Source of the DNA: Acidimicrobiales bacterium
GTDB lineage: Bacteria > Actinomycetota > Acidimicrobiia > Acidimicrobiales > MedAcidi-G1
Length of the DNA stretch: 64,000 nucleotides
Direction of reading: 5' to 3'
Assembly (NCBI GenBank): GCA_014237715.1
Contig: JAAZZG010000005.1
Coordinates: forward strand, 30,391 to 94,390
This document shows positions 1 through 64,000 of this stretch, piece after piece (within the stretch, counting starts at the first letter, position 1; each line of letters begins with the position of its first letter). The notes under the pieces were generated by a model, which worked only from the letters and a program-made list of their open reading frames with translations, was not told where the DNA came from and made no database searches. Made by a program: the position numbers and the translations under genes.

Positions 1-972
1 GGTCTGGATGCTCTGTCCGCCGATCTGCACAGCCCCGAACAGCACGGCCACCGCTGCGACGCCTGACGGTCTCATCAGGGCCAGCGCGGCCACGATGATG
101 CCGGCGAACCCGAAGCCGTTGGACAGGCTCTCGGTGATCCGATCCGAGGTGCCACTCAGCTCGATGCCTCCAGCGAATCCGGCCACACCACCGGAAAGGA
201 CGAGAACCGTCAGGATTTTGCGTTCCAGCGAGATCCCGGCATACCGGGCCGTAGCCCCCGAGGATCCGGCGACCCGCAACTCGTAGCCCCACGCGGTGCG
301 GCTGGACGCCAAACCGAACAGAAAGATCACGACGGCGGCCAGCACCACCCCGACGTGGGCCCGCTCGAACAGACCGGGCAGCCGGGCGTTGTCGGACAAC
401 ATCGGGGCCAGGGGAAAATTGTGGGAGTCGGGGTCCTTCCACCGGCCGTGGACCAGCCACTGGACGAGACGAATGGCCACCTCGTTCAGCATGAGGGTGG
501 TGATGATCTCGTTGACACCAATCCGGGCCCGGGCAATGGCCGGACCGAGGGCCAGCAGGCCACCACCGAGGATGGCGGCGGCGAGCATGGCCGTGATGAG
601 GAGGGGCGACGGCCACTCCCCGCCGACCCGAGCCACCCAGGCCGCACCTACGGCCCCAGCCATGATCTGGCCTTCGGCGCCGATGTTCCACAGGCCCATA
701 GACCCAGCCACGGCTACCGCCAGACCGGCGAGGCCCAACGGCACCGCCCGGTTCAGGGTCACCGACCAGGCCCGGGGGTCACCCAGGGAAGCCTCAAACA
801 TCCGCTCATAGACCCGCATCGGGTCGTGGCCTGAGCCGACCAGCAGGACGATGCCGACCACGAGGGCCACGGCCAAGCCGATACCGAAGGCCAGCGGTTG
901 GCCGCCCCGCAGCACCTGCTCACGGCGAACTAGCACCGGCCTCCCTACCCGTCTCCCCATTGGCCGATTCAT
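1..972 (-). CDS. ABC transporter permease (BMP/nucleoside-sugar type); 3' end runs off the left window edge
   Basis: Absent from the ORF track because it is open at the window edge. My reverse-strand translation reads MNRPMGRRVGRPVLVRREQVLRGGQPLAFGIGLAVALVVGIVLLVGSG...LWNIGAEGQIMAGAVGAAW...GFGFAGIIVAAL, a multi-TM hydrophobic protein. ATG 972-970 overlaps TGA 971-969 of the upstream ATPase (ATGA coupling). Confidence 0.75.
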   Translation of the reverse strand, partial: MNRPMGRRVGRPVLVRREQVLRGGQPLAFGIGLAVALVVGIVLLVGSGHDPMRVYERMFEASLGDPRAWSVTLNRAVPLGLAGLAVAVAGSMGLWNIGAEGQIMAGAVGAAWVARVGGEWPSPLLITAMLAAAILGGGLLALGPAIARARIGVNEIITTLMLNEVAIRLVQWLVHGRWKDPDSHNFPLAPMLSDNARLPGLFERAHVGVVLAAVVIFLFGLASSRTAWGYELRVAGSSGATARYAGISLERKILTVLVLSGGVAGFAGGIELSGTSDRITESLSNGFGFAGIIVAALALMRPSGVAAVAVLFGAVQIGGQSIQT

Positions 973-2564
973 CGGTTGGCTGCCTGATCATCGACTGGTA
1001 CGGCATGACCGACCATCGCCTCGCCGATGGCGTGGCGTTCAGCGGCCGTCGGATCAAACTCGGCCACGATCCGACCGGCGTGGATCACCAGCAGGCGATC
1101 GGCCAGCGTCAACAACTCGTCGAGGTCCTCCGAGATGAGCAGGACCGCCGCGCCGGCGTCGCGCTCGCCCACCAGTAGATCCTGGATGGCCTTCACCCCC
1201 TGAACGTCGAGCCCCCGGGTGGGTTGGGCGGCCACCACGACCCGAGGGCCGTCGACCAACTCCCGCCCAACCAGCAGACGCTGGAGGTTGCCGCCTGACA
1301 GCCCGGCGATCGGCTCGTCCAGCGGGCCGGTACGCACGCCGAACTGATCGACGAGGTCCCTGCAATGGCTGGTCGCCGCCCCGGAATCCAGGAACGGACC
1401 ACGGCGGTGACGGCCGTAGGTCCGCAACACCGCGTTGTCCGTCACGCTGAGTCGGGGAGCCAAGCCCACACCGAGGCGGTCCTCGGGGATGTAGCCCAGC
1501 CCGTCTGCGAAACGCTGACGCGGGCTGGCGTCCGTTCGGTCTTCACCCATCAGGTGGACCGTCCCCGACTCGACAGGTCGCAGACCGGCGATGCACTGGG
1601 TCAACTCGCGTTGGCCGTTGCCGGCTACCCCAGCGATACCCACAATCTCCCCCGAACGCACGGCGAGCTCCATGCCGTCGAGGCCGTTCAGCCCACGATC
1701 GTCGAGACACCGGAGATGCCGCACCTCGAGACGGACTTCGCCGGCCTCGCGGAGAGGGGGCCGTTCGGTAATCACCGGAGACGCTCCGACCATGAGCCCG
1801 GCCAGTTCGGAGGCGTCGGTATCGGCCACCGACAGCGAGGCGGCCACCGTCTTTCCGCCCCGGAGCACGGTGGCCTCGTCGCAGAAGCCCATCACCTCGT
1901 GGAGCTTGTGGCTGATGAACACTACGGTGCGGCCGTCGTCGGCCATGTGGCGCAATACGGCGCCCAGTTCGTCGGCCTCGCCCGGGGTGAGGACCGCCGT
2001 CGGCTCGTCCAGAATCAAGATCTGGGCGTCACGCCACAACGCCTTGAGAATCTCGACCCGTTGGCGCTCGCCCATGGAGAGTTGCCAGACCGGCCGGTCG
2101 GGTTCGGTAGCCAGACCGAAGCGTTCGGCCAGTGCCCCAACCGCGAACTCGACGGCCGAGCGCCGCACGATTCGCTCGCATGCCCCCAGCACCACATTCT
2201 CGGCCACGGTGAACGAAGGCACGAGCCGGAACTCCTGGTGGACCATCCCCACCCCGGCAGCCAACGCGTCGGCCGGTGTGCGGAAGTGGTGTGCCATGCC
2301 GCCGATGCGGACATCGCCTTCGTCGGGCCGGTACACGCCTGACAGGACATTCATCAGGGTCGACTTCCCGGCACCGTTCTCGCCGAGAACAGCGTGCACG
2401 CTGCCCCGGCGGACCCGCAGGTGGGCACCGGCATTGGCCACCACGCCGGGAAATCGCTTCCAGATGTCCCGTAGCTCGACGGCGGGTAGGTCGTCAGCGG
2501 ACGCGACCCCATCCGGCATCTCCGAAGTACCGGCAAGGCCGGTCGGGTGCGGGGGTTCGGTCAT
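969..2564 (-). CDS. ABC transporter ATP-binding protein with duplicated ATPase domains (BMP/sugar-nucleoside importer type)
   Basis: ORF 969..2657. Two Walker A motifs (GENGAGKST, GVAGNGQRE) and two signature motifs (LSMGERQR, LSGGNLQR). Start trimmed to MTEPPHPTG (2564), which follows a GCAGGA SD-like sequence; 2657 remains possible. Confidence 0.85.
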   Translation of the reverse strand: MTEPPHPTGLAGTSEMPDGVASADDLPAVELRDIWKRFPGVVANAGAHLRVRRGSVHAVLGENGAGKSTLMNVLSGVYRPDEGDVRIGGMAHHFRTPADALAAGVGMVHQEFRLVPSFTVAENVVLGACERIVRRSAVEFAVGALAERFGLATEPDRPVWQLSMGERQRVEILKALWRDAQILILDEPTAVLTPGEADELGAVLRHMADDGRTVVFISHKLHEVMGFCDEATVLRGGKTVAASLSVADTDASELAGLMVGASPVITERPPLREAGEVRLEVRHLRCLDDRGLNGLDGMELAVRSGEIVGIAGVAGNGQRELTQCIAGLRPVESGTVHLMGEDRTDASPRQRFADGLGYIPEDRLGVGLAPRLSVTDNAVLRTYGRHRRGPFLDSGAATSHCRDLVDQFGVRTGPLDEPIAGLSGGNLQRLLVGRELVDGPRVVVAAQPTRGLDVQGVKAIQDLLVGERDAGAAVLLISEDLDELLTLADRLLVIHAGRIVAEFDPTAAERHAIGEAMVGHAVPVDDQAANR

Positions 2565-2717
2565 CGGTGGTCCTGCGGTTCCGGTCTCGATGAATGGTCG
2601 CGATGAGAGGCCCTGCCGGGTGATCTCAGGTCGGACGTGACGGCGCCGGCGGGTCATCCCCGCCGGCGCCGCGTCCGTATGGTCCCCCTTGGCAGGGGGT
2701 GGGCGTCAGGGTGAGAA

Positions 2718-3800
2718 TCAGCCGGCGGAGCCGACGACCCCTTCGACGAAGACGCCGATCCCCAGCATGTCGCCGTCGCTCATCGTCTCGCCGGCCGCCA
2801 CGAGCACGCTGCCGTCCTGAGCGTTGATCGGGCCCTGGAACGGATGGAACGAACCGTCGATGATCTGCTGCTTCCGTTCCGCCACCGCGGCGACCACGGA
2901 TGCGTCCACGTCGCTGGCGATGGGCGCCAAGTCGACCGTGCCGTCAGCCATCGAACCCCAGTAGTAGCCACCCTCATACGTGCCGGCCGTGGCCTGCCCG
3001 ATGACCTCGGCGTAGCGCGGGCCCCAGTCCCAGACCGGCGCCGTGAGGTGGGCCGCCGGAGCGTGGGCGCTCATATCAGAGTTGTAGGCCACCCAACGGG
3101 CGCCCGCAGCTTCGGCCTTCTCGCCGGCTGCCGTGGAGTCCTGATGCATGGCAATCACGTCAGCACCCTTGTCGAGCATCGCCTGGGCCGAGTCACCCTC
3201 GACCACCGGGTCGAACCACGTGCTGGTCCAGACCACCTCGACCTGAGCGGCCGGGTTGATCTCACGGACACCGAGAGTGAAGGCGTTGATGCCCCGGATG
3301 ACCTCGGGAATCGGGAAGGCCGCCACGTAGCCGATGAGGTTCGACGAGGTGGCCGAACCGGCGACCATGCCGGAGAGATATCGGGGCTCATACATGCGCC
3401 CGAAGCTGTTTCCGAAGTTGGTGCCGTTGGCCTTGTAGCCCGAGACGTGGTCGAACACGACGTCGGGGAACTCAGCGGCCAGGGCTTCCATGTCGTCCAT
3501 GTAACCGAACGAGGTGCCGAAGATGACGTTGTAGCCCTGATCAATGAAATCGCGAACGTGGTTGCCGAAGTCGGCTGTGCCCTCCGGCACGGCCTCGACA
3601 TAAGCGGTCTCCACGCCGGTCTCGGCTGCGGCCGCGGCTCGACCCTGATCGTGGGCGTAGGTCCATCCGGCATCTCCCACCGGTCCGACGTAGATGAAAG
3701 CCGCCTTGGTGGCGTCCTCGTCGTCGGATCCACAGGCGGAAGCCACCAAAGTAAGGCTCAGGACGACGGCCAACAGGCCGGCGATTCGGCGTCGCATCAT
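2718..3800 (-). CDS. BMP-family (basic membrane protein / PnrA-like) substrate-binding lipoprotein of the ABC importer
   Basis: ORF 2718..4130 trimmed to MMRRRIAGLLAVVLSLTLVASACGSDDE, a signal peptide with lipobox LVASAC, preceded by GGAGGGAGAA. The mature part (FIYVGPVGDAGWTYAHDQGR...) looks BMP-like. The longer N-terminal extension is Arg/Pro/Trp-rich and implausible. Confidence 0.85.
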   Translation of the reverse strand: MMRRRIAGLLAVVLSLTLVASACGSDDEDATKAAFIYVGPVGDAGWTYAHDQGRAAAAAETGVETAYVEAVPEGTADFGNHVRDFIDQGYNVIFGTSFGYMDDMEALAAEFPDVVFDHVSGYKANGTNFGNSFGRMYEPRYLSGMVAGSATSSNLIGYVAAFPIPEVIRGINAFTLGVREINPAAQVEVVWTSTWFDPVVEGDSAQAMLDKGADVIAMHQDSTAAGEKAEAAGARWVAYNSDMSAHAPAAHLTAPVWDWGPRYAEVIGQATAGTYEGGYYWGSMADGTVDLAPIASDVDASVVAAVAERKQQIIDGSFHPFQGPINAQDGSVLVAAGETMSDGDMLGIGVFVEGVVGSAG

Positions 3801-3936
3801 TTCTCCCTCCGGCCGCCTCGGTCCGGGTCCACATGACCCGCCGAGAGCCAAGACGGCCCGCCGGCAATCATTCCACCTTTCGCCAATACGCGCCACGGCG
3901 GGTGGAGAGCCTTGTCTGCGGCCCCAAATCCGAAGG

Positions 3937-4173
3937 TCAACCGGCCACCGTGAGTTGCAGACTGAGCCGGGTGGCGCCGTTGGCCACCGCGGCCCGGACC
4001 ACAGCGTCGACCGCGTCCAGCACGGTGATCGTCTCGCCTTCCACGGCAGTCCCGAAGGGGCCGACCTCGACGTCCAACCCGGCCGCCTCGGCCACCGCGA
4101 TTGCCGCCTTGACGTGGGGCCCGGGGTCACCCTCCACGAAGGGTTCTATGGTGAACTCTGCGACCGTCGACAT
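3937..4173 (-). CDS. MTH1187/YkoF-like small ligand-binding protein (DUF77 family)
   Basis: ORF 3937..4281 trimmed to MSTVAEFTIEPFVEGDPGPHVKAAIAVAEAAGLDVEVGPFGTAVEGE..., which resembles the MTH1187/YkoF N-terminus (M..aE.si.P.g). Alternative start at 4191. Confidence 0.6.
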   Translation of the reverse strand: MSTVAEFTIEPFVEGDPGPHVKAAIAVAEAAGLDVEVGPFGTAVEGETITVLDAVDAVVRAAVANGATRLSLQLTVAG

Positions 4174-4204
4174 GGGCTCATCATGGCCCATGAACAGCGG
4201 TGCG

Positions 4205-5530
4205 TCAGTCCCATAGGACCCGGGCCCGCTGGGCCAGGTCTCGGTGGGCAGTCCGAAGATCCACCCCGGCGAGCTCTCCATCGGTCACCACGGCACGCCC
4301 CCCGACCAAGAGGTGGCGAACCCGACGATCCGGGCCCAGCACCAGTCCAGCCACCGGGTCGGCCATGTCGCCCAGATCGTCGCCGGGCCACACCGCCAGA
4401 TCGGCCCGCATGCCCACGGCGAGGCGACCGGTGTCGGGCATGCCCAGGCAGTCCGCACCGCTTGTCGTGGCCATCTCCACCACATCGGCCGGCATCAGCG
4501 CACCGGGACGCAGCTCTCGCAGTCGGGCGGTGTAGAGGGCCTGCCGGAGTTCGGGGAACAGTCCTCCGACTTCGTTGGACGCCACACCGTCGACGCCCAG
4601 ACCCACCGGGCAGCCGGCGGCCCGTAGGTCGGTGACCCGGCACATGCCGGCGGCCAGTCGGGCGTTGGACGACGGACAGTGGGCGATGCCCGTACCGGCC
4701 GAGCCCAGGCGGGCCATCTCATCGTCGTCGATGTGGATGCCGTGGGCCAGCCACACGTCGTCGCCCACCCAACCCCATTCGTCAAGCATCTCCACGGGGC
4801 GTCGCCCGAACCGTTCCAGGCAGTGCTCCTGTTCGGCGATGGTCTCGCACAGGTGGGTGTGAAGGCGTAGGCCGTGCTTCCGGGCCAACTCGGCGGACTC
4901 CACCATGAGTCCGGTGGTCACTGAGAACGGGCTACACGGGGCGACAGTCACGAGCACCATGTTGCCGTCGTGGTGGCGCGCGATCACCGACTCGGTGGAG
5001 GCCAAGATGGCGTCGCGGTCCTCGACCACATGGTCTGGCGGCAGGCCGCCAGCACTCTCGCCGAGATCCATAGACCCCCGCGACAGATGAAGGCGGATGC
5101 CAACGGTTCGGGCCGCATCGACAATGGCGTCGAACACCGTGTCGTCGCCGCCCGGGACCAGGTAGTGGTGGTCCGCCGCGGTGGTGCAGCCGGTGGCCGC
5201 CAACTCACCCAAGCCGACCAACGCGGCAGCCCGTACGTCGTCGACCGAGAGCCGACCCCACACCGGGTACAGCTCGACCAGCCACTGGAAGAGGTCGCAG
5301 CCGGTGGCCCGACCCCGGGTAATCCACTGGTACAGGTGGTGATGCGTGTTGACGAGACCCGCGGTGATGACGTCGCCGTCGCAGTGCACCACCTTGTCGC
5401 CCGACTCCGGAGCCACGATCCCCACCGCAGTGATCCGACCATCCACAATGGCCACGTCGCCAGGGTGTCGGGCACCCCGCAGGACCAGTCGATCCTCGGG
5501 CGCCGACGAACCTTCCCGAGAGGAAAACAT
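4205..5530 (-). CDS. Amidohydrolase of the TRZ/ATZ (COG0402) group, 8-oxoguanine deaminase-like
   Basis: ORF 4205..5611 trimmed to MFSSREG (5530, 2 nt after the upstream stop). Contains VNTHHHLYQWITRG...LFQWLVELYPVWGRL...GCTTAADHHYL, the metal-binding HxH and downstream blocks I recall for 8-oxoguanine/isoxanthopterin-type deaminases. Confidence 0.75.
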   Translation of the reverse strand: MFSSREGSSAPEDRLVLRGARHPGDVAIVDGRITAVGIVAPESGDKVVHCDGDVITAGLVNTHHHLYQWITRGRATGCDLFQWLVELYPVWGRLSVDDVRAAALVGLGELAATGCTTAADHHYLVPGGDDTVFDAIVDAARTVGIRLHLSRGSMDLGESAGGLPPDHVVEDRDAILASTESVIARHHDGNMVLVTVAPCSPFSVTTGLMVESAELARKHGLRLHTHLCETIAEQEHCLERFGRRPVEMLDEWGWVGDDVWLAHGIHIDDDEMARLGSAGTGIAHCPSSNARLAAGMCRVTDLRAAGCPVGLGVDGVASNEVGGLFPELRQALYTARLRELRPGALMPADVVEMATTSGADCLGMPDTGRLAVGMRADLAVWPGDDLGDMADPVAGLVLGPDRRVRHLLVGGRAVVTDGELAGVDLRTAHRDLAQRARVLWD

Positions 5531-5532
5531 GG

Positions 5533-6534
5533 TCACGGGGTCCAGTCGGCGAAAGTGTCGATCATCATCCGGACGTCGGGGCCCAGCGGATACAGGATGG
5601 GGCAGGTGCAACCGTCAGCCATGTACTGGCCCACCTTTTCCCGGACCTCATCGGGCGTGCCCGCCGCGCAGATCATCTGCACCACATCGTCGGGCACCAA
5701 CTTAGAGGCGGCCACCACCTGCTCGTGGGTGGCCGGCCAGGTCAGGACCCGACCGATCTCCTCGAGTAGCGATGCGGGCACACCAGAGGCCTTCATGATG
5801 TGGGGCTGCTGACCCAGGTACTGGGTGACCATGAGGCGGGCGCCGTCGAGGGCCTCGGCCCTGGTCTCGGCCACCGAGCACACCACCAACTGGGGGCGGT
5901 CCAGGTCATCGACCGAGCGACCCACCCGGGCGGCCCCGTCGGCCAGGCGGTCCATGGCCTTCCGGTTGTACTCGGGCGACACCAGATAGTTGAGCACGAC
6001 ACCGTCGGCTATCTCGCCAGTCAACTCGAGCATCTTGTCGCCCGTAGCACCGATGTAGATCGGTACGTCCTTTGGGCGACGCTGCTGGTACACGTAATCC
6101 AACTCCACCCCATCTAGGTGCACGAACTCGCCGTCATAGGTGACCGTCTCGTCGGCCAGCAGAAGCCGACACGCCTCGACGGTCTCCCTAATGGCGGTCA
6201 ACGGTCTCCGACGCTGCACGCCGACCTTGCTAGCCAGCGGTTCCCACCACGCACCGATGCCCAGGATCATCCGACCAGGGGCCAGGTCATCCAGCGTCGA
6301 GAAGGTCGACGCGAGGCGGGCCGGGTTACGGGTCCAGCAGTCGACCACCCCCGAACCGATCTTGATGGTCTCGGTACAGGTGGCAAAGGCCGCCATGGGA
6401 ACCACGGCGTCACGGACCAGTCTCGAGTCGGCCTGCCACACGGCTTCGAAGCCGCGTTGTTCGGCGTACGTGACGTACTGCATCGCCTCTGTAATGGGGT
6501 GCGCATCCTGGAGGTAGATGGCCAGTCGGGTCAT
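5533..6534 (-). CDS. Luciferase-like monooxygenase (LLM) family oxidoreductase, Mer-like and probably F420-dependent
   Basis: ORF 5533..6729 trimmed to [37 protein letters not shown]... TIM-barrel LLM pattern of about 333 aa, similar to F420-dependent Mer-type enzymes. Cofactor assignment is by resemblance only. Confidence 0.7.
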
Positions 6535-6547
6535 GTTGCTTCCTCTC

Positions 6548-7666
6548 TCACATCTCTTCGAGTCGACGGTGCAGGCGTACCGCCTGTTCGGCAGCCCGAG
6601 CCCGAACCTCGTCGGCGTCGACCCGGGTGGGTCGACCGTCAACCAGCACGACCTCGCCGTCGACCTCCACGGTGCGGGGACCGACCCCCGTGGTGAAGGC
6701 CAACCGCCAGGGGTCCATGTGCGAGTCATTCCAGGTCACCCGGTCATTGCGGGCCTCGGGGAACAGGTCCCAGCCGGTGGCCAACCATCCCCAGGCGGTC
6801 TCGGGCGAGGCGGTCACGTCGTCCTCGCGGTGGCGCGCGTAGGCCACCCGGAACTCGTCGAGCATGTCGGCCCCGATGCCGTCGGTACCGAGTGCTACCG
6901 GGTTGGCGAACCGGGCCGGGCGGGCGTAACCCACCGAGTTGTTCATGTTCGACCGAGGGTTGTGCACGAAAGTCCCGGCCAGGCCGTGGTCGTCGTGGAG
7001 ATGCACGCCGTGGACGAGCAGCCAGTCGTCGGTGGCCAGCGGCCGCAGGCGGTCGGCCACTCCGACGTCGGCGGCCCCCTCGGCCACATGCACGTGGACT
7101 CCCACCCCCAGGTCGGCGGCAAGGCCGGCGGCCGCCTCGAGGCTGGCGTCGCTGCAGGTGAAGGCGGCGTGGATGCCCACCATGCCCCGGCCACCAGCCC
7201 GCAGGTACCGCTCGTTCTCAGCCAAGCCCCGGCGGGCTCCGTCGGCGCCGTGACGGTCGGTGATCCCATAGGCGCACGACACCCGAACGCCCACCTCGGC
7301 ACACGCCTCGGCGATGACGTCGAGTGACCCGTCGATGGCCTCGGGCGATTCGTGGTGGTCGATGATCGCCGTGCAACCACGCTCCAGGGCCTCCACCGCA
7401 CCGAGCATGGCCGACCAACGGATCGATTCCAGGTCCAGCGCCCGGTCGAGTCGCCACCAGACCAACTCCAGGATGTCGGTGAAGCCGGTCGGCGTGCGGG
7501 GTGGGGCGGGCATACCCCGAGCAAGGGACGAGTACAGGTGGTGGTGCGCGCAGACCAGGCCCGGGCTCGTCGCTCCGTTCGCGGCATCCACGGAACTCAG
7601 CGTCCGTCCCAGTCGGCCCAGTGTTCCTGCTGGTCCGGTGCCGCCATGGGTAACGAATGGCGCCAC
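6548..7666 (-). CDS. Amidohydrolase, SsnA-like putative aminohydrolase/cyclic amidase (short N-terminus)
   Basis: ORF 6548..7666 with a GTG start. HxH motif in [16 protein letters not shown], later HVHVAEG and GTDG blocks. The longest ORF overlaps the upstream Moco gene by 70 nt; an alternative GTG at 7591 (VDAANG) lies just after that stop. Confidence 0.7.
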
Positions 7667-10227
7667 ATCCCGTCGTGGGCGTGGAGGGCCGCGGCTACCG
7701 CCCCGGCGGTCGGGACGAGACCGATCTCGCCCACGCCTTTGATCCCGTAGGGGGCGTTGGGCTGGGGTGACTCGACGAGGCGCACGTCGACGTCAGGCAT
7801 GTCCTTGGGGCGGATGATCCCGAGACTGCGCAGGGTCTCGTTTCGTGGGCGGGCCTCGTCATCGGCCGGGAACCCCTCGGTGAGGGCATACCCGAGACCC
7901 ATGTGCACCGCGCCCTCCACCTGGCCTTCGCACAGCATTGGGTTGACGGCCCGGCCCACGTCGTGGGCAGCCACCACCCGGTCAACACCGCCCGTCTCCG
8001 GGTCGAGCACGACCAGCTGGGCGGCGTAGCCGAACGTGGAGTGGATGATCGGATTCTCGACACCGTCGTTGAGCGAGTTGGTCCAGTCGACCCGGTACTC
8101 GCCCTCATAGTCGACGCCGATCCGACAGCCGTCGGCCAGGGCGTTGCGACAGGCATCGGCCACCGATCCGGCGCCCATCAAGGTGCCCCGGCTACCCGTG
8201 GTCTGTCCGGCACCCAGCTCCCGGGTGGTGTCGACAATCACGTCGATGCACTCCGGATCGATACCGAGCTCCTCGACGGCCACCTGCATGGCCACGGTGT
8301 GGACGCCCTGGCCCATCTCGGTCCAGCAGTGCCGCACCTCGACCCGACCGTCGTCGCGGAAGTGCACAACGGCCCGTGCGACCTCCTTGAAGCCATTGCC
8401 CAGGCCCGAGTTCTTGAGGCCCAGGCCGAGACCGACCGGTCGACCATCGGCCACCGCGTCGTCATAGGCGTCCTTCACTTCGTCCAGGCACGCCCGGGCA
8501 CCCAGACAGCCGTCGTCCATGATCTGACCCGGCCCCCACACCGCCCCCGGGGAGATGACGTTGCGGCTGCGGATCTCCCAGCCGGAGATGCCGGCCTTCT
8601 CGGCGAGGCGATCCAGCACGCCCTCCATGGCGAACTGGGCCTGGTTGGCCCCGAAGCCCCGGAAGGCGCCACAGACCGGGCTGTTGGTTCGCACCGCGGT
8701 GGCTTCCACGTCGATGGTGGGCAACACGTAGGGACCACTGGCATGCCCGGCGGCCCGCTCCAGAACCTTCATGCCGACCGACGCATAGGGGCCCGAGTCA
8801 CCGATCATCCGCACCCACAGGCCGGTCAACCTGCCGTCAACATCACAGCCTGCCCGGTAGGCCATACGGATCGGGTGCCGCTTGGGATGCATGAGAAGCG
8901 ACTCCTCACGCGACAGCGTGCACTTCACGGGACGCCCGGTGACCCAGGCGGCGAGCGCCGCGTGGGCCTGGTTGGACATGTCCTCCTTGCCACCAAACGC
9001 TCCGCCGTTGGACACCAGCTCCACGGTGATCCTCGACGTGTCGACGTCGAGGACCGAGGCGATCTGGTTGCGGTCGTCCCACACGCCCTGACCACCGGAG
9101 TACACGTACAGACCGGGCTGGTCCCCGCTGCCCTCCCCGGACGGGTCGTCGCCGGGAAGGACCGTGGGTACGGCGAGGGTCGACTCGGGCTCCACGAAGG
9201 CGTGCTCGATGCGTTGGGTTTGGAAGACCTCCTCGACCACGTGGGCGGACCCGGCCAGCGCGGCTTCTACGTCACCGCGGGCATAGGTCGAGACCGAGAG
9301 CACGTTGCCGTCTAGTTCCCAGACGGCATCCTCGTCGGCAGCTACCGCCACCACCGGGTCGCTGTACACGGTCAGCGGCACCTGCTCGACGGTCACCAGC
9401 TCGGCGGCCCGGCGAGCTGTCTCACGGTCGTCGGCCACCACCACGGCCAGCACGTCGCCGAGGTACGAGGTGCGACCCCCCTCGGGGATCATCACCGGCC
9501 AGTCGATGTGGATGATGCCTACCCGCCGGGCCCCGGGGATGTCGGCCGCCGTGAGCACCCGATGGACGCCGTCGACCGCCTCAGCGGCCGAGGTGTCGAT
9601 GCGCACGATGTCGGCCCGGGCATGGTCGGCCAACCGCAACGCCGCGTGCAGCAGACCCTCGGGACAGAGGTCGTCGACGTAGGGACGATCGCCGAGGGAG
9701 AGTTCGAAGGCCTCCACCTTGATGCCGCTGGATCCCACGCCTCCGCGGGGCAGGGGCACCGGCACCTCACCGGCGGCCAGGGACTCCACGGCGTCGAGAA
9801 CCTTCACGTAGCCGGTGCATCGACACAGGTGGGCGCCCAGGTGCCGGGCCGCGTCGCCGCGTTCCAATACCTTCCCCTTGCTGGACGCCTTGTCCAGCAG
9901 TGCCTTGGTCCGCATGACGATGCCCGGGATGCAGAAGCCGCACTGCAGGGCACCGTGGGCGGCGAACGTCATGGCGTACCGCTGCCGCTCGTCCTCGTCG
10001 AGACCCTCCAGCGTGGTGATCGACGCACCATCGGCCTTGTCCATGGACGTCTGGCACGACACCCGCGCCTTGCCGTCCACCAGAACCGTGCAACAACCGC
10101 ACTGACCGGAGGGCGAGCAACCGTCCTTGGGTGAGGTCACACCCAGTTCGTCGCGCAGGGCGGCCAGCAGATGTGGGTGGTCGACCGAGGCTTCCACCGT
10201 CGTGCCGTTCAGGTCGAAGGTCGTCAC
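7597..10227 (-). CDS. Fused [2Fe-2S] + molybdopterin-binding hydroxylase (Mop aldehyde oxidoreductase / XdhD-like), no FAD domain
   Basis: 876 aa. The N-terminus carries CSPSGQCGCCTVLVDGKARVSC and CGFCIPG...CRCTGY (two 2Fe-2S sites). It is followed directly by a Moco large-subunit body (GGAFGGKED). GTG start 10227 overlaps the upstream stop (GTGA). Confidence 0.85.
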   Translation of the reverse strand: MTTFDLNGTTVEASVDHPHLLAALRDELGVTSPKDGCSPSGQCGCCTVLVDGKARVSCQTSMDKADGASITTLEGLDEDERQRYAMTFAAHGALQCGFCIPGIVMRTKALLDKASSKGKVLERGDAARHLGAHLCRCTGYVKVLDAVESLAAGEVPVPLPRGGVGSSGIKVEAFELSLGDRPYVDDLCPEGLLHAALRLADHARADIVRIDTSAAEAVDGVHRVLTAADIPGARRVGIIHIDWPVMIPEGGRTSYLGDVLAVVVADDRETARRAAELVTVEQVPLTVYSDPVVAVAADEDAVWELDGNVLSVSTYARGDVEAALAGSAHVVEEVFQTQRIEHAFVEPESTLAVPTVLPGDDPSGEGSGDQPGLYVYSGGQGVWDDRNQIASVLDVDTSRITVELVSNGGAFGGKEDMSNQAHAALAAWVTGRPVKCTLSREESLLMHPKRHPIRMAYRAGCDVDGRLTGLWVRMIGDSGPYASVGMKVLERAAGHASGPYVLPTIDVEATAVRTNSPVCGAFRGFGANQAQFAMEGVLDRLAEKAGISGWEIRSRNVISPGAVWGPGQIMDDGCLGARACLDEVKDAYDDAVADGRPVGLGLGLKNSGLGNGFKEVARAVVHFRDDGRVEVRHCWTEMGQGVHTVAMQVAVEELGIDPECIDVIVDTTRELGAGQTTGSRGTLMGAGSVADACRNALADGCRIGVDYEGEYRVDWTNSLNDGVENPIIHSTFGYAAQLVVLDPETGGVDRVVAAHDVGRAVNPMLCEGQVEGAVHMGLGYALTEGFPADDEARPRNETLRSLGIIRPKDMPDVDVRLVESPQPNAPYGIKGVGEIGLVPTAGAVAAALHAHDGMWRHSLPMAAPDQQEHWADWDGR

Positions 10228-11207
10228 GACCGGTCCCCCTCATCTCGTTTCCGGTCGATCTGATCATCCAGGGCGCCCTGCACGTGGGCAGGTACCTCGG
10301 GCCCCCGCTGGGTGGTGATACGGCCGTAGACCTCGGGACGGCGGTACCGGTCGAAGTCGAAGAGCGTTTCAGTGAAGTTGGCGCACAGGTCCAGGTCAGC
10401 GGTGGCCACCACCAACTCATCGCCCACCGTGGTCGCCACTGCACGGACCTCTCCCGACGGGGCGATGATGGCGCTCTCGCCCAACAGGTCGCAGCCCTCT
10501 TCACACCCGGCCTTGGCCACGCCGACCACCCACATGCCGTTCTGGTAGGCGCCGGACTGGAGCACCAACCCGTTGTGGAAGCCCTGCAGACGGTCCTGAT
10601 CGGGGTCGGGGGCGTAGTGGATCGGCGTGTTGTAGCCGATGAGGGCGAGCTCGCAGCCCTGGAGACCCAGCACCCGGTAGGTCTCAGGCCATCGCCGGTC
10701 GTTGCAGATAGCCATGCCGACAACCCCACCGAACGCACCGTGCACGTCGAAGCCATCGCCGGCCTCGAAGTAGTAGCGCTCCAGGTGCTGGAAGGCCCGC
10801 CACGGCTCATGGTCCTCATGGCCGGGGAGGTGGACCTTGCGATATCGACCCACGACGGTGCCGTCTCGTTCCACGAGGATCGCCGTGTTGTAGCGGTGCC
10901 CGTCGGGCGTGAGTTCGGCATACCCGAGGTGGAAGCCCACGCCGAGGCGACGGGCCTCATCGAACAGGGGTTGCGTCTCGGGGCCGGGCATCTCGGTCTC
11001 GTAGAACCGGTCGGCCTCAGCCAGATCATCGACCCACCACCGCGGAAAGAAGGTCGTCAGCGTGAGTTCAGGGAACACCACCAGGTCGCACCCGGCCTCG
11101 GCTCCCTCCCGGAGCAGGGCGATGAGCCGCTCGACGACCATCGTTCGAGTGTCGGCCAACTGGATGGGGCCGACCTGGGCGGCCCCGATGGTGAGGGAGC
11201 GCGTCAT
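10224..11207 (-). CDS. Carbon-nitrogen hydrolase, N-carbamoyl-D-amino-acid hydrolase (D-carbamoylase)-like
   Basis: 327 aa. Glu in VVFPELTLT, Lys in YRKVHLPG, Cys in MAICNDRRWPE (the ICNDRRWPE block matches D-carbamoylases as I recall them). ATGA overlap with the upstream gene. Confidence 0.8.
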   Translation of the reverse strand: MTRSLTIGAAQVGPIQLADTRTMVVERLIALLREGAEAGCDLVVFPELTLTTFFPRWWVDDLAEADRFYETEMPGPETQPLFDEARRLGVGFHLGYAELTPDGHRYNTAILVERDGTVVGRYRKVHLPGHEDHEPWRAFQHLERYYFEAGDGFDVHGAFGGVVGMAICNDRRWPETYRVLGLQGCELALIGYNTPIHYAPDPDQDRLQGFHNGLVLQSGAYQNGMWVVGVAKAGCEEGCDLLGESAIIAPSGEVRAVATTVGDELVVATADLDLCANFTETLFDFDRYRRPEVYGRITTQRGPEVPAHVQGALDDQIDRKRDEGDRS

Positions 11208-12472
11208 CGGTCCAGTGGCTCCTGATCAAGGGTGAGGATGGTCTGGAGCAGGACATCGGCCCCGGCCACCAGATCAGCCGGGTCGGTGTGCTCGGCTGGA
11301 TTGTGGCTGATCCCATCACGGCTGGGCACGAAGACCATGCCGGTCGGGCACACCCGGGCCAGCATCTGGGCGTCATGGCCGGCACCCGACGGCATCCGTC
11401 GCACCGAGTGGCCCAGATCGACGGCCACCGCGGCCACCGCGTCGACCACCCGGTCATCGAAGGCCACCGGTTCGAATCGGGCCAGCGTGCGTTCGACGAC
11501 GGTCACCCCCTCAGCGGCCGCGGCTTCGGCCACGAAGCGGGCCAGGTCGGACTCGGCTTCCTGAAGGAGGGCCTCGTCGGTGTTGCGAAGGTCCACGGTC
11601 ATGGACGCCGAAGCGGCCACCACATTGACCAGATTGGGGTGTAGTTCGATCCGTCCCACGGTGGCCACCTGTCGACCCTCCCCCATGGCACCCATGCGAG
11701 TGGCCAGCTCACGCACATGGGCCGTGACCTTGGCGGCCACGTAGGCCGGATCGTGGCGCAGGGCCATGGGGGTGGTCCCGGCGTGGTTGGACTGGCCGGT
11801 GATGGTCAGCTCGGTCCACGAGATGCCCTGAACGCCGGTCACCGCGCCAATGGTGACACCCTCGGCCTCGAGCACCGGGCCCTGTTCCACGTGCAGTTCT
11901 ACGAAGGCCCGGGGTGACGGGCCGGGACACGGCGAGGTGCCCCGGTAGCCGATGCGATCCAGCTCGGCGCCCACGACGGCACCGTCGATACCCTCGATGT
12001 CGAGTGCCTCCTCGACGGCCATGCCACCCACGTAGACAAGGCTGCCCAGCATGTCCGGCGGGAACCGGGCGCCCTCCTCGTCTGTGAAGAAGCCCACGGC
12101 CACCGGATGCTCAGTTTCGATGCCATTGGTTTCAAGGGTCTCGATGACCTCTAAGCCAGCCAACACTCCGAGGTTCCCGTCGTAACGACCGCCGGTTCGG
12201 ACGGTGTCTATGTGGCTACCCGTCATGGTCGGCGGCCCGTCGATCCGTCCAGCCCGCACGCCAACCACGTTGCCGATCCCATCGATTGAGATGTCCAGAC
12301 CCAGGTCACGCATCCATGTGACGACCAGGTCGCGGCCGGCCCGATCGTCGTCGGTCAGGGCGAGACGGCACGAGCCGCCACCATCGATGGGGCCGATGGC
12401 CGCGAGGTCCTCGATGCGTCGCATCAGGCGGTCACCGTCGATACGTAGTGCAGCGCTCCGGTCGCTGGTCAT
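11204..12472 (-). CDS. M20-family Zn hydrolase, allantoate amidohydrolase / N-carbamoyl-L-amino-acid hydrolase type
   Basis: 422 aa. MTGSHIDTVRTGGRYDGNLGV and the overall AllC/AmaB-like pattern. ATGA overlap with the upstream Moco subunit gene. Confidence 0.8.
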   Translation of the reverse strand: MTSDRSAALRIDGDRLMRRIEDLAAIGPIDGGGSCRLALTDDDRAGRDLVVTWMRDLGLDISIDGIGNVVGVRAGRIDGPPTMTGSHIDTVRTGGRYDGNLGVLAGLEVIETLETNGIETEHPVAVGFFTDEEGARFPPDMLGSLVYVGGMAVEEALDIEGIDGAVVGAELDRIGYRGTSPCPGPSPRAFVELHVEQGPVLEAEGVTIGAVTGVQGISWTELTITGQSNHAGTTPMALRHDPAYVAAKVTAHVRELATRMGAMGEGRQVATVGRIELHPNLVNVVAASASMTVDLRNTDEALLQEAESDLARFVAEAAAAEGVTVVERTLARFEPVAFDDRVVDAVAAVAVDLGHSVRRMPSGAGHDAQMLARVCPTGMVFVPSRDGISHNPAEHTDPADLVAGADVLLQTILTLDQEPLDR

Positions 12473-14775
12473 GCGATGACCTCCGCGGTCAAAGCGTTGT
12501 CACCCAGGCAGATGTCCGACGGCCGGATCGGTACCCGTGGCAGGGCCAGGCCGGTGGCGTCGCGGACGGCCGCGGCCACCGCGGCGGTCGATGAGATGGA
12601 CGGCGGCTCACCGATCCCCTTGGCACCGAACGGGGCCCCGGGTTCAGGTTGTTCGATCAGAGCGGCCACCTCGAGGGGCGGCATGTCCAACGCCGTGGGG
12701 ATCAGGTAGTCGGTGAACGAGGCGTTGCGGATGCGTCCGTTGGTGACCTGGACCTCCTCCATAACCGCTAGGCCCACGCCCTGGGCCGCTCCCCCCTCCA
12801 GTTGGCCGAGGGCCTGAAGCGGATGCAGCACACGACCAACGTCCTGGGCAGTGGTCAGCTCGACGACCTTCACGAGCCCCAGGTCGGGATCGACATCAAC
12901 GATGGCCCGGTGGGCCGAGACGGCGAACGAGACGTGGGCGTCACCCTGCCCGTCGCCATCGAGTGGTGACGTGGGGGCGTGCCGGTGGACCACCTCGGCC
13001 TCCACCCGCTCGACGGTCAACTCCTCAAGGGAGAGATCCAGATCTCCAGCCAACGACACGATCCGACCATCGACCAGCACGAGGTCGTCGATCGACACGC
13101 CATGGGTCGCGGACACCGCGGCCAACAGCTCGCGGCGAACCGTCTCACAGGCCAGCTGCACGGCCCCACCGGACATCCAGGTCTGGCGGCTGGCCGACGT
13201 GGAGCCCGCAGAACCGATGGACGTCGTCTCGACCGGTGCCAGGACGACCTCGTCCACGCCCAACACCTCGCCGGCGATCTGACGGGCCAGGGTCACGAAT
13301 CCCTGACCAACCTCGGCACACGCACAAGTGATGGTGGCCACGCCGTGGTGGAGCACGCACCGTGCCGCACTCGAATCGTCGAAGCCCTCTGAGAACATCA
13401 AGTTCTTGAAGCCCACAGCCACCGCCTCGCCACGAACCACGTGCTGGGCATCCGCGGTTCGTCCGGCACCACCGGGTCGAGCCATGGGCTCGTCGGAACC
13501 GAGTGCAGCTGATGGGTGGCCGGCACACGCCCGGATCACCTCGGCCACCGGCAGCGTCCCGGCTATGACCTGGCCGGTGGCAAGACGGTCCCCAGGTTCC
13601 AGGGCGTTTCGCAGCCGGAGGGCCACGGGATCCATGTTCAGCGCGGCAGCCAGACGATCCATCTGGGCCTCGTGGGCGAAGCAGGTCTGGACGGCGCCGA
13701 AGCCCCGCATGGCCCCGCAGGGCGGGTTGTCGGTGCGGACCACCACACCCTCGATTTCGACCGATGGGACCATGTACGGGCCGGCGGCGAAGCAGGTGGC
13801 GTTGGCGATCACCGCACTGCTGGACGAGGCGTAGGCCCCACCGTCCAGCAAGAGGTGGGCCTCGACGCGCACTAGGTCTCCGTCGGTCGTGGCGTGGTGC
13901 CGGTACCACATCCGTGCTGGATGGCGATGCACGTGACCGTGGAAGCTCTCCTCGCGGCCGTAGGACATCTTCACCGGGCGCCCGGTGCGTAGCGCCAGCA
14001 GGCACAGATGCACATGGAGGCTGAGATCCTCTCGGGCACCGAACGCCCCGCCTACGCCGGCCAGTGTCAGGCGAACCTTCTCGTGGGGCAGATCGAGGCA
14101 GGCCGCCACCTGGTCGCGATCGACGTGCAGCCACTGGGTGGCCACGTACAGGTCGACGCCACCGTCGTCGTCAGGAACGGCCATGCCGGATTCGGGGCCG
14201 AGGAATGCCTGGTCCTGCATGCCCACCTCGTAGGTGCCCTCGACGGACACAAGGTCGTCACGGTCGGCGGCCGACTGGTCGCCATGACGCAAATGGATTC
14301 GCCGGATGACGTTGCCGTCGGGATGGATGGGATCGGCGGTCTCGGCCAGCGCCGGATCCACCAGGGGTTCGGTGGGCTGCCAGTCCACGACAATGGCCGC
14401 TAGGGCACGGCGCGCCGTGTCGGGATGGTCGGCGGCCACCACGGCCACCGGTTCGCCCTCGTAACGCACCACGTCACCGGCCAGCACCGGCTGGTCGCAA
14501 TGCTCGAGTCCGAAGGTGGGGCTACCGGGCACGTCCTCATGGGTGAGGACGGCATGGACTCCGTCGATGGCCAGCGCCGGACTCGTGTCGAGGCCCCCGA
14601 TCCGGGCCGCGGGGTGCGGCGACCGGAGCGTGGCACCCCAGAGCATCCGGTCGTGATGAAGGTCGCTGGAGAAGGCGAAGCCGCCGGTCACCTTGGGGAC
14701 GCCGTCAGGGCGGGGTGCGTTCTCGCCTATCCGGGGGCCGACCGACGTCCGGGCACCTGTCTCAACCACCGTCAC
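12469..14775 (-). CDS. Xanthine dehydrogenase-family molybdopterin-binding large subunit
   Basis: 768 aa. N-terminal PDGVPKVTGGFAFSSDL, GGAFGARED block, C-terminal GAKGIGEPP. 4-nt overlap with the Fe-S subunit gene. Confidence 0.9.
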   Translation of the reverse strand: MTVVETGARTSVGPRIGENAPRPDGVPKVTGGFAFSSDLHHDRMLWGATLRSPHPAARIGGLDTSPALAIDGVHAVLTHEDVPGSPTFGLEHCDQPVLAGDVVRYEGEPVAVVAADHPDTARRALAAIVVDWQPTEPLVDPALAETADPIHPDGNVIRRIHLRHGDQSAADRDDLVSVEGTYEVGMQDQAFLGPESGMAVPDDDGGVDLYVATQWLHVDRDQVAACLDLPHEKVRLTLAGVGGAFGAREDLSLHVHLCLLALRTGRPVKMSYGREESFHGHVHRHPARMWYRHHATTDGDLVRVEAHLLLDGGAYASSSSAVIANATCFAAGPYMVPSVEIEGVVVRTDNPPCGAMRGFGAVQTCFAHEAQMDRLAAALNMDPVALRLRNALEPGDRLATGQVIAGTLPVAEVIRACAGHPSAALGSDEPMARPGGAGRTADAQHVVRGEAVAVGFKNLMFSEGFDDSSAARCVLHHGVATITCACAEVGQGFVTLARQIAGEVLGVDEVVLAPVETTSIGSAGSTSASRQTWMSGGAVQLACETVRRELLAAVSATHGVSIDDLVLVDGRIVSLAGDLDLSLEELTVERVEAEVVHRHAPTSPLDGDGQGDAHVSFAVSAHRAIVDVDPDLGLVKVVELTTAQDVGRVLHPLQALGQLEGGAAQGVGLAVMEEVQVTNGRIRNASFTDYLIPTALDMPPLEVAALIEQPEPGAPFGAKGIGEPPSISSTAAVAAAVRDATGLALPRVPIRPSDICLGDNALTAEVIA

Positions 14776-15263
14776 GGGGTGGCCTCTGCCTGTCGGGCCG
14801 CGGCGGCCCGGTCGACAGCATCGAGGATCCGGCCGTAGCCGGTGCAGCGGCAGAGGTTGCCGGAGATGGCCTCGCGTACCGTGAGGTCGTCGGGCTTGGA
14901 ATCGTCATCGAGTAGGGCGTCGACGGCCATCAGTAGACCGGGTGTGCAGAATCCGCACTGCACGGCGCCGGCGTCCAGGAACGCCTGCTGTACGTCGGAG
15001 AGGTCGCCTTCCGAGCCGAGGCCCTCGATAGTCACCACCTCGCGTCCGGCGGCCGCCTCGGCCAGCACCAGGCAGCTACACACCGTCTCGCCGTCGAGGC
15101 GAACGGTGCACGAGCCGCACTCGCCCTCTTCGCACGCATTCTTGGACCCGGCCAGACCCAAGCGCTCGCGCAGCACGAACAGCAGGCTCTCGCCGGCCAC
15201 GGCATCGACTACCGAACGGTTGTGACCGTTGATGGACAGGGAGAAACCGTCCACGCTCGTCAT
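14772..15263 (-). CDS. (2Fe-2S)-binding small subunit of the molybdenum hydroxylase
   Basis: ORF 14772..15911 trimmed to MTSVDGFSLSINGHNRS (163 aa). CEEGECGSCTV...C, CGFCTPG, CRCTGY. The discarded N-terminal extension is Arg/Pro-rich and overlaps the FAD subunit gene. Confidence 0.9.
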   Translation of the reverse strand: MTSVDGFSLSINGHNRSVVDAVAGESLLFVLRERLGLAGSKNACEEGECGSCTVRLDGETVCSCLVLAEAAAGREVVTIEGLGSEGDLSDVQQAFLDAGAVQCGFCTPGLLMAVDALLDDDSKPDDLTVREAISGNLCRCTGYGRILDAVDRAAAARQAEATP

Positions 15264-16153
15264 GCGGGCACCGGCGCGGACCCGGGAAACGCCCGGAGGA
15301 TGGCCCGGCGGGCCAGGACGCGTACGGCGTGTCGGCGGTACGCCGCAGAGCTGCGGTGGTCGTCGATGGGTCGGGCGGCATCGGCCACCAGGTCGGCGAA
15401 ACGGTCCACGAGGTCGGAATCCGGAGAGGCCATGTTCTCGAAATCGAGCCGCTCGGCCACCAGCACCTCGGCTTCTACGGCCCGCAGCGGGACCGGAGCC
15501 ACCGAACCGAGGGCTATCCGGACGTTGCGGCCCGGTCGGTCTACCACCAGGGCGAGGGAAGTCACGGCGATGACCATGGCGTTGCGGGTTCCCACCTTGA
15601 GGAACTCCTGGGGGCCTTCGAGGACCGGCACGCGGATGACCGTGATGAGCTCGCCGGGGATCAGGGCGTTGGCCTTGACCCCGGTCACGAACTCGTCCAG
15701 CGGCAGCCGACGGGCTCCACCGGCCGACTGCAACTCGATCTCGGCGTCCAGTGCGGCAAGTACGGGCAGGGTGTCGCCGGCGGGTGACGCAGTGGCCAGG
15801 TTTCCGCCGAGGGTCGCCGTGTTGCGGATCTGTGGGGAGCCGACGGTGCGGGCTGCCTGGGCCAGAGCGGGCACCAACGAGGCGAGGGCCGGTTCGGCGA
15901 GGTCGGTGCACGTAGTCCCGGCGCCGAGGCGTAGGACGTCAGCACGGTCGCCCTCAAGGCTCCATCCCCGGAGTTCAGGTATCCGATCCACGGCCACCAC
16001 GTGGCCGATCGTGCGGACTCCACGGTTCACCTCGACCATGAGATCGGTGCCACCGGCCAGAACCAGTGCATCGGGGTGGGCAGCCAGGGACGCGCAGGCT
16101 TCGTCGATGGATGTCGCAATGGTCACCGGCACCCCAACATGCTGCCGTGCCAC
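15260..16153 (-). CDS. FAD-binding subunit (CoxM/XdhB-like) of the molybdenum hydroxylase
   Basis: 297 aa. LAGGTDLMVEVN FAD-binding block. GTG start at 16153; an internal GTG at 16132 is possible. First gene of the long minus-strand operon. Confidence 0.85.
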   Translation of the reverse strand: MARQHVGVPVTIATSIDEACASLAAHPDALVLAGGTDLMVEVNRGVRTIGHVVAVDRIPELRGWSLEGDRADVLRLGAGTTCTDLAEPALASLVPALAQAARTVGSPQIRNTATLGGNLATASPAGDTLPVLAALDAEIELQSAGGARRLPLDEFVTGVKANALIPGELITVIRVPVLEGPQEFLKVGTRNAMVIAVTSLALVVDRPGRNVRIALGSVAPVPLRAVEAEVLVAERLDFENMASPDSDLVDRFADLVADAARPIDDHRSSAAYRRHAVRVLARRAILRAFPGSAPVPA

Positions 16154-16205
16154 GCCCCATTCGTCAACATTTTGTCAACTAAGGGGTCGGGGCTAGGGTG
16201 CCCCC
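16154..16205. promoter_or_regulatory. Divergent promoter/operator region with a GTCAAC direct repeat
   Basis: 52-bp gap between the divergent starts 16153 (-) and 16206 (+). It contains the locally AT-rich CATTCGTCAACATTTTGTCAACTAAGG, with GTCAAC at 16163-16168 and 16174-16179 (11-bp register). Confidence 0.35.
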
Positions 16206-16580
16206 GTGGCCACCTCCGACCCACTCCTGGACGCGCTACAGCCAGTCGTCGAGGCGCTCGGGGGCACGCTGGTCCCACCGGCCGAAGCCGAAGGCGAGGA
16301 TGTCAACGTCGTGTGGGATGGCGCCGTGGTTGCCGCCGTCCGCCGGCCCGACCCCCACCTGGACCTACACGACGCCCTTCCCACCCTCATCGCCGAGGTC
16401 GAACACGACATGGGTCACCCGTGCGCCGAGATGGACCGCTCCCAGAAGCAGGAGGCCGTGGCGCTCCTCAACGAACGGGGAGCGTTCACCCTCCGCAAGT
16501 CCGTGGAGGACGTGGCCGAGGCGCTCGGGGTGAGCCGCTTCACCGTCTACAACTATCTGGAGCGCGCCGAAGCAGGCTAG
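16206..16580 (+). CDS. HTH_22 (YheO/DauR-like C-terminal) DNA-binding transcriptional regulator
   Basis: 124 aa, GTG start. The C-terminus QKQEAVALLNERGAFTLRKSVEDVAEALGVSRFTVYNYLE matches the YheO-type HTH_22 pattern. Divergent from the catabolic operon. Confidence 0.7.
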   Translation: MATSDPLLDALQPVVEALGGTLVPPAEAEGEDVNVVWDGAVVAAVRRPDPHLDLHDALPTLIAEVEHDMGHPCAEMDRSQKQEAVALLNERGAFTLRKSVEDVAEALGVSRFTVYNYLERAEAG

Positions 16581-16609
16581 ATCGTGGGCCTCCGGTACGG
16601 TCCGCGGCC

Positions 16610-18070
16610 ATGACCAGCCCATCCCTTCCCAAGTCCGATGCCGAGCTGGCACGGATCGACGCCGTCGGCTTGGCCGACCTGATCCGCAGCGGACAACTCT
16701 CAGCGGTCGAGGCGGTGGAGGCCACCATCGACCGGATCGAACGCCTCGACGGCGATCTGAACGCGGTCATTCACGAGCAGTTCGACCAGGCCCTCGAGTT
16801 GGCCGCCTCACCCGACCTGCCCGACGGGCCGTTCCGGGGCGTACCCATGCTCATCAAGGACCTGTGGGCCACCGAGGCCGGGCAACCCCACCACGCCGGA
16901 ATCCAGGCCCTCAAGGAAGCGGAGTTCACCGGAGAAGTCGACTCGAATCTGGTCGCCCGCTACAAGCAGGCCGGCTTCGTCATCGTGGGCCGGACCAACA
17001 CCCCCGAGCTGGGCCTCGTGGCCACCACCGAACCACATGCCTACGGGCCAAGCCGGAATCCGTGGAGCACCGACCACAGCACCGGAGGCTCGTCCGGGGG
17101 TGCAGCCGCCGCAGTGGCCGCCGGCATGCTCCCGGCCGCCCATGCCAGCGACGGGGGCGGGTCCATCCGGATCCCGGCCGCCATGTGCGGCCTGGTCGGC
17201 CTCAAGCCATCGCGGGGTCGGATCTCCAATGGTCCGAGGGAGGAGTGGTCGTTCTCGTGCCAGCACGTGGTGAGCCATACCGTCCGTGACACGGCGGCCA
17301 TCCTCGACGCCACGGCCATCCCGTTCGCCGGTGATGGCGTGGTGGCTCCCGATCACGGGCGGCCTTACGCCGGATGTGTGGACGCCGACCCGGGTCGCCT
17401 CCGGATCGGCCTCATGCCCGACAATCATCGCAACGAGACCCACCCTGACTGCGAGGCGGCCACCCGCCGCACCGCCGACCTGCTCTCCGACCTGGGCCAC
17501 GAAGTGGTCGAGTCCCGGCCGGAGGCCTTCCTGCACCTCGGCGAACTCAAGGATCTGGCCTGGGCCTTCACCGTCAACTGGTCGGTGGGCGCCGTGGTCA
17601 GCCTGTCAACCCTCGGGGAACAGTTGGGTCGGACCGTCACCGCCGCCGACGTCGAACCCGGGACCTGGGCCATGGCCCAGCAAGGCGAGGGCTACAGCGG
17701 CCCCGACTTCTCCCGGGCCCAGTCCATTCTCGGCGGCTGGCGCCGCTCCATGGCCCAGTGGTGGAACGACTTCGACGTGTTGTTGACGCCGACCACTGCC
17801 CAACCACCGGCCCGTATCGGTGAGCTCACGCCCACCGACGACGACCCCGTGCGAGGCTCGAAAAGATCGCTGCCCTATGCGGTGTACACGTCGCCGTTCA
17901 ACTGCACCGGCCAGCCAGCCATCTCGCTGCCGCTCGGGTCATCGGACGGCCTACCCATCGGCGTCCAACTGGTCGGCGCCTACGGCCGTGAGGACCAGTT
18001 GCTCTCCGTGGGTGGCCAGTTGGAGCGGGCCATCAACTGGTCGGCCCACCGGGCCCCCATCCACGCCTGA
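16610..18070 (+). CDS. Amidase-signature (AS) family amidase
   Basis: ORF 16001..18070 trimmed to MTSPSLPKSDAELARIDAVGLADLI (ATG 16610). PMLIKDL Lys block and STGGSSGGAAAAVAAG signature. Confidence 0.85.
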   Translation: MTSPSLPKSDAELARIDAVGLADLIRSGQLSAVEAVEATIDRIERLDGDLNAVIHEQFDQALELAASPDLPDGPFRGVPMLIKDLWATEAGQPHHAGIQALKEAEFTGEVDSNLVARYKQAGFVIVGRTNTPELGLVATTEPHAYGPSRNPWSTDHSTGGSSGGAAAAVAAGMLPAAHASDGGGSIRIPAAMCGLVGLKPSRGRISNGPREEWSFSCQHVVSHTVRDTAAILDATAIPFAGDGVVAPDHGRPYAGCVDADPGRLRIGLMPDNHRNETHPDCEAATRRTADLLSDLGHEVVESRPEAFLHLGELKDLAWAFTVNWSVGAVVSLSTLGEQLGRTVTAADVEPGTWAMAQQGEGYSGPDFSRAQSILGGWRRSMAQWWNDFDVLLTPTTAQPPARIGELTPTDDDPVRGSKRSLPYAVYTSPFNCTGQPAISLPLGSSDGLPIGVQLVGAYGREDQLLSVGGQLERAINWSAHRAPIHA

Positions 18071-18095
18071 TCCGGGCTCCAACAATTCGGGATAT

Positions 18096-18623
18096 TCAGG
18101 CGTCGAGGACGGCGGTGCCAGCGCCCTGAAGGTCGACCACCGGAGGCTCGGTCGACCACGGAAAGTTGATCCACTGATCAGTGTGGCGCCAGACGTACTC
18201 GCAGTCGACCACCGACTGGGGCTTCTGGTACAGCACTGCAGAACGCACCTCGGCCACCGCTTCGGTTGCCGTCTCGTGCACCAGGGCCAACGTGTGGCCG
18301 GTGTCGGCCACATCATCGACGATCAGGATCTTCTTGTCGCCCAGGTCCACCCAGTCGACGTAGGGCGGCAGGATCACCGGAATGTCGAGGCGCTCGTCGA
18401 CGCCGGTGTAGTACTCGACGTTCATTACGTAGAGGTTCTTGACAGCCAGTGCGTAGCCCAGCGAGCCGGCCACGAAGAGGCCACCCCGGGCAATGGACAG
18501 GATCATGTCGGGCCGGTAGCCATCATCAGCCACCATCTGTGCCAGTTCGCGGACCGCCGTGCCGTAGATCGGCCAGTCCATTTCCTCGCGTACCGGTTCC
18601 TTCAGTTGGGGCTCCACTGCCAC
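18096..18623 (-). CDS. Phosphoribosyltransferase (purine PRT-like)
   Basis: 175 aa. PRPP-binding motif KKILIVDDVADTGHTL. Convergent with the amidase gene. Confidence 0.8.
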   Translation of the reverse strand: MAVEPQLKEPVREEMDWPIYGTAVRELAQMVADDGYRPDMILSIARGGLFVAGSLGYALAVKNLYVMNVEYYTGVDERLDIPVILPPYVDWVDLGDKKILIVDDVADTGHTLALVHETATEAVAEVRSAVLYQKPQSVVDCEYVWRHTDQWINFPWSTEPPVVDLQGAGTAVLDA

Positions 18624-18735
18624 GTCCGCTCCGTCCTCCGTGCTCGTGGCCGGGAAACCTACCCGTTGAGCGACCGATCGGCCGGAGCCGGGTCCGGGCG
18701 TCCGGACATCAATCCCGGTCGTCAGTCACGAACTG

Positions 18736-20406
18736 TCAGTCATAGGTGGCGGCGACCGTCCACCGGCCGTCGGTCAGCACCACCAGGAGGGCCGTGCCGT
18801 CGGCCGTCACCACCTGAAGCCGGACCCGGCGGCGTCGCCGCAGGGGATCCCACCAACGTTCGTCGACCGGCCACGGCCCGGCCCACGCCACGACCCGCTC
18901 CCCCGGAGCCACAACCTGACGAGACCCGGCGGGTGGCTGCGGGACGATCAGACGGTCGGGCGGCGCCGAGAGCCTGCTCCGTCCATCCACACCCACCGGT
19001 GCCCCTGCGGCATCCACTACGTCGACGACCACCGGCTCGAGATGGACCGCCGCCGGGGACGGTCCCGGCAGGGCACCTGGCCAGGGCTCCACTTCCGGCT
19101 TCCCTCCCCTTCCCGGGCAGGCACCCGATCCGCCTTCCCGAAGCGGTTCGACGAACGGCACGAGGACCACCCTGTCGCCGGGATCCCGGCCGCCCCGCCA
19201 CTCCGGAATCCTCACCGACCCTGGACCCATCAACCCCACCACCCGGGCGCACGCCCGCCCGGCCCGCTCGTCGGCCGCCGAGACCCCACCCCAGAACCCC
19301 AGCTGGCGACCCGATGCCGGGACAACCTCATCGGGGGCCAACACCAACCGCGTGATGCCCGACGTGGGGCGAACCGCCGGAGGACCATGCAACCATCCCT
19401 CCAACTGCCACCGGACCCGGTCGGCCACCGCGACCGGACCCAGCACCCCCTCGTCACGCCAACGGCGGGACACCCTTTGGCCGTGCTCGGTCTCGGCCTC
19501 GACCACCACCCGGGTACACGCCATCCCCCGAGCCGACAGCCGTTCGTGGAGAGCCTCAGCGGCAGATCGGGCAGCAAAGGCGGCCCGGTCGATTCGGTCC
19601 ACCGGTGGGTCGAAAGCCATCGACACCGCCAGGTCCGGTGGCGCCGGACGATGACCCACCGGGCGGTCGTCGATCCCTGAAGCCAGACGGTGGGCGTCAA
19701 GGCCGTCGGTACCGAATCGGGCCAGCACATCGGCTACCGGGAGGGCGGCGAACGCCCCCAGGGTGGTCAGGCCTAGACGGATCAGGACGTCGACGAGGTC
19801 CGTGGACCCGCCCGCCGACCCGACTGGTAGCAGCACCCCCACTGGGAGGGGAACCAGGAAGGCCGGACTCCCACCCCGGGGAACGATCACCGAGTGCTCC
19901 GGAGCCGCGCCACCGCTATGGGCCGCCAAGCCAGCGGCAAATGCGCCATCGGCCACCCCGATCCGACACCCCGGGCCCGCAGCCGTACCTGCCGGCACCC
20001 CTGCTCCGATCCGAGCAACGGCGGCGTCCACCACCTCGGCGGTGTGGCGCACCAAGGCCGACTCCCCACCGAATAGTCGGACCGGACCCCGGACCCCGAA
20101 CGAACATCGACCGGGTCGCCGGACCTCCACCCACGGGGTGACCGTCCCGAGGGCCGAGACCACAGCCTCGAACCCCCGGGCCTCCTGGCCTTCGTCACGG
20201 GCCAGCACCCGGACCTCCGGACAGAGGAACTGGGCCTCACGTCGACGCTGTCCCAGAGCCACCCCGACGGCCCGGGCCGGCCCGGTGGCCGCCACGACCC
20301 GCCCCGCCCCGAGCACCAGCGCCGATTCGTCGGAGGCCACCCCCAACGCGACCAAGGGCCAGTCGGAGCAACCCACCACGAGGGTCCGAACGGCAGTCGG
20401 GGTCAC
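18736..20406 (-). CDS. imuB: ImuB, Y-family DNA-polymerase-like mutasome subunit
   Basis: ORF 18736..20901 trimmed to GTG 20406 (VTPTAVRTLVVGCSDWPLVALG...), 25 nt after the imuA' stop. The N-terminus and RRREAQFLCPEV...VEVRRPGRCSFGVRGPVRLFGGE closely parallel mycobacterial ImuB as I recall it. Confidence 0.8.
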   Translation of the reverse strand: MTPTAVRTLVVGCSDWPLVALGVASDESALVLGAGRVVAATGPARAVGVALGQRRREAQFLCPEVRVLARDEGQEARGFEAVVSALGTVTPWVEVRRPGRCSFGVRGPVRLFGGESALVRHTAEVVDAAVARIGAGVPAGTAAGPGCRIGVADGAFAAGLAAHSGGAAPEHSVIVPRGGSPAFLVPLPVGVLLPVGSAGGSTDLVDVLIRLGLTTLGAFAALPVADVLARFGTDGLDAHRLASGIDDRPVGHRPAPPDLAVSMAFDPPVDRIDRAAFAARSAAEALHERLSARGMACTRVVVEAETEHGQRVSRRWRDEGVLGPVAVADRVRWQLEGWLHGPPAVRPTSGITRLVLAPDEVVPASGRQLGFWGGVSAADERAGRACARVVGLMGPGSVRIPEWRGGRDPGDRVVLVPFVEPLREGGSGACPGRGGKPEVEPWPGALPGPSPAAVHLEPVVVDVVDAAGAPVGVDGRSRLSAPPDRLIVPQPPAGSRQVVAPGERVVAWAGPWPVDERWWDPLRRRRRVRLQVVTADGTALLVVLTDGRWTVAATYD

Positions 20407-20431
20407 AGCCGATCCGCCCACCAGCGGAGGG

Positions 20432-21226
20432 TCACGGGTGAGCGGGAACGCCGCTCGGGCCCGGGAGGAGGAGCGTGTCCCGGCGCCCCTCCGTCGGGAG
20501 ACCCCGACCGGTGACCGATACCTCCACCCGGCGGGACCGGAGACGGCCCTGTCCCCCGTGGGGCCCGTCCCACACAGCCCCGTCGACCGAGAACCGGAGG
20601 TCCAGGCGGCCCGGCCAGTCGCCAACCAAACGGCCCACCCCGGGTGACCCCGGCGACTCCGGTGACAGATGGACCAACACCGACCCCCGCTCCCGACAAC
20701 GGGCCGCCAGGCGTCGGACATCACCCATCGACGGCCGGTGCCCGGGCGAGACCAACACCAGGTCGACCGCCCCCACGAAGGTGGCCACCACCGGGGCCCA
20801 CTGCTCCCGGCCCGGGGCGTCCACCACCACGAGACGCTCCAGTGCCACCCCGACCTCGGCCGCCGCGGCAAGGCCCAGATCACCGTCACCGACCACCACA
20901 ACCCACGACCCGGTCCCGGTGGCCCGAGCCATCAGGGCGAGGGCCACCGACCGGGCCCCGGTGCCCGATACCCCCACGGTGATGCCCCGCCGGAGGCCGT
21001 CGGGCAGTAGGCCGTCAAGAGCCTCGAGTACCGGGAGGGTCCGGTCCACGGCCAGCGTGGTCGGCCGGACCCGACGTGCCGCCTCGGCCAGAGACGGCAC
21101 GACCCACAACACTGGCCCCGACCCAGCCTCCCCCGGGGAACTATCTCCCGGAAAAGCCTCTTCCGGTAACAGGTCATCGAAGGGCTCGGCTTCGGCTAGG
21201 AGGCTCCGGGGAAGGGGACGGGACAC
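20432..21226 (-). CDS. imuA: ImuA' (RecA/SulA-fold mutasome accessory protein)
   Basis: ORF 20432..21244. GITVGVSGTGARSVALALMA (degenerate P-loop) and VVVGDGDLGLAAAAEVGVALERLVVVD. The longest start (GTG 21244) lies inside the SOS box, so I place the start at GTG 21226. That start may be leaderless: GATACT sits 6 nt upstream. Other internal GTGs are possible. Confidence 0.7.
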   Translation of the reverse strand: MSRPLPRSLLAEAEPFDDLLPEEAFPGDSSPGEAGSGPVLWVVPSLAEAARRVRPTTLAVDRTLPVLEALDGLLPDGLRRGITVGVSGTGARSVALALMARATGTGSWVVVVGDGDLGLAAAAEVGVALERLVVVDAPGREQWAPVVATFVGAVDLVLVSPGHRPSMGDVRRLAARCRERGSVLVHLSPESPGSPGVGRLVGDWPGRLDLRFSVDGAVWDGPHGGQGRLRSRRVEVSVTGRGLPTEGRRDTLLLPGPSGVPAHP

Positions 21227-21236
21227 ATCCCCAGTA

Positions 21237-21252
21237 TCGAACACTTGTTCGA
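21237..21252. promoter_or_regulatory. LexA SOS box (TCGAAC-N4-GTTCGA)
   Basis: Perfect palindrome TCGAACACTTGTTCGA immediately 5' of imuA'-imuB. It matches the actinobacterial/Gram-positive LexA operator consensus. Confidence 0.8.
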
Positions 21253-21278
21253 TTAGAGCAAGAGGTTCTCTTCTCTGG

Positions 21279-22598
21279 TCAACCCGTCATCAGGACCAGA
21301 CCGAGCACCGTGTACACGACCATGACCATCAGCAGCGGGTACTGGCTACGCAAGGCGATCGACGGCCGCCACGACTCGATCGAACGGTCGTGGGCCAGGA
21401 GCACCCCACCAAGGTGGCCGACCACGATCGCCCCAAGTTGCACCCACCCCACGGTGGCCGGCGAGACCCGAGTCCAGTCCACCGCGTCGCCGGCCGTCCC
21501 GAACAGATCCCATCCCCTCCCGTAGGGATCTGACGCCCGGATCCCCAACTGCTGCCCCTCGAGAACCAACAGAGAGAAGTAGTGGGCCACGTGATAGCCG
21601 ATCACGATGGGCAACAGCGAGTGACCGAAACGCGTCGAGGACCCCGACCCACCGGTCAGATGATCTCCCAGCCGGGCCGCCGCCTGCCAGGCAACAGCGA
21701 CAACAACAACCACCCAGACGAGCCCCACCGTGCCTACCGCGGTGGCGCCCCACCCGGTGTGGCCCGCCGAGACATCACCCCAGAACCGAGTCCGCGACAC
21801 GCCGTCGAAAGCTGTCCCCCCGAGCACCACCAGGAGGAGTGCAACCTCCGATGGCCGGAGATCGTCTACCGCGGCACCCACCAGCGGGAGCCGGATGACC
21901 GGACGGCCGGTCTCCGGCTCCCGTCCAATCGGCGACAGTCGAGCCAACAGTCCGAACAGCACACCAAATCCCTCGGACCGCCGGGCCACACCGGTTCCCC
22001 ACCGGAGGGCCATCCCCACCAACGCCACCGTGTAACCAAGCCCCGCCCAACCCAGCACCCGGGGACGGGCCCCATCGTGGTACACGAGCTCGAGCCACAG
22101 AAACGCTGCCACCGGGGCCACGGCCAGCCAGCCGTCGTACCGTCCGACGAGTAGGACCCCTGTTCGTCCCTCCCGGCCGACTCGGAGCCGGTCGACAAAC
22201 CGGAACGCCGCCTCCCACGGACTGACCGAGGACCACCACGGCCCGATTAGCACCACAATCAGCGGCACGGCCACCCAGAAGGCCACGTACACCGCGACCG
22301 GAGCCAGATTGGCGGCCACATCGTCGACGCCGATCAGGCCGGCGGTGACCACGACCACCGCTCCGAATCCCACGATCCAACGCGCAGCGACCCCAACCGG
22401 GGCGCCGATCGACGCCAGCCCCGACCCCACGACTCGCCCGACGGCCAACTCCCGAAGCCGTGGCCGATGCCACGCCAGTCCGAGGACGGCAAAGGACACC
22501 AGCAGAGCCGCCGCGGCCGACCATCCGGCCTGCCAGGCCGAGAGCGGCAGGTCAGTCCGACCGCCGACACCATGGGCCAGCATCAGCGCGTGGGTCAC
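21279..22598 (-). CDS. Polytopic membrane protein of unknown function (conserved His residues)
   Basis: 439 aa with about 10-12 hydrophobic segments. N-terminal LAHGVGGRTDLPL, later GYHVAHYFS and VVGHLGGVLLAHD. 4-nt overlap with the upstream lipoprotein gene. Confidence 0.6.
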   Translation of the reverse strand: MTHALMLAHGVGGRTDLPLSAWQAGWSAAAALLVSFAVLGLAWHRPRLRELAVGRVVGSGLASIGAPVGVAARWIVGFGAVVVVTAGLIGVDDVAANLAPVAVYVAFWVAVPLIVVLIGPWWSSVSPWEAAFRFVDRLRVGREGRTGVLLVGRYDGWLAVAPVAAFLWLELVYHDGARPRVLGWAGLGYTVALVGMALRWGTGVARRSEGFGVLFGLLARLSPIGREPETGRPVIRLPLVGAAVDDLRPSEVALLLVVLGGTAFDGVSRTRFWGDVSAGHTGWGATAVGTVGLVWVVVVVAVAWQAAARLGDHLTGGSGSSTRFGHSLLPIVIGYHVAHYFSLLVLEGQQLGIRASDPYGRGWDLFGTAGDAVDWTRVSPATVGWVQLGAIVVGHLGGVLLAHDRSIESWRPSIALRSQYPLLMVMVVYTVLGLVLMTG

Positions 22599-22999
22599 GA
22601 GACCTCGAGCTCGAACACCCGCAGACCCGAACCGTGCAGTTCTGCCTCGAACACGCCCGGGACAGCAGCCCGGACCACCACTTCCGCCTCCACCCCCGGT
22701 CCGACATCAGCGACCGCGTCGTAGACGTGCAGGTGGACCTGATCGACCCGGTCGACCGTCAGGAGCACCGAGACCACCCGCCCCGTCGACACCTCGAACC
22801 TCGGAACACCTCCGACCACCAGGCCGTCCCGCACCTCGACTTCGAACCGGTCATCGACGGTCACCTCAGCCGGATCGACCACGTACGACCCAGCGTCGCG
22901 ATCATGGCCGTGATTCGTCGACCCGGCACAGGAGGCAAGCGCGAAGGTCCACGAAACCGTCAGGACGAGGACGACAACCCGGTGAAGATTCACCGCCAC
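22595..22999 (-). CDS. Small lipoprotein, cupredoxin-like beta-sandwich (no Cys/Met copper site seen)
   Basis: 134 aa. Signal peptide with lipobox FALASCAG, then a His-rich STNHGHDRD segment and beta-rich VHLHVYD...PGVFEAELHGSG. Confidence 0.55.
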   Translation of the reverse strand: MAVNLHRVVVLVLTVSWTFALASCAGSTNHGHDRDAGSYVVDPAEVTVDDRFEVEVRDGLVVGGVPRFEVSTGRVVSVLLTVDRVDQVHLHVYDAVADVGPGVEAEVVVRAAVPGVFEAELHGSGLRVFELEVS

Positions 23000-23002
23000 A
23001 GG

Positions 23003-23656
23003 CTAAGACCCATTTCCCGGCGGCAATCCGGCGTGATCACGGATCCAGGCGTGCATGGCGATGCCCGATGCCACCCCGGCGTTGATCGATCTCGTCGAGC
23101 CGTACTGGGCGATCGAGCAGACCACCGACGCCGCGTCCCGAACCGCGTCGGACAGCCCCGGACCCTCCTGGCCGAACACCAGCACGCACCGTTCCGGCAG
23201 GCCAGTCGACTCCAACGGCACCGATCCCGGCAGATTGTCGATGCCGACGAGGGGCAGGTCCTCGGTGGCCGCCCACGCCACCAGGTCCTCGACCGTCGGG
23301 TGGTGGTGAACGTGCTGGTAACGGTCGGTCACCATCGCCCCCCGCCGGTTCCAGCGGCGACGCCCGACGATGTGCACACCGGAAGCCAGGAAGGCGTTGG
23401 CGGTGCGGACCACCGTCCCGATGTTGAGGTCGTGTTCCCAGTTCTCGATGGCCACGTGGAACGGATGCCGATGGCCGTCGAGGTCGTCGACGATGGCCTC
23501 CATTGTCCAGTAGCGGTAGCGGTCGGCCACGTTGCGTCGGTCGCCTCTCGCCAGGAGCTCGGGATCCAAGCGGAGATCTTCGGGCCACGGCTCGGAATGG
23601 GGCCCTACGCCCACCGGCACCGATTGCGCCTCTGGCTCCGGGGCTGGCTCAGACAT
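23003..23656 (-). CDS. TrmH/SpoU-family RNA 2'-O-methyltransferase
   Basis: ORF 23003..24160 trimmed to MSEPAPEPE (ATG 23656, 1-nt overlap with the upstream stop). VFGQEGPGLS and STRSINAGVASGIAMH SPOUT motifs. Confidence 0.8.
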   Translation of the reverse strand: MSEPAPEPEAQSVPVGVGPHSEPWPEDLRLDPELLARGDRRNVADRYRYWTMEAIVDDLDGHRHPFHVAIENWEHDLNIGTVVRTANAFLASGVHIVGRRRWNRRGAMVTDRYQHVHHHPTVEDLVAWAATEDLPLVGIDNLPGSVPLESTGLPERCVLVFGQEGPGLSDAVRDAASVVCSIAQYGSTRSINAGVASGIAMHAWIRDHAGLPPGNGS

Positions 23657-24906
23657 CAGTCCACGAGGGCCTGGTTCACCAGCGTGCGAAGGTCCCAACG
23701 CAACGACACGTGGGTCGACGACGGAAGCAACTGGGTCAGGAACACGCAGTGGATCCCCTCGGTCGGATCCACCCAGAAGGCCGTGCTGGCCATGCCACCC
23801 CACGAACCCTCGCCCCGGGTGGCCGAGAACCGACCACGGGCCGGATCCTCCACGGTGGCGAGTCCGAGACCGAACCCGCAGCCGGCAAAGAATCCCGGCG
23901 TATAGAGCGGGTCGCCGACCTCGTCGAGGTGTGCGCCACCCGGCAGGTGGTTCACGAACATCTGCCGGACCGTCCGACTGCCCAGGATCCGCCGACCATC
24001 CAGTGCGCCGCCACCGACGAGGCCTGCGCAGAAGCGGTGGTAGTCGGCCATGGTCGACACCAGACCTCCCCCACCGCTGGGCCACGACACCTTGGCGAAA
24101 CCCGTGGTCGGGCCCGGATCGAGAAGAGCCGGCTCGGAACCCGGGGCGAACGCATAGCACGACGTCATTCGGCCCAGCCGATCATCTGGCACCCGGAAGA
24201 TGGTGTCGACCATGCCCAGCGGTTCGAGTACCCGGGCCTGCAACGCCTCGTCGAACGGTCGCCCATCGACGGCTTCTACGACCATACCCAGAACGTCGGT
24301 GGCCATCGAATACGACCACCGGATCCCCGGCTGGTACCGCAGGGGCAGCGTGGCCAGCAGGTCTATCCGGTCGGCGAGGGATCCGCCCCGCTCCAGGGCG
24401 TCGATCCCGGCCCGGCGGTACAACTCGTCCACCGGGTGCTGATTGAGGATCGAGTAGCTCAGGCCGGAGGTATGGGTGAGCAGGTCGGCGATCGTGATGG
24501 ACCGTTCGGCGGGCACCGTCTCGGGAGCTTCCACCGTCCCCCCGGCGAACACCGTCATCTCGGTGAAGGCGGGGAGGAACAGCGACAGCGGGTCCCGCAG
24601 GCGGACTCGACCCTCCTCGATCAACTGCATGATGGCCACCGAGGTAACCGGCTTGGTCATCGAGAAGATGCGCCACAGGCTGTCGTCGGCGACCGGTACG
24701 GCGTGCTCGCGGTCAGCCAGACCGGCCGTGGATCGCAGCACCACTTGCCCGTGGCGGGCAACCAGCACGTCGGTGCCGACCATGCGACCGTCATCGACGA
24801 AGGCGCCAGCGAAGTCAGCCACCCGCTGTAGCCGGTCAGGATCGAACCCCAGACCGGCGGGATCGTGCATTTCGAGGCTCGAGACGTGCCCCATGTCAGA
24901 TCTCAA
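23656..24906 (-). CDS. Serine hydrolase, beta-lactamase/DD-peptidase (class C-related) family
   Basis: 416 aa. The SxxK nucleophile motif SMTKPVTS lies near the N-terminus. No signal peptide is evident. Confidence 0.8.
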   Translation of the reverse strand: MRSDMGHVSSLEMHDPAGLGFDPDRLQRVADFAGAFVDDGRMVGTDVLVARHGQVVLRSTAGLADREHAVPVADDSLWRIFSMTKPVTSVAIMQLIEEGRVRLRDPLSLFLPAFTEMTVFAGGTVEAPETVPAERSITIADLLTHTSGLSYSILNQHPVDELYRRAGIDALERGGSLADRIDLLATLPLRYQPGIRWSYSMATDVLGMVVEAVDGRPFDEALQARVLEPLGMVDTIFRVPDDRLGRMTSCYAFAPGSEPALLDPGPTTGFAKVSWPSGGGGLVSTMADYHRFCAGLVGGGALDGRRILGSRTVRQMFVNHLPGGAHLDEVGDPLYTPGFFAGCGFGLGLATVEDPARGRFSATRGEGSWGGMASTAFWVDPTEGIHCVFLTQLLPSSTHVSLRWDLRTLVNQALVD

Positions 24907-24915
24907 CGGGCTGGA

Positions 24916-25245
24916 TCAGCCCACGGCGGCGGTCAACTCGTCGTCACTCGGCACCTCGACACCCTCCACCCAGTACAGGTAGAGGCCGGCGATGATGTCC
25001 TCGACACCGTCGGCGCCTGCGTCGGCGAACTCGACCGTCACGACGTTGCCGTTCACGTGCACGCCAGCGATGCCGCCGCGGGCGAACAGCCGGCGGGCCA
25101 ACTCATCGGTGGGAGTGCCTCCGGAAATCTCGTCGCCGGCACGGAAGCGCTCGTGACCCATACCGGTGAGGGCACGGTTGGTCTCGTACCGAACGACCCC
25201 GACTCGGGACGATGGCTTGACAACGACAGTGATCGGCTGACCCAT
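24916..25245 (-). CDS. NifU N-terminal (Nfu_N)-like domain protein
   Basis: 109 aa. DELARRLFARGGIAGVHVNGNVVTVEF resembles the Nfu_N pattern (pLA..LF...GV..V....nfiTV). Confidence 0.5.
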   Translation of the reverse strand: MGQPITVVVKPSSRVGVVRYETNRALTGMGHERFRAGDEISGGTPTDELARRLFARGGIAGVHVNGNVVTVEFADAGADGVEDIIAGLYLYWVEGVEVPSDDELTAAVG

Positions 25246-25256
25246 GGATGGGCAGG

Positions 25257-25682
25257 CTAGCGGTCGACGCCCATCACAGGGTCGGCGGACGGCTCCCCAA
25301 CCAGGTCCCGGTCCGCCCGGTAGAGGACGCCAGCCAGAGCGATGGAAACCAGGGCCAGCACGGTGTGAACCACCTTGAAGCCGACCTCATGGTCACCGAA
25401 CACCATGCCGCCACCGCGCACCGTCCAAAAGACGATGGTCCACAGGCAGAACATCGCCACCAGACGGGTCGACCCGAGCGGGCGGCGGTGCCAGAGCCCT
25501 AGGGGCACGGTGGCCACCAGAGCTCCCAGCACGAGGAAGATCAGGGCCACCACGATCTGCCAGGTTCGAGCCCCGGCGGTCAACTCGTCGTCGCCGACCA
25601 CGTTGCGGATACGGCCCACCCAGACGATGGCCGTCCACGCCAAGGCCAACCAGAGGAGTCGCACGGTTCCACGCATGGCCAA
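25257..25682 (-). CDS. Small integral membrane protein (about 4 TM), unknown function
   Basis: 141 aa with four hydrophobic stretches (LLWLALAWTAIVWV, IVVALIFLVLGALVATV, LVAMFCLWTIVFWTV, VVHTVLALVSIALAGV). Confidence 0.5.
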   Translation of the reverse strand: MAMRGTVRLLWLALAWTAIVWVGRIRNVVGDDELTAGARTWQIVVALIFLVLGALVATVPLGLWHRRPLGSTRLVAMFCLWTIVFWTVRGGGMVFGDHEVGFKVVHTVLALVSIALAGVLYRADRDLVGEPSADPVMGVDR

Positions 25683-25696
25683 AACGGTACCGGCGG

Positions 25697-26389
25697 TCAG
25701 AACAGACGGGCCACCCCGGCCCGACCCCGGGCCGGTTCGCCCACCTCGGGCAGACCGTCCATGAACGACCAGGACCGACGATGGAACATCGTGGCGCCCC
25801 GTTCGGCCAGGGCCTCGCGATGGACGGGACTGGGATAGCCCTTGGACGTAGCGAACCCGTAGCCCGGGAAGCGGACCTCGGCACCCCGCATGATCCGATC
25901 CCGGGTGACCTTGGCCACCACGGAGGCCGCGGCGATCGAAAGGCTGGTGGCGTCACCCCTCACGATGGTCCGGGCCCGTCCTCCACCTACAAAATCCCAG
26001 TTGCCGTCCAGAAGCACCCGGTCGACCTCGACGCCGAGGGTCTCCAAGGCCCGCCGGGCCGCCAGGCGTTGGGCAGCCGACATCCCCAGATCATCGCACT
26101 CGTCGTTACTGGCGTGACCGACCGACCAGGCGGTGGCCCATCCGGTGATGCGATCCATGAGTAGTTCGCGTTCCGGCTCGGTAAGCATCTTGGAATCACG
26201 GACCCCGGTGATGCGGCGGTCCGTGTTGACAACGACGGCCCCCACGGTCAGCGGGCCGGCCCATGAGCCCTTGCCCACCTCGTCCATGCCGGCTACCACG
26301 GCGTGGCCGTCGGTCCACAGCTCCTGCTCGGCCTTCAGGCCGGGGGCCTTCCCCCGCAACGCGGCGCGCATTCGGGTCCGTCCGGTCAT
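25697..26389 (-). CDS. rnhB: Ribonuclease HII
   Basis: 230 aa. GMDEVGKGSWAGPLTVGAVV active-site block and C-terminal DSK/GY pattern. Confidence 0.9.
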   Translation of the reverse strand: MTGRTRMRAALRGKAPGLKAEQELWTDGHAVVAGMDEVGKGSWAGPLTVGAVVVNTDRRITGVRDSKMLTEPERELLMDRITGWATAWSVGHASNDECDDLGMSAAQRLAARRALETLGVEVDRVLLDGNWDFVGGGRARTIVRGDATSLSIAAASVVAKVTRDRIMRGAEVRFPGYGFATSKGYPSPVHREALAERGATMFHRRSWSFMDGLPEVGEPARGRAGVARLF

Positions 26390-26442
26390 GCCCTGACCCT
26401 ATGAGACCGGCCCCATGAGCCCGAGAATGCGAAGTCGTAGAA

Positions 26443-27987
26443 TCAGGTGAACGAACCACCCTCGGCAGGAATGCTGGTCCGGGGAGGAATCCGGCCGGCC
26501 GGCGCGGCCAGCAACGCCTCTCCGGTGGCGCCGGTGCTAGAGAACGCCCGATCCAGACCCGGCACCCGGAGGACCACCGGACCGACTTCGGGGCCCGGGA
26601 ACGGGTGGGCCTCGAGCTCCCACAGGAGGGCCGGACGTTCCCCGTGCCACCGCACGGCGAACCCCAGTCGACCGACCGGGGTGGCCAGACCACGGACCTC
26701 GACAGGCTGGCCCAACCAGGCGTCGGGCAGGTCCACCAACAGGTCTAGACCGTCTGTAGTCCGGCACACCAGGCGGTCAGCGAGCATCCGGAGCTCAGCG
26801 GCCGGACCCGTATCGACCGCTAGTGGGGCGTCCTCGACCGGGGACGTCATCTCGCCGAGAGAGGCAGCATCGGCAGCGGCCGTGTAGTCACCGAGCACCT
26901 CGAACAGCCCGGCGAGGACCCCTACGGCCCGGCGGGCTTCCGGGCCGTCTCCGCCGGCCCGGATAATCCCGTCCAACCCATCGGCAAGCGGTGCCCCAAC
27001 CAGCGCCCGTGTGAACAACGCCGGATCACGGGTCAGATCCCACAGGGCGGCAGCGGCACGAAGTCGGCCGGCGCCCGAACCGGTCCAACCCGACTGCAGC
27101 CGTTGGGCCGCCTCCTTGCCGAATCCCCAACGGGCCAACTCGACGACCACGGAGGCCGACGGTTCGGCCAGCAGAAGGTCCACCAGGGCCCGGTGAGCGT
27201 CAGCGCCCTCGGGAACATCAACGGTGGCCGCCACCTCCAGTCGAGACGCCCAGCCGGCGACCACCCGCTCGACAGCCGGCAGAACGGCCGACGGGTTGTC
27301 CACCAGATCACCGGCCGGCACCGCGAACCGCAACGCCGTCCGATGCGGGAGGGGAACGACGAGGGCACCGGCCGCCGCGCCGATCCGACAGCGGACCGGG
27401 TCCGGCGCCTGTTCGACCGCCCGGCCTCCGGTGACCTCGGCCCACAAGTCCCCGCCGGCGTCCACCAGTGAGAAACGGCCCGGATCCCGGTCGACCACCA
27501 CAGCGGTGGCTCCGTCGGCCATGAGTCGACGACCGTCCACAGCCAGCCGTCGGATCCGGCCACCCGCCGCGGCCTGGACGGTGACCGCCACTGCCACCGG
27601 CACCGGCGTCTCATTGCTCAGTTCCACGACCACCGCCGGTCCAGCTGAGCCATCGGCTTGGGCAGCCCACGTGGTGGCCACGATGTCTCCACCCGACACC
27701 CGCATCCGGGTCTCCAGTACCGGTGCCGTTCCGGGCCTGACCTGACGGACCGCGGCCTCCACCCCCGGGGCGTACCAACGGTCATCCGCTCCGATCCACC
27801 ATTCGACCTGACACCCGTTGCCATCCCCATCACCGAGGGGCCAGACCGTGGCCCGAGAATCAACAACCGCCAACGGGCCGTCCCACGTGCCAACCCGCGT
27901 TCCGGCCAGCACGGGTGACCCATCAGCGGGCCGAGCGCGCCAGAACGCCAGACGAGAGCAGAAGCCCGCCCCGGGAGGACCGGCCAT
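26443..27987 (-). CDS. Hypothetical protein (514 aa), no recognisable motif
   Basis: ORF 26443..28245 trimmed to MAGPPGAGF (ATG 27987, 1-nt overlap with the gpsA stop). Ala/Val/Gly-rich and soluble-looking, with beta-rich ends and a helical middle. No catalytic motif recognised. Confidence 0.6.
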   Translation of the reverse strand: MAGPPGAGFCSRLAFWRARPADGSPVLAGTRVGTWDGPLAVVDSRATVWPLGDGDGNGCQVEWWIGADDRWYAPGVEAAVRQVRPGTAPVLETRMRVSGGDIVATTWAAQADGSAGPAVVVELSNETPVPVAVAVTVQAAAGGRIRRLAVDGRRLMADGATAVVVDRDPGRFSLVDAGGDLWAEVTGGRAVEQAPDPVRCRIGAAAGALVVPLPHRTALRFAVPAGDLVDNPSAVLPAVERVVAGWASRLEVAATVDVPEGADAHRALVDLLLAEPSASVVVELARWGFGKEAAQRLQSGWTGSGAGRLRAAAALWDLTRDPALFTRALVGAPLADGLDGIIRAGGDGPEARRAVGVLAGLFEVLGDYTAAADAASLGEMTSPVEDAPLAVDTGPAAELRMLADRLVCRTTDGLDLLVDLPDAWLGQPVEVRGLATPVGRLGFAVRWHGERPALLWELEAHPFPGPEVGPVVLRVPGLDRAFSSTGATGEALLAAPAGRIPPRTSIPAEGGSFT

Positions 27988-29060
27988 CAGGAGTCCGCGC
28001 CCCCGTTCTCGGGTAGTTCGACCTCGGCGGCCGGTCGGCGGGCCATCAGGTTCGCCCAAACCTCGACCGGCGAGCGGCCCTCCTCGAACACGCTGCGGAC
28101 ACCCTCGGCGATCGGAACCTCGACGTCGACCCCGACAGCCAGTTGACAGGCCACTCCGGCCGCCCGGACGCCCTCGGCCACCTGATCCATGCCGGCCAGT
28201 ACCTCGTCGGGCGGCATGCCTCGACCCACCTGCTCGCCGACCCACCGGTTGCGACTCTGGCCGCTCATGCAGGTGGCCAGGGCGTCACCCATCCCAGCCA
28301 GACCGGCCAACGTCTGGAAGTCGGCTCCGAGGGCCACCCCCAGTCGGCTCATCTCGGCCAGGCCCCGGGTGATGAGAGCGGCCCGGGCGTTGTCGCCGGT
28401 GTCGAGCCCCTCGGCCATGCCAGCCGCCAGTGCGATCACGTTCTTAACCGCGCCACCGATCTCACAACCCACCAGATCGTCGTTGGTGTAGACCCGCAAA
28501 CGGTCCGAGGCCAGCAGACCCTGGAGAGCCAGGGCAGCCGACGGATCGGTGGCGGCCACCACGGTGGCCGCAGACCGTCCCTCGAGAATTTCCCGGGCCA
28601 GGTTCGGCCCGGTCAGCACTCCGACCGGTCGGCCGGGCAGCACCTCGGCGGCCACCTGGGTCATACGCAGACCGGTTCCCTGCTCGAAGCCCTTGGCCAG
28701 ACTGATCACCGGCACGTCCGCGCCGAGGGCGGGCGCCGCGCTGACGAGGGTGGACCGGAAGCCGTGGGTGGGCACGCCGGCCACCACCAGATCAGCGCCC
28801 GACACTGCGCCGAGCAGGTCGTCAGTGGCCTCCAACTCACGAGGCAGATCGTGGCCCTCGAGGTAGCGGCGGTTTCCCCGCCCGGCGGCCACGTCGGCGG
28901 CCACCTCCGATCGTCTCGACCAGAGCACGGTCGACACGACGGGCGCCAAGAGGGCAGCCACCGTGGTCCCCCAGGACCCGGCACCAATAACGACCACCCT
29001 CTCCACGGACCGAGCCACGGGCTCGAGGCCGGGCGCGTCGGCCGGAGACGAGGGCGTCAT
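27987..29060 (-). CDS. gpsA: NAD(P)H-dependent glycerol-3-phosphate dehydrogenase
   Basis: 357 aa. VVVIGAGSWGTTVAALLA dinucleotide fold and a GpsA-like body (GAVKNVIALAAG). The true start may be an internal GTG near 29006. Confidence 0.9.
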   Translation of the reverse strand: MTPSSPADAPGLEPVARSVERVVVIGAGSWGTTVAALLAPVVSTVLWSRRSEVAADVAAGRGNRRYLEGHDLPRELEATDDLLGAVSGADLVVAGVPTHGFRSTLVSAAPALGADVPVISLAKGFEQGTGLRMTQVAAEVLPGRPVGVLTGPNLAREILEGRSAATVVAATDPSAALALQGLLASDRLRVYTNDDLVGCEIGGAVKNVIALAAGMAEGLDTGDNARAALITRGLAEMSRLGVALGADFQTLAGLAGMGDALATCMSGQSRNRWVGEQVGRGMPPDEVLAGMDQVAEGVRAAGVACQLAVGVDVEVPIAEGVRSVFEEGRSPVEVWANLMARRPAAEVELPENGGADS

Positions 29061-29082
29061 GGCGTCACCCTAGGGTGTCGCG

Positions 29083-29679
29083 ATGTCCGGACCCATCGGC
29101 GTACTGATCCCCATGAAGGCCTTCGCCGACGCTAAGGGCCGTCTTGCCGGAGCGGTCGACGCTGATGGTCGTGCCGATCTGGCCCGAACCATGGCGTCCA
29201 CCGTGGTCGCCGCGGCGGCCCCCCTCCCAGTGACCGTGGTCTGCGACGACGACGGGGTCGACGCCTGGGCCCGCTCGGTGGGCGCCGCCGTGATCCGGGT
29301 CCACGGGCCGGGCCTGAACCGGGCCGTGGAGGCCGGCGTGGCTGCCCTGGCCGCCGACGGTGTGTCGCAGGTCGTGATCGCCCACGCCGACCTTCCCCGG
29401 GCCACCCGACTGGACCACTGTGCGGCCACCCAGGGCATCACTCTGGTGCCCGACCGGAACCTCGATGGCACCCCGGTGCTCTCGGTGCCCACCGATGCCG
29501 GATTCCGATTCGCGTACGGACCGGGCTCGTACGCCGCGCACGTGGCCGAGGCCGAACGACTGGGGTTGCCGTGGAGGAGCCTGCACGACCCCGACCTGGC
29601 CTTCGACGTCGACGATCCGGCGGATCTCGAGGGTCTCGACGGGCTCCTCGGGGCGCTCGGCTTCCAACCTGCGGACTAG
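29083..29679 (+). CDS. cofC: 2-phospho-L-lactate/PEP guanylyltransferase (F420 biosynthesis CofC/FbiD)
   Basis: 198 aa. IGVLIPMKAFADAKGRLAG and later VVIAHADLP match the CofC-family pattern. Confidence 0.75.
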   Translation: MSGPIGVLIPMKAFADAKGRLAGAVDADGRADLARTMASTVVAAAAPLPVTVVCDDDGVDAWARSVGAAVIRVHGPGLNRAVEAGVAALAADGVSQVVIAHADLPRATRLDHCAATQGITLVPDRNLDGTPVLSVPTDAGFRFAYGPGSYAAHVAEAERLGLPWRSLHDPDLAFDVDDPADLEGLDGLLGALGFQPAD

Positions 29680-30530
29680 ACGCCGGCGGCCTCAGATCGG
29701 CGCGACCGGCCGGAACCCACCGAGGGCTCCCACCGGAACCGTCGGGCGGCCACCAGGGCGCCGAACACTCCCCAGCAGGCCATCCGCAGCAACAGCGCCG
29801 GTTCCCACCCCGAACCACTGTGGTACGGATCGAAGGGGGTGAAAAAGGCCTCGACGAAGGCCTTGAGCGGAAGCACGTCGCCAACCACCTGCAACCACCG
29901 GACCGGATCGTCACCCAGAGGAAAGAACACTTCCGACACGAAGGCCATCGGCAGCATGGTGGCCTGAGCCAACGCCGGCGAACTCTGACCCGACGGGGCG
30001 ACAGCGGCCAGAGCCAGACCCAGCATGGCGAACGAGGCTGTACCGACCACGAAGGTGATAACCGCCGGAAGGGCCCGATCGAGGTCGACCTCCACGCCGT
30101 AGACGATCATTCCGACCACCAGCATGAGGAGCACACCGAACGCGGCGATGCTCACGCCCGAACCGACGACTCCGCCGAGGTACACCCACCTGGGCAGCGG
30201 GGTACCGCGGACACGTCGCAGGATCCCCTCATCACGGGTGATGGCCGTCGAGATACCGATGTTGGTGTAGGTGGCCGACGCAGCGGTGAACACGGCCAGG
30301 CCCGGCACGTAGAACTGGGCCGCAGAGACCTCATGACCCCCACCGATGAAGATGTCGCCGGAGATCGCCGCGAACAAAAGCAGGAACATAAGCGGGAAGG
30401 CCAGGGTGAAGAACGCCGAGATGGGCACCCGGCGAAACACCCGGTTCTGGTAGCCAATCTGGTGGACCAGCAGGCCTAGCGGCGACGGTAACCGTCCCGG
30501 CCGGTCAGCCATGATCTCCAGCTCCGACAT
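29676..30530 (-). CDS. ABC-2 type exporter permease
   Basis: ORF 29676..30824 trimmed to MSELEIMADRPGRL (ATG 30530; ATG 30512 equally possible). Six hydrophobic segments. Overlaps the stop (30505-30507) of the upstream ATPase gene. Confidence 0.75.
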   Translation of the reverse strand: MSELEIMADRPGRLPSPLGLLVHQIGYQNRVFRRVPISAFFTLAFPLMFLLLFAAISGDIFIGGGHEVSAAQFYVPGLAVFTAASATYTNIGISTAITRDEGILRRVRGTPLPRWVYLGGVVGSGVSIAAFGVLLMLVVGMIVYGVEVDLDRALPAVITFVVGTASFAMLGLALAAVAPSGQSSPALAQATMLPMAFVSEVFFPLGDDPVRWLQVVGDVLPLKAFVEAFFTPFDPYHSGSGWEPALLLRMACWGVFGALVAARRFRWEPSVGSGRSRRSEAAGV

Positions 30531-31455
30531 CGACCTCTCCGTCCCCACCGACCAGATCCAGGTAGACGTCCTCGAGCGTGGGCCGGACAACCTCCAGGTC
30601 AGCCAGCTCCAGTTTTCGTTCCATGGCCCATGCGGTGAGCCGGTGCAGGTCGGCGGTGGGCTGTTCGGTTCGTACCTCGAGGCGACCGCCACGCACGGTG
30701 GCCCGCCCCGACAGCCGGCCCAGCAGGTCGTCAACCGTGCCGTCGGCCTCCAGTGGGAACCGGGCCCGGATGGCCGTCTCGCGGTCCATCGAGCCGCGCA
30801 ACTCGTCAGGCGTGCCCTCGGCAACCGCCCGACCGCCGGCGATGACCAGCACCCGGTCGGCCAACGCCTGGACCTCGTCCATGTAGTGACTGGTCAACAC
30901 GATCGTGGTACCCAACGCCCGCAGTCCGTCGACCATCTCCCAAGCCTGTCGGCGGGCCGACGGGTCAAACCCGGTGGTCGGCTCGTCGAGAAACAACACG
31001 TCCGGGTCGCCGATGATTCCCAGCGCCAGGTCGATCCGTCGCTTCTGGCCACCCGACAAGCGGTGGGTGCGTCGGTCGCCTAGTCCGTGAAGACCCACCA
31101 ACTCCAGCACCTCGTCGACCGGACGGCGCCGCGAGTAGCAGGCTCCGTAGTGCACCAGCGCCTCGCGGACAGTCAGTTCACGCTCGATGCCGACCTCCTG
31201 GAGGACGATGCCGATCCGGTCCCGAAAGGCCGCAGAGGACGCACCCGGATCATGCCCCAGGACCTCCACGGTGCCGGTGTCCCTGGATCGGTGCCCCTCG
31301 AGGATCTCTACGGTGGTCGACTTGCCGGCACCGTTCGGCCCCAACAGGGCAAACACCTCGCCGGGTTCCACCTGGAACGACAGGCCGTCAACGGCTCGGA
31401 CGTCGCCATAGGACCTGCCCAGCCCGGACACGGTCAGGGCAGCGGAAGCGGACAC
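30505..31455 (-). CDS. ABC transporter ATP-binding protein (DrrA/ABC-2 exporter type)
   Basis: ORF 30505..31725 (TTG start). GPNGAGKST, LSGGQKRRIDLA, LFLDEPT. Start trimmed to GTG 31455 (VSASAALTVSGLGRSYG); uncertain. Confidence 0.8.
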   Translation of the reverse strand: MSASAALTVSGLGRSYGDVRAVDGLSFQVEPGEVFALLGPNGAGKSTTVEILEGHRSRDTGTVEVLGHDPGASSAAFRDRIGIVLQEVGIERELTVREALVHYGACYSRRRPVDEVLELVGLHGLGDRRTHRLSGGQKRRIDLALGIIGDPDVLFLDEPTTGFDPSARRQAWEMVDGLRALGTTIVLTSHYMDEVQALADRVLVIAGGRAVAEGTPDELRGSMDRETAIRARFPLEADGTVDDLLGRLSGRATVRGGRLEVRTEQPTADLHRLTAWAMERKLELADLEVVRPTLEDVYLDLVGGDGEVDVGAGDHG

Positions 31456-31766
31456 GGCGGCGAGGCTAGCCAGCCGGCCCCGACGTCGGGAGTGGATGAC
31501 GATCCCCCGCTCAGGGCGAGATGACCTTGGCGTCACCGCTCGTGACGATGACTCGGTTATCCGGCGTAGGCACAAGTCCACAGACAGGCGTTGCGGGCTC
31601 AGGCGCCTCGCCCCGGCAACGGTCGCGGCCCGGCCCCGGAAGGCCATTCCGACCAGCCCCCACCCCCGCCGAGGCTCCAACTGGCGGACGGCTGACACGA
31701 TCGCCTCCACCCGGGCACCCACCAATCTCGCCCCGCTTCATCGATCACCTGCCAGACTGCGCGGCT

Positions 31767-32345
31767 ATGGAGACCGTGAGCTTTGAACACATGGTGGACG
31801 GCACACCCGAGGACTACGTCCTTATCGGGCGCGAACTTGCCGCCCACAAGGCCGAGCACCTAGCCGACCACGTCTTGGGCACGCTCAAGGCCATGGCCGG
31901 CCCGCTACTGGGCTACCCGGTAGACCGGTTCCAGCACAGTCTGCAGAGTGCCACCCGGGCGTTACGCAACGGCGAGGACGACGAAATGGTGGTGGCCGCC
32001 CTGCTCCACGACGTCGGCGACCCCATCGCGCCGGAGAACCACAGCGCGGTGGCCGCCGACATAATCCGGCCCTACGTCGCCGACCGGACGCACTGGATCA
32101 TCCGGCACCACGGTGTGTTCCAGGGGTACTACTACTTCCACCATCTGGACGCCGACCCTGACGCCCGGGAGCAGTTCCGGGACCACCAGTGGTTCGACGA
32201 CTGCGCTGCGTTCTGCGCCAACTACGACCAGAACTGCTTCGAGCGGAACCACGACACCATGGCGCTCGAGGACTTCGAACCCATGGTGCGGGCCCTGTTC
32301 GCCCGCGACAGCCGGTTCCCGCTGCCGTCCATGACTCTTGCCTGA
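31767..32345 (+). CDS. HD-domain protein, PhnZ/TmpB-like (possible mixed-valent diiron oxygenase)
   Basis: ORF 31521..32345 trimmed to METVSFEHMVDG (192 aa). DRFQHSLQSATRALRNGEDDEMVVAALLHDVGD...ENHSAV...THWIIRHHG parallels the PhnZ ligand pattern H...HD...H...H. Confidence 0.65.
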   Translation: METVSFEHMVDGTPEDYVLIGRELAAHKAEHLADHVLGTLKAMAGPLLGYPVDRFQHSLQSATRALRNGEDDEMVVAALLHDVGDPIAPENHSAVAADIIRPYVADRTHWIIRHHGVFQGYYYFHHLDADPDAREQFRDHQWFDDCAAFCANYDQNCFERNHDTMALEDFEPMVRALFARDSRFPLPSMTLA

Positions 32346-32367
32346 CGACCACACCTAGGAACCACTC

Positions 32368-33354
32368 CTAGGGCTCCAGGACCACCTTGATGGCGCCGGC
32401 GGAACGATCGGCGGCCACCCGAAATGCCTCGGCGGCCTCGTCCAGACCGAACCGGTGGGTCACCACGGCAGCCGCCAGGTCGGGCACCTCGACCAGCAGG
32501 CGCGCCGCCACACGCAACTCGCCGACCGGGTCGGCATCAGGCCCCGGGTCGGCTCCCGGACCCGACGCTCCATGGGCGTGCACCCCACGGGCGCAGCCGT
32601 ACATGGACGACGGCACCAGGCGGACCTCCTTGAGGAACATGGTCATCACGTTGGGTAGCGCCAGACCGTCCCAGTAGACGCCGGGCAGCGACACGGTTCC
32701 CCCGGGCCGGGCGTGGTCGATGGCCGTGACCAACGCACCCTCGGTACCCGCTGCTTCCACCACCACGTCGTACTCCCCCAATGCCTCCGTGCCCGCCCCC
32801 AGACGTTCGGCGGCCGCCTGCTGATGGGGGTGACGGGCTGAGACGTCGACGTCGGCACCCACGGCCCGGGCCGCAGCCACCGCAGTCAGTCCCACTGTCC
32901 CGCCCCCGACGACCAGCACCCGATGCCCGGTCACGATGCCCGCGGTGGCCACCGCGTGGACCGACACAGCCACCGGCTCGACCAGGCAGGCATCGGCCAC
33001 CGAGAGCCCCTCGGGTAGCGCCACTACGCACGACGAATCAACGATCACCCGGTCGGCCATACCACCGTCGACAGCCAGCCCGTAGAGCGCCATATCGCGG
33101 CACTGCTGAACCTCACCGACTAGACATCGATCGCAGGTTCCACAGGTCCGGGTAGGTCGAACAGCCACCGCGGTGCCGTCGGCGGTCCGTCCCGCCACCT
33201 CGTGGCCGAACGTGGTGGGCAGGCCGAAGCCCGCCATATGGAGGTCCGATCCACAGATACCGGCCGAGGCCACTTCGACCAGCACGCCGTCGCCCTCAGG
33301 CTCAGGCACCTCCACCAACTCGAATACCCCGCCGACCGTCCGTACTCCTCGCAC
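32368..33354 (-). CDS. Zn-dependent medium-chain alcohol dehydrogenase/reductase (MDR family)
   Basis: ORF 32368..33429 trimmed to GTG 33354 (GGAGG 4-5 nt upstream). GICGSDLH, GHEVAG, structural-Zn CGTCDRCLVGEVQQC, VVGGGTVGL. Confidence 0.8.
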   Translation of the reverse strand: MRGVRTVGGVFELVEVPEPEGDGVLVEVASAGICGSDLHMAGFGLPTTFGHEVAGRTADGTAVAVRPTRTCGTCDRCLVGEVQQCRDMALYGLAVDGGMADRVIVDSSCVVALPEGLSVADACLVEPVAVSVHAVATAGIVTGHRVLVVGGGTVGLTAVAAARAVGADVDVSARHPHQQAAAERLGAGTEALGEYDVVVEAAGTEGALVTAIDHARPGGTVSLPGVYWDGLALPNVMTMFLKEVRLVPSSMYGCARGVHAHGASGPGADPGPDADPVGELRVAARLLVEVPDLAAAVVTHRFGLDEAAEAFRVAADRSAGAIKVVLEP

Positions 33355-33452
33355 CGCGCCTCCTCGTCCATTCTTCTCATCAGACCATCTCGGCTGATGG
33401 TTCCCTGCGCCCCGACCCCGAGCCGCCACGTACCCGACCGTAGGGTCCGACC

Positions 33453-34676
33453 ATGGGCATCGACCTGCTGGACGGCGACTTCTACGTCACCGACCCGTAC
33501 CCCACCTACGCTCGGCTCCGCGACGAGGATCCGCTCTACCGCGACGAAACCAACGGCCTGTGGGGCGTGTCGCGCTACGACGACATCGTGGCCATCGAAC
33601 GCGACAAGGCCACCTTCTCCAACGCGGGCGACGGCTCCAGGGGCTACCGACCCAACATTCCCGCCGACCGATCGATCATCGGCCTGGACGACCCCCACCA
33701 CATGCTGCGCCGAAACGTGGTGTCGCGCCGCTTCACCCCCCGGGCCGTCAGCCGCTGGGAAGACCACGTACGCGAAACCGTCACCGCGCTGATCGACGGC
33801 GCCCTCGCCGATCCCACCGCGGACGGCACCTGCCGGGTGGAGGCCATCAACGAGTTAGCCGCGCCACTCCCCGCCCAGATGATCGGTCTGCTACTGGGCT
33901 TCGGACCCGAGATGTGGCCCAAGCTCCAGGAGTGGTCCGAACGCACCATCGCCCTGGGCGGCGGCCCCGGCTACCACGACGAGGCCGGCGTCGTAGCCGC
34001 CATGGAGTTCGCCGGGGCGTGTGCCGAGCTCTACGAGGCAAAGCAGCCGGCGATCATCGAAGGCTGCCCGATGGACGACGTCATGTCGGTCTGGATCGAT
34101 CGGGAACGCCAGGGGCCCGAGGCCATGGGCGGCCACGCCTTTGGCCTCAACGAAATCATCCCGGACTGCCTGCTGCTGTTGGACGGCGGCGCCGAGACCA
34201 CCCGGACGGTCATTGCCCGCACGCTCGTCGAGTTGGCCGGCCGCCCCGACCAGTGGGCCTTGCTAAGTGACGGTGCCGACCTGACCATTGCCGTGGAGGA
34301 GTTCATCCGATGGGTGACGCCCATCCACAACATGTGCCGGGTGGCGACCACTGACGTGGAGATGCACGGCCACAACATCCGGGCCGGCGACCAGCTGGTC
34401 CTCATGTACTCGTCGGCCAATCGCGACCCAGCTCACTTCGACGACCCGGAGACGTTCGACGTGACCCGGGACCCGAACCACCACATTGCCTTCGGCTTCG
34501 GCACCCACTTCTGTCTGGGCGCCGCTCTAGCCCGCCTGGAGATCCGCTCGTTCTTCGAGGAGTTCGTAGCCCGGGTGGCCGAGATCCGCATCGCCCCGGG
34601 TACCACTCCCGTCGAGATGCCCAACTCGTTCGTCTACGGGATGAGCGAAGCCCATCTCGAACTGATGCCCGCCTGA
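33453..34676 (+). CDS. Cytochrome P450
   Basis: 407 aa. EEFIRW (ExxR) and heme loop FGFGTHFCLGAALARLE. Confidence 0.9.
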   Translation: MGIDLLDGDFYVTDPYPTYARLRDEDPLYRDETNGLWGVSRYDDIVAIERDKATFSNAGDGSRGYRPNIPADRSIIGLDDPHHMLRRNVVSRRFTPRAVSRWEDHVRETVTALIDGALADPTADGTCRVEAINELAAPLPAQMIGLLLGFGPEMWPKLQEWSERTIALGGGPGYHDEAGVVAAMEFAGACAELYEAKQPAIIEGCPMDDVMSVWIDRERQGPEAMGGHAFGLNEIIPDCLLLLDGGAETTRTVIARTLVELAGRPDQWALLSDGADLTIAVEEFIRWVTPIHNMCRVATTDVEMHGHNIRAGDQLVLMYSSANRDPAHFDDPETFDVTRDPNHHIAFGFGTHFCLGAALARLEIRSFFEEFVARVAEIRIAPGTTPVEMPNSFVYGMSEAHLELMPA

Positions 34677-34710
34677 CCCAGCTCGCTTCCGAGCAGAAGG
34701 CTCCTGCGAA

Positions 34711-35562
34711 TCAGTCAGCCGGTCGATGGCCGCGCAAGACATCATCACCCATCGCGGCGAGAAACGACGAGAAGTCGGGCCCGGCACGCAGGCCCTGCCC
34801 GCCGTCGACGTTGATGGCCGTCCCGGTGATCCACCGCGACTCGGGGCCGATCAGGAATCGGGCCAGGGCTCCCACATCGGACGGCTCCCCTACCCCGGTC
34901 GTCAACGTTGGGGCCAAGGGCGTGTTGCGAACGTAGGAGGCGAAGACCTCGCTGTCACGGGGTACGAAGTCCATGAGTTCGGTGGCGATGAACCCGGGCC
35001 GGATGGCGTTGCATCGCACCCCCGACGCTCCGAACTCGTCGGCTGCATTACGCATCAGCTCCTCGATCCCCGCCTTGGCTACCGGATAGGCGCCGAAGTG
35101 TGGATGAGTGACGTGTCCAGCGATCGACGACATCCCAACGAACGATCCGCCCCCAGCTTCCACCATCTCGGGAACTGCGTGCTTCAGACAAAGCATGGTG
35201 CCGACCACGTTGAGTCGGAGCACGGCCTCGAAGCCGTCGACTTCCTGGAGGTGGAGTGGGCGTAGTCCGCCGCCGCCCCCGGCGTTAGCCACCACGCCCC
35301 GGAGACTCCCGGCATTGGCGGCCGCAGCCGACACTGCCGCACGTACGTCATCCTCGGAGGTCACGTCGGCCACCACGTGATGCACGCTTCCCCCATGACC
35401 GGTGCGAATCTGGTCGACGGCGTCAACGAGGCGATCCTCAGTCCGCCCACAGATGGTGACGACGGCTCCGTCGGCAGCCAGCGCCTCGGCACAAGCCCGC
35501 CCGATACCCGTGCCACCACCCGTGACCAGTACCCCCATGCCACGAAGCGCTCCGTCAGTCAT
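34711..35562 (-). CDS. Short-chain dehydrogenase/reductase (SDR)
   Basis: ORF 34711..35694 trimmed to MTDGALRGMGVLVTGGGTGIGRA (ATGA overlap with the upstream stop at 35559). YPVAKAG YxxxK motif. Confidence 0.85.
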   Translation of the reverse strand: MTDGALRGMGVLVTGGGTGIGRACAEALAADGAVVTICGRTEDRLVDAVDQIRTGHGGSVHHVVADVTSEDDVRAAVSAAAANAGSLRGVVANAGGGGGLRPLHLQEVDGFEAVLRLNVVGTMLCLKHAVPEMVEAGGGSFVGMSSIAGHVTHPHFGAYPVAKAGIEELMRNAADEFGASGVRCNAIRPGFIATELMDFVPRDSEVFASYVRNTPLAPTLTTGVGEPSDVGALARFLIGPESRWITGTAINVDGGQGLRAGPDFSSFLAAMGDDVLRGHRPAD

Positions 35563-36230
35563 GCGTCTTCCTCCTCGTCGGCATCCTCGGGCGGAGCCAG
35601 CAGGTCGAGGATTCCCGGGTAGCCGGGCACCCGTCGAAGGGCCCGATCGGCCCAGAAGATGGCGGCCATGCTGGCCAGCGTCCCAATCGGCCATCCCACG
35701 AGGAACCGGATCAGCACGTAGCCACTAGCCGACGTCTGGTTGAACAGCCAGATGTCCCAGGCCGACGTCAAGAACTGGTAGCAACCCAGCCCGACGGTGA
35801 GATGGCCCATGACCTGCTGGTAGCGGGGGTGCTCCCGGGTGGCCCGGTCGAAGGGCACCGCCAGATGGGCGTAGCGGACCAAGAACGGACGACCGACCAC
35901 CACGGTGCCGACGAGTGCTAACCCGACGGCTGCCTTGGTGCCGATCCCGATGCCGAAGTACACGGCATCGGAATCCGTGGCAATGCCGACAATGGCCCGC
36001 ACCGCCAGATAGGCCACGAGGATCGGCAGGTAGCGACCGACCTCCTCGCCACGACGGCGACGACCCAACACGACCTTGATGCTCCACAGCGTGGCGCCGG
36101 CCACCCCGGCAGCTAGCCCCCAGGCACGTTCCAGTCCGATGAACAGGGCAACTGGCAGGACCGAGTCGAGGACCCGGTTGCGGTCGGGCCGGATGGGATC
36201 CGGCCGGACCGGTTCAGACGGTGAAGGCAT
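35559..36230 (-). CDS. Integral membrane protein (DUF3159/septation-protein-A-like?), acidic C-tail
   Basis: 223 aa, 5-6 hydrophobic segments, C-terminal PPEDADEEEDA. The family guess is weak. Confidence 0.5.
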   Translation of the reverse strand: MPSPSEPVRPDPIRPDRNRVLDSVLPVALFIGLERAWGLAAGVAGATLWSIKVVLGRRRRGEEVGRYLPILVAYLAVRAIVGIATDSDAVYFGIGIGTKAAVGLALVGTVVVGRPFLVRYAHLAVPFDRATREHPRYQQVMGHLTVGLGCYQFLTSAWDIWLFNQTSASGYVLIRFLVGWPIGTLASMAAIFWADRALRRVPGYPGILDLLAPPEDADEEEDA

Positions 36231-36714
36231 CGCGGGCGGCGGCCGCGCCTAGCCACAGCACACTCTCAGGCACTCGGTCGGCGATCCGCCGGACCTCGGT
36301 GTAGTGGTGGTGGTGCGATACCTCGGCGAACAGGCTCCGTCGTTCGTCGAGCTGGTCGCCGGTGGGCGCCTCGTCAAGGAACCCGAAGATCGAGAAGGCC
36401 AGCTCGAGATCACCGACCATGGGGGCACGACCGAACAGCGCGGCCCGCTTCAGCGCGACGCCCACGCAACCGACGACCACGTCAGCGGCACGCTCGCCGT
36501 AACCCAGCTGGAGGCGGGCCGTGAAGCCCCGGGCCAGACGAAGGGCGTAGCCCTGATCGGGGCCCGGGTTGCCCAGACGCTCACCACGCGGTTGACCACC
36601 CACGACCTCACCCGGTCGATCGGCGTGCCACGCACCTAGGCGACGGCGCGGTCCCGAATAGGCCCAACTGGTAGGCCGGACGACGGGCTGTGGGACGTAA
36701 GAGGGTGCGGCCAT
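36214..36714 (-). CDS. Hypothetical protein (166 aa)
   Basis: ORF on the same strand and in the same run as its neighbours, overlapping the next gene by 17 nt. Contains EVSHHHHYTEV. No family recognised. Confidence 0.45.
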   Translation of the reverse strand: MAAPSYVPQPVVRPTSWAYSGPRRRLGAWHADRPGEVVGGQPRGERLGNPGPDQGYALRLARGFTARLQLGYGERAADVVVGCVGVALKRAALFGRAPMVGDLELAFSIFGFLDEAPTGDQLDERRSLFAEVSHHHHYTEVRRIADRVPESVLWLGAAAARDAFTV

Positions 36715-36732
36715 GGATTCAGGCTACGGGGC

Positions 36733-37581
36733 CTATCCCCCCAGAGGGCCGGCCGGCAGCCACACCCAGCCGAGCGTCGCCCTCGTACCCAGAGCGTCAT
36801 AGTCGTCATCGCCCTCGAAGCGGACCGGGGTGGTCGAATCGTCGAGTATCCGGACGTGTCGAACGGGTGCATCAGTCGTGGCCGCCAGCACCTCGTCGAC
36901 CGTCCGCCAAGAGGCCAAGCGTTGGAACATAGCGATCGTCGGACTGATCATCGTGAGTTCGCCCGCCTCCCAACGCTCCAGCGCGTCGGCCGGTCGGCAC
37001 CACTCGGCGTGTACGGCCTCACGGCCATCGACCACAGGTCGGGACCCGGCCGGCACCCGGGCCACGAAGAACGCCGTGTCATAGCGTTTGATGCTGGGCA
37101 TGGGCGTCACCCAGCGGGCGACCGGATGGATGCCCGACAGGTCCAAGTGGGCACCCGCCGCGGAGACGAGGTCGGCCAGCGACACCGCACCCGACTCCAG
37201 GTCGTGGCGGCGGGCCACCAGATCGGCAGCCACTTCCTCGTCGGCGATGCCGACGGCCACCCCGATCTCCTCGATCGTCTCGCGCACCACGGCGATCCGG
37301 TACGAGAGGGGATCGTCCATGCCTGGCAGTGCTCCCACAGCACCCGAGGACAGGTCCCCCCACCGGGCATCGTGGTCGCCGTCGTCCACCGCTCCCCCGG
37401 GGAACAACGTGTACCCGGCCACGAACGTCGAGGCGTCGGTACGACGCAGCGCGAGCACGTGCAGATCGGGGCGGTCGTCGAGCAGCACCACGGTGGCCGC
37501 CGATCGGATCGGCACGTCATCGGTGGGAATCTCGTCACGGTGCGGGCCGGCTGACCCCTGCTCCGATCCTCCGCGGCCCAC
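36733..37581 (-). CDS. NUDIX hydrolase
   Basis: 282 aa. LFPGGAVDDGD...YRIAVVRETIEEIGV is a Nudix-box-like RE..EE.G segment. Confidence 0.7.
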   Translation of the reverse strand: MGRGGSEQGSAGPHRDEIPTDDVPIRSAATVVLLDDRPDLHVLALRRTDASTFVAGYTLFPGGAVDDGDHDARWGDLSSGAVGALPGMDDPLSYRIAVVRETIEEIGVAVGIADEEVAADLVARRHDLESGAVSLADLVSAAGAHLDLSGIHPVARWVTPMPSIKRYDTAFFVARVPAGSRPVVDGREAVHAEWCRPADALERWEAGELTMISPTIAMFQRLASWRTVDEVLAATTDAPVRHVRILDDSTTPVRFEGDDDYDALGTRATLGWVWLPAGPLGG

Positions 37582-37604
37582 CCGCCGATCCTAGGGTCGG
37601 ACCG

Positions 37605-38876
37605 ATGTCCGACGACCAGACCGCCGACCGGGCCGAATCACTGGCCAAACCACCGTCGAGGCCCGTGCCGGCCGACCTGCTGGCCGGACTGAGCGTGGCC
37701 ATGGTGCTGGTCCCCCAGTCCATGGCGTACGCAGAACTGGCCGGCCTGCCATCCCATCTCGGCCTGTTCGCCTCGGCTCTGCCGCCCATAATGGCTGCCT
37801 TCTTCGCCTCGTCGCCGTACCTGCAGACCGGTCCGGTGGCCCTGACTAGCCTCTTGACCTTTGGTGCCCTGGCTGGTCTGGCCGAGGTCGGCACTCCCGA
37901 CTACGTGGCCATGGCCGCCCTGCTCGCCCTGCTGGTCGGGGTATCCCGGCTACTCCTCGGAGTATTCCGACTCGGGGTGGTGACGTACCTCATGCGTGAT
38001 CCCGTCGTCACCGGGTTCACCTCGGCGGCCGCCATCCTCATCCTCGCCTCGCAGCTCCCCAAGGCACTCGGGGCGGCCGCCCCCGCCGGCGGCGTGCTGT
38101 GGCGGGCCGGCTGGTCGTTGGGCCACGTCGACCAATGGGAGGTTGCCTCGGTGGTGATCGCCGCGATCACCGTGCTGCTGGTACTGGCCGGTCGACAGGT
38201 CATCCACCGCCTGTTCCCCGGCGCCCTGCTGGCCGTCGTCGGAGGAGTGGTGATCAGTCGGATCGTCGACTACGCCGGACCGGTGGTCGGCCAGGTGCCG
38301 ACCGGGCTGCCCGACCTCTCGCTGGACCTTCCTTGGGGATCCACCGGCACCCTCCTTGTCGGCGGCGTGCTCATCGCGCTAGTCGGCTACGCCGAGCCGG
38401 CGTCCATTGCCCGGGTGTTCGCCGAAGAGGATGGACAGCGGTGGAGCGCCGATCGGGAGTTCGTGAGTCAGGGCGTGGCCAACGTGGCTGCAGCGGTGTC
38501 CGGCGCCTTCCCGGTGGGCGGATCGTTCAGCCGCTCGTCGCTGAACCGCCTGACTGGGGCACAGACGAGGTGGTCGGGTCTGGTCACCGGGGCCGCCGTG
38601 CTGGCCTTCCTGCCGTTCGCCGACGTGCTCGCTCCGCTACCCCAGGCCACCCTCGGTGGAGTGGTGATCGCCGCGGTGGTGGGGCTCGTCCGACCGGTGG
38701 CCCTCGTCTCCATGGTCCGTCGATCACCGGCCGCTGCCCTGGTGGCGTGGTCCACCTTCTTCGCCACGTTGGCGTTGGCCCCTCGAGTTGAACAGGGCGT
38801 GCTGGTGGGGATCCTGCTCTCGCTCGCCGTGGGCCTACGGACCCGCCGGACAACCAGACGACCTGAGGTCCGATAA
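37605..38876 (+). CDS. SulP-family anion transporter, membrane domain only (no STAS domain)
   Basis: ORF 37329..38876 trimmed to MSDDQTADRAE (423 aa). AGLSVAMVLVPQSMAYAELAGLP is the SulP signature region. The protein ends right after the last TM segment. Confidence 0.8.
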   Translation: MSDDQTADRAESLAKPPSRPVPADLLAGLSVAMVLVPQSMAYAELAGLPSHLGLFASALPPIMAAFFASSPYLQTGPVALTSLLTFGALAGLAEVGTPDYVAMAALLALLVGVSRLLLGVFRLGVVTYLMRDPVVTGFTSAAAILILASQLPKALGAAAPAGGVLWRAGWSLGHVDQWEVASVVIAAITVLLVLAGRQVIHRLFPGALLAVVGGVVISRIVDYAGPVVGQVPTGLPDLSLDLPWGSTGTLLVGGVLIALVGYAEPASIARVFAEEDGQRWSADREFVSQGVANVAAAVSGAFPVGGSFSRSSLNRLTGAQTRWSGLVTGAAVLAFLPFADVLAPLPQATLGGVVIAAVVGLVRPVALVSMVRRSPAAALVAWSTFFATLALAPRVEQGVLVGILLSLAVGLRTRRTTRRPEVR

Positions 38877-38907
38877 CCAAAACCCGGGAACCAACCTCCA
38901 GCCCCGG

Positions 38908-39531
38908 CTACAACCACGCCTCAACGAGGGTGGCCACGTCGGTCAGCGTCGAGATGTAAGCCAATGTGTGCTCCAGCACCTGTTCGCCGTAGCCGGGCAT
39001 CGTGGCCACTGACCCGTCGGCCGGGACCACCACCTGGAAGCCTTCGTTGACCAGGTCGAACACCGCGTTGGGGATGGCCACGTTGAGGCTCACTCCAACC
39101 ACCACCACGGTCGTCACGCCCTCGTTTCCGAGCATGGGTGCCAACCCGGTGCCGGCCACCGGCGACAGCCCGTGGAACCGGGGCACGATGACGTCGACCC
39201 CCTCGACGAAACCGATCTCAGCAGCCGGCTCGACCGCCTCGGTGCCCACGTACTGCTGCACCTCGGCCCGACGACCAGCGGCGAACAGGCGGGAGTTCCG
39301 GTTGCCACCCCACAGGTCGGGGTGGGCGTGGAAGGTGCAGTGCACGACTCGTACCCCCGCCGATCGGGCAGCACCGGCCAGGACCGCCAGACGGGGCAGG
39401 AGCCCGGAGGCAGCCACCGCATCAGCCACCGCGGGCATGTTTGACGCCTCGCCCACCACACCGTTCTGGCACTCGACCACGCACAGGGCGGTGTGGGCGG
39501 GATCCACCAGATCCCGAAGATCCATGCCCAT
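38908..39531 (-). CDS. Isochorismatase-family cysteine hydrolase
   Basis: ORF 38908..39618 trimmed to MGMDLRDLVDPAHTALCVVECQNG (GGGAGGA 6 nt upstream). VVVVGVSLNVAIPN block. Confidence 0.75.
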   Translation of the reverse strand: MGMDLRDLVDPAHTALCVVECQNGVVGEASNMPAVADAVAASGLLPRLAVLAGAARSAGVRVVHCTFHAHPDLWGGNRNSRLFAAGRRAEVQQYVGTEAVEPAAEIGFVEGVDVIVPRFHGLSPVAGTGLAPMLGNEGVTTVVVVGVSLNVAIPNAVFDLVNEGFQVVVPADGSVATMPGYGEQVLEHTLAYISTLTDVATLVEAWL

Positions 39532-39562
39532 GACCGATCCTCCCATCCCCGGCCTCGCCGGG

Positions 39563-41926
39563 CTATTCGAACTTGGTGCCGGCCTCGCGCAGGACGTCCA
39601 GCCAGCGGGCACCCGCATCGGGTGCCTCCTCTCCGGGACGGTAGGTCACGCCGTCGAGCGAGCCCGTCCAGGCGAAGGTTCCGAATCGTTCCCGGATGGC
39701 CCACGAGACCGGCGACTTCCGGTCGATGCCCACGTCGATGCCCTGGAAGGGGGCCATGGCGGTCAGCACCGGAAGGTCACGGGCACCACCCACTACCTCA
39801 CCGTCGACCCGCAACTCAACGTCGAGCTTCAGGTCGCCCAATGCCTCCACGGCCAGCACCACGGAGGCCGCTCCAGCAGTGAGCAATCCACCGTCTACTT
39901 CAGCCATCGAGCCGTAGCCGTTCCACGCCAACATCAGCTGGTCGTCAACCACGTAGAGGGCGTACCCGCCGCCCTGATCACCGTGGGCCACCAACGTGCC
40001 CCGGTCGCCCGTCGCAAAGTCCAACGACACCTCGACCTCGAAGGACCGGAAGTTGATGAGGGCGAGGGACCGGTACCGCTCCGTCGTCGGTCTGCCCGGC
40101 CTGAAGGTCGTCTCGACCACGGTGTCGGCGTCCCATGGGGGTCGCATCAGGTTCTTGACGTTGTTTCCCTCGTCGAGAGGAAACACCTGGTTGGCCCATG
40201 CCGCGTCCTCCCAGGCGGCCACTAGCTCGGCCAGCTTCTCGGGATGCTCGTCGGCCAGATCCCGTGACTCGGTGGGATCCTCGTCCAAGTGGTGGAGCTC
40301 CCACTGCTCGGTCGAGAACGGGGTTCGGACCTGACGGCACGTCACCGCGGACCAGCCGTCCCGGTAGAAGCCCCGGTGCCCCATCTGCTCGTAGTACTGC
40401 TCGGGGTGGGTGCTGTCGACCCCGGGATCATCCAGGGATCCCGCGAAACTGGAACCGGCGGCCGGCGGAACCCGTGCCCCGTGCTTCGTGGTGGGCATGG
40501 CCACCCCGACCAGGTCCAGCACGGTGGGCAGCAGATCGGTGACGTGCTGGTACTGGCGACGGATCCCACCGGCGCCAGCCAGGCCAGCGCCCTTCGAGAT
40601 GATGAACGGCACCTGGTGGCCACCCTGGTGGGTGTTGATCTTGTAGAGCCGGAACGGGGTTCCCGACACCATGGCCCAACCCGACGGGTAGTGGGCCAGG
40701 GCCTGCGGGCCACCTAGCAGGTCCATGCGGGAATGGTCCAGTTCCACCGAATCCAGGGGGTTGGGTCGGGTCTGGCCGAGGAGGGTCCGGAAGTAGGCGG
40801 ACGTGCCGTTGTCTAGACCCTCCCGGCTGCCGCCGTTGTCCGACGTGAACACCACCACGGTGTTGTCCCACTCCCCCATGGCTTCCAGTCCGTCACGGAG
40901 GCGCCCGAGGTTCTGATCGACGTTGTCGACCATGGCGGCGAACACCTCCTGGTACCGGGCGAAGACCTCCTTCTCGGTGACCGTCAGATCGTCCCATGCC
41001 CGGACCGCGTAGTTCTCCTCGGTGTTTCGGGGAGGCAGCACGACGTCGTCATCGAAGATGCCCATGGCTTTTTGTCGGTCGAAGCGGAGTCGTCGCACCT
41101 CGTCCCAGCCGGCCTCGTACCGGCCTCGGTACTTCTCTAGGTCGCCGGGTCGAGCCTGCAGCGGGGCGTGAACGGCGCCGTGGGAGAAGTAGAGGAACCA
41201 CGGCTTCGTGGGGTGCCCGTCGCGGACCTCGCCGACCATGTTCAGCGCCCGGTCGGTGAGATCGTCGGTGAAGTAGTAGTCGTCGGGGAAGTCGTCGACG
41301 TCCAGCGCGTGGTTGTCCTCGTAGAGGCGATGCGGCTGATGGAAGTTCGTGAACCCGTCGAGGATTCCGTAGAAGCGGTCGAACCCGGTCTGGAGCGGCC
41401 ACCCGTCCTTCGGGCCGGCCTCGGTGAGTTGGCTGTCTGGGCAGAGGTGCCACTTGCCGACCATGAGGCTCGACCAGCCTGCGTCGCGCAGCACCTCTCC
41501 CATGGTTACCGCATCGCTGCGGATAGACGCCGCGTACCCGGGGAAGCCGGGCTCCATGTGGCAGACCGTGCCCACTCCGGCCAGATGGTGGTTCAGCCCG
41601 GTCAGCAACGACGCCCGGGTCGGCGAGCACATCGGGTTGACGTGGAAGTTCACGTACCGAAGGCCCTCGTCGGCCAGACGGTCGACGTTCGGCGTGTCGA
41701 TCTCCGAACCGAAGCAGCCGACATCGCTAAAACCCAGGTCGTCGACCAGGACCACAAGCACGTTGGGGGCACCGTCGGGGGCGTTGGGCGGTTGGGTCCA
41801 CGCAGGGGTCGATGTGGACATGATGCGGCCCACCTCACCCCTAAATCCGTCGTAGGAAAATCCCTCGTAGGCCCTCGGACCCACCGGATGGTTGCTGGTC
41901 ATGTCCCTCCCGAAATCAGTCATCAC
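39563..41926 (-). CDS. Arylsulfatase, AtsA-like (Cys-type, large 787-aa form), no signal peptide
   Basis: LVVLVDDLGFSDVG metal site and the formylglycine motif CSPTRASLLTG. Has the long C-terminal extension seen in mycobacterial AtsA-size proteins. Confidence 0.85.
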   Translation of the reverse strand: MMTDFGRDMTSNHPVGPRAYEGFSYDGFRGEVGRIMSTSTPAWTQPPNAPDGAPNVLVVLVDDLGFSDVGCFGSEIDTPNVDRLADEGLRYVNFHVNPMCSPTRASLLTGLNHHLAGVGTVCHMEPGFPGYAASIRSDAVTMGEVLRDAGWSSLMVGKWHLCPDSQLTEAGPKDGWPLQTGFDRFYGILDGFTNFHQPHRLYEDNHALDVDDFPDDYYFTDDLTDRALNMVGEVRDGHPTKPWFLYFSHGAVHAPLQARPGDLEKYRGRYEAGWDEVRRLRFDRQKAMGIFDDDVVLPPRNTEENYAVRAWDDLTVTEKEVFARYQEVFAAMVDNVDQNLGRLRDGLEAMGEWDNTVVVFTSDNGGSREGLDNGTSAYFRTLLGQTRPNPLDSVELDHSRMDLLGGPQALAHYPSGWAMVSGTPFRLYKINTHQGGHQVPFIISKGAGLAGAGGIRRQYQHVTDLLPTVLDLVGVAMPTTKHGARVPPAAGSSFAGSLDDPGVDSTHPEQYYEQMGHRGFYRDGWSAVTCRQVRTPFSTEQWELHHLDEDPTESRDLADEHPEKLAELVAAWEDAAWANQVFPLDEGNNVKNLMRPPWDADTVVETTFRPGRPTTERYRSLALINFRSFEVEVSLDFATGDRGTLVAHGDQGGGYALYVVDDQLMLAWNGYGSMAEVDGGLLTAGAASVVLAVEALGDLKLDVELRVDGEVVGGARDLPVLTAMAPFQGIDVGIDRKSPVSWAIRERFGTFAWTGSLDGVTYRPGEEAPDAGARWLDVLREAGTKFE

Positions 41927-41932
41927 GGGGCA

Positions 41933-43234
41933 TCAGGTCGGGTCCGAACCTACCGGCCGACCACTGAATCGTCGGAGCCGGGCGGTCGGGACCAGCAGCG
42001 CCACACAGACCACGGCCACCAGTCCGAACGCCCCGGCGAAACCTGCTGACGAGTCGGCCACGGCACCCAGCACGAACGGTCCGGCGAACCCACCGATCTC
42101 GGCCACCGCGAACCACAGCCCGTAGGCCACCCCGGTGTTGGCCGGAGTCACCGACTCCGACTCCATGAGTCCGATCAGAATGAGCGGAACCAGTGCCGAC
42201 CGCAGCCCCGCGACGGCCACCGGCAGCGGATCCAGAGACGTGGGTAAGACCAGCAGGGCCACGAGGGCAACGGCGATCAGGAGGAACATGGCCGCCATGG
42301 TGTTCGGCATCCGACTCCGCTCGGTACGACGCGGTACGAGGAGGGAGGCCAGTACGCCTATCAGCCCGCCGAGGGCCGCCCAGTTGGCGGCCGCCATGGC
42401 CGAGAACCCGCTGTGCTCCCGGAGCGCCTCGGGCATCCACCCACCGAGGCCGTGACCCACGAAAAACACACCGAGACCGAGAACCAGCACAGTACGGACT
42501 TCGGGATCGGCCAGCAGAACCCGTCGACCCGCCGCACCGGCCACGTCGGCTGGGGCCACCCGGATCGGCGCCTCGGGCGCCCGGCTGGACACGACCAACC
42601 ACGCGGTGGCGGCCACCACGACGACGCCCGTCTCGATCAGCACCGTGGTGCGCCACGACCCGGTGAGCGGCATGAACACCGAGTTGGAGAGCACCAGCGT
42701 GGCCATGCCACCAATGGCCGGCATGGTGCTGTAGGTGCCGATGGCCAACCGGCGTTCTCGCTCCTCGCCGAACCACAGGCCGACCGCCTTGGGTGCACCG
42801 GCCGAGATGAGTGGACCACCAATGCCGAACAGGGCAATGGCCAGCAGGAACGTTCCCAAGCCGCCGGCCGCCGCCCGGGCCACGCCGCTGATCGCCACCA
42901 CCGAGGCCCCCAGCAGCACCCCCCGGTGGATGCCCAGTCGATCTAGAAGACGCCCGCCGATCGGTGCACTCACGATGTAGACGAGCTGCCAGGCGCCCAG
43001 CGCCAGACCCATGGCGCCACGGCTCAGGTCGAGATCAGCCCGCACCTCGCCGACCAGCGGCGGAATCGACATGGCTACCACCCCGAAGGCGAAGTAGACG
43101 CCGCACACTCCGCTGAACAGCACCCACCGGTAGGGATGTCGATGCCGGGAAGGATCGGAGACATCGTGCACCGGCTGATGGTCCCATGCGTTACCTCCCG
43201 GGCTCCGACTGGGCTCCGATCCCAGCGCGGACAC
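41933..43234 (-). CDS. MFS transporter
   Basis: 433 aa, about 12 TM, with a GGRLLDRLG loop 2-3 motif. Its stop lies 7 nt before the sulfatase start. Confidence 0.8.
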   Translation of the reverse strand: MSALGSEPSRSPGGNAWDHQPVHDVSDPSRHRHPYRWVLFSGVCGVYFAFGVVAMSIPPLVGEVRADLDLSRGAMGLALGAWQLVYIVSAPIGGRLLDRLGIHRGVLLGASVVAISGVARAAAGGLGTFLLAIALFGIGGPLISAGAPKAVGLWFGEERERRLAIGTYSTMPAIGGMATLVLSNSVFMPLTGSWRTTVLIETGVVVVAATAWLVVSSRAPEAPIRVAPADVAGAAGRRVLLADPEVRTVLVLGLGVFFVGHGLGGWMPEALREHSGFSAMAAANWAALGGLIGVLASLLVPRRTERSRMPNTMAAMFLLIAVALVALLVLPTSLDPLPVAVAGLRSALVPLILIGLMESESVTPANTGVAYGLWFAVAEIGGFAGPFVLGAVADSSAGFAGAFGLVAVVCVALLVPTARLRRFSGRPVGSDPT

Positions 43235-43275
43235 CCGGTCACTGATCAGAGGCCGTCATCTGCGAACCTGTCCCA

Positions 43276-44220
43276 GTGACACCCGACCCGACCGAACTAC
43301 GTTGGACGGCCGACGACCAGTTGCTCGACGAGTTGGACCGCCCGATCCTCGTGGTGGCATTCCGCGGGCTGTTCAACGCCGCCGGATCGGCTACCTCAGC
43401 CGTCGAATGGCTGATCGAACGCCTGGACAGCGCCGAAGTGGGCGACGTCGACCCCGAGACCTTCTTCGACTTCACCCAGGCGCGGCCGATCGTCGAGTTC
43501 GACGACGGCGGCGCCCGACGGGTCCGCTGGCCATCCAACCGAGTGTTGGTCGTCCGTACCCCGGAGGGCCAACGGGACCTGGTGCTGGTGGCCGGCGTAG
43601 AGCCTCACCTTCGGTGGCGGACGTTCACCGAGGCGCTCCGGGCCGCAGCGACCCGCACGGGATCCCAGCTGGTGGTCACCCTCGGATCGATGAGCGGCAT
43701 GTCGCCCCACACCCGCCCCCCGGCGGTCACCGGGAGCAGCACCAACCAGAACCTGGCTGACCGCCTGGGCCTCGACCGACCCTCCTACCAGGGACCGACC
43801 GGCGTGGTCGGCGTCCTGCACGACACCCTGGACCGGGCCGGCGTGCCGGTCATCTCGCTGCGCGTGTCGGTGCCCTACTACCTCCCGGACTCACCCAACC
43901 CAAAGGCCACCCGCGCCCTACTCCGACGCTTCGAGCAGGTCAGCGGGGTGGACACCGCATTCGCCGACCTGGACGGTCCGGCATCGGAATGGCAGGTCCG
44001 GGTCGATCAGGCAGTGGCCGGCGACGGCGAGGTCACCGCCCACGTGCGACGTCTCGAGACCCAGGTCGACCAGAGCGAGGACCTGATGCCCCGGGGCGAT
44101 GACCTGGCAGCCGAGTTGGAGGCCTTCCTGCGCGACCAGGACCAACGGGTCGACCGGGAGGGCGGGTTGGCCAACGAGGCCGCAGACGAGGACGAGGCCG
44201 CGGACTCCGACGAGGACTGA
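43276..44220 (+). CDS. PAC2 (proteasome assembly chaperone 2-like) family protein
   Basis: 314 aa, GTG start. RPILVVAFRGLFNAAGSATSAVEWL...LVLVAGVEPHLRW...PTGVVGVLHD is the actinobacterial PAC2 pattern. Acidic C-tail. Confidence 0.7.
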   Translation: MTPDPTELRWTADDQLLDELDRPILVVAFRGLFNAAGSATSAVEWLIERLDSAEVGDVDPETFFDFTQARPIVEFDDGGARRVRWPSNRVLVVRTPEGQRDLVLVAGVEPHLRWRTFTEALRAAATRTGSQLVVTLGSMSGMSPHTRPPAVTGSSTNQNLADRLGLDRPSYQGPTGVVGVLHDTLDRAGVPVISLRVSVPYYLPDSPNPKATRALLRRFEQVSGVDTAFADLDGPASEWQVRVDQAVAGDGEVTAHVRRLETQVDQSEDLMPRGDDLAAELEAFLRDQDQRVDREGGLANEAADEDEAADSDED

Positions 44221-44229
44221 ACCGGTCCG

Positions 44230-44955
44230 ATGGGCGAGACTCGGCCCATGGACCACAACACTCTCCTGACCGCTGTCGAACGCGAAGGGCGGGCCCTGCT
44301 AGCCGCCGCCGAACGGGACCCTTCCGCCCGAATCGAACACTGTCCGGACTGGGACGCCTCGGGCCTGGTCGACCACATAGCCGGGGTGTGGAGCTTCATG
44401 GCCGCCCAGATCGAGGCCGCCTCACCGGACAAGCCAACAGGACCCGACCCCGACGACCCCTCGACAGCCAGTGACCGGCTTAGCCGCCTGGTGGCCCTGC
44501 TGGCCTCGGTCGAGCCGGCGACGCCATGCTGGAACTGGTGTCCCAAGGAGGGCCGAACCGCAAGCTGGATGGTCCGACGCATGGCCCACGAGAACAACAT
44601 CCACCGCTGGGACGCCGAGAACGCCGTGGGTAACCCTGATCCGCTTGACGCCGACCTGGCCCACGACGGCGTGGACGAGATCCTCGACGTCTCGTGGCGA
44701 CACCTGCCTAGCGGCCCGGTGGGCGACTATCCCTCCTCGACCCTCCACCTACACCGCACCGATGGCGACGGCGAATGGCTGCTGTCGTCAGCCGGCGGCC
44801 AGTTGGTGGTGGGACACGAGCACGCCAAGGGCGATGCTGCGGCACGTGGCACGGCTTCGGACCTGAACCTGCTGGTATGGGGTCGTCGTCAGCCGACGCT
44901 GGAGGTCTTCGGCGACGAGGCCGTCCTCGACGCCTGGCTGGCCCTCGCTCCCTGA
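44230..44955 (+). CDS. Mycothiol-dependent maleylpyruvate isomerase-family (DinB-like, TIGR03083-type) protein
   Basis: 241 aa. The N-terminal region has CPDWDASGLVDHIAGV, typical of the MDMPI_N domain. Confidence 0.6.
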   Translation: MGETRPMDHNTLLTAVEREGRALLAAAERDPSARIEHCPDWDASGLVDHIAGVWSFMAAQIEAASPDKPTGPDPDDPSTASDRLSRLVALLASVEPATPCWNWCPKEGRTASWMVRRMAHENNIHRWDAENAVGNPDPLDADLAHDGVDEILDVSWRHLPSGPVGDYPSSTLHLHRTDGDGEWLLSSAGGQLVVGHEHAKGDAAARGTASDLNLLVWGRRQPTLEVFGDEAVLDAWLALAP

Positions 44956-44965
44956 CCCCGGGGAA

Positions 44966-46162
44966 TCAGTCCCTTTCGGTACCCCAGATGCCCACGAAGG
45001 ACACCATCTCGCCCGGGTAGCCCCCGAGGTTGTGCACCAGCGCCCGACTACGGGTGTCCAACGTGGTCACGCGGCGATCGGCGGGCGCCTCACCCCGCAA
45101 CTGGAGCCACGCCTCGTAATGCATGCGAAGCCCACTCGCCCCCACCGGATGGCCGAAGCTCTTGAGCCCGCCGTCGGTGTTGACCGGTAGGTCCCCGTCG
45201 AGGGCGAACCGGCCGTCCAGCACGTCGCTCCAGCCCTCGCCTCGTTCGCTGAACCCGAGATCCTCCATGAGCACTAGTTCGGTCGGGGTGAAGCAGTCAT
45301 GCACCTCAGCCATGGCCAGCTCGGTCCGCGGATCGGTGATCCCGGCCTGGGCGTAGGCGTCGTCGGCAGCCGCCACGCACTCAGGCAGCGTGGTGAAGTC
45401 GAACGCCGGATCCACGAGACCCGACCCGTCACCGGCCACCAGCGAGAGCGCCTTCACGTACAGCGGGGCATCGGTGTAGTCCGTCGCCCGTCCCGCGGGC
45501 ACCACGACGGCCGCTGCCGCACCGTCGGCCACACCGGCGCAGTCGAACACTGACAGGCGGCCGGCCACCGCGGCCATCTCGCAGATGGCCTCAGCCGACA
45601 TTTCCCGTCGGAACTGGGCCAGATCGTTACGGGCTCCGTTGAAGTGGTTCTTCTCGGCGATCTTGGCCACCACGTAGCGAAGCCTGTCCTCGTCGACGCC
45701 GTAACGCTCGGCGTAGGCGGGCAGCATCAGGCTGAACATGGCCGCGGCGGTGAGGGTTCGGTTGGTCCCGTCGGTGGGAATCGGGAAGGCGTTGAGGCCC
45801 TGATAGCCACCGTCCTTGACCTTCTCGCCGCCGATGGCGACGGCCACGTCGTAGGCGCCCGACGCCACGGCGTAACAAGCCTGGCGTAGGGCCTCGGACC
45901 CCGTGGCGCAGTAGTTCTCCACCCGGGTGACCGGACGGTTATCGAGGCGAAGCGGCGTGGCCAGCGAGATGCCCGAGGCCGACGACTGAGACGTGCCGTA
46001 CCAGTAGGCATCGACGTCGTCCTTGACCATGCCCGCCGAGTTCAGGGCGAGGCCGTGGGCCTCGATAAGCAGGTCGTCCAGCGAGCGGTCCCAGTGTTCG
46101 CGAAAAGGGGTGCACCCCATCCCGACGATGGCCACCCGATCCAAGATGCCGTGTGATGCCAT
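44966..46162 (-). CDS. Thiolase-like lipid-transfer protein (SCP-x type; Ltp-like)
   Basis: 398 aa. VAIVGMGCTPF, VENYCATGSEAL (nucleophile Cys region), C-terminal NTDGGLKSFGHPVGASG. Confidence 0.85.
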   Translation of the reverse strand: MASHGILDRVAIVGMGCTPFREHWDRSLDDLLIEAHGLALNSAGMVKDDVDAYWYGTSQSSASGISLATPLRLDNRPVTRVENYCATGSEALRQACYAVASGAYDVAVAIGGEKVKDGGYQGLNAFPIPTDGTNRTLTAAAMFSLMLPAYAERYGVDEDRLRYVVAKIAEKNHFNGARNDLAQFRREMSAEAICEMAAVAGRLSVFDCAGVADGAAAAVVVPAGRATDYTDAPLYVKALSLVAGDGSGLVDPAFDFTTLPECVAAADDAYAQAGITDPRTELAMAEVHDCFTPTELVLMEDLGFSERGEGWSDVLDGRFALDGDLPVNTDGGLKSFGHPVGASGLRMHYEAWLQLRGEAPADRRVTTLDTRSRALVHNLGGYPGEMVSFVGIWGTERD

Positions 46163-46186
46163 GTGCGCGCTCCTCTCCGCTGCGGG

Positions 46187-47593
46187 TCAGCCCCGAGCGG
46201 GATGGGCCTTCCAGAAATAGTTGTGTATTCCATCGGCCGTGAACATCCGACGGAACGTCATCTCCACCCGGTCGCCAATGGCCACCTCGGCCGGGTCGGC
46301 GTCGGTGAGTTCGATGGGCATGCGGCCGCCACCGTCGAAATCGACCACCGCGAACACCACCGGTGGGCTTTGCGAGTAGACGAGGTGGTCCACGGTGAAG
46401 GTGGCGATGGTGCCCGTGGCATCGGCCATGGGGGCCGGGTCCATGTCGTCGACCGACCCGCCGGCGATGCCGATACGACTGGGCGGCAGGTGGGTGATTC
46501 CGGTGGTCCGGTCGGTCGCCCCGACGAAGCCGTGCTTCCAGTCGGTCCGCCGAAGGGCGGCTGCCGAGGAGGGACGGTTGGGTTCGGGCCGGTTGGGGGG
46601 CTGGATCTCCAGCAAGCCGCGCCACGCCAGGTAGCGGGTGTAGGCCACGTCGGCACGGTCGTCGACCTGAGCGGCCACCGATCGGGTCGGCCGGCCGGCG
46701 GCCAGCGCATCGGTGGTCCGGAAGAACAGGACCTCGCACCCGTCTGCCAGCACCACGAGGGCCACCACGGCACCGGCTTCGGCCCCGTCCAGCACGTCGG
46801 CCAGGAGGAGGGAGGGATGGGCGGCACCAGCGTTGCCAATAGTGGCAGCCCGGTCGTCGGCCACGGCCACGCCGAGGCCGGACGCGGCCTTCTTGGAGGC
46901 CCGACCATGTAGCCCGGTGATCACAGCGACATCTACGTCGTCGGCGGTGAGATCAGTGGCGGCTAGGGCATCAGCCCAGGCCTGTCGTACGAGGGGCAGG
47001 TAGGCCTGCTCGCCGAAACGGTCCTCCCAGGTACGCGAATAGGCGCTCCCCGGAGTGCGCCAGCGGTCGGTAAATTCACCGGTGGACGTGGCCCCGCCGA
47101 GGTACTCGGCCAGAAGCGGACCGTCGTCCGATGATCCGGTGAGGATGGCGGTCGCTGCGTCGCCGCCCCCGCCGTCCTCGGGGCCAGTCGGCAGGCCGAT
47201 CCGGATGTCGGAGGCCACCACCAGAGTCCGGCCCGGAGCGGTCAAGGCGGCACGCAGGGCGCCCACCGCGGAGCGCTGGGCGCCCCCGAAGTCCAATGCG
47301 GGGATCGTGGAGTCGAGCCGGAGGGCGGCGTGTATCACCGTGGCATTGGTCTTGTCGAGATATGCCGGAGCGACCGTCGAAAACCAGAGAGCGTCCGGCG
47401 TTGTGTTGTCAAGCGCACCCAGCGCCCGGCGGGCCGCCGCCACACCCATGGTCGTGGTGTCCTCGTCAAAGGAGGCGACGGCACGATGGCCCCTACCGCC
47501 CCCTGCTCCCATGACCGATGAAATCTCGGCCCGGTCAAGACGCCGGTACGGCACGTGGGCGCCGTAGGCAAGGATTCCTCTGGTCATGCTCAT
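46187..47593 (-). CDS. HMG-CoA synthase/KAS-III-like domain fused to a C-terminal DUF35 OB-fold domain
   Basis: ORF 46187..47977 trimmed to MSMTRGILAYGAHVPYRRL (GGAGGGGAGACGG upstream). N-terminal HMGCS-like blocks (FDEDTTTMGVAAARRAL). The C-terminal GTIATFTVDH...VVDFDGGGRMPIELTD...IGDRVEMTF is DUF35 OB-fold-like. Only one Cys in 468 aa. Confidence 0.7.
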   Translation of the reverse strand: MSMTRGILAYGAHVPYRRLDRAEISSVMGAGGGRGHRAVASFDEDTTTMGVAAARRALGALDNTTPDALWFSTVAPAYLDKTNATVIHAALRLDSTIPALDFGGAQRSAVGALRAALTAPGRTLVVASDIRIGLPTGPEDGGGGDAATAILTGSSDDGPLLAEYLGGATSTGEFTDRWRTPGSAYSRTWEDRFGEQAYLPLVRQAWADALAATDLTADDVDVAVITGLHGRASKKAASGLGVAVADDRAATIGNAGAAHPSLLLADVLDGAEAGAVVALVVLADGCEVLFFRTTDALAAGRPTRSVAAQVDDRADVAYTRYLAWRGLLEIQPPNRPEPNRPSSAAALRRTDWKHGFVGATDRTTGITHLPPSRIGIAGGSVDDMDPAPMADATGTIATFTVDHLVYSQSPPVVFAVVDFDGGGRMPIELTDADPAEVAIGDRVEMTFRRMFTADGIHNYFWKAHPARG

Positions 47594-47618
47594 CCGTCTC
47601 CCCTCCGATACCGTACAG

Positions 47619-47637
47619 ATCTGACGGACCGTCAGAT
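47619..47637. promoter_or_regulatory. Perfect 19-bp palindrome (candidate operator) in a divergent promoter
   Basis: ATCTGACGG-A-CCGTCAGAT, with 9-bp perfect arms, centred in the 69-bp gap between the divergent starts 47593 (-) and 47663 (+). Confidence 0.5.
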
Positions 47638-47662
47638 TACCTTCCACGAGACCGGACGCCCC

Positions 47663-48856
47663 ATGGACTTCGATTTCACCACCGAACAGGAGGCCTTCCG
47701 GGCCGAGGTCGAGACCTTCCTCAACGCCAACGACGACCCCGACGTGTTTGACCCCACCAGGGAGAACATGGCCCAGATCGTCGACACGCCCAAACGCCGG
47801 GCCCTCATGAAGAAGATGGGCGAGCAGGGCTGGTTGGGCATCACCTGGCCGAAGGAGTACGGCGGCCAGGAGGGCGAGGGGGTCTACGAGTACATCCTTA
47901 ACGAGGCCCTTGCTGGACGGGGCGGCCCCCAGATCGGCAAGGGCGTCGGAATCATCGGCAAGACCCTCATCGCCCACGGATCAGAGTTTCTCAAGGAGGA
48001 ATTCCTCCCCAAGATCCTGGCCAACGAGGTGGAGTTCGCCGTCGGCTACAGCGAGCCCGAGGCCGGCTCGGACGCGGCGGCCATGAAGCTCAAGGCCGTC
48101 GAGACCACGGGAGGCTGGACCCTCAACGGTCAGAAGACCTGGACCACGTCGGCCCACTTCGCCGAGTGGTACTGGGTGGGCGCCCGCACCAACCCCGACG
48201 CCCCCAAGCACTCGGGAATCACCCTGTTCCTCGTGCCGATGGACCACCCAGGCATCACCGTCCAGGGCATCTGGACCATGGGCGACGAGCGCACCAACGA
48301 CGTCTTCTTCGACGACGTGTTCGTCCCCGACGAATACGTGGTCGGTCAGCTCGACCACGGCTTCCAGTACATCTCCCAGGCCCTCGACCTCGAGCGGTTC
48401 ACCATGTTCACCTTCTCGCCGATCAAGCAGCGCTTGGACCTTTTGATCGACCACGTGCGCTCGGCCCGCCGCGACGGCCAGCCACTCAAGGACGACCCGA
48501 AGGTGCGTTCGCGCATCGCCCGTCTAGCCACCACTGCTGAGGTGGCCCGGGGCATGGGCCTGCGGGTCGTCGACGCCTCGGTGAAGGCAGAGGCCAGCGG
48601 TGGTGCACCGCCGACCATCGAGTCCTCGGAGTACAAGCTGTTCACCACCGAGTTCTCCAAGATGCTCGCCGATGCGTCAATGGACCTAGGCGGTCCGGGC
48701 ACCCAGCTTCGGGTCGGCACCGAGGAAGCCCCCATGGCTGGGCGAGCCGAGTCGACCTACCGGTACACCGTGCTGGACACCATTGGCGGCGGCACCTCGG
48801 AGGTGCAGAAGAACATCATCACCCGCCGCGGCCTGGGCCTCCCCAAGAACTTCTAG
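47663..48856 (+). CDS. Acyl-CoA dehydrogenase family protein
   Basis: ORF 47555..48856 trimmed to MDFDFTTEQEAFRAEV. GYSEPEAGSDAAAM. C-terminal TIGGGTSEVQKNII. Confidence 0.85.
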   Translation: MDFDFTTEQEAFRAEVETFLNANDDPDVFDPTRENMAQIVDTPKRRALMKKMGEQGWLGITWPKEYGGQEGEGVYEYILNEALAGRGGPQIGKGVGIIGKTLIAHGSEFLKEEFLPKILANEVEFAVGYSEPEAGSDAAAMKLKAVETTGGWTLNGQKTWTTSAHFAEWYWVGARTNPDAPKHSGITLFLVPMDHPGITVQGIWTMGDERTNDVFFDDVFVPDEYVVGQLDHGFQYISQALDLERFTMFTFSPIKQRLDLLIDHVRSARRDGQPLKDDPKVRSRIARLATTAEVARGMGLRVVDASVKAEASGGAPPTIESSEYKLFTTEFSKMLADASMDLGGPGTQLRVGTEEAPMAGRAESTYRYTVLDTIGGGTSEVQKNIITRRGLGLPKNF

Positions 48857-48874
48857 CCCCACCGACATTCGACC

Positions 48875-50044
48875 ATGACGACCGACCGCCCCCTTCTCGA
48901 CGGGATCACCGTGCTGAACCTCGCCTCGGTGGGGCCCGCGGTGCGCGCCGCTCGCTGGCTGGCCGACTGGGGTGCCGACATCATCAAGGTGGGGCCGGTT
49001 CCGCGTGACGCCGACGTGGAGATCACCCCACCGGCCTACGCCTACAGCGCACACCGGGGCATGCGTCGGGCCCTGCTGGACCTCAAGTCCGACGGAGGAC
49101 GCGACGCCTTCCTGCAACTGGTCGCTCACGCCGATGTGGTCATCGAGAGTTTCCGCCCCGGCGTCGTCGACCGTCTGGGCATCGGCTACGAGGCCCTCCG
49201 CGCCGTGAATCCCCGCATCGTGCTGTGCTCGACCACTGGCTTCGGCCAGACCGGCCCACGGGCCCAGTGGGCGGGCCACGACCTCAACTACCTGGCCGTG
49301 GGTGGTTACCTCCACTGCTCGGGCCGCGGTAGCGATGGCAGCCCGGCACTTCCCGGTGCGACGGTGGCCGACAGCGCTGGCGGTGGCCTGCACGCGGTGG
49401 CCGCCATCTGTGCCGCACTGACCGCCCGGGGGACCACCGGCGAGGGCACCCACCTCGACGTGTCGATCGCCGACGGCGTCCTGTCGCTCATGTCGCTGGC
49501 CGTCGACGAATACCTGGCCGACGGCACCGAGCCCGAGCCCCGCCACGGCCTGCTTACCGGCCGCTACGCCTGGTATGACCTCTACGAAGCCTCCGACGGC
49601 GGCTGGCTGGCCGTGGGCGCCATCGAGCCCCGTTTCTTCGCCAACCTGTGTCACGGCCTGGGCTGTGACCAGTGGGCCGGGCAGCAGTACGACGACGACG
49701 CGGTCGATGCCATGCGGGCCGACTTCACGGGGGCTTTCGCCTCGCGCCCCCGCGACGAGTGGGTTGACCTCCTGGGACCGGCCGACGCGTGCGTCACGGC
49801 GGTGCTGGACGTGCCCGAACTCCTGGCCGACGAGCAGTTCCGGGCCCGGGGCGCGTTCACCGAGGTCACCCACCCAACGGCCGGAACCATTGCCCAGGTG
49901 GCCGCCCCGCTGGCCGGGCAGGTCGATGCCGCCGGTCTACCCGTCCGCGACATGGCCCGGCCGGACACCGACGAGATCCTGGCCGCCGTCGGCGTGGGTG
50001 CCGACCGACTGGCCTCTCTGCGAGCCGAGGGAGTGATCGCATGA
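48875..50044 (+). CDS. Family III CoA-transferase (CaiB/BaiF/alpha-methylacyl-CoA racemase-like)
   Basis: 389 aa. LDGITVLNLASVGPAVRAARWLADWGADIIKV N-terminal signature. Confidence 0.85.
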   Translation: MTTDRPLLDGITVLNLASVGPAVRAARWLADWGADIIKVGPVPRDADVEITPPAYAYSAHRGMRRALLDLKSDGGRDAFLQLVAHADVVIESFRPGVVDRLGIGYEALRAVNPRIVLCSTTGFGQTGPRAQWAGHDLNYLAVGGYLHCSGRGSDGSPALPGATVADSAGGGLHAVAAICAALTARGTTGEGTHLDVSIADGVLSLMSLAVDEYLADGTEPEPRHGLLTGRYAWYDLYEASDGGWLAVGAIEPRFFANLCHGLGCDQWAGQQYDDDAVDAMRADFTGAFASRPRDEWVDLLGPADACVTAVLDVPELLADEQFRARGAFTEVTHPTAGTIAQVAAPLAGQVDAAGLPVRDMARPDTDEILAAVGVGADRLASLRAEGVIA

Positions 50045-50583
50045 GCACTGAACTGGCTCCGATCACTGAAGCGGTCACCGACCGGATCGGGCTCGTCCAG
50101 TATGAGGAGGAGGGCGGCTTCCCGGTCGAGCACGGCTACATCTGGACCACGTGCGCTGCCGTCGAGAACGGCAACCCGCTGTTCTGGGACGAGACGGTGG
50201 CCGACGACCTCACCGACGGGCCGATCGCCCCGCCGACCATGCTGTCGGTCTGGTTCCGCCCCCACCACTGGTCGCCGGGCCGCACCGAACCGGCGGTCCC
50301 CCTACAGGCACACTTCGACCTGAAGGACGACCTCCACCTGCCCGAGGCCATCATCTCGTCGAACACCAACACGTTCCACGACCCGGTCCGCATCGGCGAC
50401 CGGGTCCGGTCCCGCCAGATCCTCCGGTCGGTCAGCGAACCCAAAACGACCCGACTGGGCCACGGTCGCTTCTGGACCATCGACGTGGAGTACCTGAACC
50501 AGGACGACGCCCTGCTGGGCGTGGAGTCCTACACGGCCTTCGGCTACCGCCGCGCCGACGCCAAGAAAAGAGCCGACTCGTGA
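50041..50583 (+). CDS. Hotdog-fold protein (FAS1-like/MaoC N-terminal-type dehydratase subunit)
   Basis: ORF 49789..50583 trimmed to MSTELAPITEAV (ATGA overlap with the CoA-transferase stop). 180 aa. PPTMLSVW and GDRV...EPKTTRLG...FWTIDVEY hotdog-like pattern. Confidence 0.65.
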   Translation: MSTELAPITEAVTDRIGLVQYEEEGGFPVEHGYIWTTCAAVENGNPLFWDETVADDLTDGPIAPPTMLSVWFRPHHWSPGRTEPAVPLQAHFDLKDDLHLPEAIISSNTNTFHDPVRIGDRVRSRQILRSVSEPKTTRLGHGRFWTIDVEYLNQDDALLGVESYTAFGYRRADAKKRADS

Positions 50584-51053
50584 CCCGACTGGTCCACGGT
50601 GACGTGGCGATCGGCGACACTCTGCCTGGTCTGAGCGTCGACGTGACGGCCACCACGGTCGTGCTCGGCGCACTGGCCTCACGGGACTGGCGACCCATGC
50701 ACCACGACCGAGACTTCGCCATCAATCGCAACGGCACACAGGACATCTTCCTCAACACCCCGAACCAAGCCGCCTGGTTCGAGCGTTACGTGACCGACTG
50801 GACCGGGCCCGCCGGCCGGCTGGGCCGGATGACCTTCCGTATGAACACCTCCGTGTTTCCCGGCGATCACATGGTCTTCACGGCCACAGTTACTGGCACC
50901 GAGGTCGACGATGCCGGATGCGGCTGGATCGACCTGGACGTGGCCCTCATGGTGGGCGAGGTGGCCGCCACTACGTGCGCCACCCGGGTGGCCCTCCCCC
51001 TCGACGAGAACGACAACCCCTGGGCGCGCCGTGGCGATGCCTGGCGACCCTAG
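50580..51053 (+). CDS. MaoC-family (R)-hydratase-like hotdog protein
   Basis: ORF 50151..51053 trimmed to GTG 50580 (GTGA overlap). 157 aa. RDWRPMHHDRDFA resembles the hydratase motif region. Confidence 0.7.
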   Translation: MTRLVHGDVAIGDTLPGLSVDVTATTVVLGALASRDWRPMHHDRDFAINRNGTQDIFLNTPNQAAWFERYVTDWTGPAGRLGRMTFRMNTSVFPGDHMVFTATVTGTEVDDAGCGWIDLDVALMVGEVAATTCATRVALPLDENDNPWARRGDAWRP

Positions 51054-51064
51054 GAGACCCGACC

Positions 51065-52198
51065 GTGGACCTGGCCTTCACCGACGAACAGGAGATGTTG
51101 CGAGAGGCCGTGCGCGGCCTGTGCGCCGATGCCGCTGACTCGGTCCGTGCCATGGAGAACGATCCGAAGGGCTTCGACGACGACTTCTGGCAGGGCCTAG
51201 CGGCCATGGGCCTGACCGGGCTCATGACCCCCGAAGCCCTCGGCGGCTCCGGCATGGGCCTGTTGGACGCTGTGGTGGTCTACGAGGAGCTGGGCCGCAG
51301 CCTCGTGCCCTCACCCCATCTGGTGTCGGCGGTGGTGGCCGCCGGCGTGCTGGCTACCGCCGGATCCGACGCCCAGCAGACCGAGTGGTTGCCCGCCATG
51401 GCCGCCGGCGACGCCGTTCTGTCGGTGGCGTGGTTGGAGCCCGACAACAGCTCGGGCCCCAGCGGTGTCCAACTCACCGCGCAGGCCAACCCAACCGGAG
51501 GCGACGACCGGGGATTCGTCCTGACCGGCATCAAGCGCCATGTGCCCTTCGCCTCGTCGGCCGACCGACTGGTGGTCCTGGCCCGAACCGGAGACGGAAG
51601 CGAGGTGATCGACCTGTTCCTGGTGGATCCCACGGCTGAGGGCGTCACCCTGACCCTCCAGCCGACGGTGGCCGGCGACAGCCAGTACCGGGTCGACCTA
51701 GACGGCGTCCGGGTGACGGCTGACGACCGGATAGGTGCAGCCGGTACTGGCTGGGCTACCTGGTCGACGGTCATGACCGACGCCATGGTCCTGGTGGCGG
51801 CCCAGGCGGTGGGCGCGGCCGAGGCCACCCACGCCCTGACCACGGAATACGCCAAGGAGCGACACCAGTTCGACAAGCCCATCGGCTCGTTTCAGGCCAT
51901 CAGCCACTATCTGGCCGACGGCATCACGGCCATCGACGGTGCCCGGGTGCTGGTCCACCGGGCCGCCTGGACCCGCGACGAGGGGCGGGACGTGGCCTCG
52001 CTGGCCCCCATGGCCAAGCTGTTCGCCACCCAGACCTGCCGGGACGTGACCGGTGTGGCCATCCAGGTGCACGGCGGTATGGGATTCACCGTGGAGTGCG
52101 ATGCCCAGCTGTACTTCCGCCGGGCAAAGTCGTGGCAGCTGAACTGGTTCGACACCGACCACCTCGAGGACCTGATCGCTGCCGCCGTCCTCGACTGA
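51065..52198 (+). CDS. Acyl-CoA dehydrogenase family protein (second ACAD)
   Basis: ORF 50918..52198 trimmed to GTG 51065 (VDLAFTDEQEMLREAV; AGGAG 8 nt upstream). QVHGGMGFTVE block. Confidence 0.8.
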   Translation: MDLAFTDEQEMLREAVRGLCADAADSVRAMENDPKGFDDDFWQGLAAMGLTGLMTPEALGGSGMGLLDAVVVYEELGRSLVPSPHLVSAVVAAGVLATAGSDAQQTEWLPAMAAGDAVLSVAWLEPDNSSGPSGVQLTAQANPTGGDDRGFVLTGIKRHVPFASSADRLVVLARTGDGSEVIDLFLVDPTAEGVTLTLQPTVAGDSQYRVDLDGVRVTADDRIGAAGTGWATWSTVMTDAMVLVAAQAVGAAEATHALTTEYAKERHQFDKPIGSFQAISHYLADGITAIDGARVLVHRAAWTRDEGRDVASLAPMAKLFATQTCRDVTGVAIQVHGGMGFTVECDAQLYFRRAKSWQLNWFDTDHLEDLIAAAVLD

Positions 52199-52225
52199 CC
52201 CGTCCCCGACTGGAAGCAACCGGAC

Positions 52226-54031
52226 GTGTGTGCCCTAACGTCCGGACCCCGTCGGGCGATCGGTCCGCGGAGGGCACCGGGGGGCACCGTGGGAACGTCA
52301 TGGATCATCGAGGGATCGGTCGATGACCGTTGGCCGATCAACACCCGGGGCAACGTCGGCGAGGTCTTCCCTGAGGTCCTTACCCCACTCTCGTACCGGC
52401 TGGGAGTGATCGCTGCGGAGAAGGCGTGGCGTGATGCCTATGCCGAACTCGGGGTGGCCGTGAAGGGTGACTTCGCTGGCGACGACCCGGTGATCATCGG
52501 CCTGTACGGCGGCTACGCCTACCTCAACCTCTCCTACCTCCGAATCCTCGGCGTCCGGGCTCCCGGTTCGTCGCCGGAGGCCATCGACGTGGCCTTCTTC
52601 GGTGAAGGCGATCCCCCACCTTACGAACCGAGGAAGGGCGACCGGAGTCTCCGCTCTACGCTCCGGATCCTGAAGTCGGTGATGGGCGCTCTGGGCACGA
52701 AGGCCATGCCGTCAATGGTGGCCGAGAGCTACGCCCTGGCCGACGCCCACCGGGAGGCCTGCCCGCCGCTCGACGCCTCCGACGAGGATCTGCTGGCCTA
52801 CCTCCACGCCTTTCCCGCGGCCTTCGGTCCGGCCTTCAAGAACCACATGCTCTCGTCAGCCCTCGCATCAATCGTGGCCGGCTTTCTAGCTGATGCCTGT
52901 GCAGCGGCCGGCGAACCGGGACTGGTCACCCACCTGCTTGGGTCGGCAGGTGACGTGAAGTCGGCCGAGTACGCCCGCGACCTGTACGCCATTGCCCGGA
53001 CGGTGCAGAACCAGCCCACGGTGGCCGCCGCCTTTGACGCCGGCGTGGCCGGGCTCCTTCAACGACTGGACAGTTCCCGGACCGGCGATTCCGACGTGGC
53101 TGACTTCCTCGGACGATTCGCCGACTTCGTGGCCGACCACGGACACCGCGGTCCCAACGACTGGGAACTCTCGTCGCGCAACTGGGAGAACACGCCGGAG
53201 ATGGCCCTCGTGGCCATCGACCGTATGCGTCTGGCCGACCACGACCTGGACCCGGCGGCCCGCCTGGCCGATGACGGGGAGCGCCGCGACGCGGCCATCG
53301 CCGTGGTCCGTCCCCACGTCAAGGGGCTGGACCGGAAGAATTTCGACAAGGCGTTGGCTGCCACCGCCTGGTGGGCCCAGGCCCGCGAAGCCACCCGGGA
53401 CCGGGCCATCCACATCGGCGCCCCCACCAAGCAGGTGTACCGCGAACTCGTCCGTCGGGCCGCCAAGCGTGGAGGCGACTCGAATCCGGTGCGAGTCGCC
53501 CTGCTGGATCCGATCGACGAGCTCCCCTCCTACCTGGCCGATCCGGGAGCGTTCACCGACCTGCTGGCCGAGCGGGGCGCCCTGTTCGACCGGTATGCGG
53601 CGGTCGAACCACGCTTCTTCATCACCAGCCAGGACGAGGTACCCACCATCGAGGAGCTCGAAGCCGATCAGGCCGCCCGAGCCGCCGACACCATCGCCGC
53701 TCCCGGTGACGTGCTCACCGGTGCATCGGGGTGCCAGGGCGTGGCCCGGGGCCGGGCCCGCATCGTGATGGATCCGGCCGACGCCCTCGACCTCGAGCCG
53801 GGCGAGGTTCTGGTGGCCCCCATTACCGACCCGGCGTGGACTCCGCTGTTCCTGCCGTCGGCCGCCGTGGTAGTCGACGTGGGGGCGCTCATGAGCCACG
53901 CAGTAATCGTGTCGCGTGAACTGGGCATCCCGTGCGTGGTGTCCGTCGAAGGCGCCACCCGACGGATCCCTGACGGGGCGCTGGTCGAAGTGGATGGCAC
54001 TGCCGGAACGGTCACCGTGCTCGACGACTAA
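52226..54031 (+). CDS. PEP-utilising-enzyme mobile (swivelling His) domain protein without an N-terminal ATP-grasp domain
   Basis: 601 aa maximum; an internal GTG at 52286 is possible. The C-terminus GVARGRARIV...GEVLVAPITDPAWTPLF...GALMSHAVIVSRELGIPCVV is the PEP-utilisers mobile domain. I cannot see the GGKG-type ATP-grasp N-domain of PpsA/rifampin phosphotransferases. Confidence 0.7.
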   Translation: MCALTSGPRRAIGPRRAPGGTVGTSWIIEGSVDDRWPINTRGNVGEVFPEVLTPLSYRLGVIAAEKAWRDAYAELGVAVKGDFAGDDPVIIGLYGGYAYLNLSYLRILGVRAPGSSPEAIDVAFFGEGDPPPYEPRKGDRSLRSTLRILKSVMGALGTKAMPSMVAESYALADAHREACPPLDASDEDLLAYLHAFPAAFGPAFKNHMLSSALASIVAGFLADACAAAGEPGLVTHLLGSAGDVKSAEYARDLYAIARTVQNQPTVAAAFDAGVAGLLQRLDSSRTGDSDVADFLGRFADFVADHGHRGPNDWELSSRNWENTPEMALVAIDRMRLADHDLDPAARLADDGERRDAAIAVVRPHVKGLDRKNFDKALAATAWWAQAREATRDRAIHIGAPTKQVYRELVRRAAKRGGDSNPVRVALLDPIDELPSYLADPGAFTDLLAERGALFDRYAAVEPRFFITSQDEVPTIEELEADQAARAADTIAAPGDVLTGASGCQGVARGRARIVMDPADALDLEPGEVLVAPITDPAWTPLFLPSAAVVVDVGALMSHAVIVSRELGIPCVVSVEGATRRIPDGALVEVDGTAGTVTVLDD

Positions 54032-54040
54032 CCCGGTCCG

Positions 54041-54685
54041 TCAGCCGGTGACGCCAATCGGGCAGGACACGCCGGTGCCACCGAGACCGCAGTAGCCCAT
54101 GGGGTTCTTGGCTAGGTACTGCTGGTGGTATTCCTCGGCGTAGAAGAACTCGGATCGATCCACGATCCCGGTGACGATCTCGTCGTAGCCCGCCTCGGCC
54201 AACCGGGGAGCAAAGTCATTGCGGGTGGCCTCCGCGGTGGCCCGTTGGACGGTGTCGGCCACGTGAATCTCGGACCGGTACTGGGTGCCCACATCGTTGC
54301 CCTGTCGCATCAACTGGGTCGGATCGTGGTTCTCCCAGAACACCCGGAGCACACTGGTTAGGTCGATCGCCGTGGTCTCCCACGCCACCAGCACGACCTC
54401 GTTGTGCCCGGTGTAACCCGAGCAGACCTCTTCGTAGGTGGGATTGGGGGTGTGGCCGCCGGCGTAACCCACCGCGGTGGTCCACACGCCGGGCGTGTCC
54501 CAGAACATGCGCTCAGCGCCCCAGAAGCAGCCCATTCCCACGATGACAGTCTCGATACCGTCGACGAACGGACCGACCAGGGGTCGCCCGTTCACGAAGT
54601 GGGCGGCTGGGACGGCCATGGCATCGGGCCGACCGGGCAGCGCGTCGGCTGGATCCGGAACGGAGAGTGGCTTGTGTCCAAACAT
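54041..54685 (-). CDS. msrA: Peptide-methionine (S)-S-oxide reductase
   Basis: 214 aa. GMGCFWGAE active site. Confidence 0.9.
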   Translation of the reverse strand: MFGHKPLSVPDPADALPGRPDAMAVPAAHFVNGRPLVGPFVDGIETVIVGMGCFWGAERMFWDTPGVWTTAVGYAGGHTPNPTYEEVCSGYTGHNEVVLVAWETTAIDLTSVLRVFWENHDPTQLMRQGNDVGTQYRSEIHVADTVQRATAEATRNDFAPRLAEAGYDEIVTGIVDRSEFFYAEEYHQQYLAKNPMGYCGLGGTGVSCPIGVTG

Positions 54686-54742
54686 GGCGTGATCCTAGGA
54701 CGGGCCCGGATCGACTCGAACCAAATCCGCTCCGACTCCCGG

Positions 54743-55561
54743 TCAGATGGTGAAGGCCAGACGGGTGGCCATTTGGATTCCCAGATCGACGTCGCCACCC
54801 ACCGTCACCCGACCGTCGTCCAGTAGCGGCTGCGGATCGATCCGACCACCGGTGAGCGACAACCAGTCGTGCGACGACATGGCCAGGGTCACCGTCGGTT
54901 CGCCTTCCAGTTCGTCGACCACCGCCGCCCGTCCATCGACGACCACCCGAATGGTGGCCTCGACCGGTCCGGTGAGGGTCACCTCGACCCGGCTCCCGTC
55001 GGGCGCTCCGGCCTTCTTGCCGATGACGAACCCGGCCGCAGTACTCACCTCGGCCACCGACATCTCGGCCGGCCGACCGGCAGTCCCCTGCGGGTGACCC
55101 AACGGCGCACGACAGTCCTCGAGGTGGAGCCACGAGTCGTAGACCCGGACGTGCATGAATCGTAGGTACGGCACCTCGCCCACCGGCGACCAGCCGACCT
55201 TCAGGATCTCCTCGTCGGGCATGGCGTTCAGCTGGTCGAGCCGTTCGGTCGAGATGGTCCGGAAGGCGTCCAGCACCTCGGCACCCGACATCGACCGCAT
55301 CGATTCCACCCACTGTTCGTTGCCCGCCGCGATGGTGTTCTTGAGATGCTCGGTCGGGAACTCGACCTCGGGAGCCTGCTCGCCCCGGAGCATCCGCTCG
55401 GTTCCGATGATATGGGCCAGGTTGTCCTGGACGGTCCAGCCAGGACACCGACTGGGCGTGGCCCAGTCGTCGATCGACAAGCCGTCCGCCCAGTCGATCC
55501 ACTCGTTCCAGATTTCGGCGAGTCCGCCGAGAATGTGGTCGCGGTCCAGCGTGATGTCCAT
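54743..55561 (-). CDS. Mycothiol-dependent maleylpyruvate isomerase-family (DinB-like) protein with a C-terminal SCP2-like region
   Basis: 272 aa. SRCPGWTVQDNLAHIIGTE is the MDMPI_N pattern. Confidence 0.6.
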   Translation of the reverse strand: MDITLDRDHILGGLAEIWNEWIDWADGLSIDDWATPSRCPGWTVQDNLAHIIGTERMLRGEQAPEVEFPTEHLKNTIAAGNEQWVESMRSMSGAEVLDAFRTISTERLDQLNAMPDEEILKVGWSPVGEVPYLRFMHVRVYDSWLHLEDCRAPLGHPQGTAGRPAEMSVAEVSTAAGFVIGKKAGAPDGSRVEVTLTGPVEATIRVVVDGRAAVVDELEGEPTVTLAMSSHDWLSLTGGRIDPQPLLDDGRVTVGGDVDLGIQMATRLAFTI

Positions 55562-55622
55562 GGAATCTCCGTTCGGGGGGTCGTTCGTCGAGCGTTCGGG
55601 TCTGGTCAGGACGTGAGGTTGA

Positions 55623-56315
55623 TCAGGGGGTCGGGTTGGCCACGGACTGCCACTCCCGAGCGTCGAGGTAGGGCTTGAACACCTCGCCGACCGCGTGCAG
55701 GTCGGCCGGGGTCTTGGGGCGCTGCAACTCGTAGAGGTGAGGGAACTCGAGCCATCCCAGCACTAGGTCCCAGAGTCGCTCGGCAGCCTCGCCGGTCGGT
55801 GGTTCGATGAGGACCGGGCCAAACAGCTTGCGGGAGTCGTCGGCATCGGCACCTGGGAACACCAACGTCGGCACCCCCCAACCACCCATGCCCAGCACAC
55901 GATCATGATCAGCTCGGACGTCGTCGTGGGTGGTCTCATCAGCCAACGCGGCATCCACGTAGCCGGGATCGAGGTCCATCTCGACGAGCAGCTCGCGGGC
56001 TACTTCGGGACGGTGGGGCTTGCGGCCCTCGACGTGCAGGGCAGTGCCCGATCGGAGGTACCAGGCGTCGTTCAGCGCCGGGTCCTCACGCTTGAGCAGG
56101 GCGCCGATCCGCATCATCGACCAGCCGTAGGACCACTCCCGTTCCCACGGATGCTTCTTCCCCTCGGCCCGGTTGACCTCCTCGAGGCTGAAGAACCGCC
56201 AGTCCACGTCGAGTTCGAGCCGGTCGCGGACCTCGCGCATCCACAGCGAGGTCTGGTAGGCCCACGGACAGATCACGTCGAAGTGGAAGTCGACCCGCAT
56301 CGGTTGTTCATCCAT
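55623..56315 (-). CDS. DsbA-like thioredoxin-fold protein (HCCA-isomerase/DsbA family)
   Basis: 230 aa. VDFHFDVICPWAY N-terminal single-Cys CPWA motif. No signal peptide. Confidence 0.65.
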   Translation of the reverse strand: MDEQPMRVDFHFDVICPWAYQTSLWMREVRDRLELDVDWRFFSLEEVNRAEGKKHPWEREWSYGWSMMRIGALLKREDPALNDAWYLRSGTALHVEGRKPHRPEVARELLVEMDLDPGYVDAALADETTHDDVRADHDRVLGMGGWGVPTLVFPGADADDSRKLFGPVLIEPPTGEAAERLWDLVLGWLEFPHLYELQRPKTPADLHAVGEVFKPYLDAREWQSVANPTP

Positions 56316-56348
56316 GACCAGAGCCTCGCGCAGACTCGTAGCGAGGGG

Positions 56349-57908
56349 TCAGTCGGGGACGCGAAGCTCATGACGGGTCACCTTGCCCAGGGCGTTGCGG
56401 GGTATGGCATCGATGGCCACCACCCGCCGGGGCAGCTTGTACGCCGCCAGGTGGTCCTGGGCGAAGGCCCGCAACTCATCGACTCCGGGGCAGTCGTGTC
56501 CGTCGGCCACCACGATCCACGCCACCACCTCCTCGCCCCACTCGGGCGAGGGAACGCCAGCCACCGCCACCTCGGCCACCGCCTGGTGAAGAATCAGGGC
56601 GTCATCGACCTCCCGGGGATAGACGTTGAAGCCACCGCTGATGATGAGCTCCTTGGCCCGTCCGACAATGGCCAGGTATCCGTCGTCGACCGCGCCCAGG
56701 TCGCCGGTCCGGAACCACGGGTCGCCACCGTCCGGATCGACCACGAACGCCTCGGCCGTGGCCTCAGGTCGCTCCCAGTAGCCGGCGAACACGTTGGGTC
56801 CCCGGACGAGGATCTCGCCGACCGGCCCGTCGGACCCGTCGGCCAGCCGAACGTCCACTCCGGGCAGCGGGATGCCCACCGCTCCCGGACGTCGATCATC
56901 GTCAAACGGGTTGGAGACCAGCATCACCGTCTCGGTCATGCCGTAACGCTCCAGGACCGAAACGCCGGCCCGTTCGGCCAAACGAACGTGGAGTTCGGCA
57001 GCCAGCGGCGCAGAACCGGCCACGCAGAGGCGAAGGCCTCCGAGGAGGTCGACCCGATTGTGGTCGGCCAGGCGGTGGTACATGGTCGGCACGCCGAAGA
57101 ACATCGTGGCGTCATGGACGTCGAGGGCGTCCAGCACGTCGTCGGGGGCGAACCCCGACTGCAAAACCGCTGAGGCCCCGGCCAGCAGGGTCCCGTGGAG
57201 GCCCACACCGAGTCCGTGCATATGGAACAACGGCAAACACAGGACGAGCCGGTCGACTTCGGTCCAACGCCAGGCCACGCGAACCGACTGGGCGCCGGCC
57301 AACAGGTTGGCCTGGGTCAGGACCGCGCCCTTGGGGCGCCCCGTGGTTCCCGACGTATACCCGATGATCGCCGGATCACCGGGTAGCGAGACATCCAGAA
57401 GTGCTGCCGTCCCGTCATCGACGGGCACGTCCGGGAACGGATCGACTAACTGCGCTACCAGCAGGTCGGGATCCAGCCCGGCCAGCAGTTCGGCCCAACC
57501 GTCATGGCCGACCAGCGCTGCCCGGGGAGTGCAGTCGGCGATCACGTGGGCCAGTTCAGCCTCGCGGTAGGACCCATTGGTCGGCACCACGACCAGGCCG
57601 AGCCGCAGACAAGCCACGTGGGCCACGGCCAGGTCGACGGTCGACGGTCCCGAGAGCAGCAGCCGCTCGCCGCCCACCAGACCCGCCCCGGCCAGACGGG
57701 CCGCCAGGCGTTCGGTGCGATCCAGGAACTCGCCTCTGGCCACCCACCGGGCCGGACCGCCGCCGATCGAACCCCACAACAGCGGACGGTCCGGTTCCGC
57801 ACCGAGGGCCGCGGTCCACGCCCCGGCCAGCGTGCCGGGGTGAGGGAGGTCGAATCCGTCCGGAGCCCCGACCGGCAGGTGTGCACTCCAGTGCCGGAGA
57901 TCATTCAT
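56349..57908 (-). CDS. AMP-dependent acyl-CoA synthetase/ligase
   Basis: 519 aa. YTSGTTGRPKG AMP-binding motif, with later GDLG and GKV blocks. Confidence 0.85.
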   Translation of the reverse strand: MNDLRHWSAHLPVGAPDGFDLPHPGTLAGAWTAALGAEPDRPLLWGSIGGGPARWVARGEFLDRTERLAARLAGAGLVGGERLLLSGPSTVDLAVAHVACLRLGLVVVPTNGSYREAELAHVIADCTPRAALVGHDGWAELLAGLDPDLLVAQLVDPFPDVPVDDGTAALLDVSLPGDPAIIGYTSGTTGRPKGAVLTQANLLAGAQSVRVAWRWTEVDRLVLCLPLFHMHGLGVGLHGTLLAGASAVLQSGFAPDDVLDALDVHDATMFFGVPTMYHRLADHNRVDLLGGLRLCVAGSAPLAAELHVRLAERAGVSVLERYGMTETVMLVSNPFDDDRRPGAVGIPLPGVDVRLADGSDGPVGEILVRGPNVFAGYWERPEATAEAFVVDPDGGDPWFRTGDLGAVDDGYLAIVGRAKELIISGGFNVYPREVDDALILHQAVAEVAVAGVPSPEWGEEVVAWIVVADGHDCPGVDELRAFAQDHLAAYKLPRRVVAIDAIPRNALGKVTRHELRVPD

Positions 57909-57977
57909 CGTCCGGACCGTACCGTCGACGCCGGGGCTGGCCGGATTCGGGAGGGCGACTTGACCAGAGATACCGGT

Positions 57978-58007
57978 TGATCCATACTAATGACATCCAT
58001 TAGATCA
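57978..58007. promoter_or_regulatory. AT-rich nested inverted repeats (candidate operator) in the ligase/LLM divergent promoter
   Basis: TGATCCATACTAATGACATCCATTAGATCA. Inner arms CTAATG (57987-57992) and CATTAG (57998-58003). Outer arms TGATC and GATCA. ATCCAT occurs twice. It lies 18 nt upstream of the LLM ATG (58025) and is the most AT-rich stretch in this part of the window. Confidence 0.4.
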
Positions 58008-58024
58008 CCACGGAGAGCAACTTC

Positions 58025-59236
58025 ATGGAATTCGGCATCTTCAGCAACGGCTACACCCCGGGCCCCGCTGCTCACGACTCGGAAAGCGAGCACACCGAAC
58101 TGATGCGGGAGGCCGAGTACGCCATCCTCGCCGACAAGCACAATTGGAAGTACATCTGGTTCGGTGAACACCACGGCCTAGTCGAGTACAGCCACATGTC
58201 GGCCCCCGCCCCGATGATGGGCTGGGTAGCCGCCCAGACCGACTACATCCACATCGGGTCGGCCATCACCAGTCTCCCGACCAAGAAGGAGCACCCGGTC
58301 CGAATCGCCGAGCGGGCCGCCATGCTCGACCACGTCACGAACAACCGGTTCGAGTTCGGTACTGGCCGGGGGGCCGGAAGCCACGAGCTCCGGACCTTCA
58401 ACGTGATGGACCCGAGCGAGACCAAGGCCCAGTGGGACGAGGTCATCCGCGAGATCCCGCGCATGTGGGAGCAGAAGGACTACGACTTCGACGGCGAGTT
58501 CTTCACCGTGCCAACCCCGCACAACATCCTCCCCAAGCCCTACGGACCCGGCCATCCACCCCTCTGGGTGGCGTGCGGCAACCCGCCGACCTTCGCCAAG
58601 GCCGGCTCGATGGGCATCGGTGCCATCGCCTTCAACTTCGAACCCATCCACAACCTCAAAGGCCGGGTCGACGCCTACAAGGAGGCCATCCAGGACCCGA
58701 TCGACCAGATCGGCCAGTACAAGAACGACAACATCATGATGACCAACGCCTGCATCTGCCTGGAGGACCGCGACGAAGCTCGGGCCGTGGCCATGGCCAA
58801 GGGTCGCGGCTACCTGGTGACCATGGTCAACATGTACCACGACACCATGCCCAAGTCGCCCGACGCCATCGTCTGGCCCAACGCACCCATAGATCCAGGC
58901 TGGACTGAGGAACTCCTCGACATGGCCATCGACGGTGGCTACATGCTCTGCGGCAACCCCGAGGAGGTCTGCGAGCAACTCAACCGCTACAGGGATGTGG
59001 GCTGCGACCAGGTGGTGTTCGGCCTGCCCACCGAGGGCCTCACCCACGACCAGACCCTCGAAATGATCGAGCTGTTCGGCGACCAGGTCATCCCCGAGCA
59101 CGACGGCGACCAGGTCCACTCCACTGACCGCTACCGGGCCACCGCCGAGCGTCAGTTCCCCGACTTTGGTTACCCGGTGCCCGAGGACATTGACGTGTCG
59201 ATCATCCCGACCACCGCCCTGCTCCCCCTGGACTGA
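58025..59236 (+). CDS. LLM-class flavin-dependent monooxygenase (LuxA/LimB-like, 403 aa)
   Basis: MEFGIFSNGYTPGP...YIWFGEHH N-terminus typical of luciferase-like monooxygenases. GGAGAG SD 7 nt upstream. Confidence 0.8.
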   Translation: MEFGIFSNGYTPGPAAHDSESEHTELMREAEYAILADKHNWKYIWFGEHHGLVEYSHMSAPAPMMGWVAAQTDYIHIGSAITSLPTKKEHPVRIAERAAMLDHVTNNRFEFGTGRGAGSHELRTFNVMDPSETKAQWDEVIREIPRMWEQKDYDFDGEFFTVPTPHNILPKPYGPGHPPLWVACGNPPTFAKAGSMGIGAIAFNFEPIHNLKGRVDAYKEAIQDPIDQIGQYKNDNIMMTNACICLEDRDEARAVAMAKGRGYLVTMVNMYHDTMPKSPDAIVWPNAPIDPGWTEELLDMAIDGGYMLCGNPEEVCEQLNRYRDVGCDQVVFGLPTEGLTHDQTLEMIELFGDQVIPEHDGDQVHSTDRYRATAERQFPDFGYPVPEDIDVSIIPTTALLPLD

Positions 59237-59281
59237 CGCCCGAACCCGACCGGAACCCCCGAACCGGAAAACAGACGCGCC

Positions 59282-59908
59282 ATGGCCCGCGACGGCACCG
59301 AGACTCGGACCCGTCTTCTAATGGAGGCCGAGCGTCTCTTCGCCGAGGTGGGGGTCTGGCAGGCAGCCACTGGCGACATCGTCCGCTCCGCCGGCCAACG
59401 CAACGCCTCGGCGCTGACATATCACTTCGGATCACGCCAGGGGGCGCTCGACGCCATCCTCGCCGAGCACGGCAACCCGGTCGACCAGCGGCGGGGCGAG
59501 CTGCTGAGCAACCTTCAGGGGGCACCCACCACTGACACCCCCGCCGTGCGGGACCTGGTGTCGACCCTGGTGCGACCCATGACCGCCGTATTGGACGACC
59601 CACGGGGACGCCGCTACGTGCGGATCATCGCCCAACTCTCGGACCGCTTCCCGGCCTGGCGGGACGCCCCGCCGGGCGTTGACCAGACCCATCTGGAGAG
59701 GGCGTTGAACCTCTTGGAGGGGGTGGCCACCGGCGACGGACCGGCGGCACGCGAGGCCCGCCTGCTGGCCATGATCCAACTCATGACGGTGTCACTGGCC
59801 GCCCGGGCCGGCGAGATGGAACACCGACGGCCCCGCCTCGATTCCACAGCCTACGAGCGGCACCTAGTCGACGTCCTGACCGGTGTGCTCACCGCGCCCA
59901 GCACCTAA
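59282..59908 (+). CDS. TetR-family transcriptional regulator
   Basis: 208 aa. N-terminal HTH TRTRLLMEAERLFAEVGVWQATGDIVRSAGQRNASALTYHFGSRQGAL (approximate reading). Confidence 0.85.
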   Translation: MARDGTETRTRLLMEAERLFAEVGVWQAATGDIVRSAGQRNASALTYHFGSRQGALDAILAEHGNPVDQRRGELLSNLQGAPTTDTPAVRDLVSTLVRPMTAVLDDPRGRRYVRIIAQLSDRFPAWRDAPPGVDQTHLERALNLLEGVATGDGPAAREARLLAMIQLMTVSLAARAGEMEHRRPRLDSTAYERHLVDVLTGVLTAPST

Positions 59909-59940
59909 ACCGCTCCACGTGTCCGGTACCGTCGCCCGCC

Positions 59941-60651
59941 GTGCACGTCATCCTCGTCCGACACGGACGCCCCGAGATCGTCGTCGACTCCCCCACCATT
60001 GCCGACCCCAGTCTGGACGAAATCGGTCGATGGCAGGCCGAACGCCTCACCGCGTGGCTGGCGTGCGAGGAAATTGACGCGGTGATCACCAGCCCCAAGG
60101 CCCGAGCCATCCAGACGGCGGCCGGGACGGTCGAGGGGTTCGGTCTTACCCCCCGGGTCGTCAACGGCCTCGACGAAATCGACCGCGGTGCCCACACCTA
60201 CCTACCCACCGAACTGCTGCCCACCCAGGGCGGCGCGTACTGGGACCAGATCTGCGAGAAGCGGTACGACGAGATCGGGTGGGACTCCCCCGAGGCGTTC
60301 CGCGACCGGGTGGTGGCCACCTGGGACGACCTCTGCCGCAATCCGCCGGGCGAACGGGTGCTGGTGGCCTGCCATGGCGGGACGATCCGTACCATCCTCG
60401 CCCATGTAGCCGGCAATGACGGCGCCGGCTTTCGCCTCGACTACACGTCAATCAGCCGGGTCGAGGTCACGCCTCCGGGCGGCGACCCCTCCGGCGAGGA
60501 CGGCCCCACCGACCCGTACTGCTCGGTGGCCAGCGCCAACGAGGTCGCCCATTTCGACGCGGAGCGCACCGCAGTGGTGGGCGCCTTCCGGGGCGCCGAA
60601 CGCCCGGGCACCACCTTCAACCGTCGGCCACTGTCCGCTCCCACTTCCTGA
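59941..60651 (+). CDS. Histidine phosphatase (phosphoglycerate-mutase-like) family protein
   Basis: 236 aa, GTG start. VILVRHGRPE RHG motif and later ACHGGTIR. Confidence 0.8.
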   Translation: MHVILVRHGRPEIVVDSPTIADPSLDEIGRWQAERLTAWLACEEIDAVITSPKARAIQTAAGTVEGFGLTPRVVNGLDEIDRGAHTYLPTELLPTQGGAYWDQICEKRYDEIGWDSPEAFRDRVVATWDDLCRNPPGERVLVACHGGTIRTILAHVAGNDGAGFRLDYTSISRVEVTPPGGDPSGEDGPTDPYCSVASANEVAHFDAERTAVVGAFRGAERPGTTFNRRPLSAPTS

Positions 60652-60675
60652 ACAGCAACCGGGTAGGAGCTTTCC

Positions 60676-61965
60676 TCAGCGGGACTCCAACAGATCCGGG
60701 CCCAGTTCGTCGACCGTGGAGGCCCCCACGAGGGCCATGGTGCGTTCGGTGCCCGAGCGGAGCAACTCCAGAACGTGGTCCACGCCCTGCTCGCCGGCCG
60801 CCGCCAACGCATAGAGGAAGAGGCGCCCACCCATGGTGGCGTCGGCGCCGGCAGCCACCGCCTTGACGATGTCGGACCCCCGACGGATACCTCCATCGCA
60901 GATCACCTCGATCCGGCCAGCTCCCGCTTCAGCCACTGCGGTGGCCACTGCACTGGCCACCGCTGGCACCAGATCAAAGGGTGCTGGGGCCGTGTCGAGC
61001 TGGCGTCCACCATGGTTCGACAGGATGATCCCCTCCACCCCGTGTTCGACGGCTAGCACGGCGTCGGCCACCGACTGGATGCCCTTCACGAGGATCGGCC
61101 CGTCCCAGACGGTGCGAAGCCACGCCACGTCGTCCCAAGACAGGCCATGGTCGAACTGGGCGTTCATGTAGCCAGCCAGGTCCACGGCCCTCTCACCGGT
61201 TCCCGGGGTGCCACCTGTTTCGGTGATCTCACCGGACCGAGCGCCTCCCCCACCGTTGGCCAGTCCCTCCACGTTGGCGAACCGGATCGGATCGGATCGG
61301 AGGAAACGCCACGTCCAACCCGGACGGCGTATCCCGTCCAGAAAGGTCCCGGGCCCGATCTCCGGTGGCAAGGTCAGGCCCCGCCGGACATCACGCTCCC
61401 GTCGACCCAGCATGGCCGTGTCGACTGTCAGGCAGATGGCCTCGAAGCTGGCCGCCGCGGCGCGGTCCAACAGGGCCTGTATGAGGTTGCGGTCGCGCCA
61501 GGCGTACACCTGGAACCACAACCGGGCGCCCGGCCCGGCCACCGCCGCACACTCGTCGATCGATCGGGTCCCCATGGTCGAGAGGGTGAACGGAATACCG
61601 GCCCGCCCGGCCGCCCGGACCACGGCCAGCTCGCCAGCCGGATCGGCGATGCGAGTGAACCCGGTGGGCGCCAACACCAGCGGGAAGGCCAGCGGGCGCC
61701 CCAGCAACGTGGTCGAGGTATCCAACTCGTCGAGGCCCTGCAGTACCCGCGGCCGAAACGTCGTCTCCCGGAAGGCCCGGACGTTGCGGTCCAGCGTCAG
61801 CTCATCCTCGGCCCCGCCGTCGATGTAGTCGAACACGCCGGCCGGGAGACGACGGCGGGCCATGTCCCGTAGGTCGTCGACGTTGGCGGCACCCCGCAGG
61901 CGTCGGGCCGTCCGATCGCCCACCGGGCGACGCAAGCGCACCACGGCCCGCAACGTTCGGATCAT
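60676..61965 (-). CDS. FMN-dependent alpha-hydroxy-acid dehydrogenase/oxidase (LldD / lactate monooxygenase family)
   Basis: ORF 60676..62043 trimmed to MIRTLRAVV (61965). FDYIDGGAEDE, ILSNHGGRQLD, GGIRRGSD. Confidence 0.85.
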   Translation of the reverse strand: MIRTLRAVVRLRRPVGDRTARRLRGAANVDDLRDMARRRLPAGVFDYIDGGAEDELTLDRNVRAFRETTFRPRVLQGLDELDTSTTLLGRPLAFPLVLAPTGFTRIADPAGELAVVRAAGRAGIPFTLSTMGTRSIDECAAVAGPGARLWFQVYAWRDRNLIQALLDRAAAASFEAICLTVDTAMLGRRERDVRRGLTLPPEIGPGTFLDGIRRPGWTWRFLRSDPIRFANVEGLANGGGGARSGEITETGGTPGTGERAVDLAGYMNAQFDHGLSWDDVAWLRTVWDGPILVKGIQSVADAVLAVEHGVEGIILSNHGGRQLDTAPAPFDLVPAVASAVATAVAEAGAGRIEVICDGGIRRGSDIVKAVAAGADATMGGRLFLYALAAAGEQGVDHVLELLRSGTERTMALVGASTVDELGPDLLESR

Positions 61966-61994
61966 GCCCACGGAAGGAACTGTCGAGAGGGGCG

Positions 61995-62270
61995 TCAGGC
62001 GCCTAGCTCGTCGGCCTTTCGCTTCTCGTAGATTTCCCGGCACGTTGGACAGACCGAAAAGCGGTCCGGATCACGGCCCGGCACCCAGACCTTGCCGCAC
62101 AGGGCCACCACCGGCTTACCAGTCACCGCCGACTTGACGATGTCGGACTTGCGGGCGTAGTGCGAGAACCGGTCGTGGTCGCCGTCGTCGAGGACCGGAT
62201 CGTCTAGGAGCGGATCGACCGGAGTGATCGTCTCGAGGTCCGAGAGGACCGCAAACTGCAAGGTGTGCAT
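61995..62270 (-). CDS. DUF3039-domain protein
   Basis: 91 aa. DRFSHYARKSDIVKSAVTGKPVVALCGKVWVPGRDPDRFSVCPTCREIYE matches the conserved actinobacterial DUF3039 pattern. Confidence 0.7.
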   Translation of the reverse strand: MHTLQFAVLSDLETITPVDPLLDDPVLDDGDHDRFSHYARKSDIVKSAVTGKPVVALCGKVWVPGRDPDRFSVCPTCREIYEKRKADELGA

Positions 62271-62282
62271 CGAGGTCGCCGA

Positions 62283-62747
62283 TCAGTCCGCGGCGTACCG
62301 GTCGAGCGAACCGTCGAGGCCGGACAACTTGTCGATCCGCCCAGTGTGGCGACCGCCCTCGAACTCGGCATCCAGCCAGGCCCGGAGGGCTTCGGATGCC
62401 ACCTCGGGCCCAATCAGGCGTTCGCCGAGGCAAATCACGTTGGCATCATTGTGCTGGCGGGTCAGGCGAGCCGACGTGACGTCATGCACGGTCGCCGCCC
62501 GGACCCCGGGAACCTTGTTAGCCGCCATGGCAATGCCGATGCCAGACCCACACACGCACAGGCCTAGTTCGGCGTCGCCGCCGACTACCGCCCGGCCCAC
62601 CGCTGCGCCGAAGTCCGGGTAATCGACCCGCTCGGACGAGTGGGCGCCCAGGTCGAGCACCTCGTGGCCGAGATCTCGTAACTCCCCGGCCAACTGCTCC
62701 TTGAGCGCGTATCCGGCGTGATCGGAACCGACGGCAATGGTGGCCAT
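62283..62747 (-). CDS. rpiB: Ribose-5-phosphate isomerase B
   Basis: 154 aa. [10 protein letters not shown] and [13 protein letters not shown]. Confidence 0.9.
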
Positions 62748-62756
62748 GAGTCGAGG

Positions 62757-63386
62757 CTAGCGGTCGTCCCCGGGGCCGGCCGATCCCGGCTCTACCCGGA
62801 TTCCGGCCGCCTCCAGGTCAGCAGCGGTGAACGTGCCCTCACGGAGGATGACCGCCGGATCGACGGTCAGGTCGACCACCGTGGAGGGCATCCCGGTGCA
62901 CCGGCCATCGTCCAGCACTAGCAGGTCGCCGCCCAGGGATGCGGCCGCCGATGCGGCATCGGCAGGTGTGGGGTCGCCCGACCGGTTGGCCGATGTGGTG
63001 GCGATCGGCCCGACGGACGTCGCAACGGCCTGCACCAGGGCATGGTCGGGACACCGCACCCCCACCGTGGCCTCGTCGGATCCCGGAGCTGTCGGGAGCA
63101 CCATGGTCAACGGGCCCGGCCATGCCACCTCAGCCAGCGCGATCGTGCGCTCATCGACAACGGCCAGCGACCGGGCCTGATCCAGATCGGCGACCAGCAC
63201 GGCCACCCGTCGATCGGCCGGTCGACCTTTTCGCACGAATAGTTCCTCGACGGCCGACGAATTATCGGCTATGGCCGCCACGCCGTAGACGGTCTCAGTG
63301 GGCAGCACCACCACCCCACCCGCCTGCAGACACGCCACCGCGGCGTCCACCGCCCCGGCCGGATCGGTCGATATATCCAGTATCAC
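62757..63386 (-). CDS. tsaC: L-threonylcarbamoyladenylate synthase (Sua5/YwlC/TsaC family)
   Basis: 209 aa. VVVLPTETVYGVAA and KGRPADRRVAVLV. Confidence 0.85.
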   Translation of the reverse strand: MILDISTDPAGAVDAAVACLQAGGVVVLPTETVYGVAAIADNSSAVEELFVRKGRPADRRVAVLVADLDQARSLAVVDERTIALAEVAWPGPLTMVLPTAPGSDEATVGVRCPDHALVQAVATSVGPIATTSANRSGDPTPADAASAAASLGGDLLVLDDGRCTGMPSTVVDLTVDPAVILREGTFTAADLEAAGIRVEPGSAGPGDDR

Positions 63387-63416
63387 GGTGCGCTCGGCAT
63401 CACTGCGTGTCCAGCA

Positions 63417-64000
63417 TCACGGCCGGCGGGCCACCAGGGCCCGGTCCCGGTCCGCCAGATCCCGATAGACGACCACGTCGACGAACCCGCCGGACCAGGC
63501 CAGGTCGGCCATTACCCCGATCTGGTCGGGCGCCATCTCCAGCACCAGCGCGCCACCGGGAGCCAGCCAGCCCGGAGCCCCCTCGATCAGGATTCGTACG
63601 TCGGCCGTTCCCTGATCGTCTGCGTACAGGGCGGCATCGGGTTCCCAATCGGCCACCTCGGACGGCAGCCCGTCGTCTCTGGCCACGTACGGCGGGTTGG
63701 ATGCGATCACGTCGAGCCGGCCCCACAGGTCAACAGGCAGGGCGTCGAACCACGAGCCCTCGGCCAGGGTGACCCGCTGGGCCGGACGTCCCAGCCCCAC
63801 GCAGTTGGCTCGGGCCACGGCCAACGCATCGGACGAGGCGTCGGTGCACCACACCCGGGTACCCACCCGTTCAACAGCAACCGATAGGCCAATTGCGCCC
63901 GAGCCGGTGCCCAGATCGGCAACCAGCACCGGTTCTGATGACAGGTCACGCCCCACGGCGAACCGGTCCACCTCGTCGAGTACCAGCCCGGCCACCACCT
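63417..64000 (-). CDS. prmC: Release-factor glutamine N5-methyltransferase PrmC/HemK; 5' end beyond the right window edge
   Basis: ORF 63417..63998. ADLGTGSGAIG SAM motif and IASNPPYV. Only about 194 aa are visible, and the N-terminal third expected for PrmC is missing, so the gene continues past 64000. Confidence 0.8.
   Translation of the reverse strand, partial: VVAGLVLDEVDRFAVGRDLSSEPVLVADLGTGSGAIGLSVAVERVGTRVWCTDASSDALAVARANCVGLGRPAQRVTLAEGSWFDALPVDLWGRLDVIASNPPYVARDDGLPSEVADWEPDAALYADDQGTADVRILIEGAPGWLAPGGALVLEMAPDQIGVMADLAWSGGFVDVVVYRDLADRDRALVARRP

Follow-up and report, generated by a model that had tools for sequence, protein, structure and literature searches.

Organization of the locus

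Thirteen co-directional genes, g1 to g13, run on the minus strand from 16153 to position 1 of the window (the whole stretch of DNA analysed, 64,000 nucleotides), and a divergent unit of HTH_22 and amidase genes (16206-18070) is part of the same conserved neighbourhood. ORF analysis and profile matches gave the following features.

16153-15260, minus strand: g1, FAD-binding subunit of a three-subunit xanthine dehydrogenase (XDH), 297 aa (Pfam FAD_binding_5 and CO_deh_flav_C)
15263-14772, minus strand: g2, 2Fe-2S subunit of XDH, 163 aa (Pfam Fer2 and Fer2_2)
14775-12469, minus strand: g3, Moco subunit of a PucD-type XDH, 768 aa (NCBIfam TIGR03196 pucD)
12472-11204, minus strand: g4, M20 N-carbamoyl-amino-acid amidohydrolase, AmaB type, 422 aa (TIGR01879, NF006771)
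11207-10224, minus strand: g5, N-carbamoyl-D-amino-acid hydrolase (D-carbamoylase, CN-hydrolase), 327 aa (PDB D-carbamoylases)
10227-7597, minus strand: g6, fused 2Fe-2S and Moco enzyme, 876 aa (full-length match to TIGR03311)
7591-6548, minus strand: g7, SsnA amidohydrolase of the short form, 347 aa when started at GTG 7591, with GTG 7666 as another possible start (SsnA identity and motifs)
6534-5533, minus strand: g8, Mer-like luciferase-like (LLM) oxidoreductase, 333 aa (PF00296)
5530-4205, minus strand: g9, 8-oxoguanine-deaminase-family amidohydrolase, 441 aa (NF006055)
4191-3937, minus strand: g10, small YkoF/MTH1187-like ligand-binding protein, 84 aa (PF01910 Thiamine_BP, 2e-11)
3800-2718, minus strand: g11, Bmp/PnrA-type lipoprotein substrate-binding protein of an ABC importer, 360 aa (PF02608 Bmp)
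2677-2632, minus strand: GC-rich intercistronic hairpin between the Bmp and ATPase genes (13-nt perfect inverted repeat)
2564-969, minus strand: g12, ABC ATPase, 531 aa, in which the ATP-binding domain occurs twice (two PF00005 domains); it could also start at 2657 or 2519
972 to past position 1, minus strand: g13, first ABC permease, truncated by the window edge (PF02653 BPD_transp_2)
16163-16179, minus strand: direct repeat GTTGACAAAATGTTGAC, a conserved motif of the divergent promoter region, unique in the window
16206-16580, plus strand: divergent HTH_22 DNA-binding protein, 124 aa, candidate regulator (PF13309)
16610-18070, plus strand: amidase-signature amidase, NylA-like, 486 aa (PF01425)
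18096-18623, minus strand: purine phosphoribosyltransferase, 175 aa, salvage branch, a conserved neighbour (PF00156)
29083-29679, plus strand: CofC/FbiD-type F420 biosynthesis gene (PF01983 CofC; contig L010 5631-6227 mapped to the window)

The family assignments of the initial annotation agreed in every case with our Pfam and NCBIfam profile searches, and junction analysis placed its six 4-nt overlaps (the five junctions from g1 to g6, and g12/g13) at identical positions. These overlaps support co-transcription of the operon; 4-nt overlaps are ordinary in high-GC operons and unremarkable on their own. The other gaps were 5, 13, 2, and 13 nt, followed by one of 136 nt (3801-3936) and one of 60-198 nt upstream of the ATPase gene. 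The hairpin in this last gap was predicted to fold at -64.8 kcal/mol, with a z-score of -5.5 versus shuffles. The g11 translation contains the lipobox LVASAC, and its ATG at 3800 is preceded by the ribosome-binding site GGAGGGAGAA; the g12 gene call was identical on metagenome contigs. On contigs L001-L006 there were two PF02653 permease genes, of 366 and 310 aa, the second lying past position 1, so that the operon has 14 genes rather than the 13 first counted. A conserved pair of convergent PLP enzymes lies downstream of the operon, immediately past the window. Window-wide gene content was taken from gene calls and Pfam matches on metagenome contigs carrying the queried window proteins exactly, and these covered the whole window.

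The GTTGACAAAATGTTGAC motif was conserved in the intergenic region between the HTH_22 gene and g1 in 10 related loci, and is likely to be an operator and/or a -35 element. The HTH_22 gene adjoins the operon in related loci too, and occurred together with g10 in 10 of 14 loci among the 80 loci closest to g7. The operon is probably regulated by HTH_22, the YkoF-like g10, and the conserved GTTGAC-N5-GTTGAC site.

Proposed import of purines and formation of urate

In the flow that we propose, every step of which is drawn from homology or context, the Bmp-type ABC importer (g11-g13 plus the second permease) would bring in purine bases or nucleosides, and the PucD-type XDH (g1-g3) would turn hypoxanthine or xanthine into urate. 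The g3 protein scored 825.9 bits against TIGR03196 pucD, above the cut-off of 783.65; g2, which has 4-nt overlaps on both sides, was 50% identical to E. coli XdhC; and g1, with XdhB as its top NCBIfam match, was 30% identical to both E. coli XdhB and YgfM. The g9 product would act as a feeder that makes urate from 8-oxoguanine or a similar aminopurine. It exceeded the NF006055 cut-off (543 versus 532 bits) and matched 3hpa (1e-99) and the 8-oxoguanine deaminase 7ww2 (1e-90) in the PDB. Genes of the g9 type were present in 23 of 48 LLM-type loci, as opposed to 0 of 17 YgfK-type loci, among the 80 loci. The phosphoribosyltransferase, which gave weak XPRT/HGPRT NCBIfam matches, was found in 11 of the 26 full-flank LLM-type loci.

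As first noted, the 64-kb window contained no uricase, HIU hydrolase, OHCU decarboxylase, allantoinase/PuuE, or ureidoglycolate enzyme among its Pfam-annotated gene calls. A uricase route may be encoded elsewhere in the genome, the 64-kb window being the part that was read; the proposal that the ring is instead opened by the SsnA-, LLM-, Mop/XdhD-, and D-carbamoylase-like set has strong comparative-genomic backing, described below.

Proposed reduction of urate and opening of the six-membered ring

The initial annotation counted two Moco hydroxylases, which holds for the XDH subunit g3 and probably not for g6: the latter is most likely a urate 6-dehydroxylase (2,8-dioxopurine dehydrogenase, XdhD/DOPDH-like) that would reductively strip the 6-oxo group from urate to give 2,8-dioxopurine. 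The Moco domain of g6 was nearest to nicotinate dehydrogenase (3hrd, 2e-64), followed by XDH (1jro, 6e-54), matching DOPDH, whose Moco domain is likewise reported to be nearest to nicotinate dehydrogenase. Equivalents of Glu232, Arg310, and Phe344 of R. capsulatus XDH are retained in g6. Against this assignment, g6 scored 788 bits with TIGR03311, under the cut-off of 830, its identity to XdhD was 24% across the full length, and regiospecificity is unreadable from sequence; at the reported DOPDH signature position A1078 it has Thr, where g3 has Ser and E. coli XdhD has Tyr. Also against it, the DOPDH of clostridia depends on selenium and works under strictly anaerobic conditions; YqeB, YqeC, and SelD were not seen in the window. 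The g1 FAD subunit may also work with g6.

In most of the 80 loci g6 lies directly upstream of SsnA, and this adjacency, together with 34% identity of g7 to E. coli SsnA (residues 56-441), bears out the suggested kinship with the E. coli ssnA-xdhD-ygeY cluster. The g7 motifs HxH, HVHVAE, HNxRSNMNN, and ALGTDGIG are invariant with E. coli SsnA, and all metal ligands are kept. Against its identification as SsnA, g7 is without the first ~50 SsnA residues and falls under the SsnA cut-offs (268 versus 444); a short form of ~352 aa was conserved among the matches listed (7,962 proteins in all, E ≤ 1e-10). The start used for g7 in the metagenome gene call, ATG 7513, would remove the HxH metal ligands.

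Directly after SsnA, the 80 loci, which are phylogenetically non-independent, carried a g8-type LLM gene in 40 cases and YgfK in 23, and both together in none; one gene in the YgfK position was family-scored and proved to be a true YgfK (TIGR03315, 859 versus 835). The two types of loci were intermixed inside one tight SsnA clade. The top 17 NCBIfam matches of g8 were all F420-dependent LLM families, and its best PDB matches were Mer structures (3e-43); against the role proposed below, it reached none of the NCBIfam equivalog cut-offs, scoring highest with Mer (202 versus 276). As genomic context, the CofC gene in the window points to F420 synthesis by the organism. We propose, taking the substrate from gene position, that g8 is an F420H2-dependent 2,8-dioxopurine reductase standing in for YgfK/UacX: it would reduce 2,8-dioxopurine at C6 by hydride transfer from F420H2, substituting for the Fe-S flavoprotein YgfK, which was reconstituted or purified anaerobically in the published studies (10.1101/2025.05.19.654654; 10.1101/2025.04.24.650524). 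The short SsnA g7 would then hydrolyse the amidine carbon C4, opening the six-membered reduced pyrimidine ring to yield ureidomethyl-hydantoin. Ring opening of an oxidised purine, as originally envisaged, does not fit this order, since reduction comes first in the reductive pathway; a pterin- or pyrimidine-like substrate, also considered at the outset, is not favoured beside the purine reading.

Proposed ureido cleavage and comparison with known pathways

A cyclic amide hydrolase would next open the five-membered ring to give (R)-2,3-diureidopropionate. No HyuA homologue was found at the operon or in the window, and the best local candidate is the NylA-like amidase, which is a candidate for hydantoin/dihydrouracil ring opening (as a HyuA substitute) or for ureido hydrolysis. 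Its best PDB match was 6-aminohexanoate-cyclic-dimer hydrolase (8.6e-105, full length); it was present in 13 related loci, directly after the LLM gene in 5 of them, and HyuA or a carboxyltransferase accompanied it in the same locus in none of the 80.

From (R)-2,3-diureidopropionate, the D-carbamoylase g5 would take off the 2-ureido group and the AmaB-type M20 enzyme g4 the 3-(beta-)ureido group. The g5 protein matched PDB D-carbamoylases over its full length (5e-116) and has the triad motifs Glu47, Lys124, and Cys168; this identity agrees with the report of Liu et al. that (R)-2,3-diureidopropionate is an intermediate. The g4 protein, an M20 member of the hydantoinase/carbamoylase-allantoate amidohydrolase family (TIGR01879, 392 bits; NF006771, 416 versus 399), had been described as allantoate-amidohydrolase-type; it proved nearer to the N-carbamoyl-beta-alanine amidohydrolase 8c46 (9e-88) and the L-carbamoylase 3n5f (2e-86), with allantoate amidohydrolase 1z2l far behind (2e-56), and gave no BLAST match to E. 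coli YgeY. In the 80 loci a CN-hydrolase occurred in 32, an M20 enzyme in 29, and YgeW in 8, neither of the first two ever together with YgeW, and YqeA was confined to YgfK-type loci. YgfK, YgeW, and carbamate kinase are absent, as first noted, but not simply lacking: the LLM gene occupies the YgfK position, and the D-carbamoylase and AmaB-type M20 genes occur where YgeW and YqeA do not.

Finally, a PLP enzyme would convert 2,3-diaminopropionate to pyruvate and NH3. No clear YgeX was found in the window, as noted before. Among relatives, locus L034 keeps the g1-g8 order and continues directly with a true diaminopropionate ammonia-lyase inside the operon (NF006058, 336 versus 276), with a D-hydantoinase fragment at the locus edge, and L090 has the same order plus a gene resembling YgeX (32% identical to the E. 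coli protein by tblastn, without a family score). The enzyme here is possibly the PALP416/PALP527 pair, which scored weakly as threonine-synthase-like and CysK-like.

We consider it probable, from these sequence comparisons, that the operon serves purine-nitrogen scavenging in a marine, Microtrichales-like member of the Acidimicrobiia through a variant of the reductive uric-acid (2,8-dioxopurine) pathway. That pathway was worked out in 2025 for E. coli and Clostridium sporogenes with reconstituted enzymes (bioRxiv 10.1101/2025.05.19.654654, 10.1101/2025.04.24.650524), and an F420-LLM gene adjoining SsnA was noted in Chloroflexota by bioinformatics only (Li et al. 2025). Because a homologous reductive route has already been described, the route here would be a variant and not, as first suggested, an undescribed one. 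Where E. coli uses YgfK, YgeW, carbamate kinase, and YgeY, the operon has the LLM protein, the D-carbamoylase, and the AmaB-type M20 enzyme; we propose that g5 and g4 replace YgeW, carbamate kinase, and YgeY, and that there is therefore no ATP gain. Most likely, a widespread marine actinobacterium here uses the reductive route, discovered not long ago in gut anaerobes, in a form in which an F420-type reductase and plain hydrolases replace YgfK and the ATP-yielding enzymes.

Layout and control regions of the operon

Listing the ORFs and examining stop-to-stop frames and start codons placed 13 co-directional genes on the minus strand from 16153 to 1, in DNA of 68% G+C; the layout, overlaps and gaps were exactly those claimed in the initial annotation. 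In order, the genes encode the FAD, 2Fe-2S and Moco subunits of an XDH (g1, g2 and g3), an M20 enzyme (g4), a CN-hydrolase (g5), a fused FeS-Moco enzyme (g6), an SsnA-like protein (g7), a Mer-like luciferase-like protein or LLM (g8), a member of the 8-oxoguanine-deaminase family (g9), a YkoF-like protein (g10) and a Bmp-type ABC importer (g11 to g13). Five of the 4-nt overlaps form a series from g1 through g6, and the sixth lies at g12/g13; the spacings are 5 nt at g6/g7, 13 nt at g7/g8, 2 nt at g8/g9 and 13 nt at g9/g10. A gap of 136 nt lies ahead of the Bmp gene, and 60 to 198 nt, depending on the start chosen, precede the ATPase gene. Metagenome contigs on which the queried proteins match exactly (L001 to L006 and L092 to L094) showed that a second permease gene continues the operon past position 1. 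At the other end, 52 nt of divergent region lie between g1 and a small HTH_22 gene. The genes flanking the operon are as follows.

L001 17638-18888, convergent, beyond window position 1: PALP416, a threonine-synthase-like PLP-enzyme gene (416 aa)
L001 18903-20486, convergent, beyond window position 1: PALP527, a CysK-like PLP-enzyme gene (527 aa) with N- and C-terminal extensions
16206-16580, divergent from g1: HTH_22 gene (124 aa)
16610-18070, after the HTH_22 gene: amidase-signature gene
18096-18623, after the amidase gene: purine phosphoribosyltransferase gene

Farther out, about 9 kb past window position 1 and after a DnaE-like polymerase gene, contigs L092 and L094 carry an Amidohydro_3 (PF07969) gene of 563 aa (20941-21596); UacY, the D-aminoacylase-like protein of the C. 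difficile cluster, is also a PF07969 protein, and a tie of this gene to the operon is doubtful.

The divergent region contains a direct-repeat motif, GTTGACAAAATGTTGAC, at 16163-16179 on the minus strand, 10 nt before g1 begins and present as a single copy in the window. The motif recurred nearly letter for letter between the HTH_22 and g1 genes of ten related loci (L014-L018, L029, L032-L034 and L054), AT-richer genomes included, and is probably the HTH_22 operator and/or a −35 element (TTGACA). The genes for g10 (84 aa, 3937-4191, YkoF/Thiamine_BP-like) and HTH_22 occurred together in 10 of 14 loci, often as neighbours, with adjacent pairs in L034, L056, L062 and L073; this co-occurrence suggests that they form a split regulator of the pathway, one partner sensing the ligand and the other binding DNA. 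Between the Bmp stop and the ATPase start lies a very stable GC-rich hairpin (2632-2677, minus strand), and the 111-nt segment that contains it gave a folding energy of −64.8 kcal/mol (z = −5.5). The hairpin is likely to be an intercistronic stabiliser or attenuator that raises expression of the binding protein, and since the ATG at 2657 falls inside its loop, 2564 is favoured as the ATPase start. No riboswitch was returned when positions 1-20000 were scanned against Rfam at E≤0.1, a scan for sigma-70 promoters and terminators gave nothing exceeding chance, and inverted repeats were found neither in the divergent promoter region nor in the 136-nt gap.

Families of the operon proteins

The E. 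coli and Clostridium pathway for reductive uric-acid breakdown has been reconstituted (Li et al. 2025, 10.1101/2025.05.19.654654; Liu et al. 2025, 10.1101/2025.04.24.650524). According to these studies, urate is converted to 2,8-dioxopurine by XdhD/DOPDH; 2,8-dioxopurine is reduced by YgfK, or by UacX in C. difficile; a hydantoin is opened by HyuA to give (R)-2,3-diureidopropionate; the two ureido groups are removed by YgeW (with YqeA) or UacY, plus YgeY, in an order left open between the two studies; and 2,3-diaminopropionate is converted to pyruvate by YgeX (Li et al. 2025; Liu et al. 2025). The clostridial urate-reducing Moco enzyme, DOPDH, is Se-dependent and strictly anaerobic (2025 bioRxiv studies). 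In Chloroflexota, from bioinformatics only (a similarity network and neighbourhoods), SsnA neighbourhoods were described in which YgfK and UacX are absent and a putative F420-dependent luciferase-family enzyme is present instead (Li et al. 2025, 10.1101/2025.05.19.654654). A full-text search found no further paper tying F420, Acidimicrobiia or 8-oxoguanine deaminase to the reductive uric-acid pathway.

Pfam and NCBIfam profile searches of the operon proteins bore out the family labels first given to them, including PF01910 for g10 and the Bmp-type importer for g11 to g13. The Moco subunit g3 exceeded the PucD cut-off (TIGR03196, 825.9 > 783.65) and was 29% identical to E. coli XdhA; g1 and g2 adjoin it with 4-nt overlaps. 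The M20 protein g4 fell in the hydantoinase/carbamoylase-allantoate amidohydrolase family, within the AmaB/hydantase subfamily, and its nearest structures were N-carbamoyl-beta-alanine and L-carbamoyl-amino-acid hydrolases (about 1e-87), as against 2e-56 for allantoate amidohydrolase. The CN-hydrolase g5 gave a full-length match to D-carbamoylase in the PDB (5e-116 over residues 1-304), with its Glu-Lys-Cys triad at E47, K124 and C168 within FPE, YRK and AIC motifs, the triad being assigned after that of the Agrobacterium enzyme.

The fused protein g6 matched TIGR03311 over its full length, at 788 bits against a cut-off of 830, and E. coli XdhD from end to end, at just 24% identity. It retains all of the 2Fe-2S cysteines, which are absent from E. 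coli XdhD, and has residues equivalent to Glu232, Arg310 and Phe344 in the XDH of R. capsulatus. The closest match of its Moco domain was nicotinate dehydrogenase of Eubacterium barkeri (2e-64), followed by XDH (6e-54); DOPDH has likewise been placed nearest nicotinate dehydrogenase (Liu et al. 2025, bioRxiv 10.1101/2025.04.24.650524). Glu606 of E. coli XdhD, proposed to orient urate (Li et al. 2025, bioRxiv 10.1101/2025.05.19.654654), was uninformative as a marker, as it sits in an insertion missing from both g6 and g3. The DOPDH signature residue A1078 (Liu et al.) was rejected as a discriminator, since the position is Thr in g6, Ser in g3 and Tyr in the XdhD of E. coli, and F1009 of the same signature had no reliable alignment.

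The SsnA-like protein g7 was 34% identical to E. coli SsnA over residues 56-441 (387 columns) and has every SsnA metal ligand as well as every family motif, with PGxVCxHxH, WWRLDRAL, HNxRSNMNN and ALGTDGIG invariant. It lacks the first ~50 SsnA residues, its profile match covers positions 48-340 only, and it scored under the SsnA cut-offs (NF005540, 267.7 < 444; TIGR03314, 247.3 < 455.5). This short form of ~352 aa was kept across the database matches listed and constitutes a conserved clade. The start at ATG 7513 (321 aa), used by automatic calls on metagenome contigs, was rejected because it would remove the HxH metal ligands; the true start is likely GTG 7591 (or 7666), within a gene region of 6548-7666. 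The initial annotation had seen a partial echo of the ssnA-xdhD-ygeY cluster of E. coli; between g4 and E. coli YgeY there was no BLAST match at E<1e-3. In BLAST with the E. coli proteins, YgfK, HyuA, YgeW and YqeA had no homologue in the operon, and no domain of YgfK or UacX type figured in the Pfam lists for the window. The Pfam lists for the genes called across the 64 kb included neither a hydantoinase/dihydropyrimidinase-type gene nor any of the selenium-cofactor trait genes YqeB, YqeC and SelD.

The LLM g8 matched PF00296 at 236 bits. Its top 17 NCBIfam matches were all F420-dependent families, with Mer first and FMN types appearing only at ~1e-11, and its PDB matches fell in the order Mer (3e-43), FGD and Adf; it missed both Mer cut-offs (NF002619, 202 < 276; TIGR03555, 190 < 349). 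Two further genes in the window bear on F420, and together they suggest that the organism uses it more widely; CofC, the one F420-biosynthesis gene seen there, points to a host able to make F420.

29083-29679, plus strand: CofC (PF01983), F420 biosynthesis
58025-59236, plus strand: a second, larger LLM (403 aa)

The window also encodes a cytochrome P450, a mycothiol-type DinB/MDMPI protein, PAC2, DUF3159 and DUF3039; this gene content is actinobacterial, and the P450 fits an oxygen-using lifestyle. The nearest genomic relatives are marine Acidimicrobiia/Microtrichales MAGs, and the exact g8 protein was found in 175 blocks of the assembly collection.

The family-level match of g9 was to 8-oxoguanine deaminase, whose cut-off it exceeded (NF006055, 543.1 > 532); its top PDB matches were 3hpa (1e-99) and 7ww2 (1e-90), and its proposed substrate is 8-oxoguanine or a similar aminopurine. 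It also matched 2paj (5e-71), which we take to be an isoxanthopterin-deaminase-type structure; XDH enzymes oxidise pterins, and a pterin is also the substrate of Mer, whose structures are closest to g8. An alternative is therefore an operon for degrading a pterin or other oxidised N-heterocycle, in which an XDH-family enzyme would hydroxylate a pteridine, g9 would be an isoxanthopterin or pterin deaminase, and the LLM would reduce the ring before opening. We judge this highly improbable, the least likely of the alternatives, because g9 lies nearer to the 8-oxoguanine deaminases, the SsnA-, YgfK-, YgeW-, YqeA- and YgeX-type neighbours in related loci mirror the E. coli urate cluster, and the Bmp importer and neighbouring purine phosphoribosyltransferase indicate purines.

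Gene content of related loci

A motif scan based on an SsnA alignment was run over 185,579 species-representative genomes and returned at least 596 relatives. The 80 relatives nearest to g7 (64-88% identity) were kept, mostly from Acidimicrobiia and with nine Chloroflexota-labelled, the labels being those of MAGs, and the window and E. coli proteins (E. coli locus, L007) were mapped onto the 80 loci by tblastn; counts of loci therefore describe a sample biased towards g7 whose members are phylogenetically non-independent.

In most of the 80 loci g6 lay directly upstream of SsnA, and g6-g7-g8 was the most conserved core, with XDH, M20 and CN-hydrolase as the variable parts. The position directly downstream of SsnA was taken by a g8-type LLM in 40 loci and by a homologue of YgfK in 23. 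Counted over whole loci at a stricter coverage threshold, 48 contained the LLM and 17 contained YgfK, and no locus contained both. The YgfK that was checked, that of L053, passes TIGR03315 (859 > 835). An apparent third type of gene following SsnA (L023:4403-5977, without a Pfam match) is probably the Pfam-less N-terminal part of YgfK, a reading that follows from its overlap with YgfK-positive loci. In a neighbour-joining tree of SsnA most YgfK-type loci fell in one large clade, with a few elsewhere, and all of them were nested among LLM-type lineages, in one tight clade far from E. coli SsnA. Eight of the Chloroflexota-labelled loci nearest to g7 (L038, L049, L053, L055, L059, L066, L074 and L091) had a YgfK homologue, not an LLM, after SsnA, which departs from the general statement of Li et al. 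that Chloroflexota are without YgfK, the labels here being MAG taxonomy. Locus L034 preserved the order g1 to g8, followed directly by a gene for diaminopropionate ammonia-lyase (NF006058, 336 > 276), and ended at its edge in a D-hydantoinase fragment; L090 had the same order as L034 with a YgeX-like gene (32% tblastn identity, no family score). The alternation of LLM and YgfK in one position, taken with a diaminopropionate ammonia-lyase inside the operon, argues for a shared pathway and is hard to explain otherwise.

These results bear on a more conventional explanation, in which the XDH and the 8-oxoguanine deaminase make urate for a uricase/allantoin route encoded elsewhere, and the SsnA-like protein, LLM, g6 and carbamoylases are unrelated or accessory. 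Both g3 and g9 clear the cut-offs of the corresponding families, the broad family of g4 includes allantoate amidohydrolase, and the absence of oxidative genes (no gene called in the window had a Pfam hit for uricase/HpxO, HIU hydrolase, OHCU decarboxylase or allantoinase/PuuE, as had been noted from the sequence) covers the 64-kb window alone. That absence over 64 kb nonetheless counts against this explanation, as do the conservation of g6-g7-g8 above the XDH, M20 and CN-hydrolase genes, the L034 operon with its diaminopropionate ammonia-lyase and no allantoin-branch enzyme, and the closer similarity of g4 to beta-ureido/L-carbamoyl hydrolases than to AllC; we consider it unlikely.

Other parts of the E. 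coli cluster had alternating counterparts as well. M20 (29 loci) and CN-hydrolase (32 loci) were never found with YgeW (8 loci). Three gene types were mutually exclusive: a NylA-like amidase (13 loci, in five of them immediately after the LLM), HyuA (3 of 80 loci; HyuA-like genes in L050 and L089) and an MmdA-like carboxyltransferase (7 loci). For the window amidase (16610-18070), the best structural relative by far was the ring-opening 6-aminohexanoate-cyclic-dimer hydrolase (8.6e-105). Clustering and Pfam searches of the unassigned ORFs of related loci brought out no hidden hydantoinase; these ORFs encoded acyl-CoA dehydrogenase, carboxyltransferase, SDR, Bmp, sulfite-oxidase-type Moco, RCC1, AbiEi, zincin and SBP_5 proteins. 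PALP416 (14 loci) and YgeX (12 loci) never occurred together, and the PALP pair is a conserved neighbour of SsnA clusters from Acidimicrobiia and from Chloroflexia alike. PALP416 was just 24% identical to E. coli YgeX (E 5e-7) and scored as threonine-synthase-like; with weak similarity to threonine synthase and CysK (NCBIfam, PDB), PALP416 and PALP527 were rejected as YgeX orthologues, and it is possible that they substitute for YgeX functionally.

In sponge-associated Acidimicrobiia of the Candidatus Poriferisocius type, the MmdA-like carboxyltransferase-domain gene stands directly after the LLM (L019 12132-13520), and it occupies equivalent positions in L025, L028, L030, L031, L040 and L058.

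The g9-type deaminase was present in 23 of the 48 LLM-type loci and in none of the 17 YgfK-type loci. Counterparts lay in L034, L051, L052, L060, L063 and L085, often within a minimal g6-g7-g8-g9 core, and one of 47% identity also passed the 8-oxoguanine deaminase cut-off (621 > 532). This tight linkage to g6-g7-g8 raised the question of g9 as a second ring opener. We rejected that as the principal reading, since the cut-off is passed both by g9 and by its counterparts of 47% identity, and the subfamily hydrolyses amidines, not amides. A feeder role was the sole explanation found for the link of g9 to LLM-type clusters.

A further alternative is an F420-dependent pathway like the Pyd pathway or a hydantoin/D-amino-acid pathway, in which the LLM would reduce uracil, thymine or another diazine, g7 would open the ring, and g5 or g4 would be a beta-ureidopropionase or carbamoylase. 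The succession of a reductase, a cyclic amidine/amide hydrolase and a carbamoyl hydrolase does parallel PydA, PydB and PydC, as Li et al. stressed (10.1101/2025.05.19.654654), and g4 is similar to N-carbamoyl-beta-alanine amidohydrolase and g5 to the D-carbamoylase of the hydantoin process. Against it stand the SsnA-specific motifs, shared with an enzyme whose action on reduced 2,8-dioxopurine has been demonstrated; the Moco enzyme, always adjacent, in an operon with two XDH-family enzymes and a purine deaminase; the two distinct carbamoyl hydrolases, which match two ureido groups; the diaminopropionate ammonia-lyase of relatives, which fits a purine C3 unit and not beta-alanine; and the alternation of the LLM with a true YgfK. 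We regard it as very unlikely. The g6-g7-g8 core, the SsnA motifs, the LLM/YgfK alternation, the YgeW-, YqeA- and YgeX-type neighbours and the in-operon diaminopropionate ammonia-lyase of a relative together disfavour all three alternatives, leaving an F420-type variant of the reductive uric-acid pathway as our preferred reading. The idea that the SsnA-like, LLM, Mop-like and carbamoylase enzymes open the ring was supported at its core by comparative genomics; the accompanying suggestion of a route not described for aerobic actinobacteria was not, as the pathway class has been known since 2025 and the F420 idea has been floated.

A proposed route and its relation to known systems

For the F420-type variant we propose the following series of steps. 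The Bmp ABC system would import purines (moderate confidence); g1-g3 would convert hypoxanthine and xanthine to urate (high confidence at the family level), and g9 would supply urate from an aminopurine, most likely 8-oxoguanine (moderate). Conversion of urate to 2,8-dioxopurine by g6 is held with moderate confidence, and g1 may serve as its shared FAD subunit. A hydride from F420H2 would then be delivered by g8 to C6 of 2,8-dioxopurine, a reaction chemically akin to that of Mer (moderate), after which g7 would hydrolyse at C4, opening the six-membered ring (moderately high). For opening of the hydantoin or dihydrouracil ring the local candidate is the amidase at 16610-18070 (low to moderate). 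The D-carbamoylase g5 may take the 2-ureido group and the AmaB-type M20 enzyme g4 the 3-ureido group (moderate), and conversion of diaminopropionate to pyruvate could fall to a PLP enzyme, perhaps PALP416 alone or together with PALP527 (low). Relative to the E. coli version, these swaps would dispense with YgfK, an Fe-S flavoprotein, and with the carbamoyl-phosphate branch that yields ATP, an arrangement that would make sense for an aerobe using purines for nitrogen and not for fermentation.

Taken as a whole, it seems possible, though somewhat short of probable, that widespread Acidimicrobiia of the oxic ocean mineralise purine nitrogen without uricase by an O2-compatible, F420H2-driven 2,8-dioxopurine pathway, with the LLM as a new F420H2:2,8-dioxopurine reductase, a hydantoin opening independent of HyuA (by the NylA-like amidase here and by other families in relatives) and a new PLP pair in place of YgeX. 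The pathway class is already known, and the F420-LLM idea has been raised in the literature; what is new is the full make-up of the F420/hydrolytic variant, the finding that it predominates in marine Acidimicrobiia, the counts showing the LLM in the position otherwise taken by YgfK, and the candidate substitutes for HyuA and YgeX. If the reading is right, the "anaerobic gut" uric-acid pathway also serves free-living marine and sponge-associated actinobacteria; remineralisation of purine nitrogen in the ocean partly skips uricase, allantoin and urea, with all four nitrogens released as ammonia; and coenzyme F420 has its first role in purine catabolism, via a new LLM activity. It would also offer simpler parts for engineered urate-degrading strains, namely hydrolases that act irreversibly and a single-domain reductase in place of YgfK, an Fe-S flavoprotein of 1,000 residues; cofactor complexity is said to limit the reductive pathway in practice (Li et al. 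2025, 10.1101/2025.05.19.654654).

The nearest known system is the E. coli cluster (ygeW-ygeX-ygeY-hyuA-yqeA ... ygfK-ssnA-ygfM-xdhD) with those of C. sporogenes and C. difficile. The window operon resembles them in its motif-complete SsnA with an XDH-family FeS-Moco enzyme next to it, in a reductase gene that directly adjoins ssnA, in having two enzymes for ureido cleavage and a conventional XDH as companion, and, in the operon of relatives, in a diaminopropionate ammonia-lyase. The predicted intermediates also agree, a D-carbamoylase being suited to (R)-diureidopropionate. The window operon differs in having the Mer-like LLM in place of YgfK/UacX and in lacking HyuA, YgeX, and YgeW with carbamate kinase, in whose stead it has the D-carbamoylase g5 and hence no ATP yield. 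Its M20 enzyme and E. coli YgeY belong to different subfamilies, its SsnA is ~50 N-terminal residues shorter, and g6 is without a dedicated YgfM. An ABC importer takes the place of permeases, an extra 8-oxoguanine deaminase is present, and no selenium-trait genes were seen in the window; the host is no gut anaerobe but a marine actinobacterium with a cytochrome P450.

With the Chloroflexota neighbourhoods of Li et al., the operon shares the idea of a PF00296 LLM near SsnA acting as an F420-dependent 2,8-dioxopurine reductase. Li et al. noted this type in Chloroflexota, whereas here it occurred chiefly in Acidimicrobiia (Actinomycetota), and the composition given here adds to their description the D-carbamoylase, AmaB-type M20 enzyme, 8-oxoguanine deaminase, NylA-like amidase and PLP pair, together with the Bmp importer and the regulator site. 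The Pyd pathway (PydA dihydropyrimidine dehydrogenase, PydB dihydropyrimidinase, PydC beta-ureidopropionase) has the same logic of hydride reduction, hydrolytic opening and decarbamoylation, and g4 resembles the bacterial N-carbamoyl-beta-alanine amidohydrolase; unlike Pyd, the proposed route would have a purine-derived bicyclic substrate with two rings and two ureido groups, a deaminase-type SsnA opener in place of a dihydropyrimidinase and an LLM reductase in place of a PydA-type flavoenzyme. With the D-hydantoinase/D-carbamoylase system the operon has in common g5, which is close to Agrobacterium-type D-carbamoylases and whose proposed substrate would likewise be an N-carbamoyl-D-amino acid derived from a 5-substituted hydantoin; in contrast to the D-amino-acid production system, the window operon encodes no D-hydantoinase. 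Finally, g8 shares the LLM TIM-barrel family with Mer, FGD and Adf, its nearest sequences and structures. It scores below both Mer cut-offs and lies in a purine operon of a bacterium without methanopterin context; like Mer, it is proposed to pass a hydride from F420H2 onto a carbon attached to ring nitrogen.

Follow-up and report, generated by a model that had tools for sequence, protein, structure and literature searches.

The closest described counterpart of the locus analysed here is the PfACAT/HMGS-DUF35 complex, which Liao et al. (Nat Commun 2026) purified from P. fluorescens (PMC12960953). It combines a fused HMGS-DUF35 protein lacking the E-C-H-N tetrad with an ACAT that carries the Cys, HDxF and GHx motifs, and it was seen to catalyse acetoacetyl-CoA thiolysis but not condensation (PMC12960953). 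The H294Y substitution in the HDxF motif of PfACAT left hardly any activity, and ACAT or MucB produced alone was insoluble or inactive (PMC12960953). Neither an archaeal quadruple mutant nor the Pseudomonas complex made HMG-CoA or acetoacetyl-CoA, and the bacterial ACAT/HMGS-DUF35 class was viewed as one that no pathway had yet recruited (PMC12960953). The catalytic tetrad itself is E82, C114, H238 and N270 in the HMGCS of M. thermolithotrophicus (PMC12960953). For the DUF35 family, the canonical zinc-ribbon spacing is C-x2-C-x10-C-x2-C, and among the aldolases Ltp2 has the motif YDHF and Sal the motif YDCY (PMC12329534).

The window, by which we mean the whole 64,000-nt stretch of Acidimicrobiales DNA analysed, holds a two-gene operon on its minus strand. 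The first gene (46187..47593, minus strand) encodes a 468-aa fusion of an HMGS-like pseudo-enzyme domain, a linker and a DUF35 part, beginning MSMTRGILAYG, with a Shine-Dalgarno-like GGAGGGGAG upstream of its ATG. A 24-nt intergenic spacer (46163..46186, minus strand), with a Shine-Dalgarno-like GGAGAGGAG for the second gene, leads to a 398-aa thiolase of the SCP2/archaeal type in the same frame (44966..46162, minus strand; assigned by NF004810, PDB matches and motifs). An earlier sequence-only reading of this DNA had the gap exactly right but the gene order reversed: the pair lies on the minus strand, so that transcription passes through the fusion gene before it reaches the thiolase gene. 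GC3 is 0.77 for the stop-to-stop ORF containing the fusion (46187-47980) and 0.86 for the thiolase ORF, and there are more than 5,400 homologues at E<=1e-5 and 580 clusters at 50% identity with E<=1e-30; judged by GC3 and homologue numbers, these ORFs are not chance ones, and the arrangement is very widespread. In 71 of 76 genomes the thiolase lies directly downstream of the fusion on the same strand, with spacers of -7 to ~150 nt over the 71 related genomes, and identity to the window fusion is correlated with identity to the window thiolase across loci (r=0.74). The conserved operon and the correlated identities support a functional coupling of the two proteins.

The N-terminal part of the fusion (~aa 1-330; 46604..47593, minus strand) is an HMGS/KAS-III-like thiolase-fold domain, as had been proposed from the sequence and as is borne out by PRK04262, phmmer, the MAFFT columns and Foldseek. 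NCBIfam PRK04262 matches residues 4-329 with 122 bits, under its cutoff of 244, and phmmer matches the fusion to the archaeal HMGCS 6esq_I (7e-14) and to PhlA 5m3k_A (2e-13). With the AF2 model (pLDDT 87.9) as query, the best Foldseek matches are PhlA, which ranks first, the HMGCS of the archaeal complex and MucA (target-normalised TM 0.80-0.84; E 6e-23 to 2e-20). We read the catalytic columns from a MAFFT alignment of 215 sequences, using the numbering of the M. thermolithotrophicus HMGCS. The E82 column is V74 in the fusion, within the FSTVAPAY segment where a replaced Glu had been suspected; the C114 column is Q106, within ALDFGGAQRSAVGAL, in line with the predicted absence of the acyl-enzyme Cys; and the H238 column is T226. 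The Asn of the N270 column is kept as N254, a refinement of the earlier proposal, whose expected loss of Cys, Glu and His otherwise held up in the family alignment. That proposal was also correct that the whole fusion has one Cys, namely C286 within LADGCEVL, whose column is not conserved and holds A, C or V across the fusion family. The Glu, Cys and His are absent from all 212 full-length fusions, which span 30-99% identity, and their former columns are variable (V/A/T, V/L/A/Q and T/A/S/Y, respectively), so that the loss is a trait of the entire fusion family, which is a new point of this analysis.

These residue losses bear first on whether the pair could be biosynthetic. Thiolases can run in either direction, thiolase/DUF35 pairs of archaea are biosynthetic and some sources label the fusion an HMG-CoA synthase, and one could thus imagine a Claisen condensation serving reverse beta-oxidation, an archaeal ketothiolase/DUF35-type fatty-acid synthesis, or a residual supply of acetoacetyl-CoA/HMG-CoA for mevalonate. 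We consider this very unlikely given that the HMGS tetrad is without its Glu, Cys and His, that neither the Pseudomonas complex nor the quadruple archaeal mutant yielded HMG-CoA or acetoacetyl-CoA (PMC12960953), and that the neighbouring genes encode acyl-CoA dehydrogenases, which are oxidative, with no reductases or mevalonate genes found in the scanned flanks. The point reaches beyond this locus, as the labels 'HMG-CoA synthase', 'KAS III C-terminal domain protein' and 'OB-fold protein' have been given to thousands of bacterial family members; proteins of the fusion family cannot make HMG-CoA and are therefore not evidence for a mevalonate pathway.

The same alignment speaks to whether the HMGS-like domain has instead gained a new ligand-binding, specificity, regulatory or catalytic role through other residues. 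Among sequences 58-99% identical to the query, mean column identity is 64-71% with at least 70 invariant columns, and T73, D101, R107, S108, G227, H229, R231, G253 and N254, which flank the former catalytic positions, are invariant or nearly so. The polar residues N254, R107, S108, H229 and R231 around the former active site, (near-)invariant within the clade, might allow residual binding in the pocket; the tetrad Asn is kept in 137 of the 212 fusion sequences, and the architecture persists over several phyla. Over 94 clusters at 50% identity, however, the conserved residues are mostly those common to active HMGCS and inactive PhlA, namely P15, R18, D43-E44-D45, D101, R107 (or K), D129, R179 and G253, a pattern indicating that structure or an interface constrains them and not a new active site. 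The positions of the Glu, Cys and His are themselves variable, and the Pseudomonas complex gave thiolase chemistry only (PMC12960953), so we find a new role for this domain rather unlikely.

The C-terminal part of the fusion comprises a DUF35 OB-fold (aa 384-465; 46199..46444, minus strand), delimited by PF01796, 6esq_E, modelled beta-strands and conserved columns, and, ahead of it, a degenerate zinc-ribbon remnant (aa 356-380; 46454..46528, minus strand), recognised by its ligand columns and their spacing. Pfam PF01796 matches residues 391-448 (1.3e-14, 54 bits, over the cutoff of 27), 6esq_E matches residues 353-465 in phmmer (E 0.018), and the C-terminal motif Y459-x-W461-K462 is conserved. 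Compared with a canonical DUF35 protein (PF12172 plus PF01796), the OB fold is thus matched but the C4 or C3H1 zinc ribbon is missing: the Pfam scan gave no PF12172 match in the window fusion, the four zinc-ligand columns hold D361, T364, G375 and G378 with no Cys among them, and the remnant is the segment of lowest pLDDT in the AF2 model. This agrees with the earlier remark that the DUF35 part has no CxxC zinc ligands. The canonical spacing nonetheless survives as D361-x2-T364-x10-G375-x2-G378. The ligand columns are Cys in about 78 of the 212 fusion relatives, and PF12172 is detectable in proteobacterial members. The loss is specific to the Acidimicrobiia-type clade, a second new point, and it might weaken or alter the contact between DUF35 and thiolase. 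The loss of all four ligands across a clade amounts to a natural experiment on whether a DUF35 ribbon can clamp a thiolase without zinc.

The thiolase, by its motifs, appears catalytically intact. The N-domain Cys, the acid/base Cys of the HDCF loop and the GHP His of SCP2-type (type-1)/archaeal thiolases are all present, as Cys85 within residues 81-92 (VENYCATGSEAL), H288-D-C290-F291 and G337-H338, and Cys85, HDCF and GHP are invariant in 75 of 75 orthologues. NCBIfam NF004810 matches with 539 bits, over the cutoff of 403, and the closest solved relatives, both thiolases, are 7yvy_A (1e-52) and the archaeal acetoacetyl-CoA thiolase 6esq_A (3e-49). Ltp2 (6ok1, 4e-21) and PhlC (8e-21) match far more weakly, and the initial description of the thiolase as Ltp-like did not hold. 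The thiolase also decides against a Friedel-Crafts C-acyltransferase of the PhlACB/MucABC type acting on a small-molecule acceptor. Such an activity is suggested by the fusion, whose HMGS-like part shares with PhlA and MucA the absence of the catalytic tetrad and whose top Foldseek match is PhlA, but HDxF is gone from PhlC and MucB (PMC12960953) whereas the window thiolase retains it as HDCF, the thiolase is far nearer to archaeal ACAT than to PhlC, and the Pfam-scanned flanks (~23.6-62 kb of the window) contain no PKS/NRPS genes. An acyltransferase of this kind is exceedingly improbable here.

Upstream of the fusion, a 69-nt divergent promoter region contains a perfect 19-bp palindrome, ATCTGACGG-A-CCGTCAGAT (47619..47637, unstranded), which is a candidate operator; its CTGACG..CGTCAG core also occurs upstream of the fusion in loci L001, L002, L003, L032, L034 and L052. 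On the plus strand, an acyl-CoA dehydrogenase of the large subunit type (47663..48856; ChsE4/FadE26-like) has the Pfam ACAD N, M and C domains, matches 4x28_A (1e-55) and Tcur3483 (3e-52) and is syntenic in 31 of 80 loci. It is followed, also on the plus strand, by a protein of the family-III CoA-transferase fold nearest to alpha-methylacyl-CoA racemase (48875..50044; PF02515; PDB 1x74, 5e-61), in which His126 and Asp156 of MCR are conserved in the 1x74 alignment (GHD, VGD/VAD). Next on this strand come a 180-aa hot-dog protein (50041..50583; PF13452) that resembles the N-terminal domain of ChsH2 without the DUF35 extension and whose only PDB matches are 4w78_A and 4wnb_A (3e-5), and a 157-aa ChsH1-like MaoC-type hydratase subunit (50580..51053; PF01575) matched in the PDB only by 4wnb_B and 4w78_B (2e-15). 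An acyl-CoA dehydrogenase of the small subunit type completes this divergent plus-strand operon (51065..52198; ChsE5/FadE27-like, IpdE2-like; assigned by Pfam/NCBIfam and PDB 4x28_D, 2e-38). Of 80 genomes, about 30 have the ChsE-like/racemase-like/ChsH-like block adjoining the fusion-thiolase pair. On Rhodococcus, Variovorax and Azoarcus replicons, fusion-thiolase pairs lie inside clusters of beta-oxidation-like make-up, which contain genes for acyl-CoA dehydrogenases, SDRs or both, as well as for hydratases, CoA-transferases or CoA ligases.

No 3-hydroxyacyl-CoA dehydrogenase is found within the conserved Acidimicrobiia module, so a complete thiolytic cycle needs an unlinked enzyme. A retro-aldolase like ChsH1-ChsH2(DUF35)-Ltp2 or Shy-Sal would make that dehydrogenase unnecessary by directly cleaving the 3-hydroxyacyl-CoA formed by the ChsH-like hydratase, and the module, with its ChsE-like and ChsH-like genes and a DUF35 tied to a thiolase-fold protein as for Ltp2 and Sal, is compatible with this. 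We nevertheless judge it unlikely. HDCF and Cys85 in 75 of 75 orthologues contrast with YDHF in Ltp2 and YDCY in Sal (PMC12329534), the thiolase is far closer to real thiolases than to Ltp2, and the related Variovorax, Rhodococcus and Azoarcus clusters do carry SDR genes. Of the two activities that the sequence-only reading had offered, thiolytic side-chain cleavage thus fits the ChsE/ChsH/racemase-like context and the retro-aldol option does not fit the thiolase motifs.

Building on the observed residue losses and retentions, fold, operon structure and synteny, we propose that the window pair is probably a thiolase complex of the bacterial ACAT/HMGS-DUF35 type, in which the thiolase is the sole catalytic subunit, the fusion a non-catalytic partner and thiolysis the working direction. 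That the two proteins form a complex, that the fusion serves as a scaffold and that the reaction is thiolysis are predictions from homology. The assignment of the fusion as a non-catalytic partner draws on the fold of the HMGS-type subunits in three solved complexes, the 71/76 operons and the characterised homologous architecture; the same homology and fold matches lend support to the original idea of a pseudo-enzyme scaffold. In the thiolase, Cys85 would be the acyl-enzyme nucleophile and Cys290 of HDCF the acid/base, together with His338. The HMGS-like domain would be non-catalytic, keeping the fold and the residues common to all HMGS-type subunits of such complexes, and the DUF35 OB-fold would act as the clamp between fusion and thiolase, a part played by a free DUF35 protein in PhlACB, MucABC and the archaeal complex. 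The fusion would hold the thiolase in a soluble, properly shaped state and would complete a CoA/acyl-binding chamber at the interface. The enzyme would most likely run in the thiolytic direction and close a beta-oxidation-like route. Because genes for a ChsE-like dehydrogenase, a racemase-like protein and a ChsH-like hydratase lie next to the pair, 2-methyl-branched acyl-CoAs are the probable substrates of that route, a substrate class that we infer from the context only.

In the only experimental paper the ACAT/HMGS-DUF35 class figures as an intermediate with no pathway of its own (PMC12960953). The catabolic context described here favours a thiolytic step in the beta-oxidation of methyl-branched acyl-CoAs over an unrecruited relic, and the Acidimicrobiia linkage together with the Rhodococcus, Variovorax and Azoarcus clusters gives the class a testable role, thiolysis in the catabolism of branched or bulky acyl-CoAs. 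More tentatively, the pair may possibly supply a widespread Acidimicrobiia module for 2-methyl-branched acyl-CoAs with a thiolase dedicated to it, the dead HMGS domain setting substrate specificity and a zinc-free DUF35 replacing a zinc ribbon that is universal elsewhere. The module would consist of the ChsE-like dehydrogenase, MCR-like racemase and ChsH-like hydratase, its substrates would be isoprenoid-like or sterol-side-chain-like, the dead HMGS domain would form part of the acyl/CoA chamber and the pair would not be an evolutionary leftover.

Among systems pairing an SCP2-type thiolase-fold enzyme with a DUF35 domain, ChsH1-ChsH2-Ltp2, Shy-Sal and BbsAB are alike in that neighbouring genes in the window resemble ChsE and ChsH and that BbsB uses HDxF for thiolysis. 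However, DUF35 is fused to a hydratase in ChsH2 and Shy and stands alone in BbsA, all of which bind zinc (C4 or C3H1), and the aldolases Ltp2 and Sal carry YDHF or YDCY where the window thiolase has HDCF. In the window the ChsH2-like protein lacks DUF35, which is fused to the pseudo-HMGS instead. PhlACB (5M3K/5MG5/9SKH) and MucABC (9VBO/9VBT) share a non-catalytic HMGS-like subunit, the best structural match to the window fusion, a thiolase-fold subunit that holds the only active site and a DUF35 acting as a clamp; they differ in consisting of three separate polypeptides, in PhlC and MucB lacking HDxF, and in carrying out Friedel-Crafts acylation in biosynthetic gene clusters. The archaeal thiolase/HMGCS/DUF35 complex has the same three modules, including the closest type of thiolase (3e-49) with HDCF, an HMGS fold matching the window fusion with a target-normalised TM of 0.84 and a DUF35 OB-fold. 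Its HMGS is active (E82, C114, H238, N270), unlike the window fusion without Glu, Cys and His, its DUF35 forms a polypeptide of its own that carries a C4 zinc ribbon, and it channels acetoacetyl-CoA to HMG-CoA in the biosynthetic mevalonate pathway.

By its sequence the window pair appears to belong to the already known ACAT/HMGS-DUF35 architecture. The sequence-only reading had taken this architecture to be uncharacterised and had named a known, characterised family as what would speak against it; PfACAT/HMGS-DUF35, purified and assayed (PMC12960953), is such a family, and the claim of novelty falls. What is new is the family-wide loss of Glu, Cys and His, the clade-specific loss of zinc ligands, the 71/76 operon and the ~30/80 synteny with ChsE-, racemase- and ChsH-like genes. 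The likeness to PfACAT/HMGS-DUF35 is drawn from architecture and from full-length Pseudomonadota homologues (30-37% identity, 98-100% query coverage), with no Pseudomonas entries among the fusion relatives listed. Both have the HMGS-like and DUF35 parts in one chain with Glu, Cys and His gone, a neighbouring ACAT-type thiolase with Cys, HDxF and GHx, and no PKS/NRPS setting; thiolysis without condensation was demonstrated for the Pseudomonas complex and is predicted for the window pair. The window pair differs in coming from another phylum, in keeping the tetrad Asn, so that the loss covers three of the four residues, the nucleophile among them, in belonging to a clade without all four zinc-ribbon Cys where proteobacterial members have PF12172, and in lying within a conserved ChsE/MCR/ChsH-like catabolic module.

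Both genes of the pair lie on the minus strand, and the fusion, an HMG-CoA synthase (HMGS)-like domain joined to DUF35, is transcribed first. The fusion gene (46187-47593, -) is preceded by a ribosome-binding site, GGAGGGGAG, encodes 468 aa beginning MSMTRGILAYG and ends with TGA, after which a 24-nt spacer containing GGAGAGGAG leads into the 398-aa thiolase (44966-46162, -). The order given by the sequence-only reading, thiolase then fusion, holds in plus-strand coordinates but not in transcription. Third-position GC is 0.86 in the thiolase ORF and 0.77 in the stop-to-stop ORF containing the fusion (46187-47980), values typical of real genes at the window GC of 68%.

The NCBIfam model PRK04262 (archaeal HMG-CoA synthase) aligned nearly end to end with residues 4-329 of the fusion but scored 122 bits, short of its 244-bit cutoff. 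Among PDB sequences, the N-terminal part matched 6esq_I, the HMGCS of the archaeal thiolase/HMGCS/DUF35 complex (7e-14), PhlA of the PhlACB acyltransferase (5m3k_A and 9skh_A, 2e-13) and the HMGS-like subunit of 9VBO (2e-6). An AlphaFold2 model built from 74 homologues (pLDDT 87.9, pTM 0.90; one weak stretch at residues ~340-390, pLDDT 51-74) was best matched in a Foldseek search of the PDB by archaeal HMGCS, PhlA and MucA (target-normalised TM 0.84, 0.82 and 0.80-0.82, respectively), with free-standing HMG-CoA synthases and FabH ranking next.

We aligned the fusion and 212 full-length family members with 6esq_I and PhlA segments rebuilt from printed alignments, whose numbering agrees with the catalytic tetrad E82/C114/H238/N270 of M. 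thermolithotrophicus HMGCS as named in PMC12960953. The E82 column is occupied by V74 in the fusion and by T, A, V or S in the family; the C114 column by Q106 and by V, L, A, Q or T; and the H238 column by T226 and by T, A, S or Y, so that Glu, Cys and His at these positions are absent throughout the 212 members. The fourth column holds N254, the Asn being kept in 137 of 212 sequences. PhlA carries C, G and D at three tetrad columns, and the 'mut4' variant, by which the archaeal enzyme was inactivated, includes the same three changes among its four (PMC12960953). A shifted nucleophile is implausible because the only cysteine of the fusion, C286, sits in a non-conserved column (A, C or V) and the C114-aligned position never holds one; a genuine HMG-CoA synthase was likewise rejected. 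The earlier observations of a single cysteine, of none at the nucleophile position and of a replaced glutamate were thus borne out.

Residues conserved across the family (P15, R18, the D43-E44-D45 motif, D101, R107/K, D129, R179 and G253) are largely common to active HMGCS and inactive PhlA. Because these shared residues are conserved while the former catalytic positions drift, the pattern supports a role for the pseudo-HMGS that would be structural. Jointly with an aldolase activity of the partner, the main rival is a residual binding or specificity role in the former HMGS active-site pocket, beside which T73, R107, S108, H229, R231 and N254 are invariant or nearly so in the window's clade. 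The structural role fits the original proposal of a dead scaffold partner for the thiolase, a mechanistically reasonable reading with experimental precedent (PMC12960953).

In the C-terminal part, Pfam found the DUF35 OB-fold only (PF01796, residues 391-448, 1.3e-14; its sole match on the fusion), and residues 353-465 matched the DUF35 subunit 6esq_E (0.018). The usual DUF35 zinc ribbon is C-x2-C-x10-C-x2-C (PMC12329534); the fusion has identical spacing and no Cys, D361-x2-T364-x10-G375-x2-G378, in line with the reported lack of CxxC pairs. The alignment check proposed earlier, for loss of Cys, Glu, His and the zinc ligands, therefore confirmed every observation and added one refinement, the surviving tetrad Asn. 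Among the relatives sampled, nearly all of those with identities up to ~48% keep the four zinc cysteines, and proteobacterial members still match the zinc-ribbon model PF12172; the whole Acidimicrobiia-type clade, from ~53% identity upwards, has replaced them (D/G, T/S, G/S and G/P). This distribution marks the zinc-less DUF35 as a derived trait of the window's clade.

Homologues of the fusion numbered more than 5,400 proteins at E<=1e-5 among the candidates scored, with 580 clusters (50% identity) at E<=1e-30, many of them full-length and down to ~30% identity. Named members come from Acidimicrobiia, Yinghuangia, Amycolatopsis, Nocardioides, Rhodococcus, Mycobacterium avium, Bacillaceae, Desulfobacterium N47, Variovorax, Azoarcus and sphingomonads. 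No Pseudomonas member appeared among cluster look-ups of 20 distant representatives, which gave Amycolatopsis, Nocardioides, Desulfobacterium N47, Aeribacillus, Bacillus and Falsibacillus, or in a homologue search from the Variovorax protein, which returned Achromobacter, Phreatobacter and Alphaproteobacteria only. Databases name the homologues 'hydroxymethylglutaryl-CoA synthase (family protein)', '3-oxoacyl-ACP synthase III C-terminal domain-containing protein', 'zinc ribbon domain-containing protein' or 'OB-fold domain-containing protein'. Judged by the family-wide evidence the 'HMG-CoA synthase' annotation is wrong, and the name 'hydroxymethylglutaryl-CoA synthase' on a dead family could yield false mevalonate-pathway calls. 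The survey of linkage covered 80 related genomes, most of them from Acidimicrobiia, with a 'Ca. Microthrix' MAG as the best match (88%). Of the 76 loci that offered enough flanking sequence, 71 have the thiolase gene directly downstream of the fusion and in the same orientation, at gaps of -7 to ~150 nt, and across these loci identity to the window fusion correlates with identity to the window thiolase (r=0.74).

The thiolase scored 539 bits against NCBIfam NF004810, above the curated cutoff of 403. Its nearest solved relatives are both thiolases (7yvy_A, 1e-52; 6esq_A of the archaeal complex, 3e-49), the remoter ones being SCP2-type thiolases (1e-31), BbsB (7e-28), PhlC (8e-21) and the aldolase Ltp2 (4e-21). 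Cys85, H288-D-C290-F and G337-H338 are all present and invariant in 75 of 75 orthologues from related genomes. That this thiolase-fold protein is instead an aldolase has a low probability: the idea is kept alive by the missing linked dehydrogenase, as no 3-hydroxyacyl-CoA dehydrogenase turned up in the parts of the window that were scanned (~23.6-62 kb) or among conserved neighbours in the 80 genomes, and none is part of the conserved Acidimicrobiia module, but characterised steroid aldolases have YDHF or YDCY in place of HDCF (PMC12329534). A Phl-type acyltransferase was rejected, since the Phl and Muc thiolase-fold subunits have wholly lost HDxF (PMC12960953) and the window protein keeps HDCF. 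Its motifs, its nearest relatives and the contrast with aldolases and acyltransferases together indicate that the 44966-46162 product is predicted to be a catalytically complete thiolase.

A five-gene block, separated from the pair by 69 nt and transcribed divergently, opens with an acyl-CoA dehydrogenase most like ChsE4/FadE26 (PDB 4x28_A, 1e-55). The second product (48875-50044, +) has a family-III CoA-transferase fold, and Pfam and NCBIfam labels would make it a CaiB/BaiF family-III CoA-transferase. We initially read it as such, but its closest solved relative is the alpha-methylacyl-CoA racemase MCR of M. tuberculosis (1x74, 5e-61) and it keeps the residues aligned with His126 and Asp156, the catalytic pair of MCR, so a racemase/epimerase appears more likely than a transferase. 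A second paralogue with the family-III CoA-transferase fold (~429 aa, 25-34% identical to the window copy), absent from the window, is the third commonest neighbour of the pair (27 of 80 genomes); it stands divergent and immediately upstream of the fusion in L005, L008, L011-L013, L023, L026, L033, L053, L057, L077 and other loci, and two paralogues lie instead downstream of the thiolase in L024, L046, L047, L066, L068 and L070.

The racemase-like gene overlaps by 4 nt a 180-aa hot-dog gene (50041-50583, +; PDB matches to the ChsH2 N-terminal domain only), which in turn overlaps by 4 nt, an arrangement of translational coupling, a 157-aa MaoC gene (50580-51053, +; PDB matches to ChsH1 only). 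This suggests that 50041-51053 may encode a tightly coupled heteromeric ChsH1/ChsH2-like hydratase. A second acyl-CoA dehydrogenase, ChsE5/FadE27-like (4x28_D, 2e-38), completes the block. Directly after it lies a gene for a 610-aa protein (52199-54031, +) in which Pfam recognised just a PEP-utilising mobile domain at the C-terminus, the N-terminal ~530 residues being unmatched; in 9 related loci the equivalent place is taken by a ~627-aa ORF family.

In ~30 of the 80 genomes this block, 52-90% identical, adjoins the pair. In Variovorax the pair clusters with an SDR, a MaoC hydratase, an acyl-CoA dehydrogenase, a CoA-transferase and a transporter binding protein, and the pairs of Rhodococcus DK17 pDK3, R. 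qingshengii and Azoarcus KH32C lie near hydratases, CoA-activating enzymes and acyl-CoA dehydrogenase and/or SDR genes; these clusters are beta-oxidation-like. SCP2-type thiolases, MCR, ChsE-type heteromeric dehydrogenases and ChsH-type hydratases all work on acyl-CoAs that are 2-methyl-branched or bulky, and the pair is therefore most economically read as providing thiolysis in a route of this kind. The conserved linkage to the ChsE/MCR/ChsH-like module argues for a catabolic role over an unrecruited evolutionary intermediate.

The 69 nt that separate the divergent fusion and acyl-CoA dehydrogenase genes hold a perfect 19-bp palindrome, ATCTGACGG-A-CCGTCAGAT (47619-47637), whose CTGACG(G)..(C)CGTCAG core recurs in L001, L002, L003, L032, L034 and L052 at ~40 nt upstream of the fusion gene. 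It is probably the operator for some regulator governing both operons. The region is flanked by two paralogues of mycothiol maleylpyruvate isomerase (MDMPI/DinB-type), one of them SCP2 sterol-transfer-like at its C-terminus; the mycothiol-related genes (44230-44955, +; 54743-55762, -; 55623-56348, -) include an Rv2466c-like mycothiol-dependent reductase, a set that is consistent with an actinobacterium that uses mycothiol. L001-L003, the three closest genomes, show synteny for the MDMPI and PAC2 genes that lie downstream of the thiolase. Lipid/xenobiotic-type genes are scattered through the window (33444-34676, +; 39563-41926, -; 56349-57986, -; 58004-59236, +), among them a cytochrome P450, a 787-aa ORF sulfatase-like by eye, an acyl-CoA/AMP-forming ligase and a luciferase-like monooxygenase beside which a TetR-type regulator was matched weakly, below threshold; other genomes conserve none of these beside the pair.

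We propose that fusion and thiolase would form a hetero-oligomer, by analogy from dimers of each bridged by the OB-fold, in which the thiolase would cleave 3-oxoacyl-CoA in a CoA-dependent manner through an acyl-Cys85 intermediate and the pseudo-HMGS/DUF35 would supply part of the CoA/acyl chamber as well as solubility and conformation. In the igr system of M. tuberculosis, ChsH2 itself ends in the DUF35 to which the thiolase-fold enzyme binds, whereas the window ChsH2-like protein has no DUF35 extension and DUF35 is borne by the pseudo-HMGS. The archaeal complex has an active HMGS, unlike the window fusion; Phl/Muc acyltransferases have lost the HDxF that the window thiolase retains; and Ltp2/Sal aldolases have a Tyr motif and a hydratase-borne DUF35, both lacking in the window pair. 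The architecture, thought uncharacterised in the sequence-only reading, has in fact been described: Liao et al. (Nat Commun 2026, PMC12960953; the only paper returned by a literature search for further characterised HMGS-DUF35 fusions) mined 1,030 bacterial loci in which HMGS, ACAT and DUF35 genes are co-localised, 1,001 of them without secondary-metabolite neighbours, and purified a P. fluorescens representative, PfACAT/HMGS-DUF35. Its fused HMGS-DUF35 lacks the E-C-H-N tetrad and PfACAT keeps Cys, HDxF and GHx; the complex makes neither HMG-CoA nor acetoacetyl-CoA and cleaves acetoacetyl-CoA thiolytically, H294Y in HDxF nearly abolishing thiolysis (PMC12960953). ACAT-type subunits by themselves are insoluble or inactive, and the interfacial CoA chamber persists in non-HMGS-active complexes (PMC12960953). 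Judged by the described features, the window pair agrees with this class in every sequence-level respect and is best placed as a divergent new member of a known architecture, to which our analysis makes the modest additions of a clade-wide zinc-free DUF35, family-wide evidence of misannotation and a conserved linkage to ChsE/MCR/ChsH-like genes.
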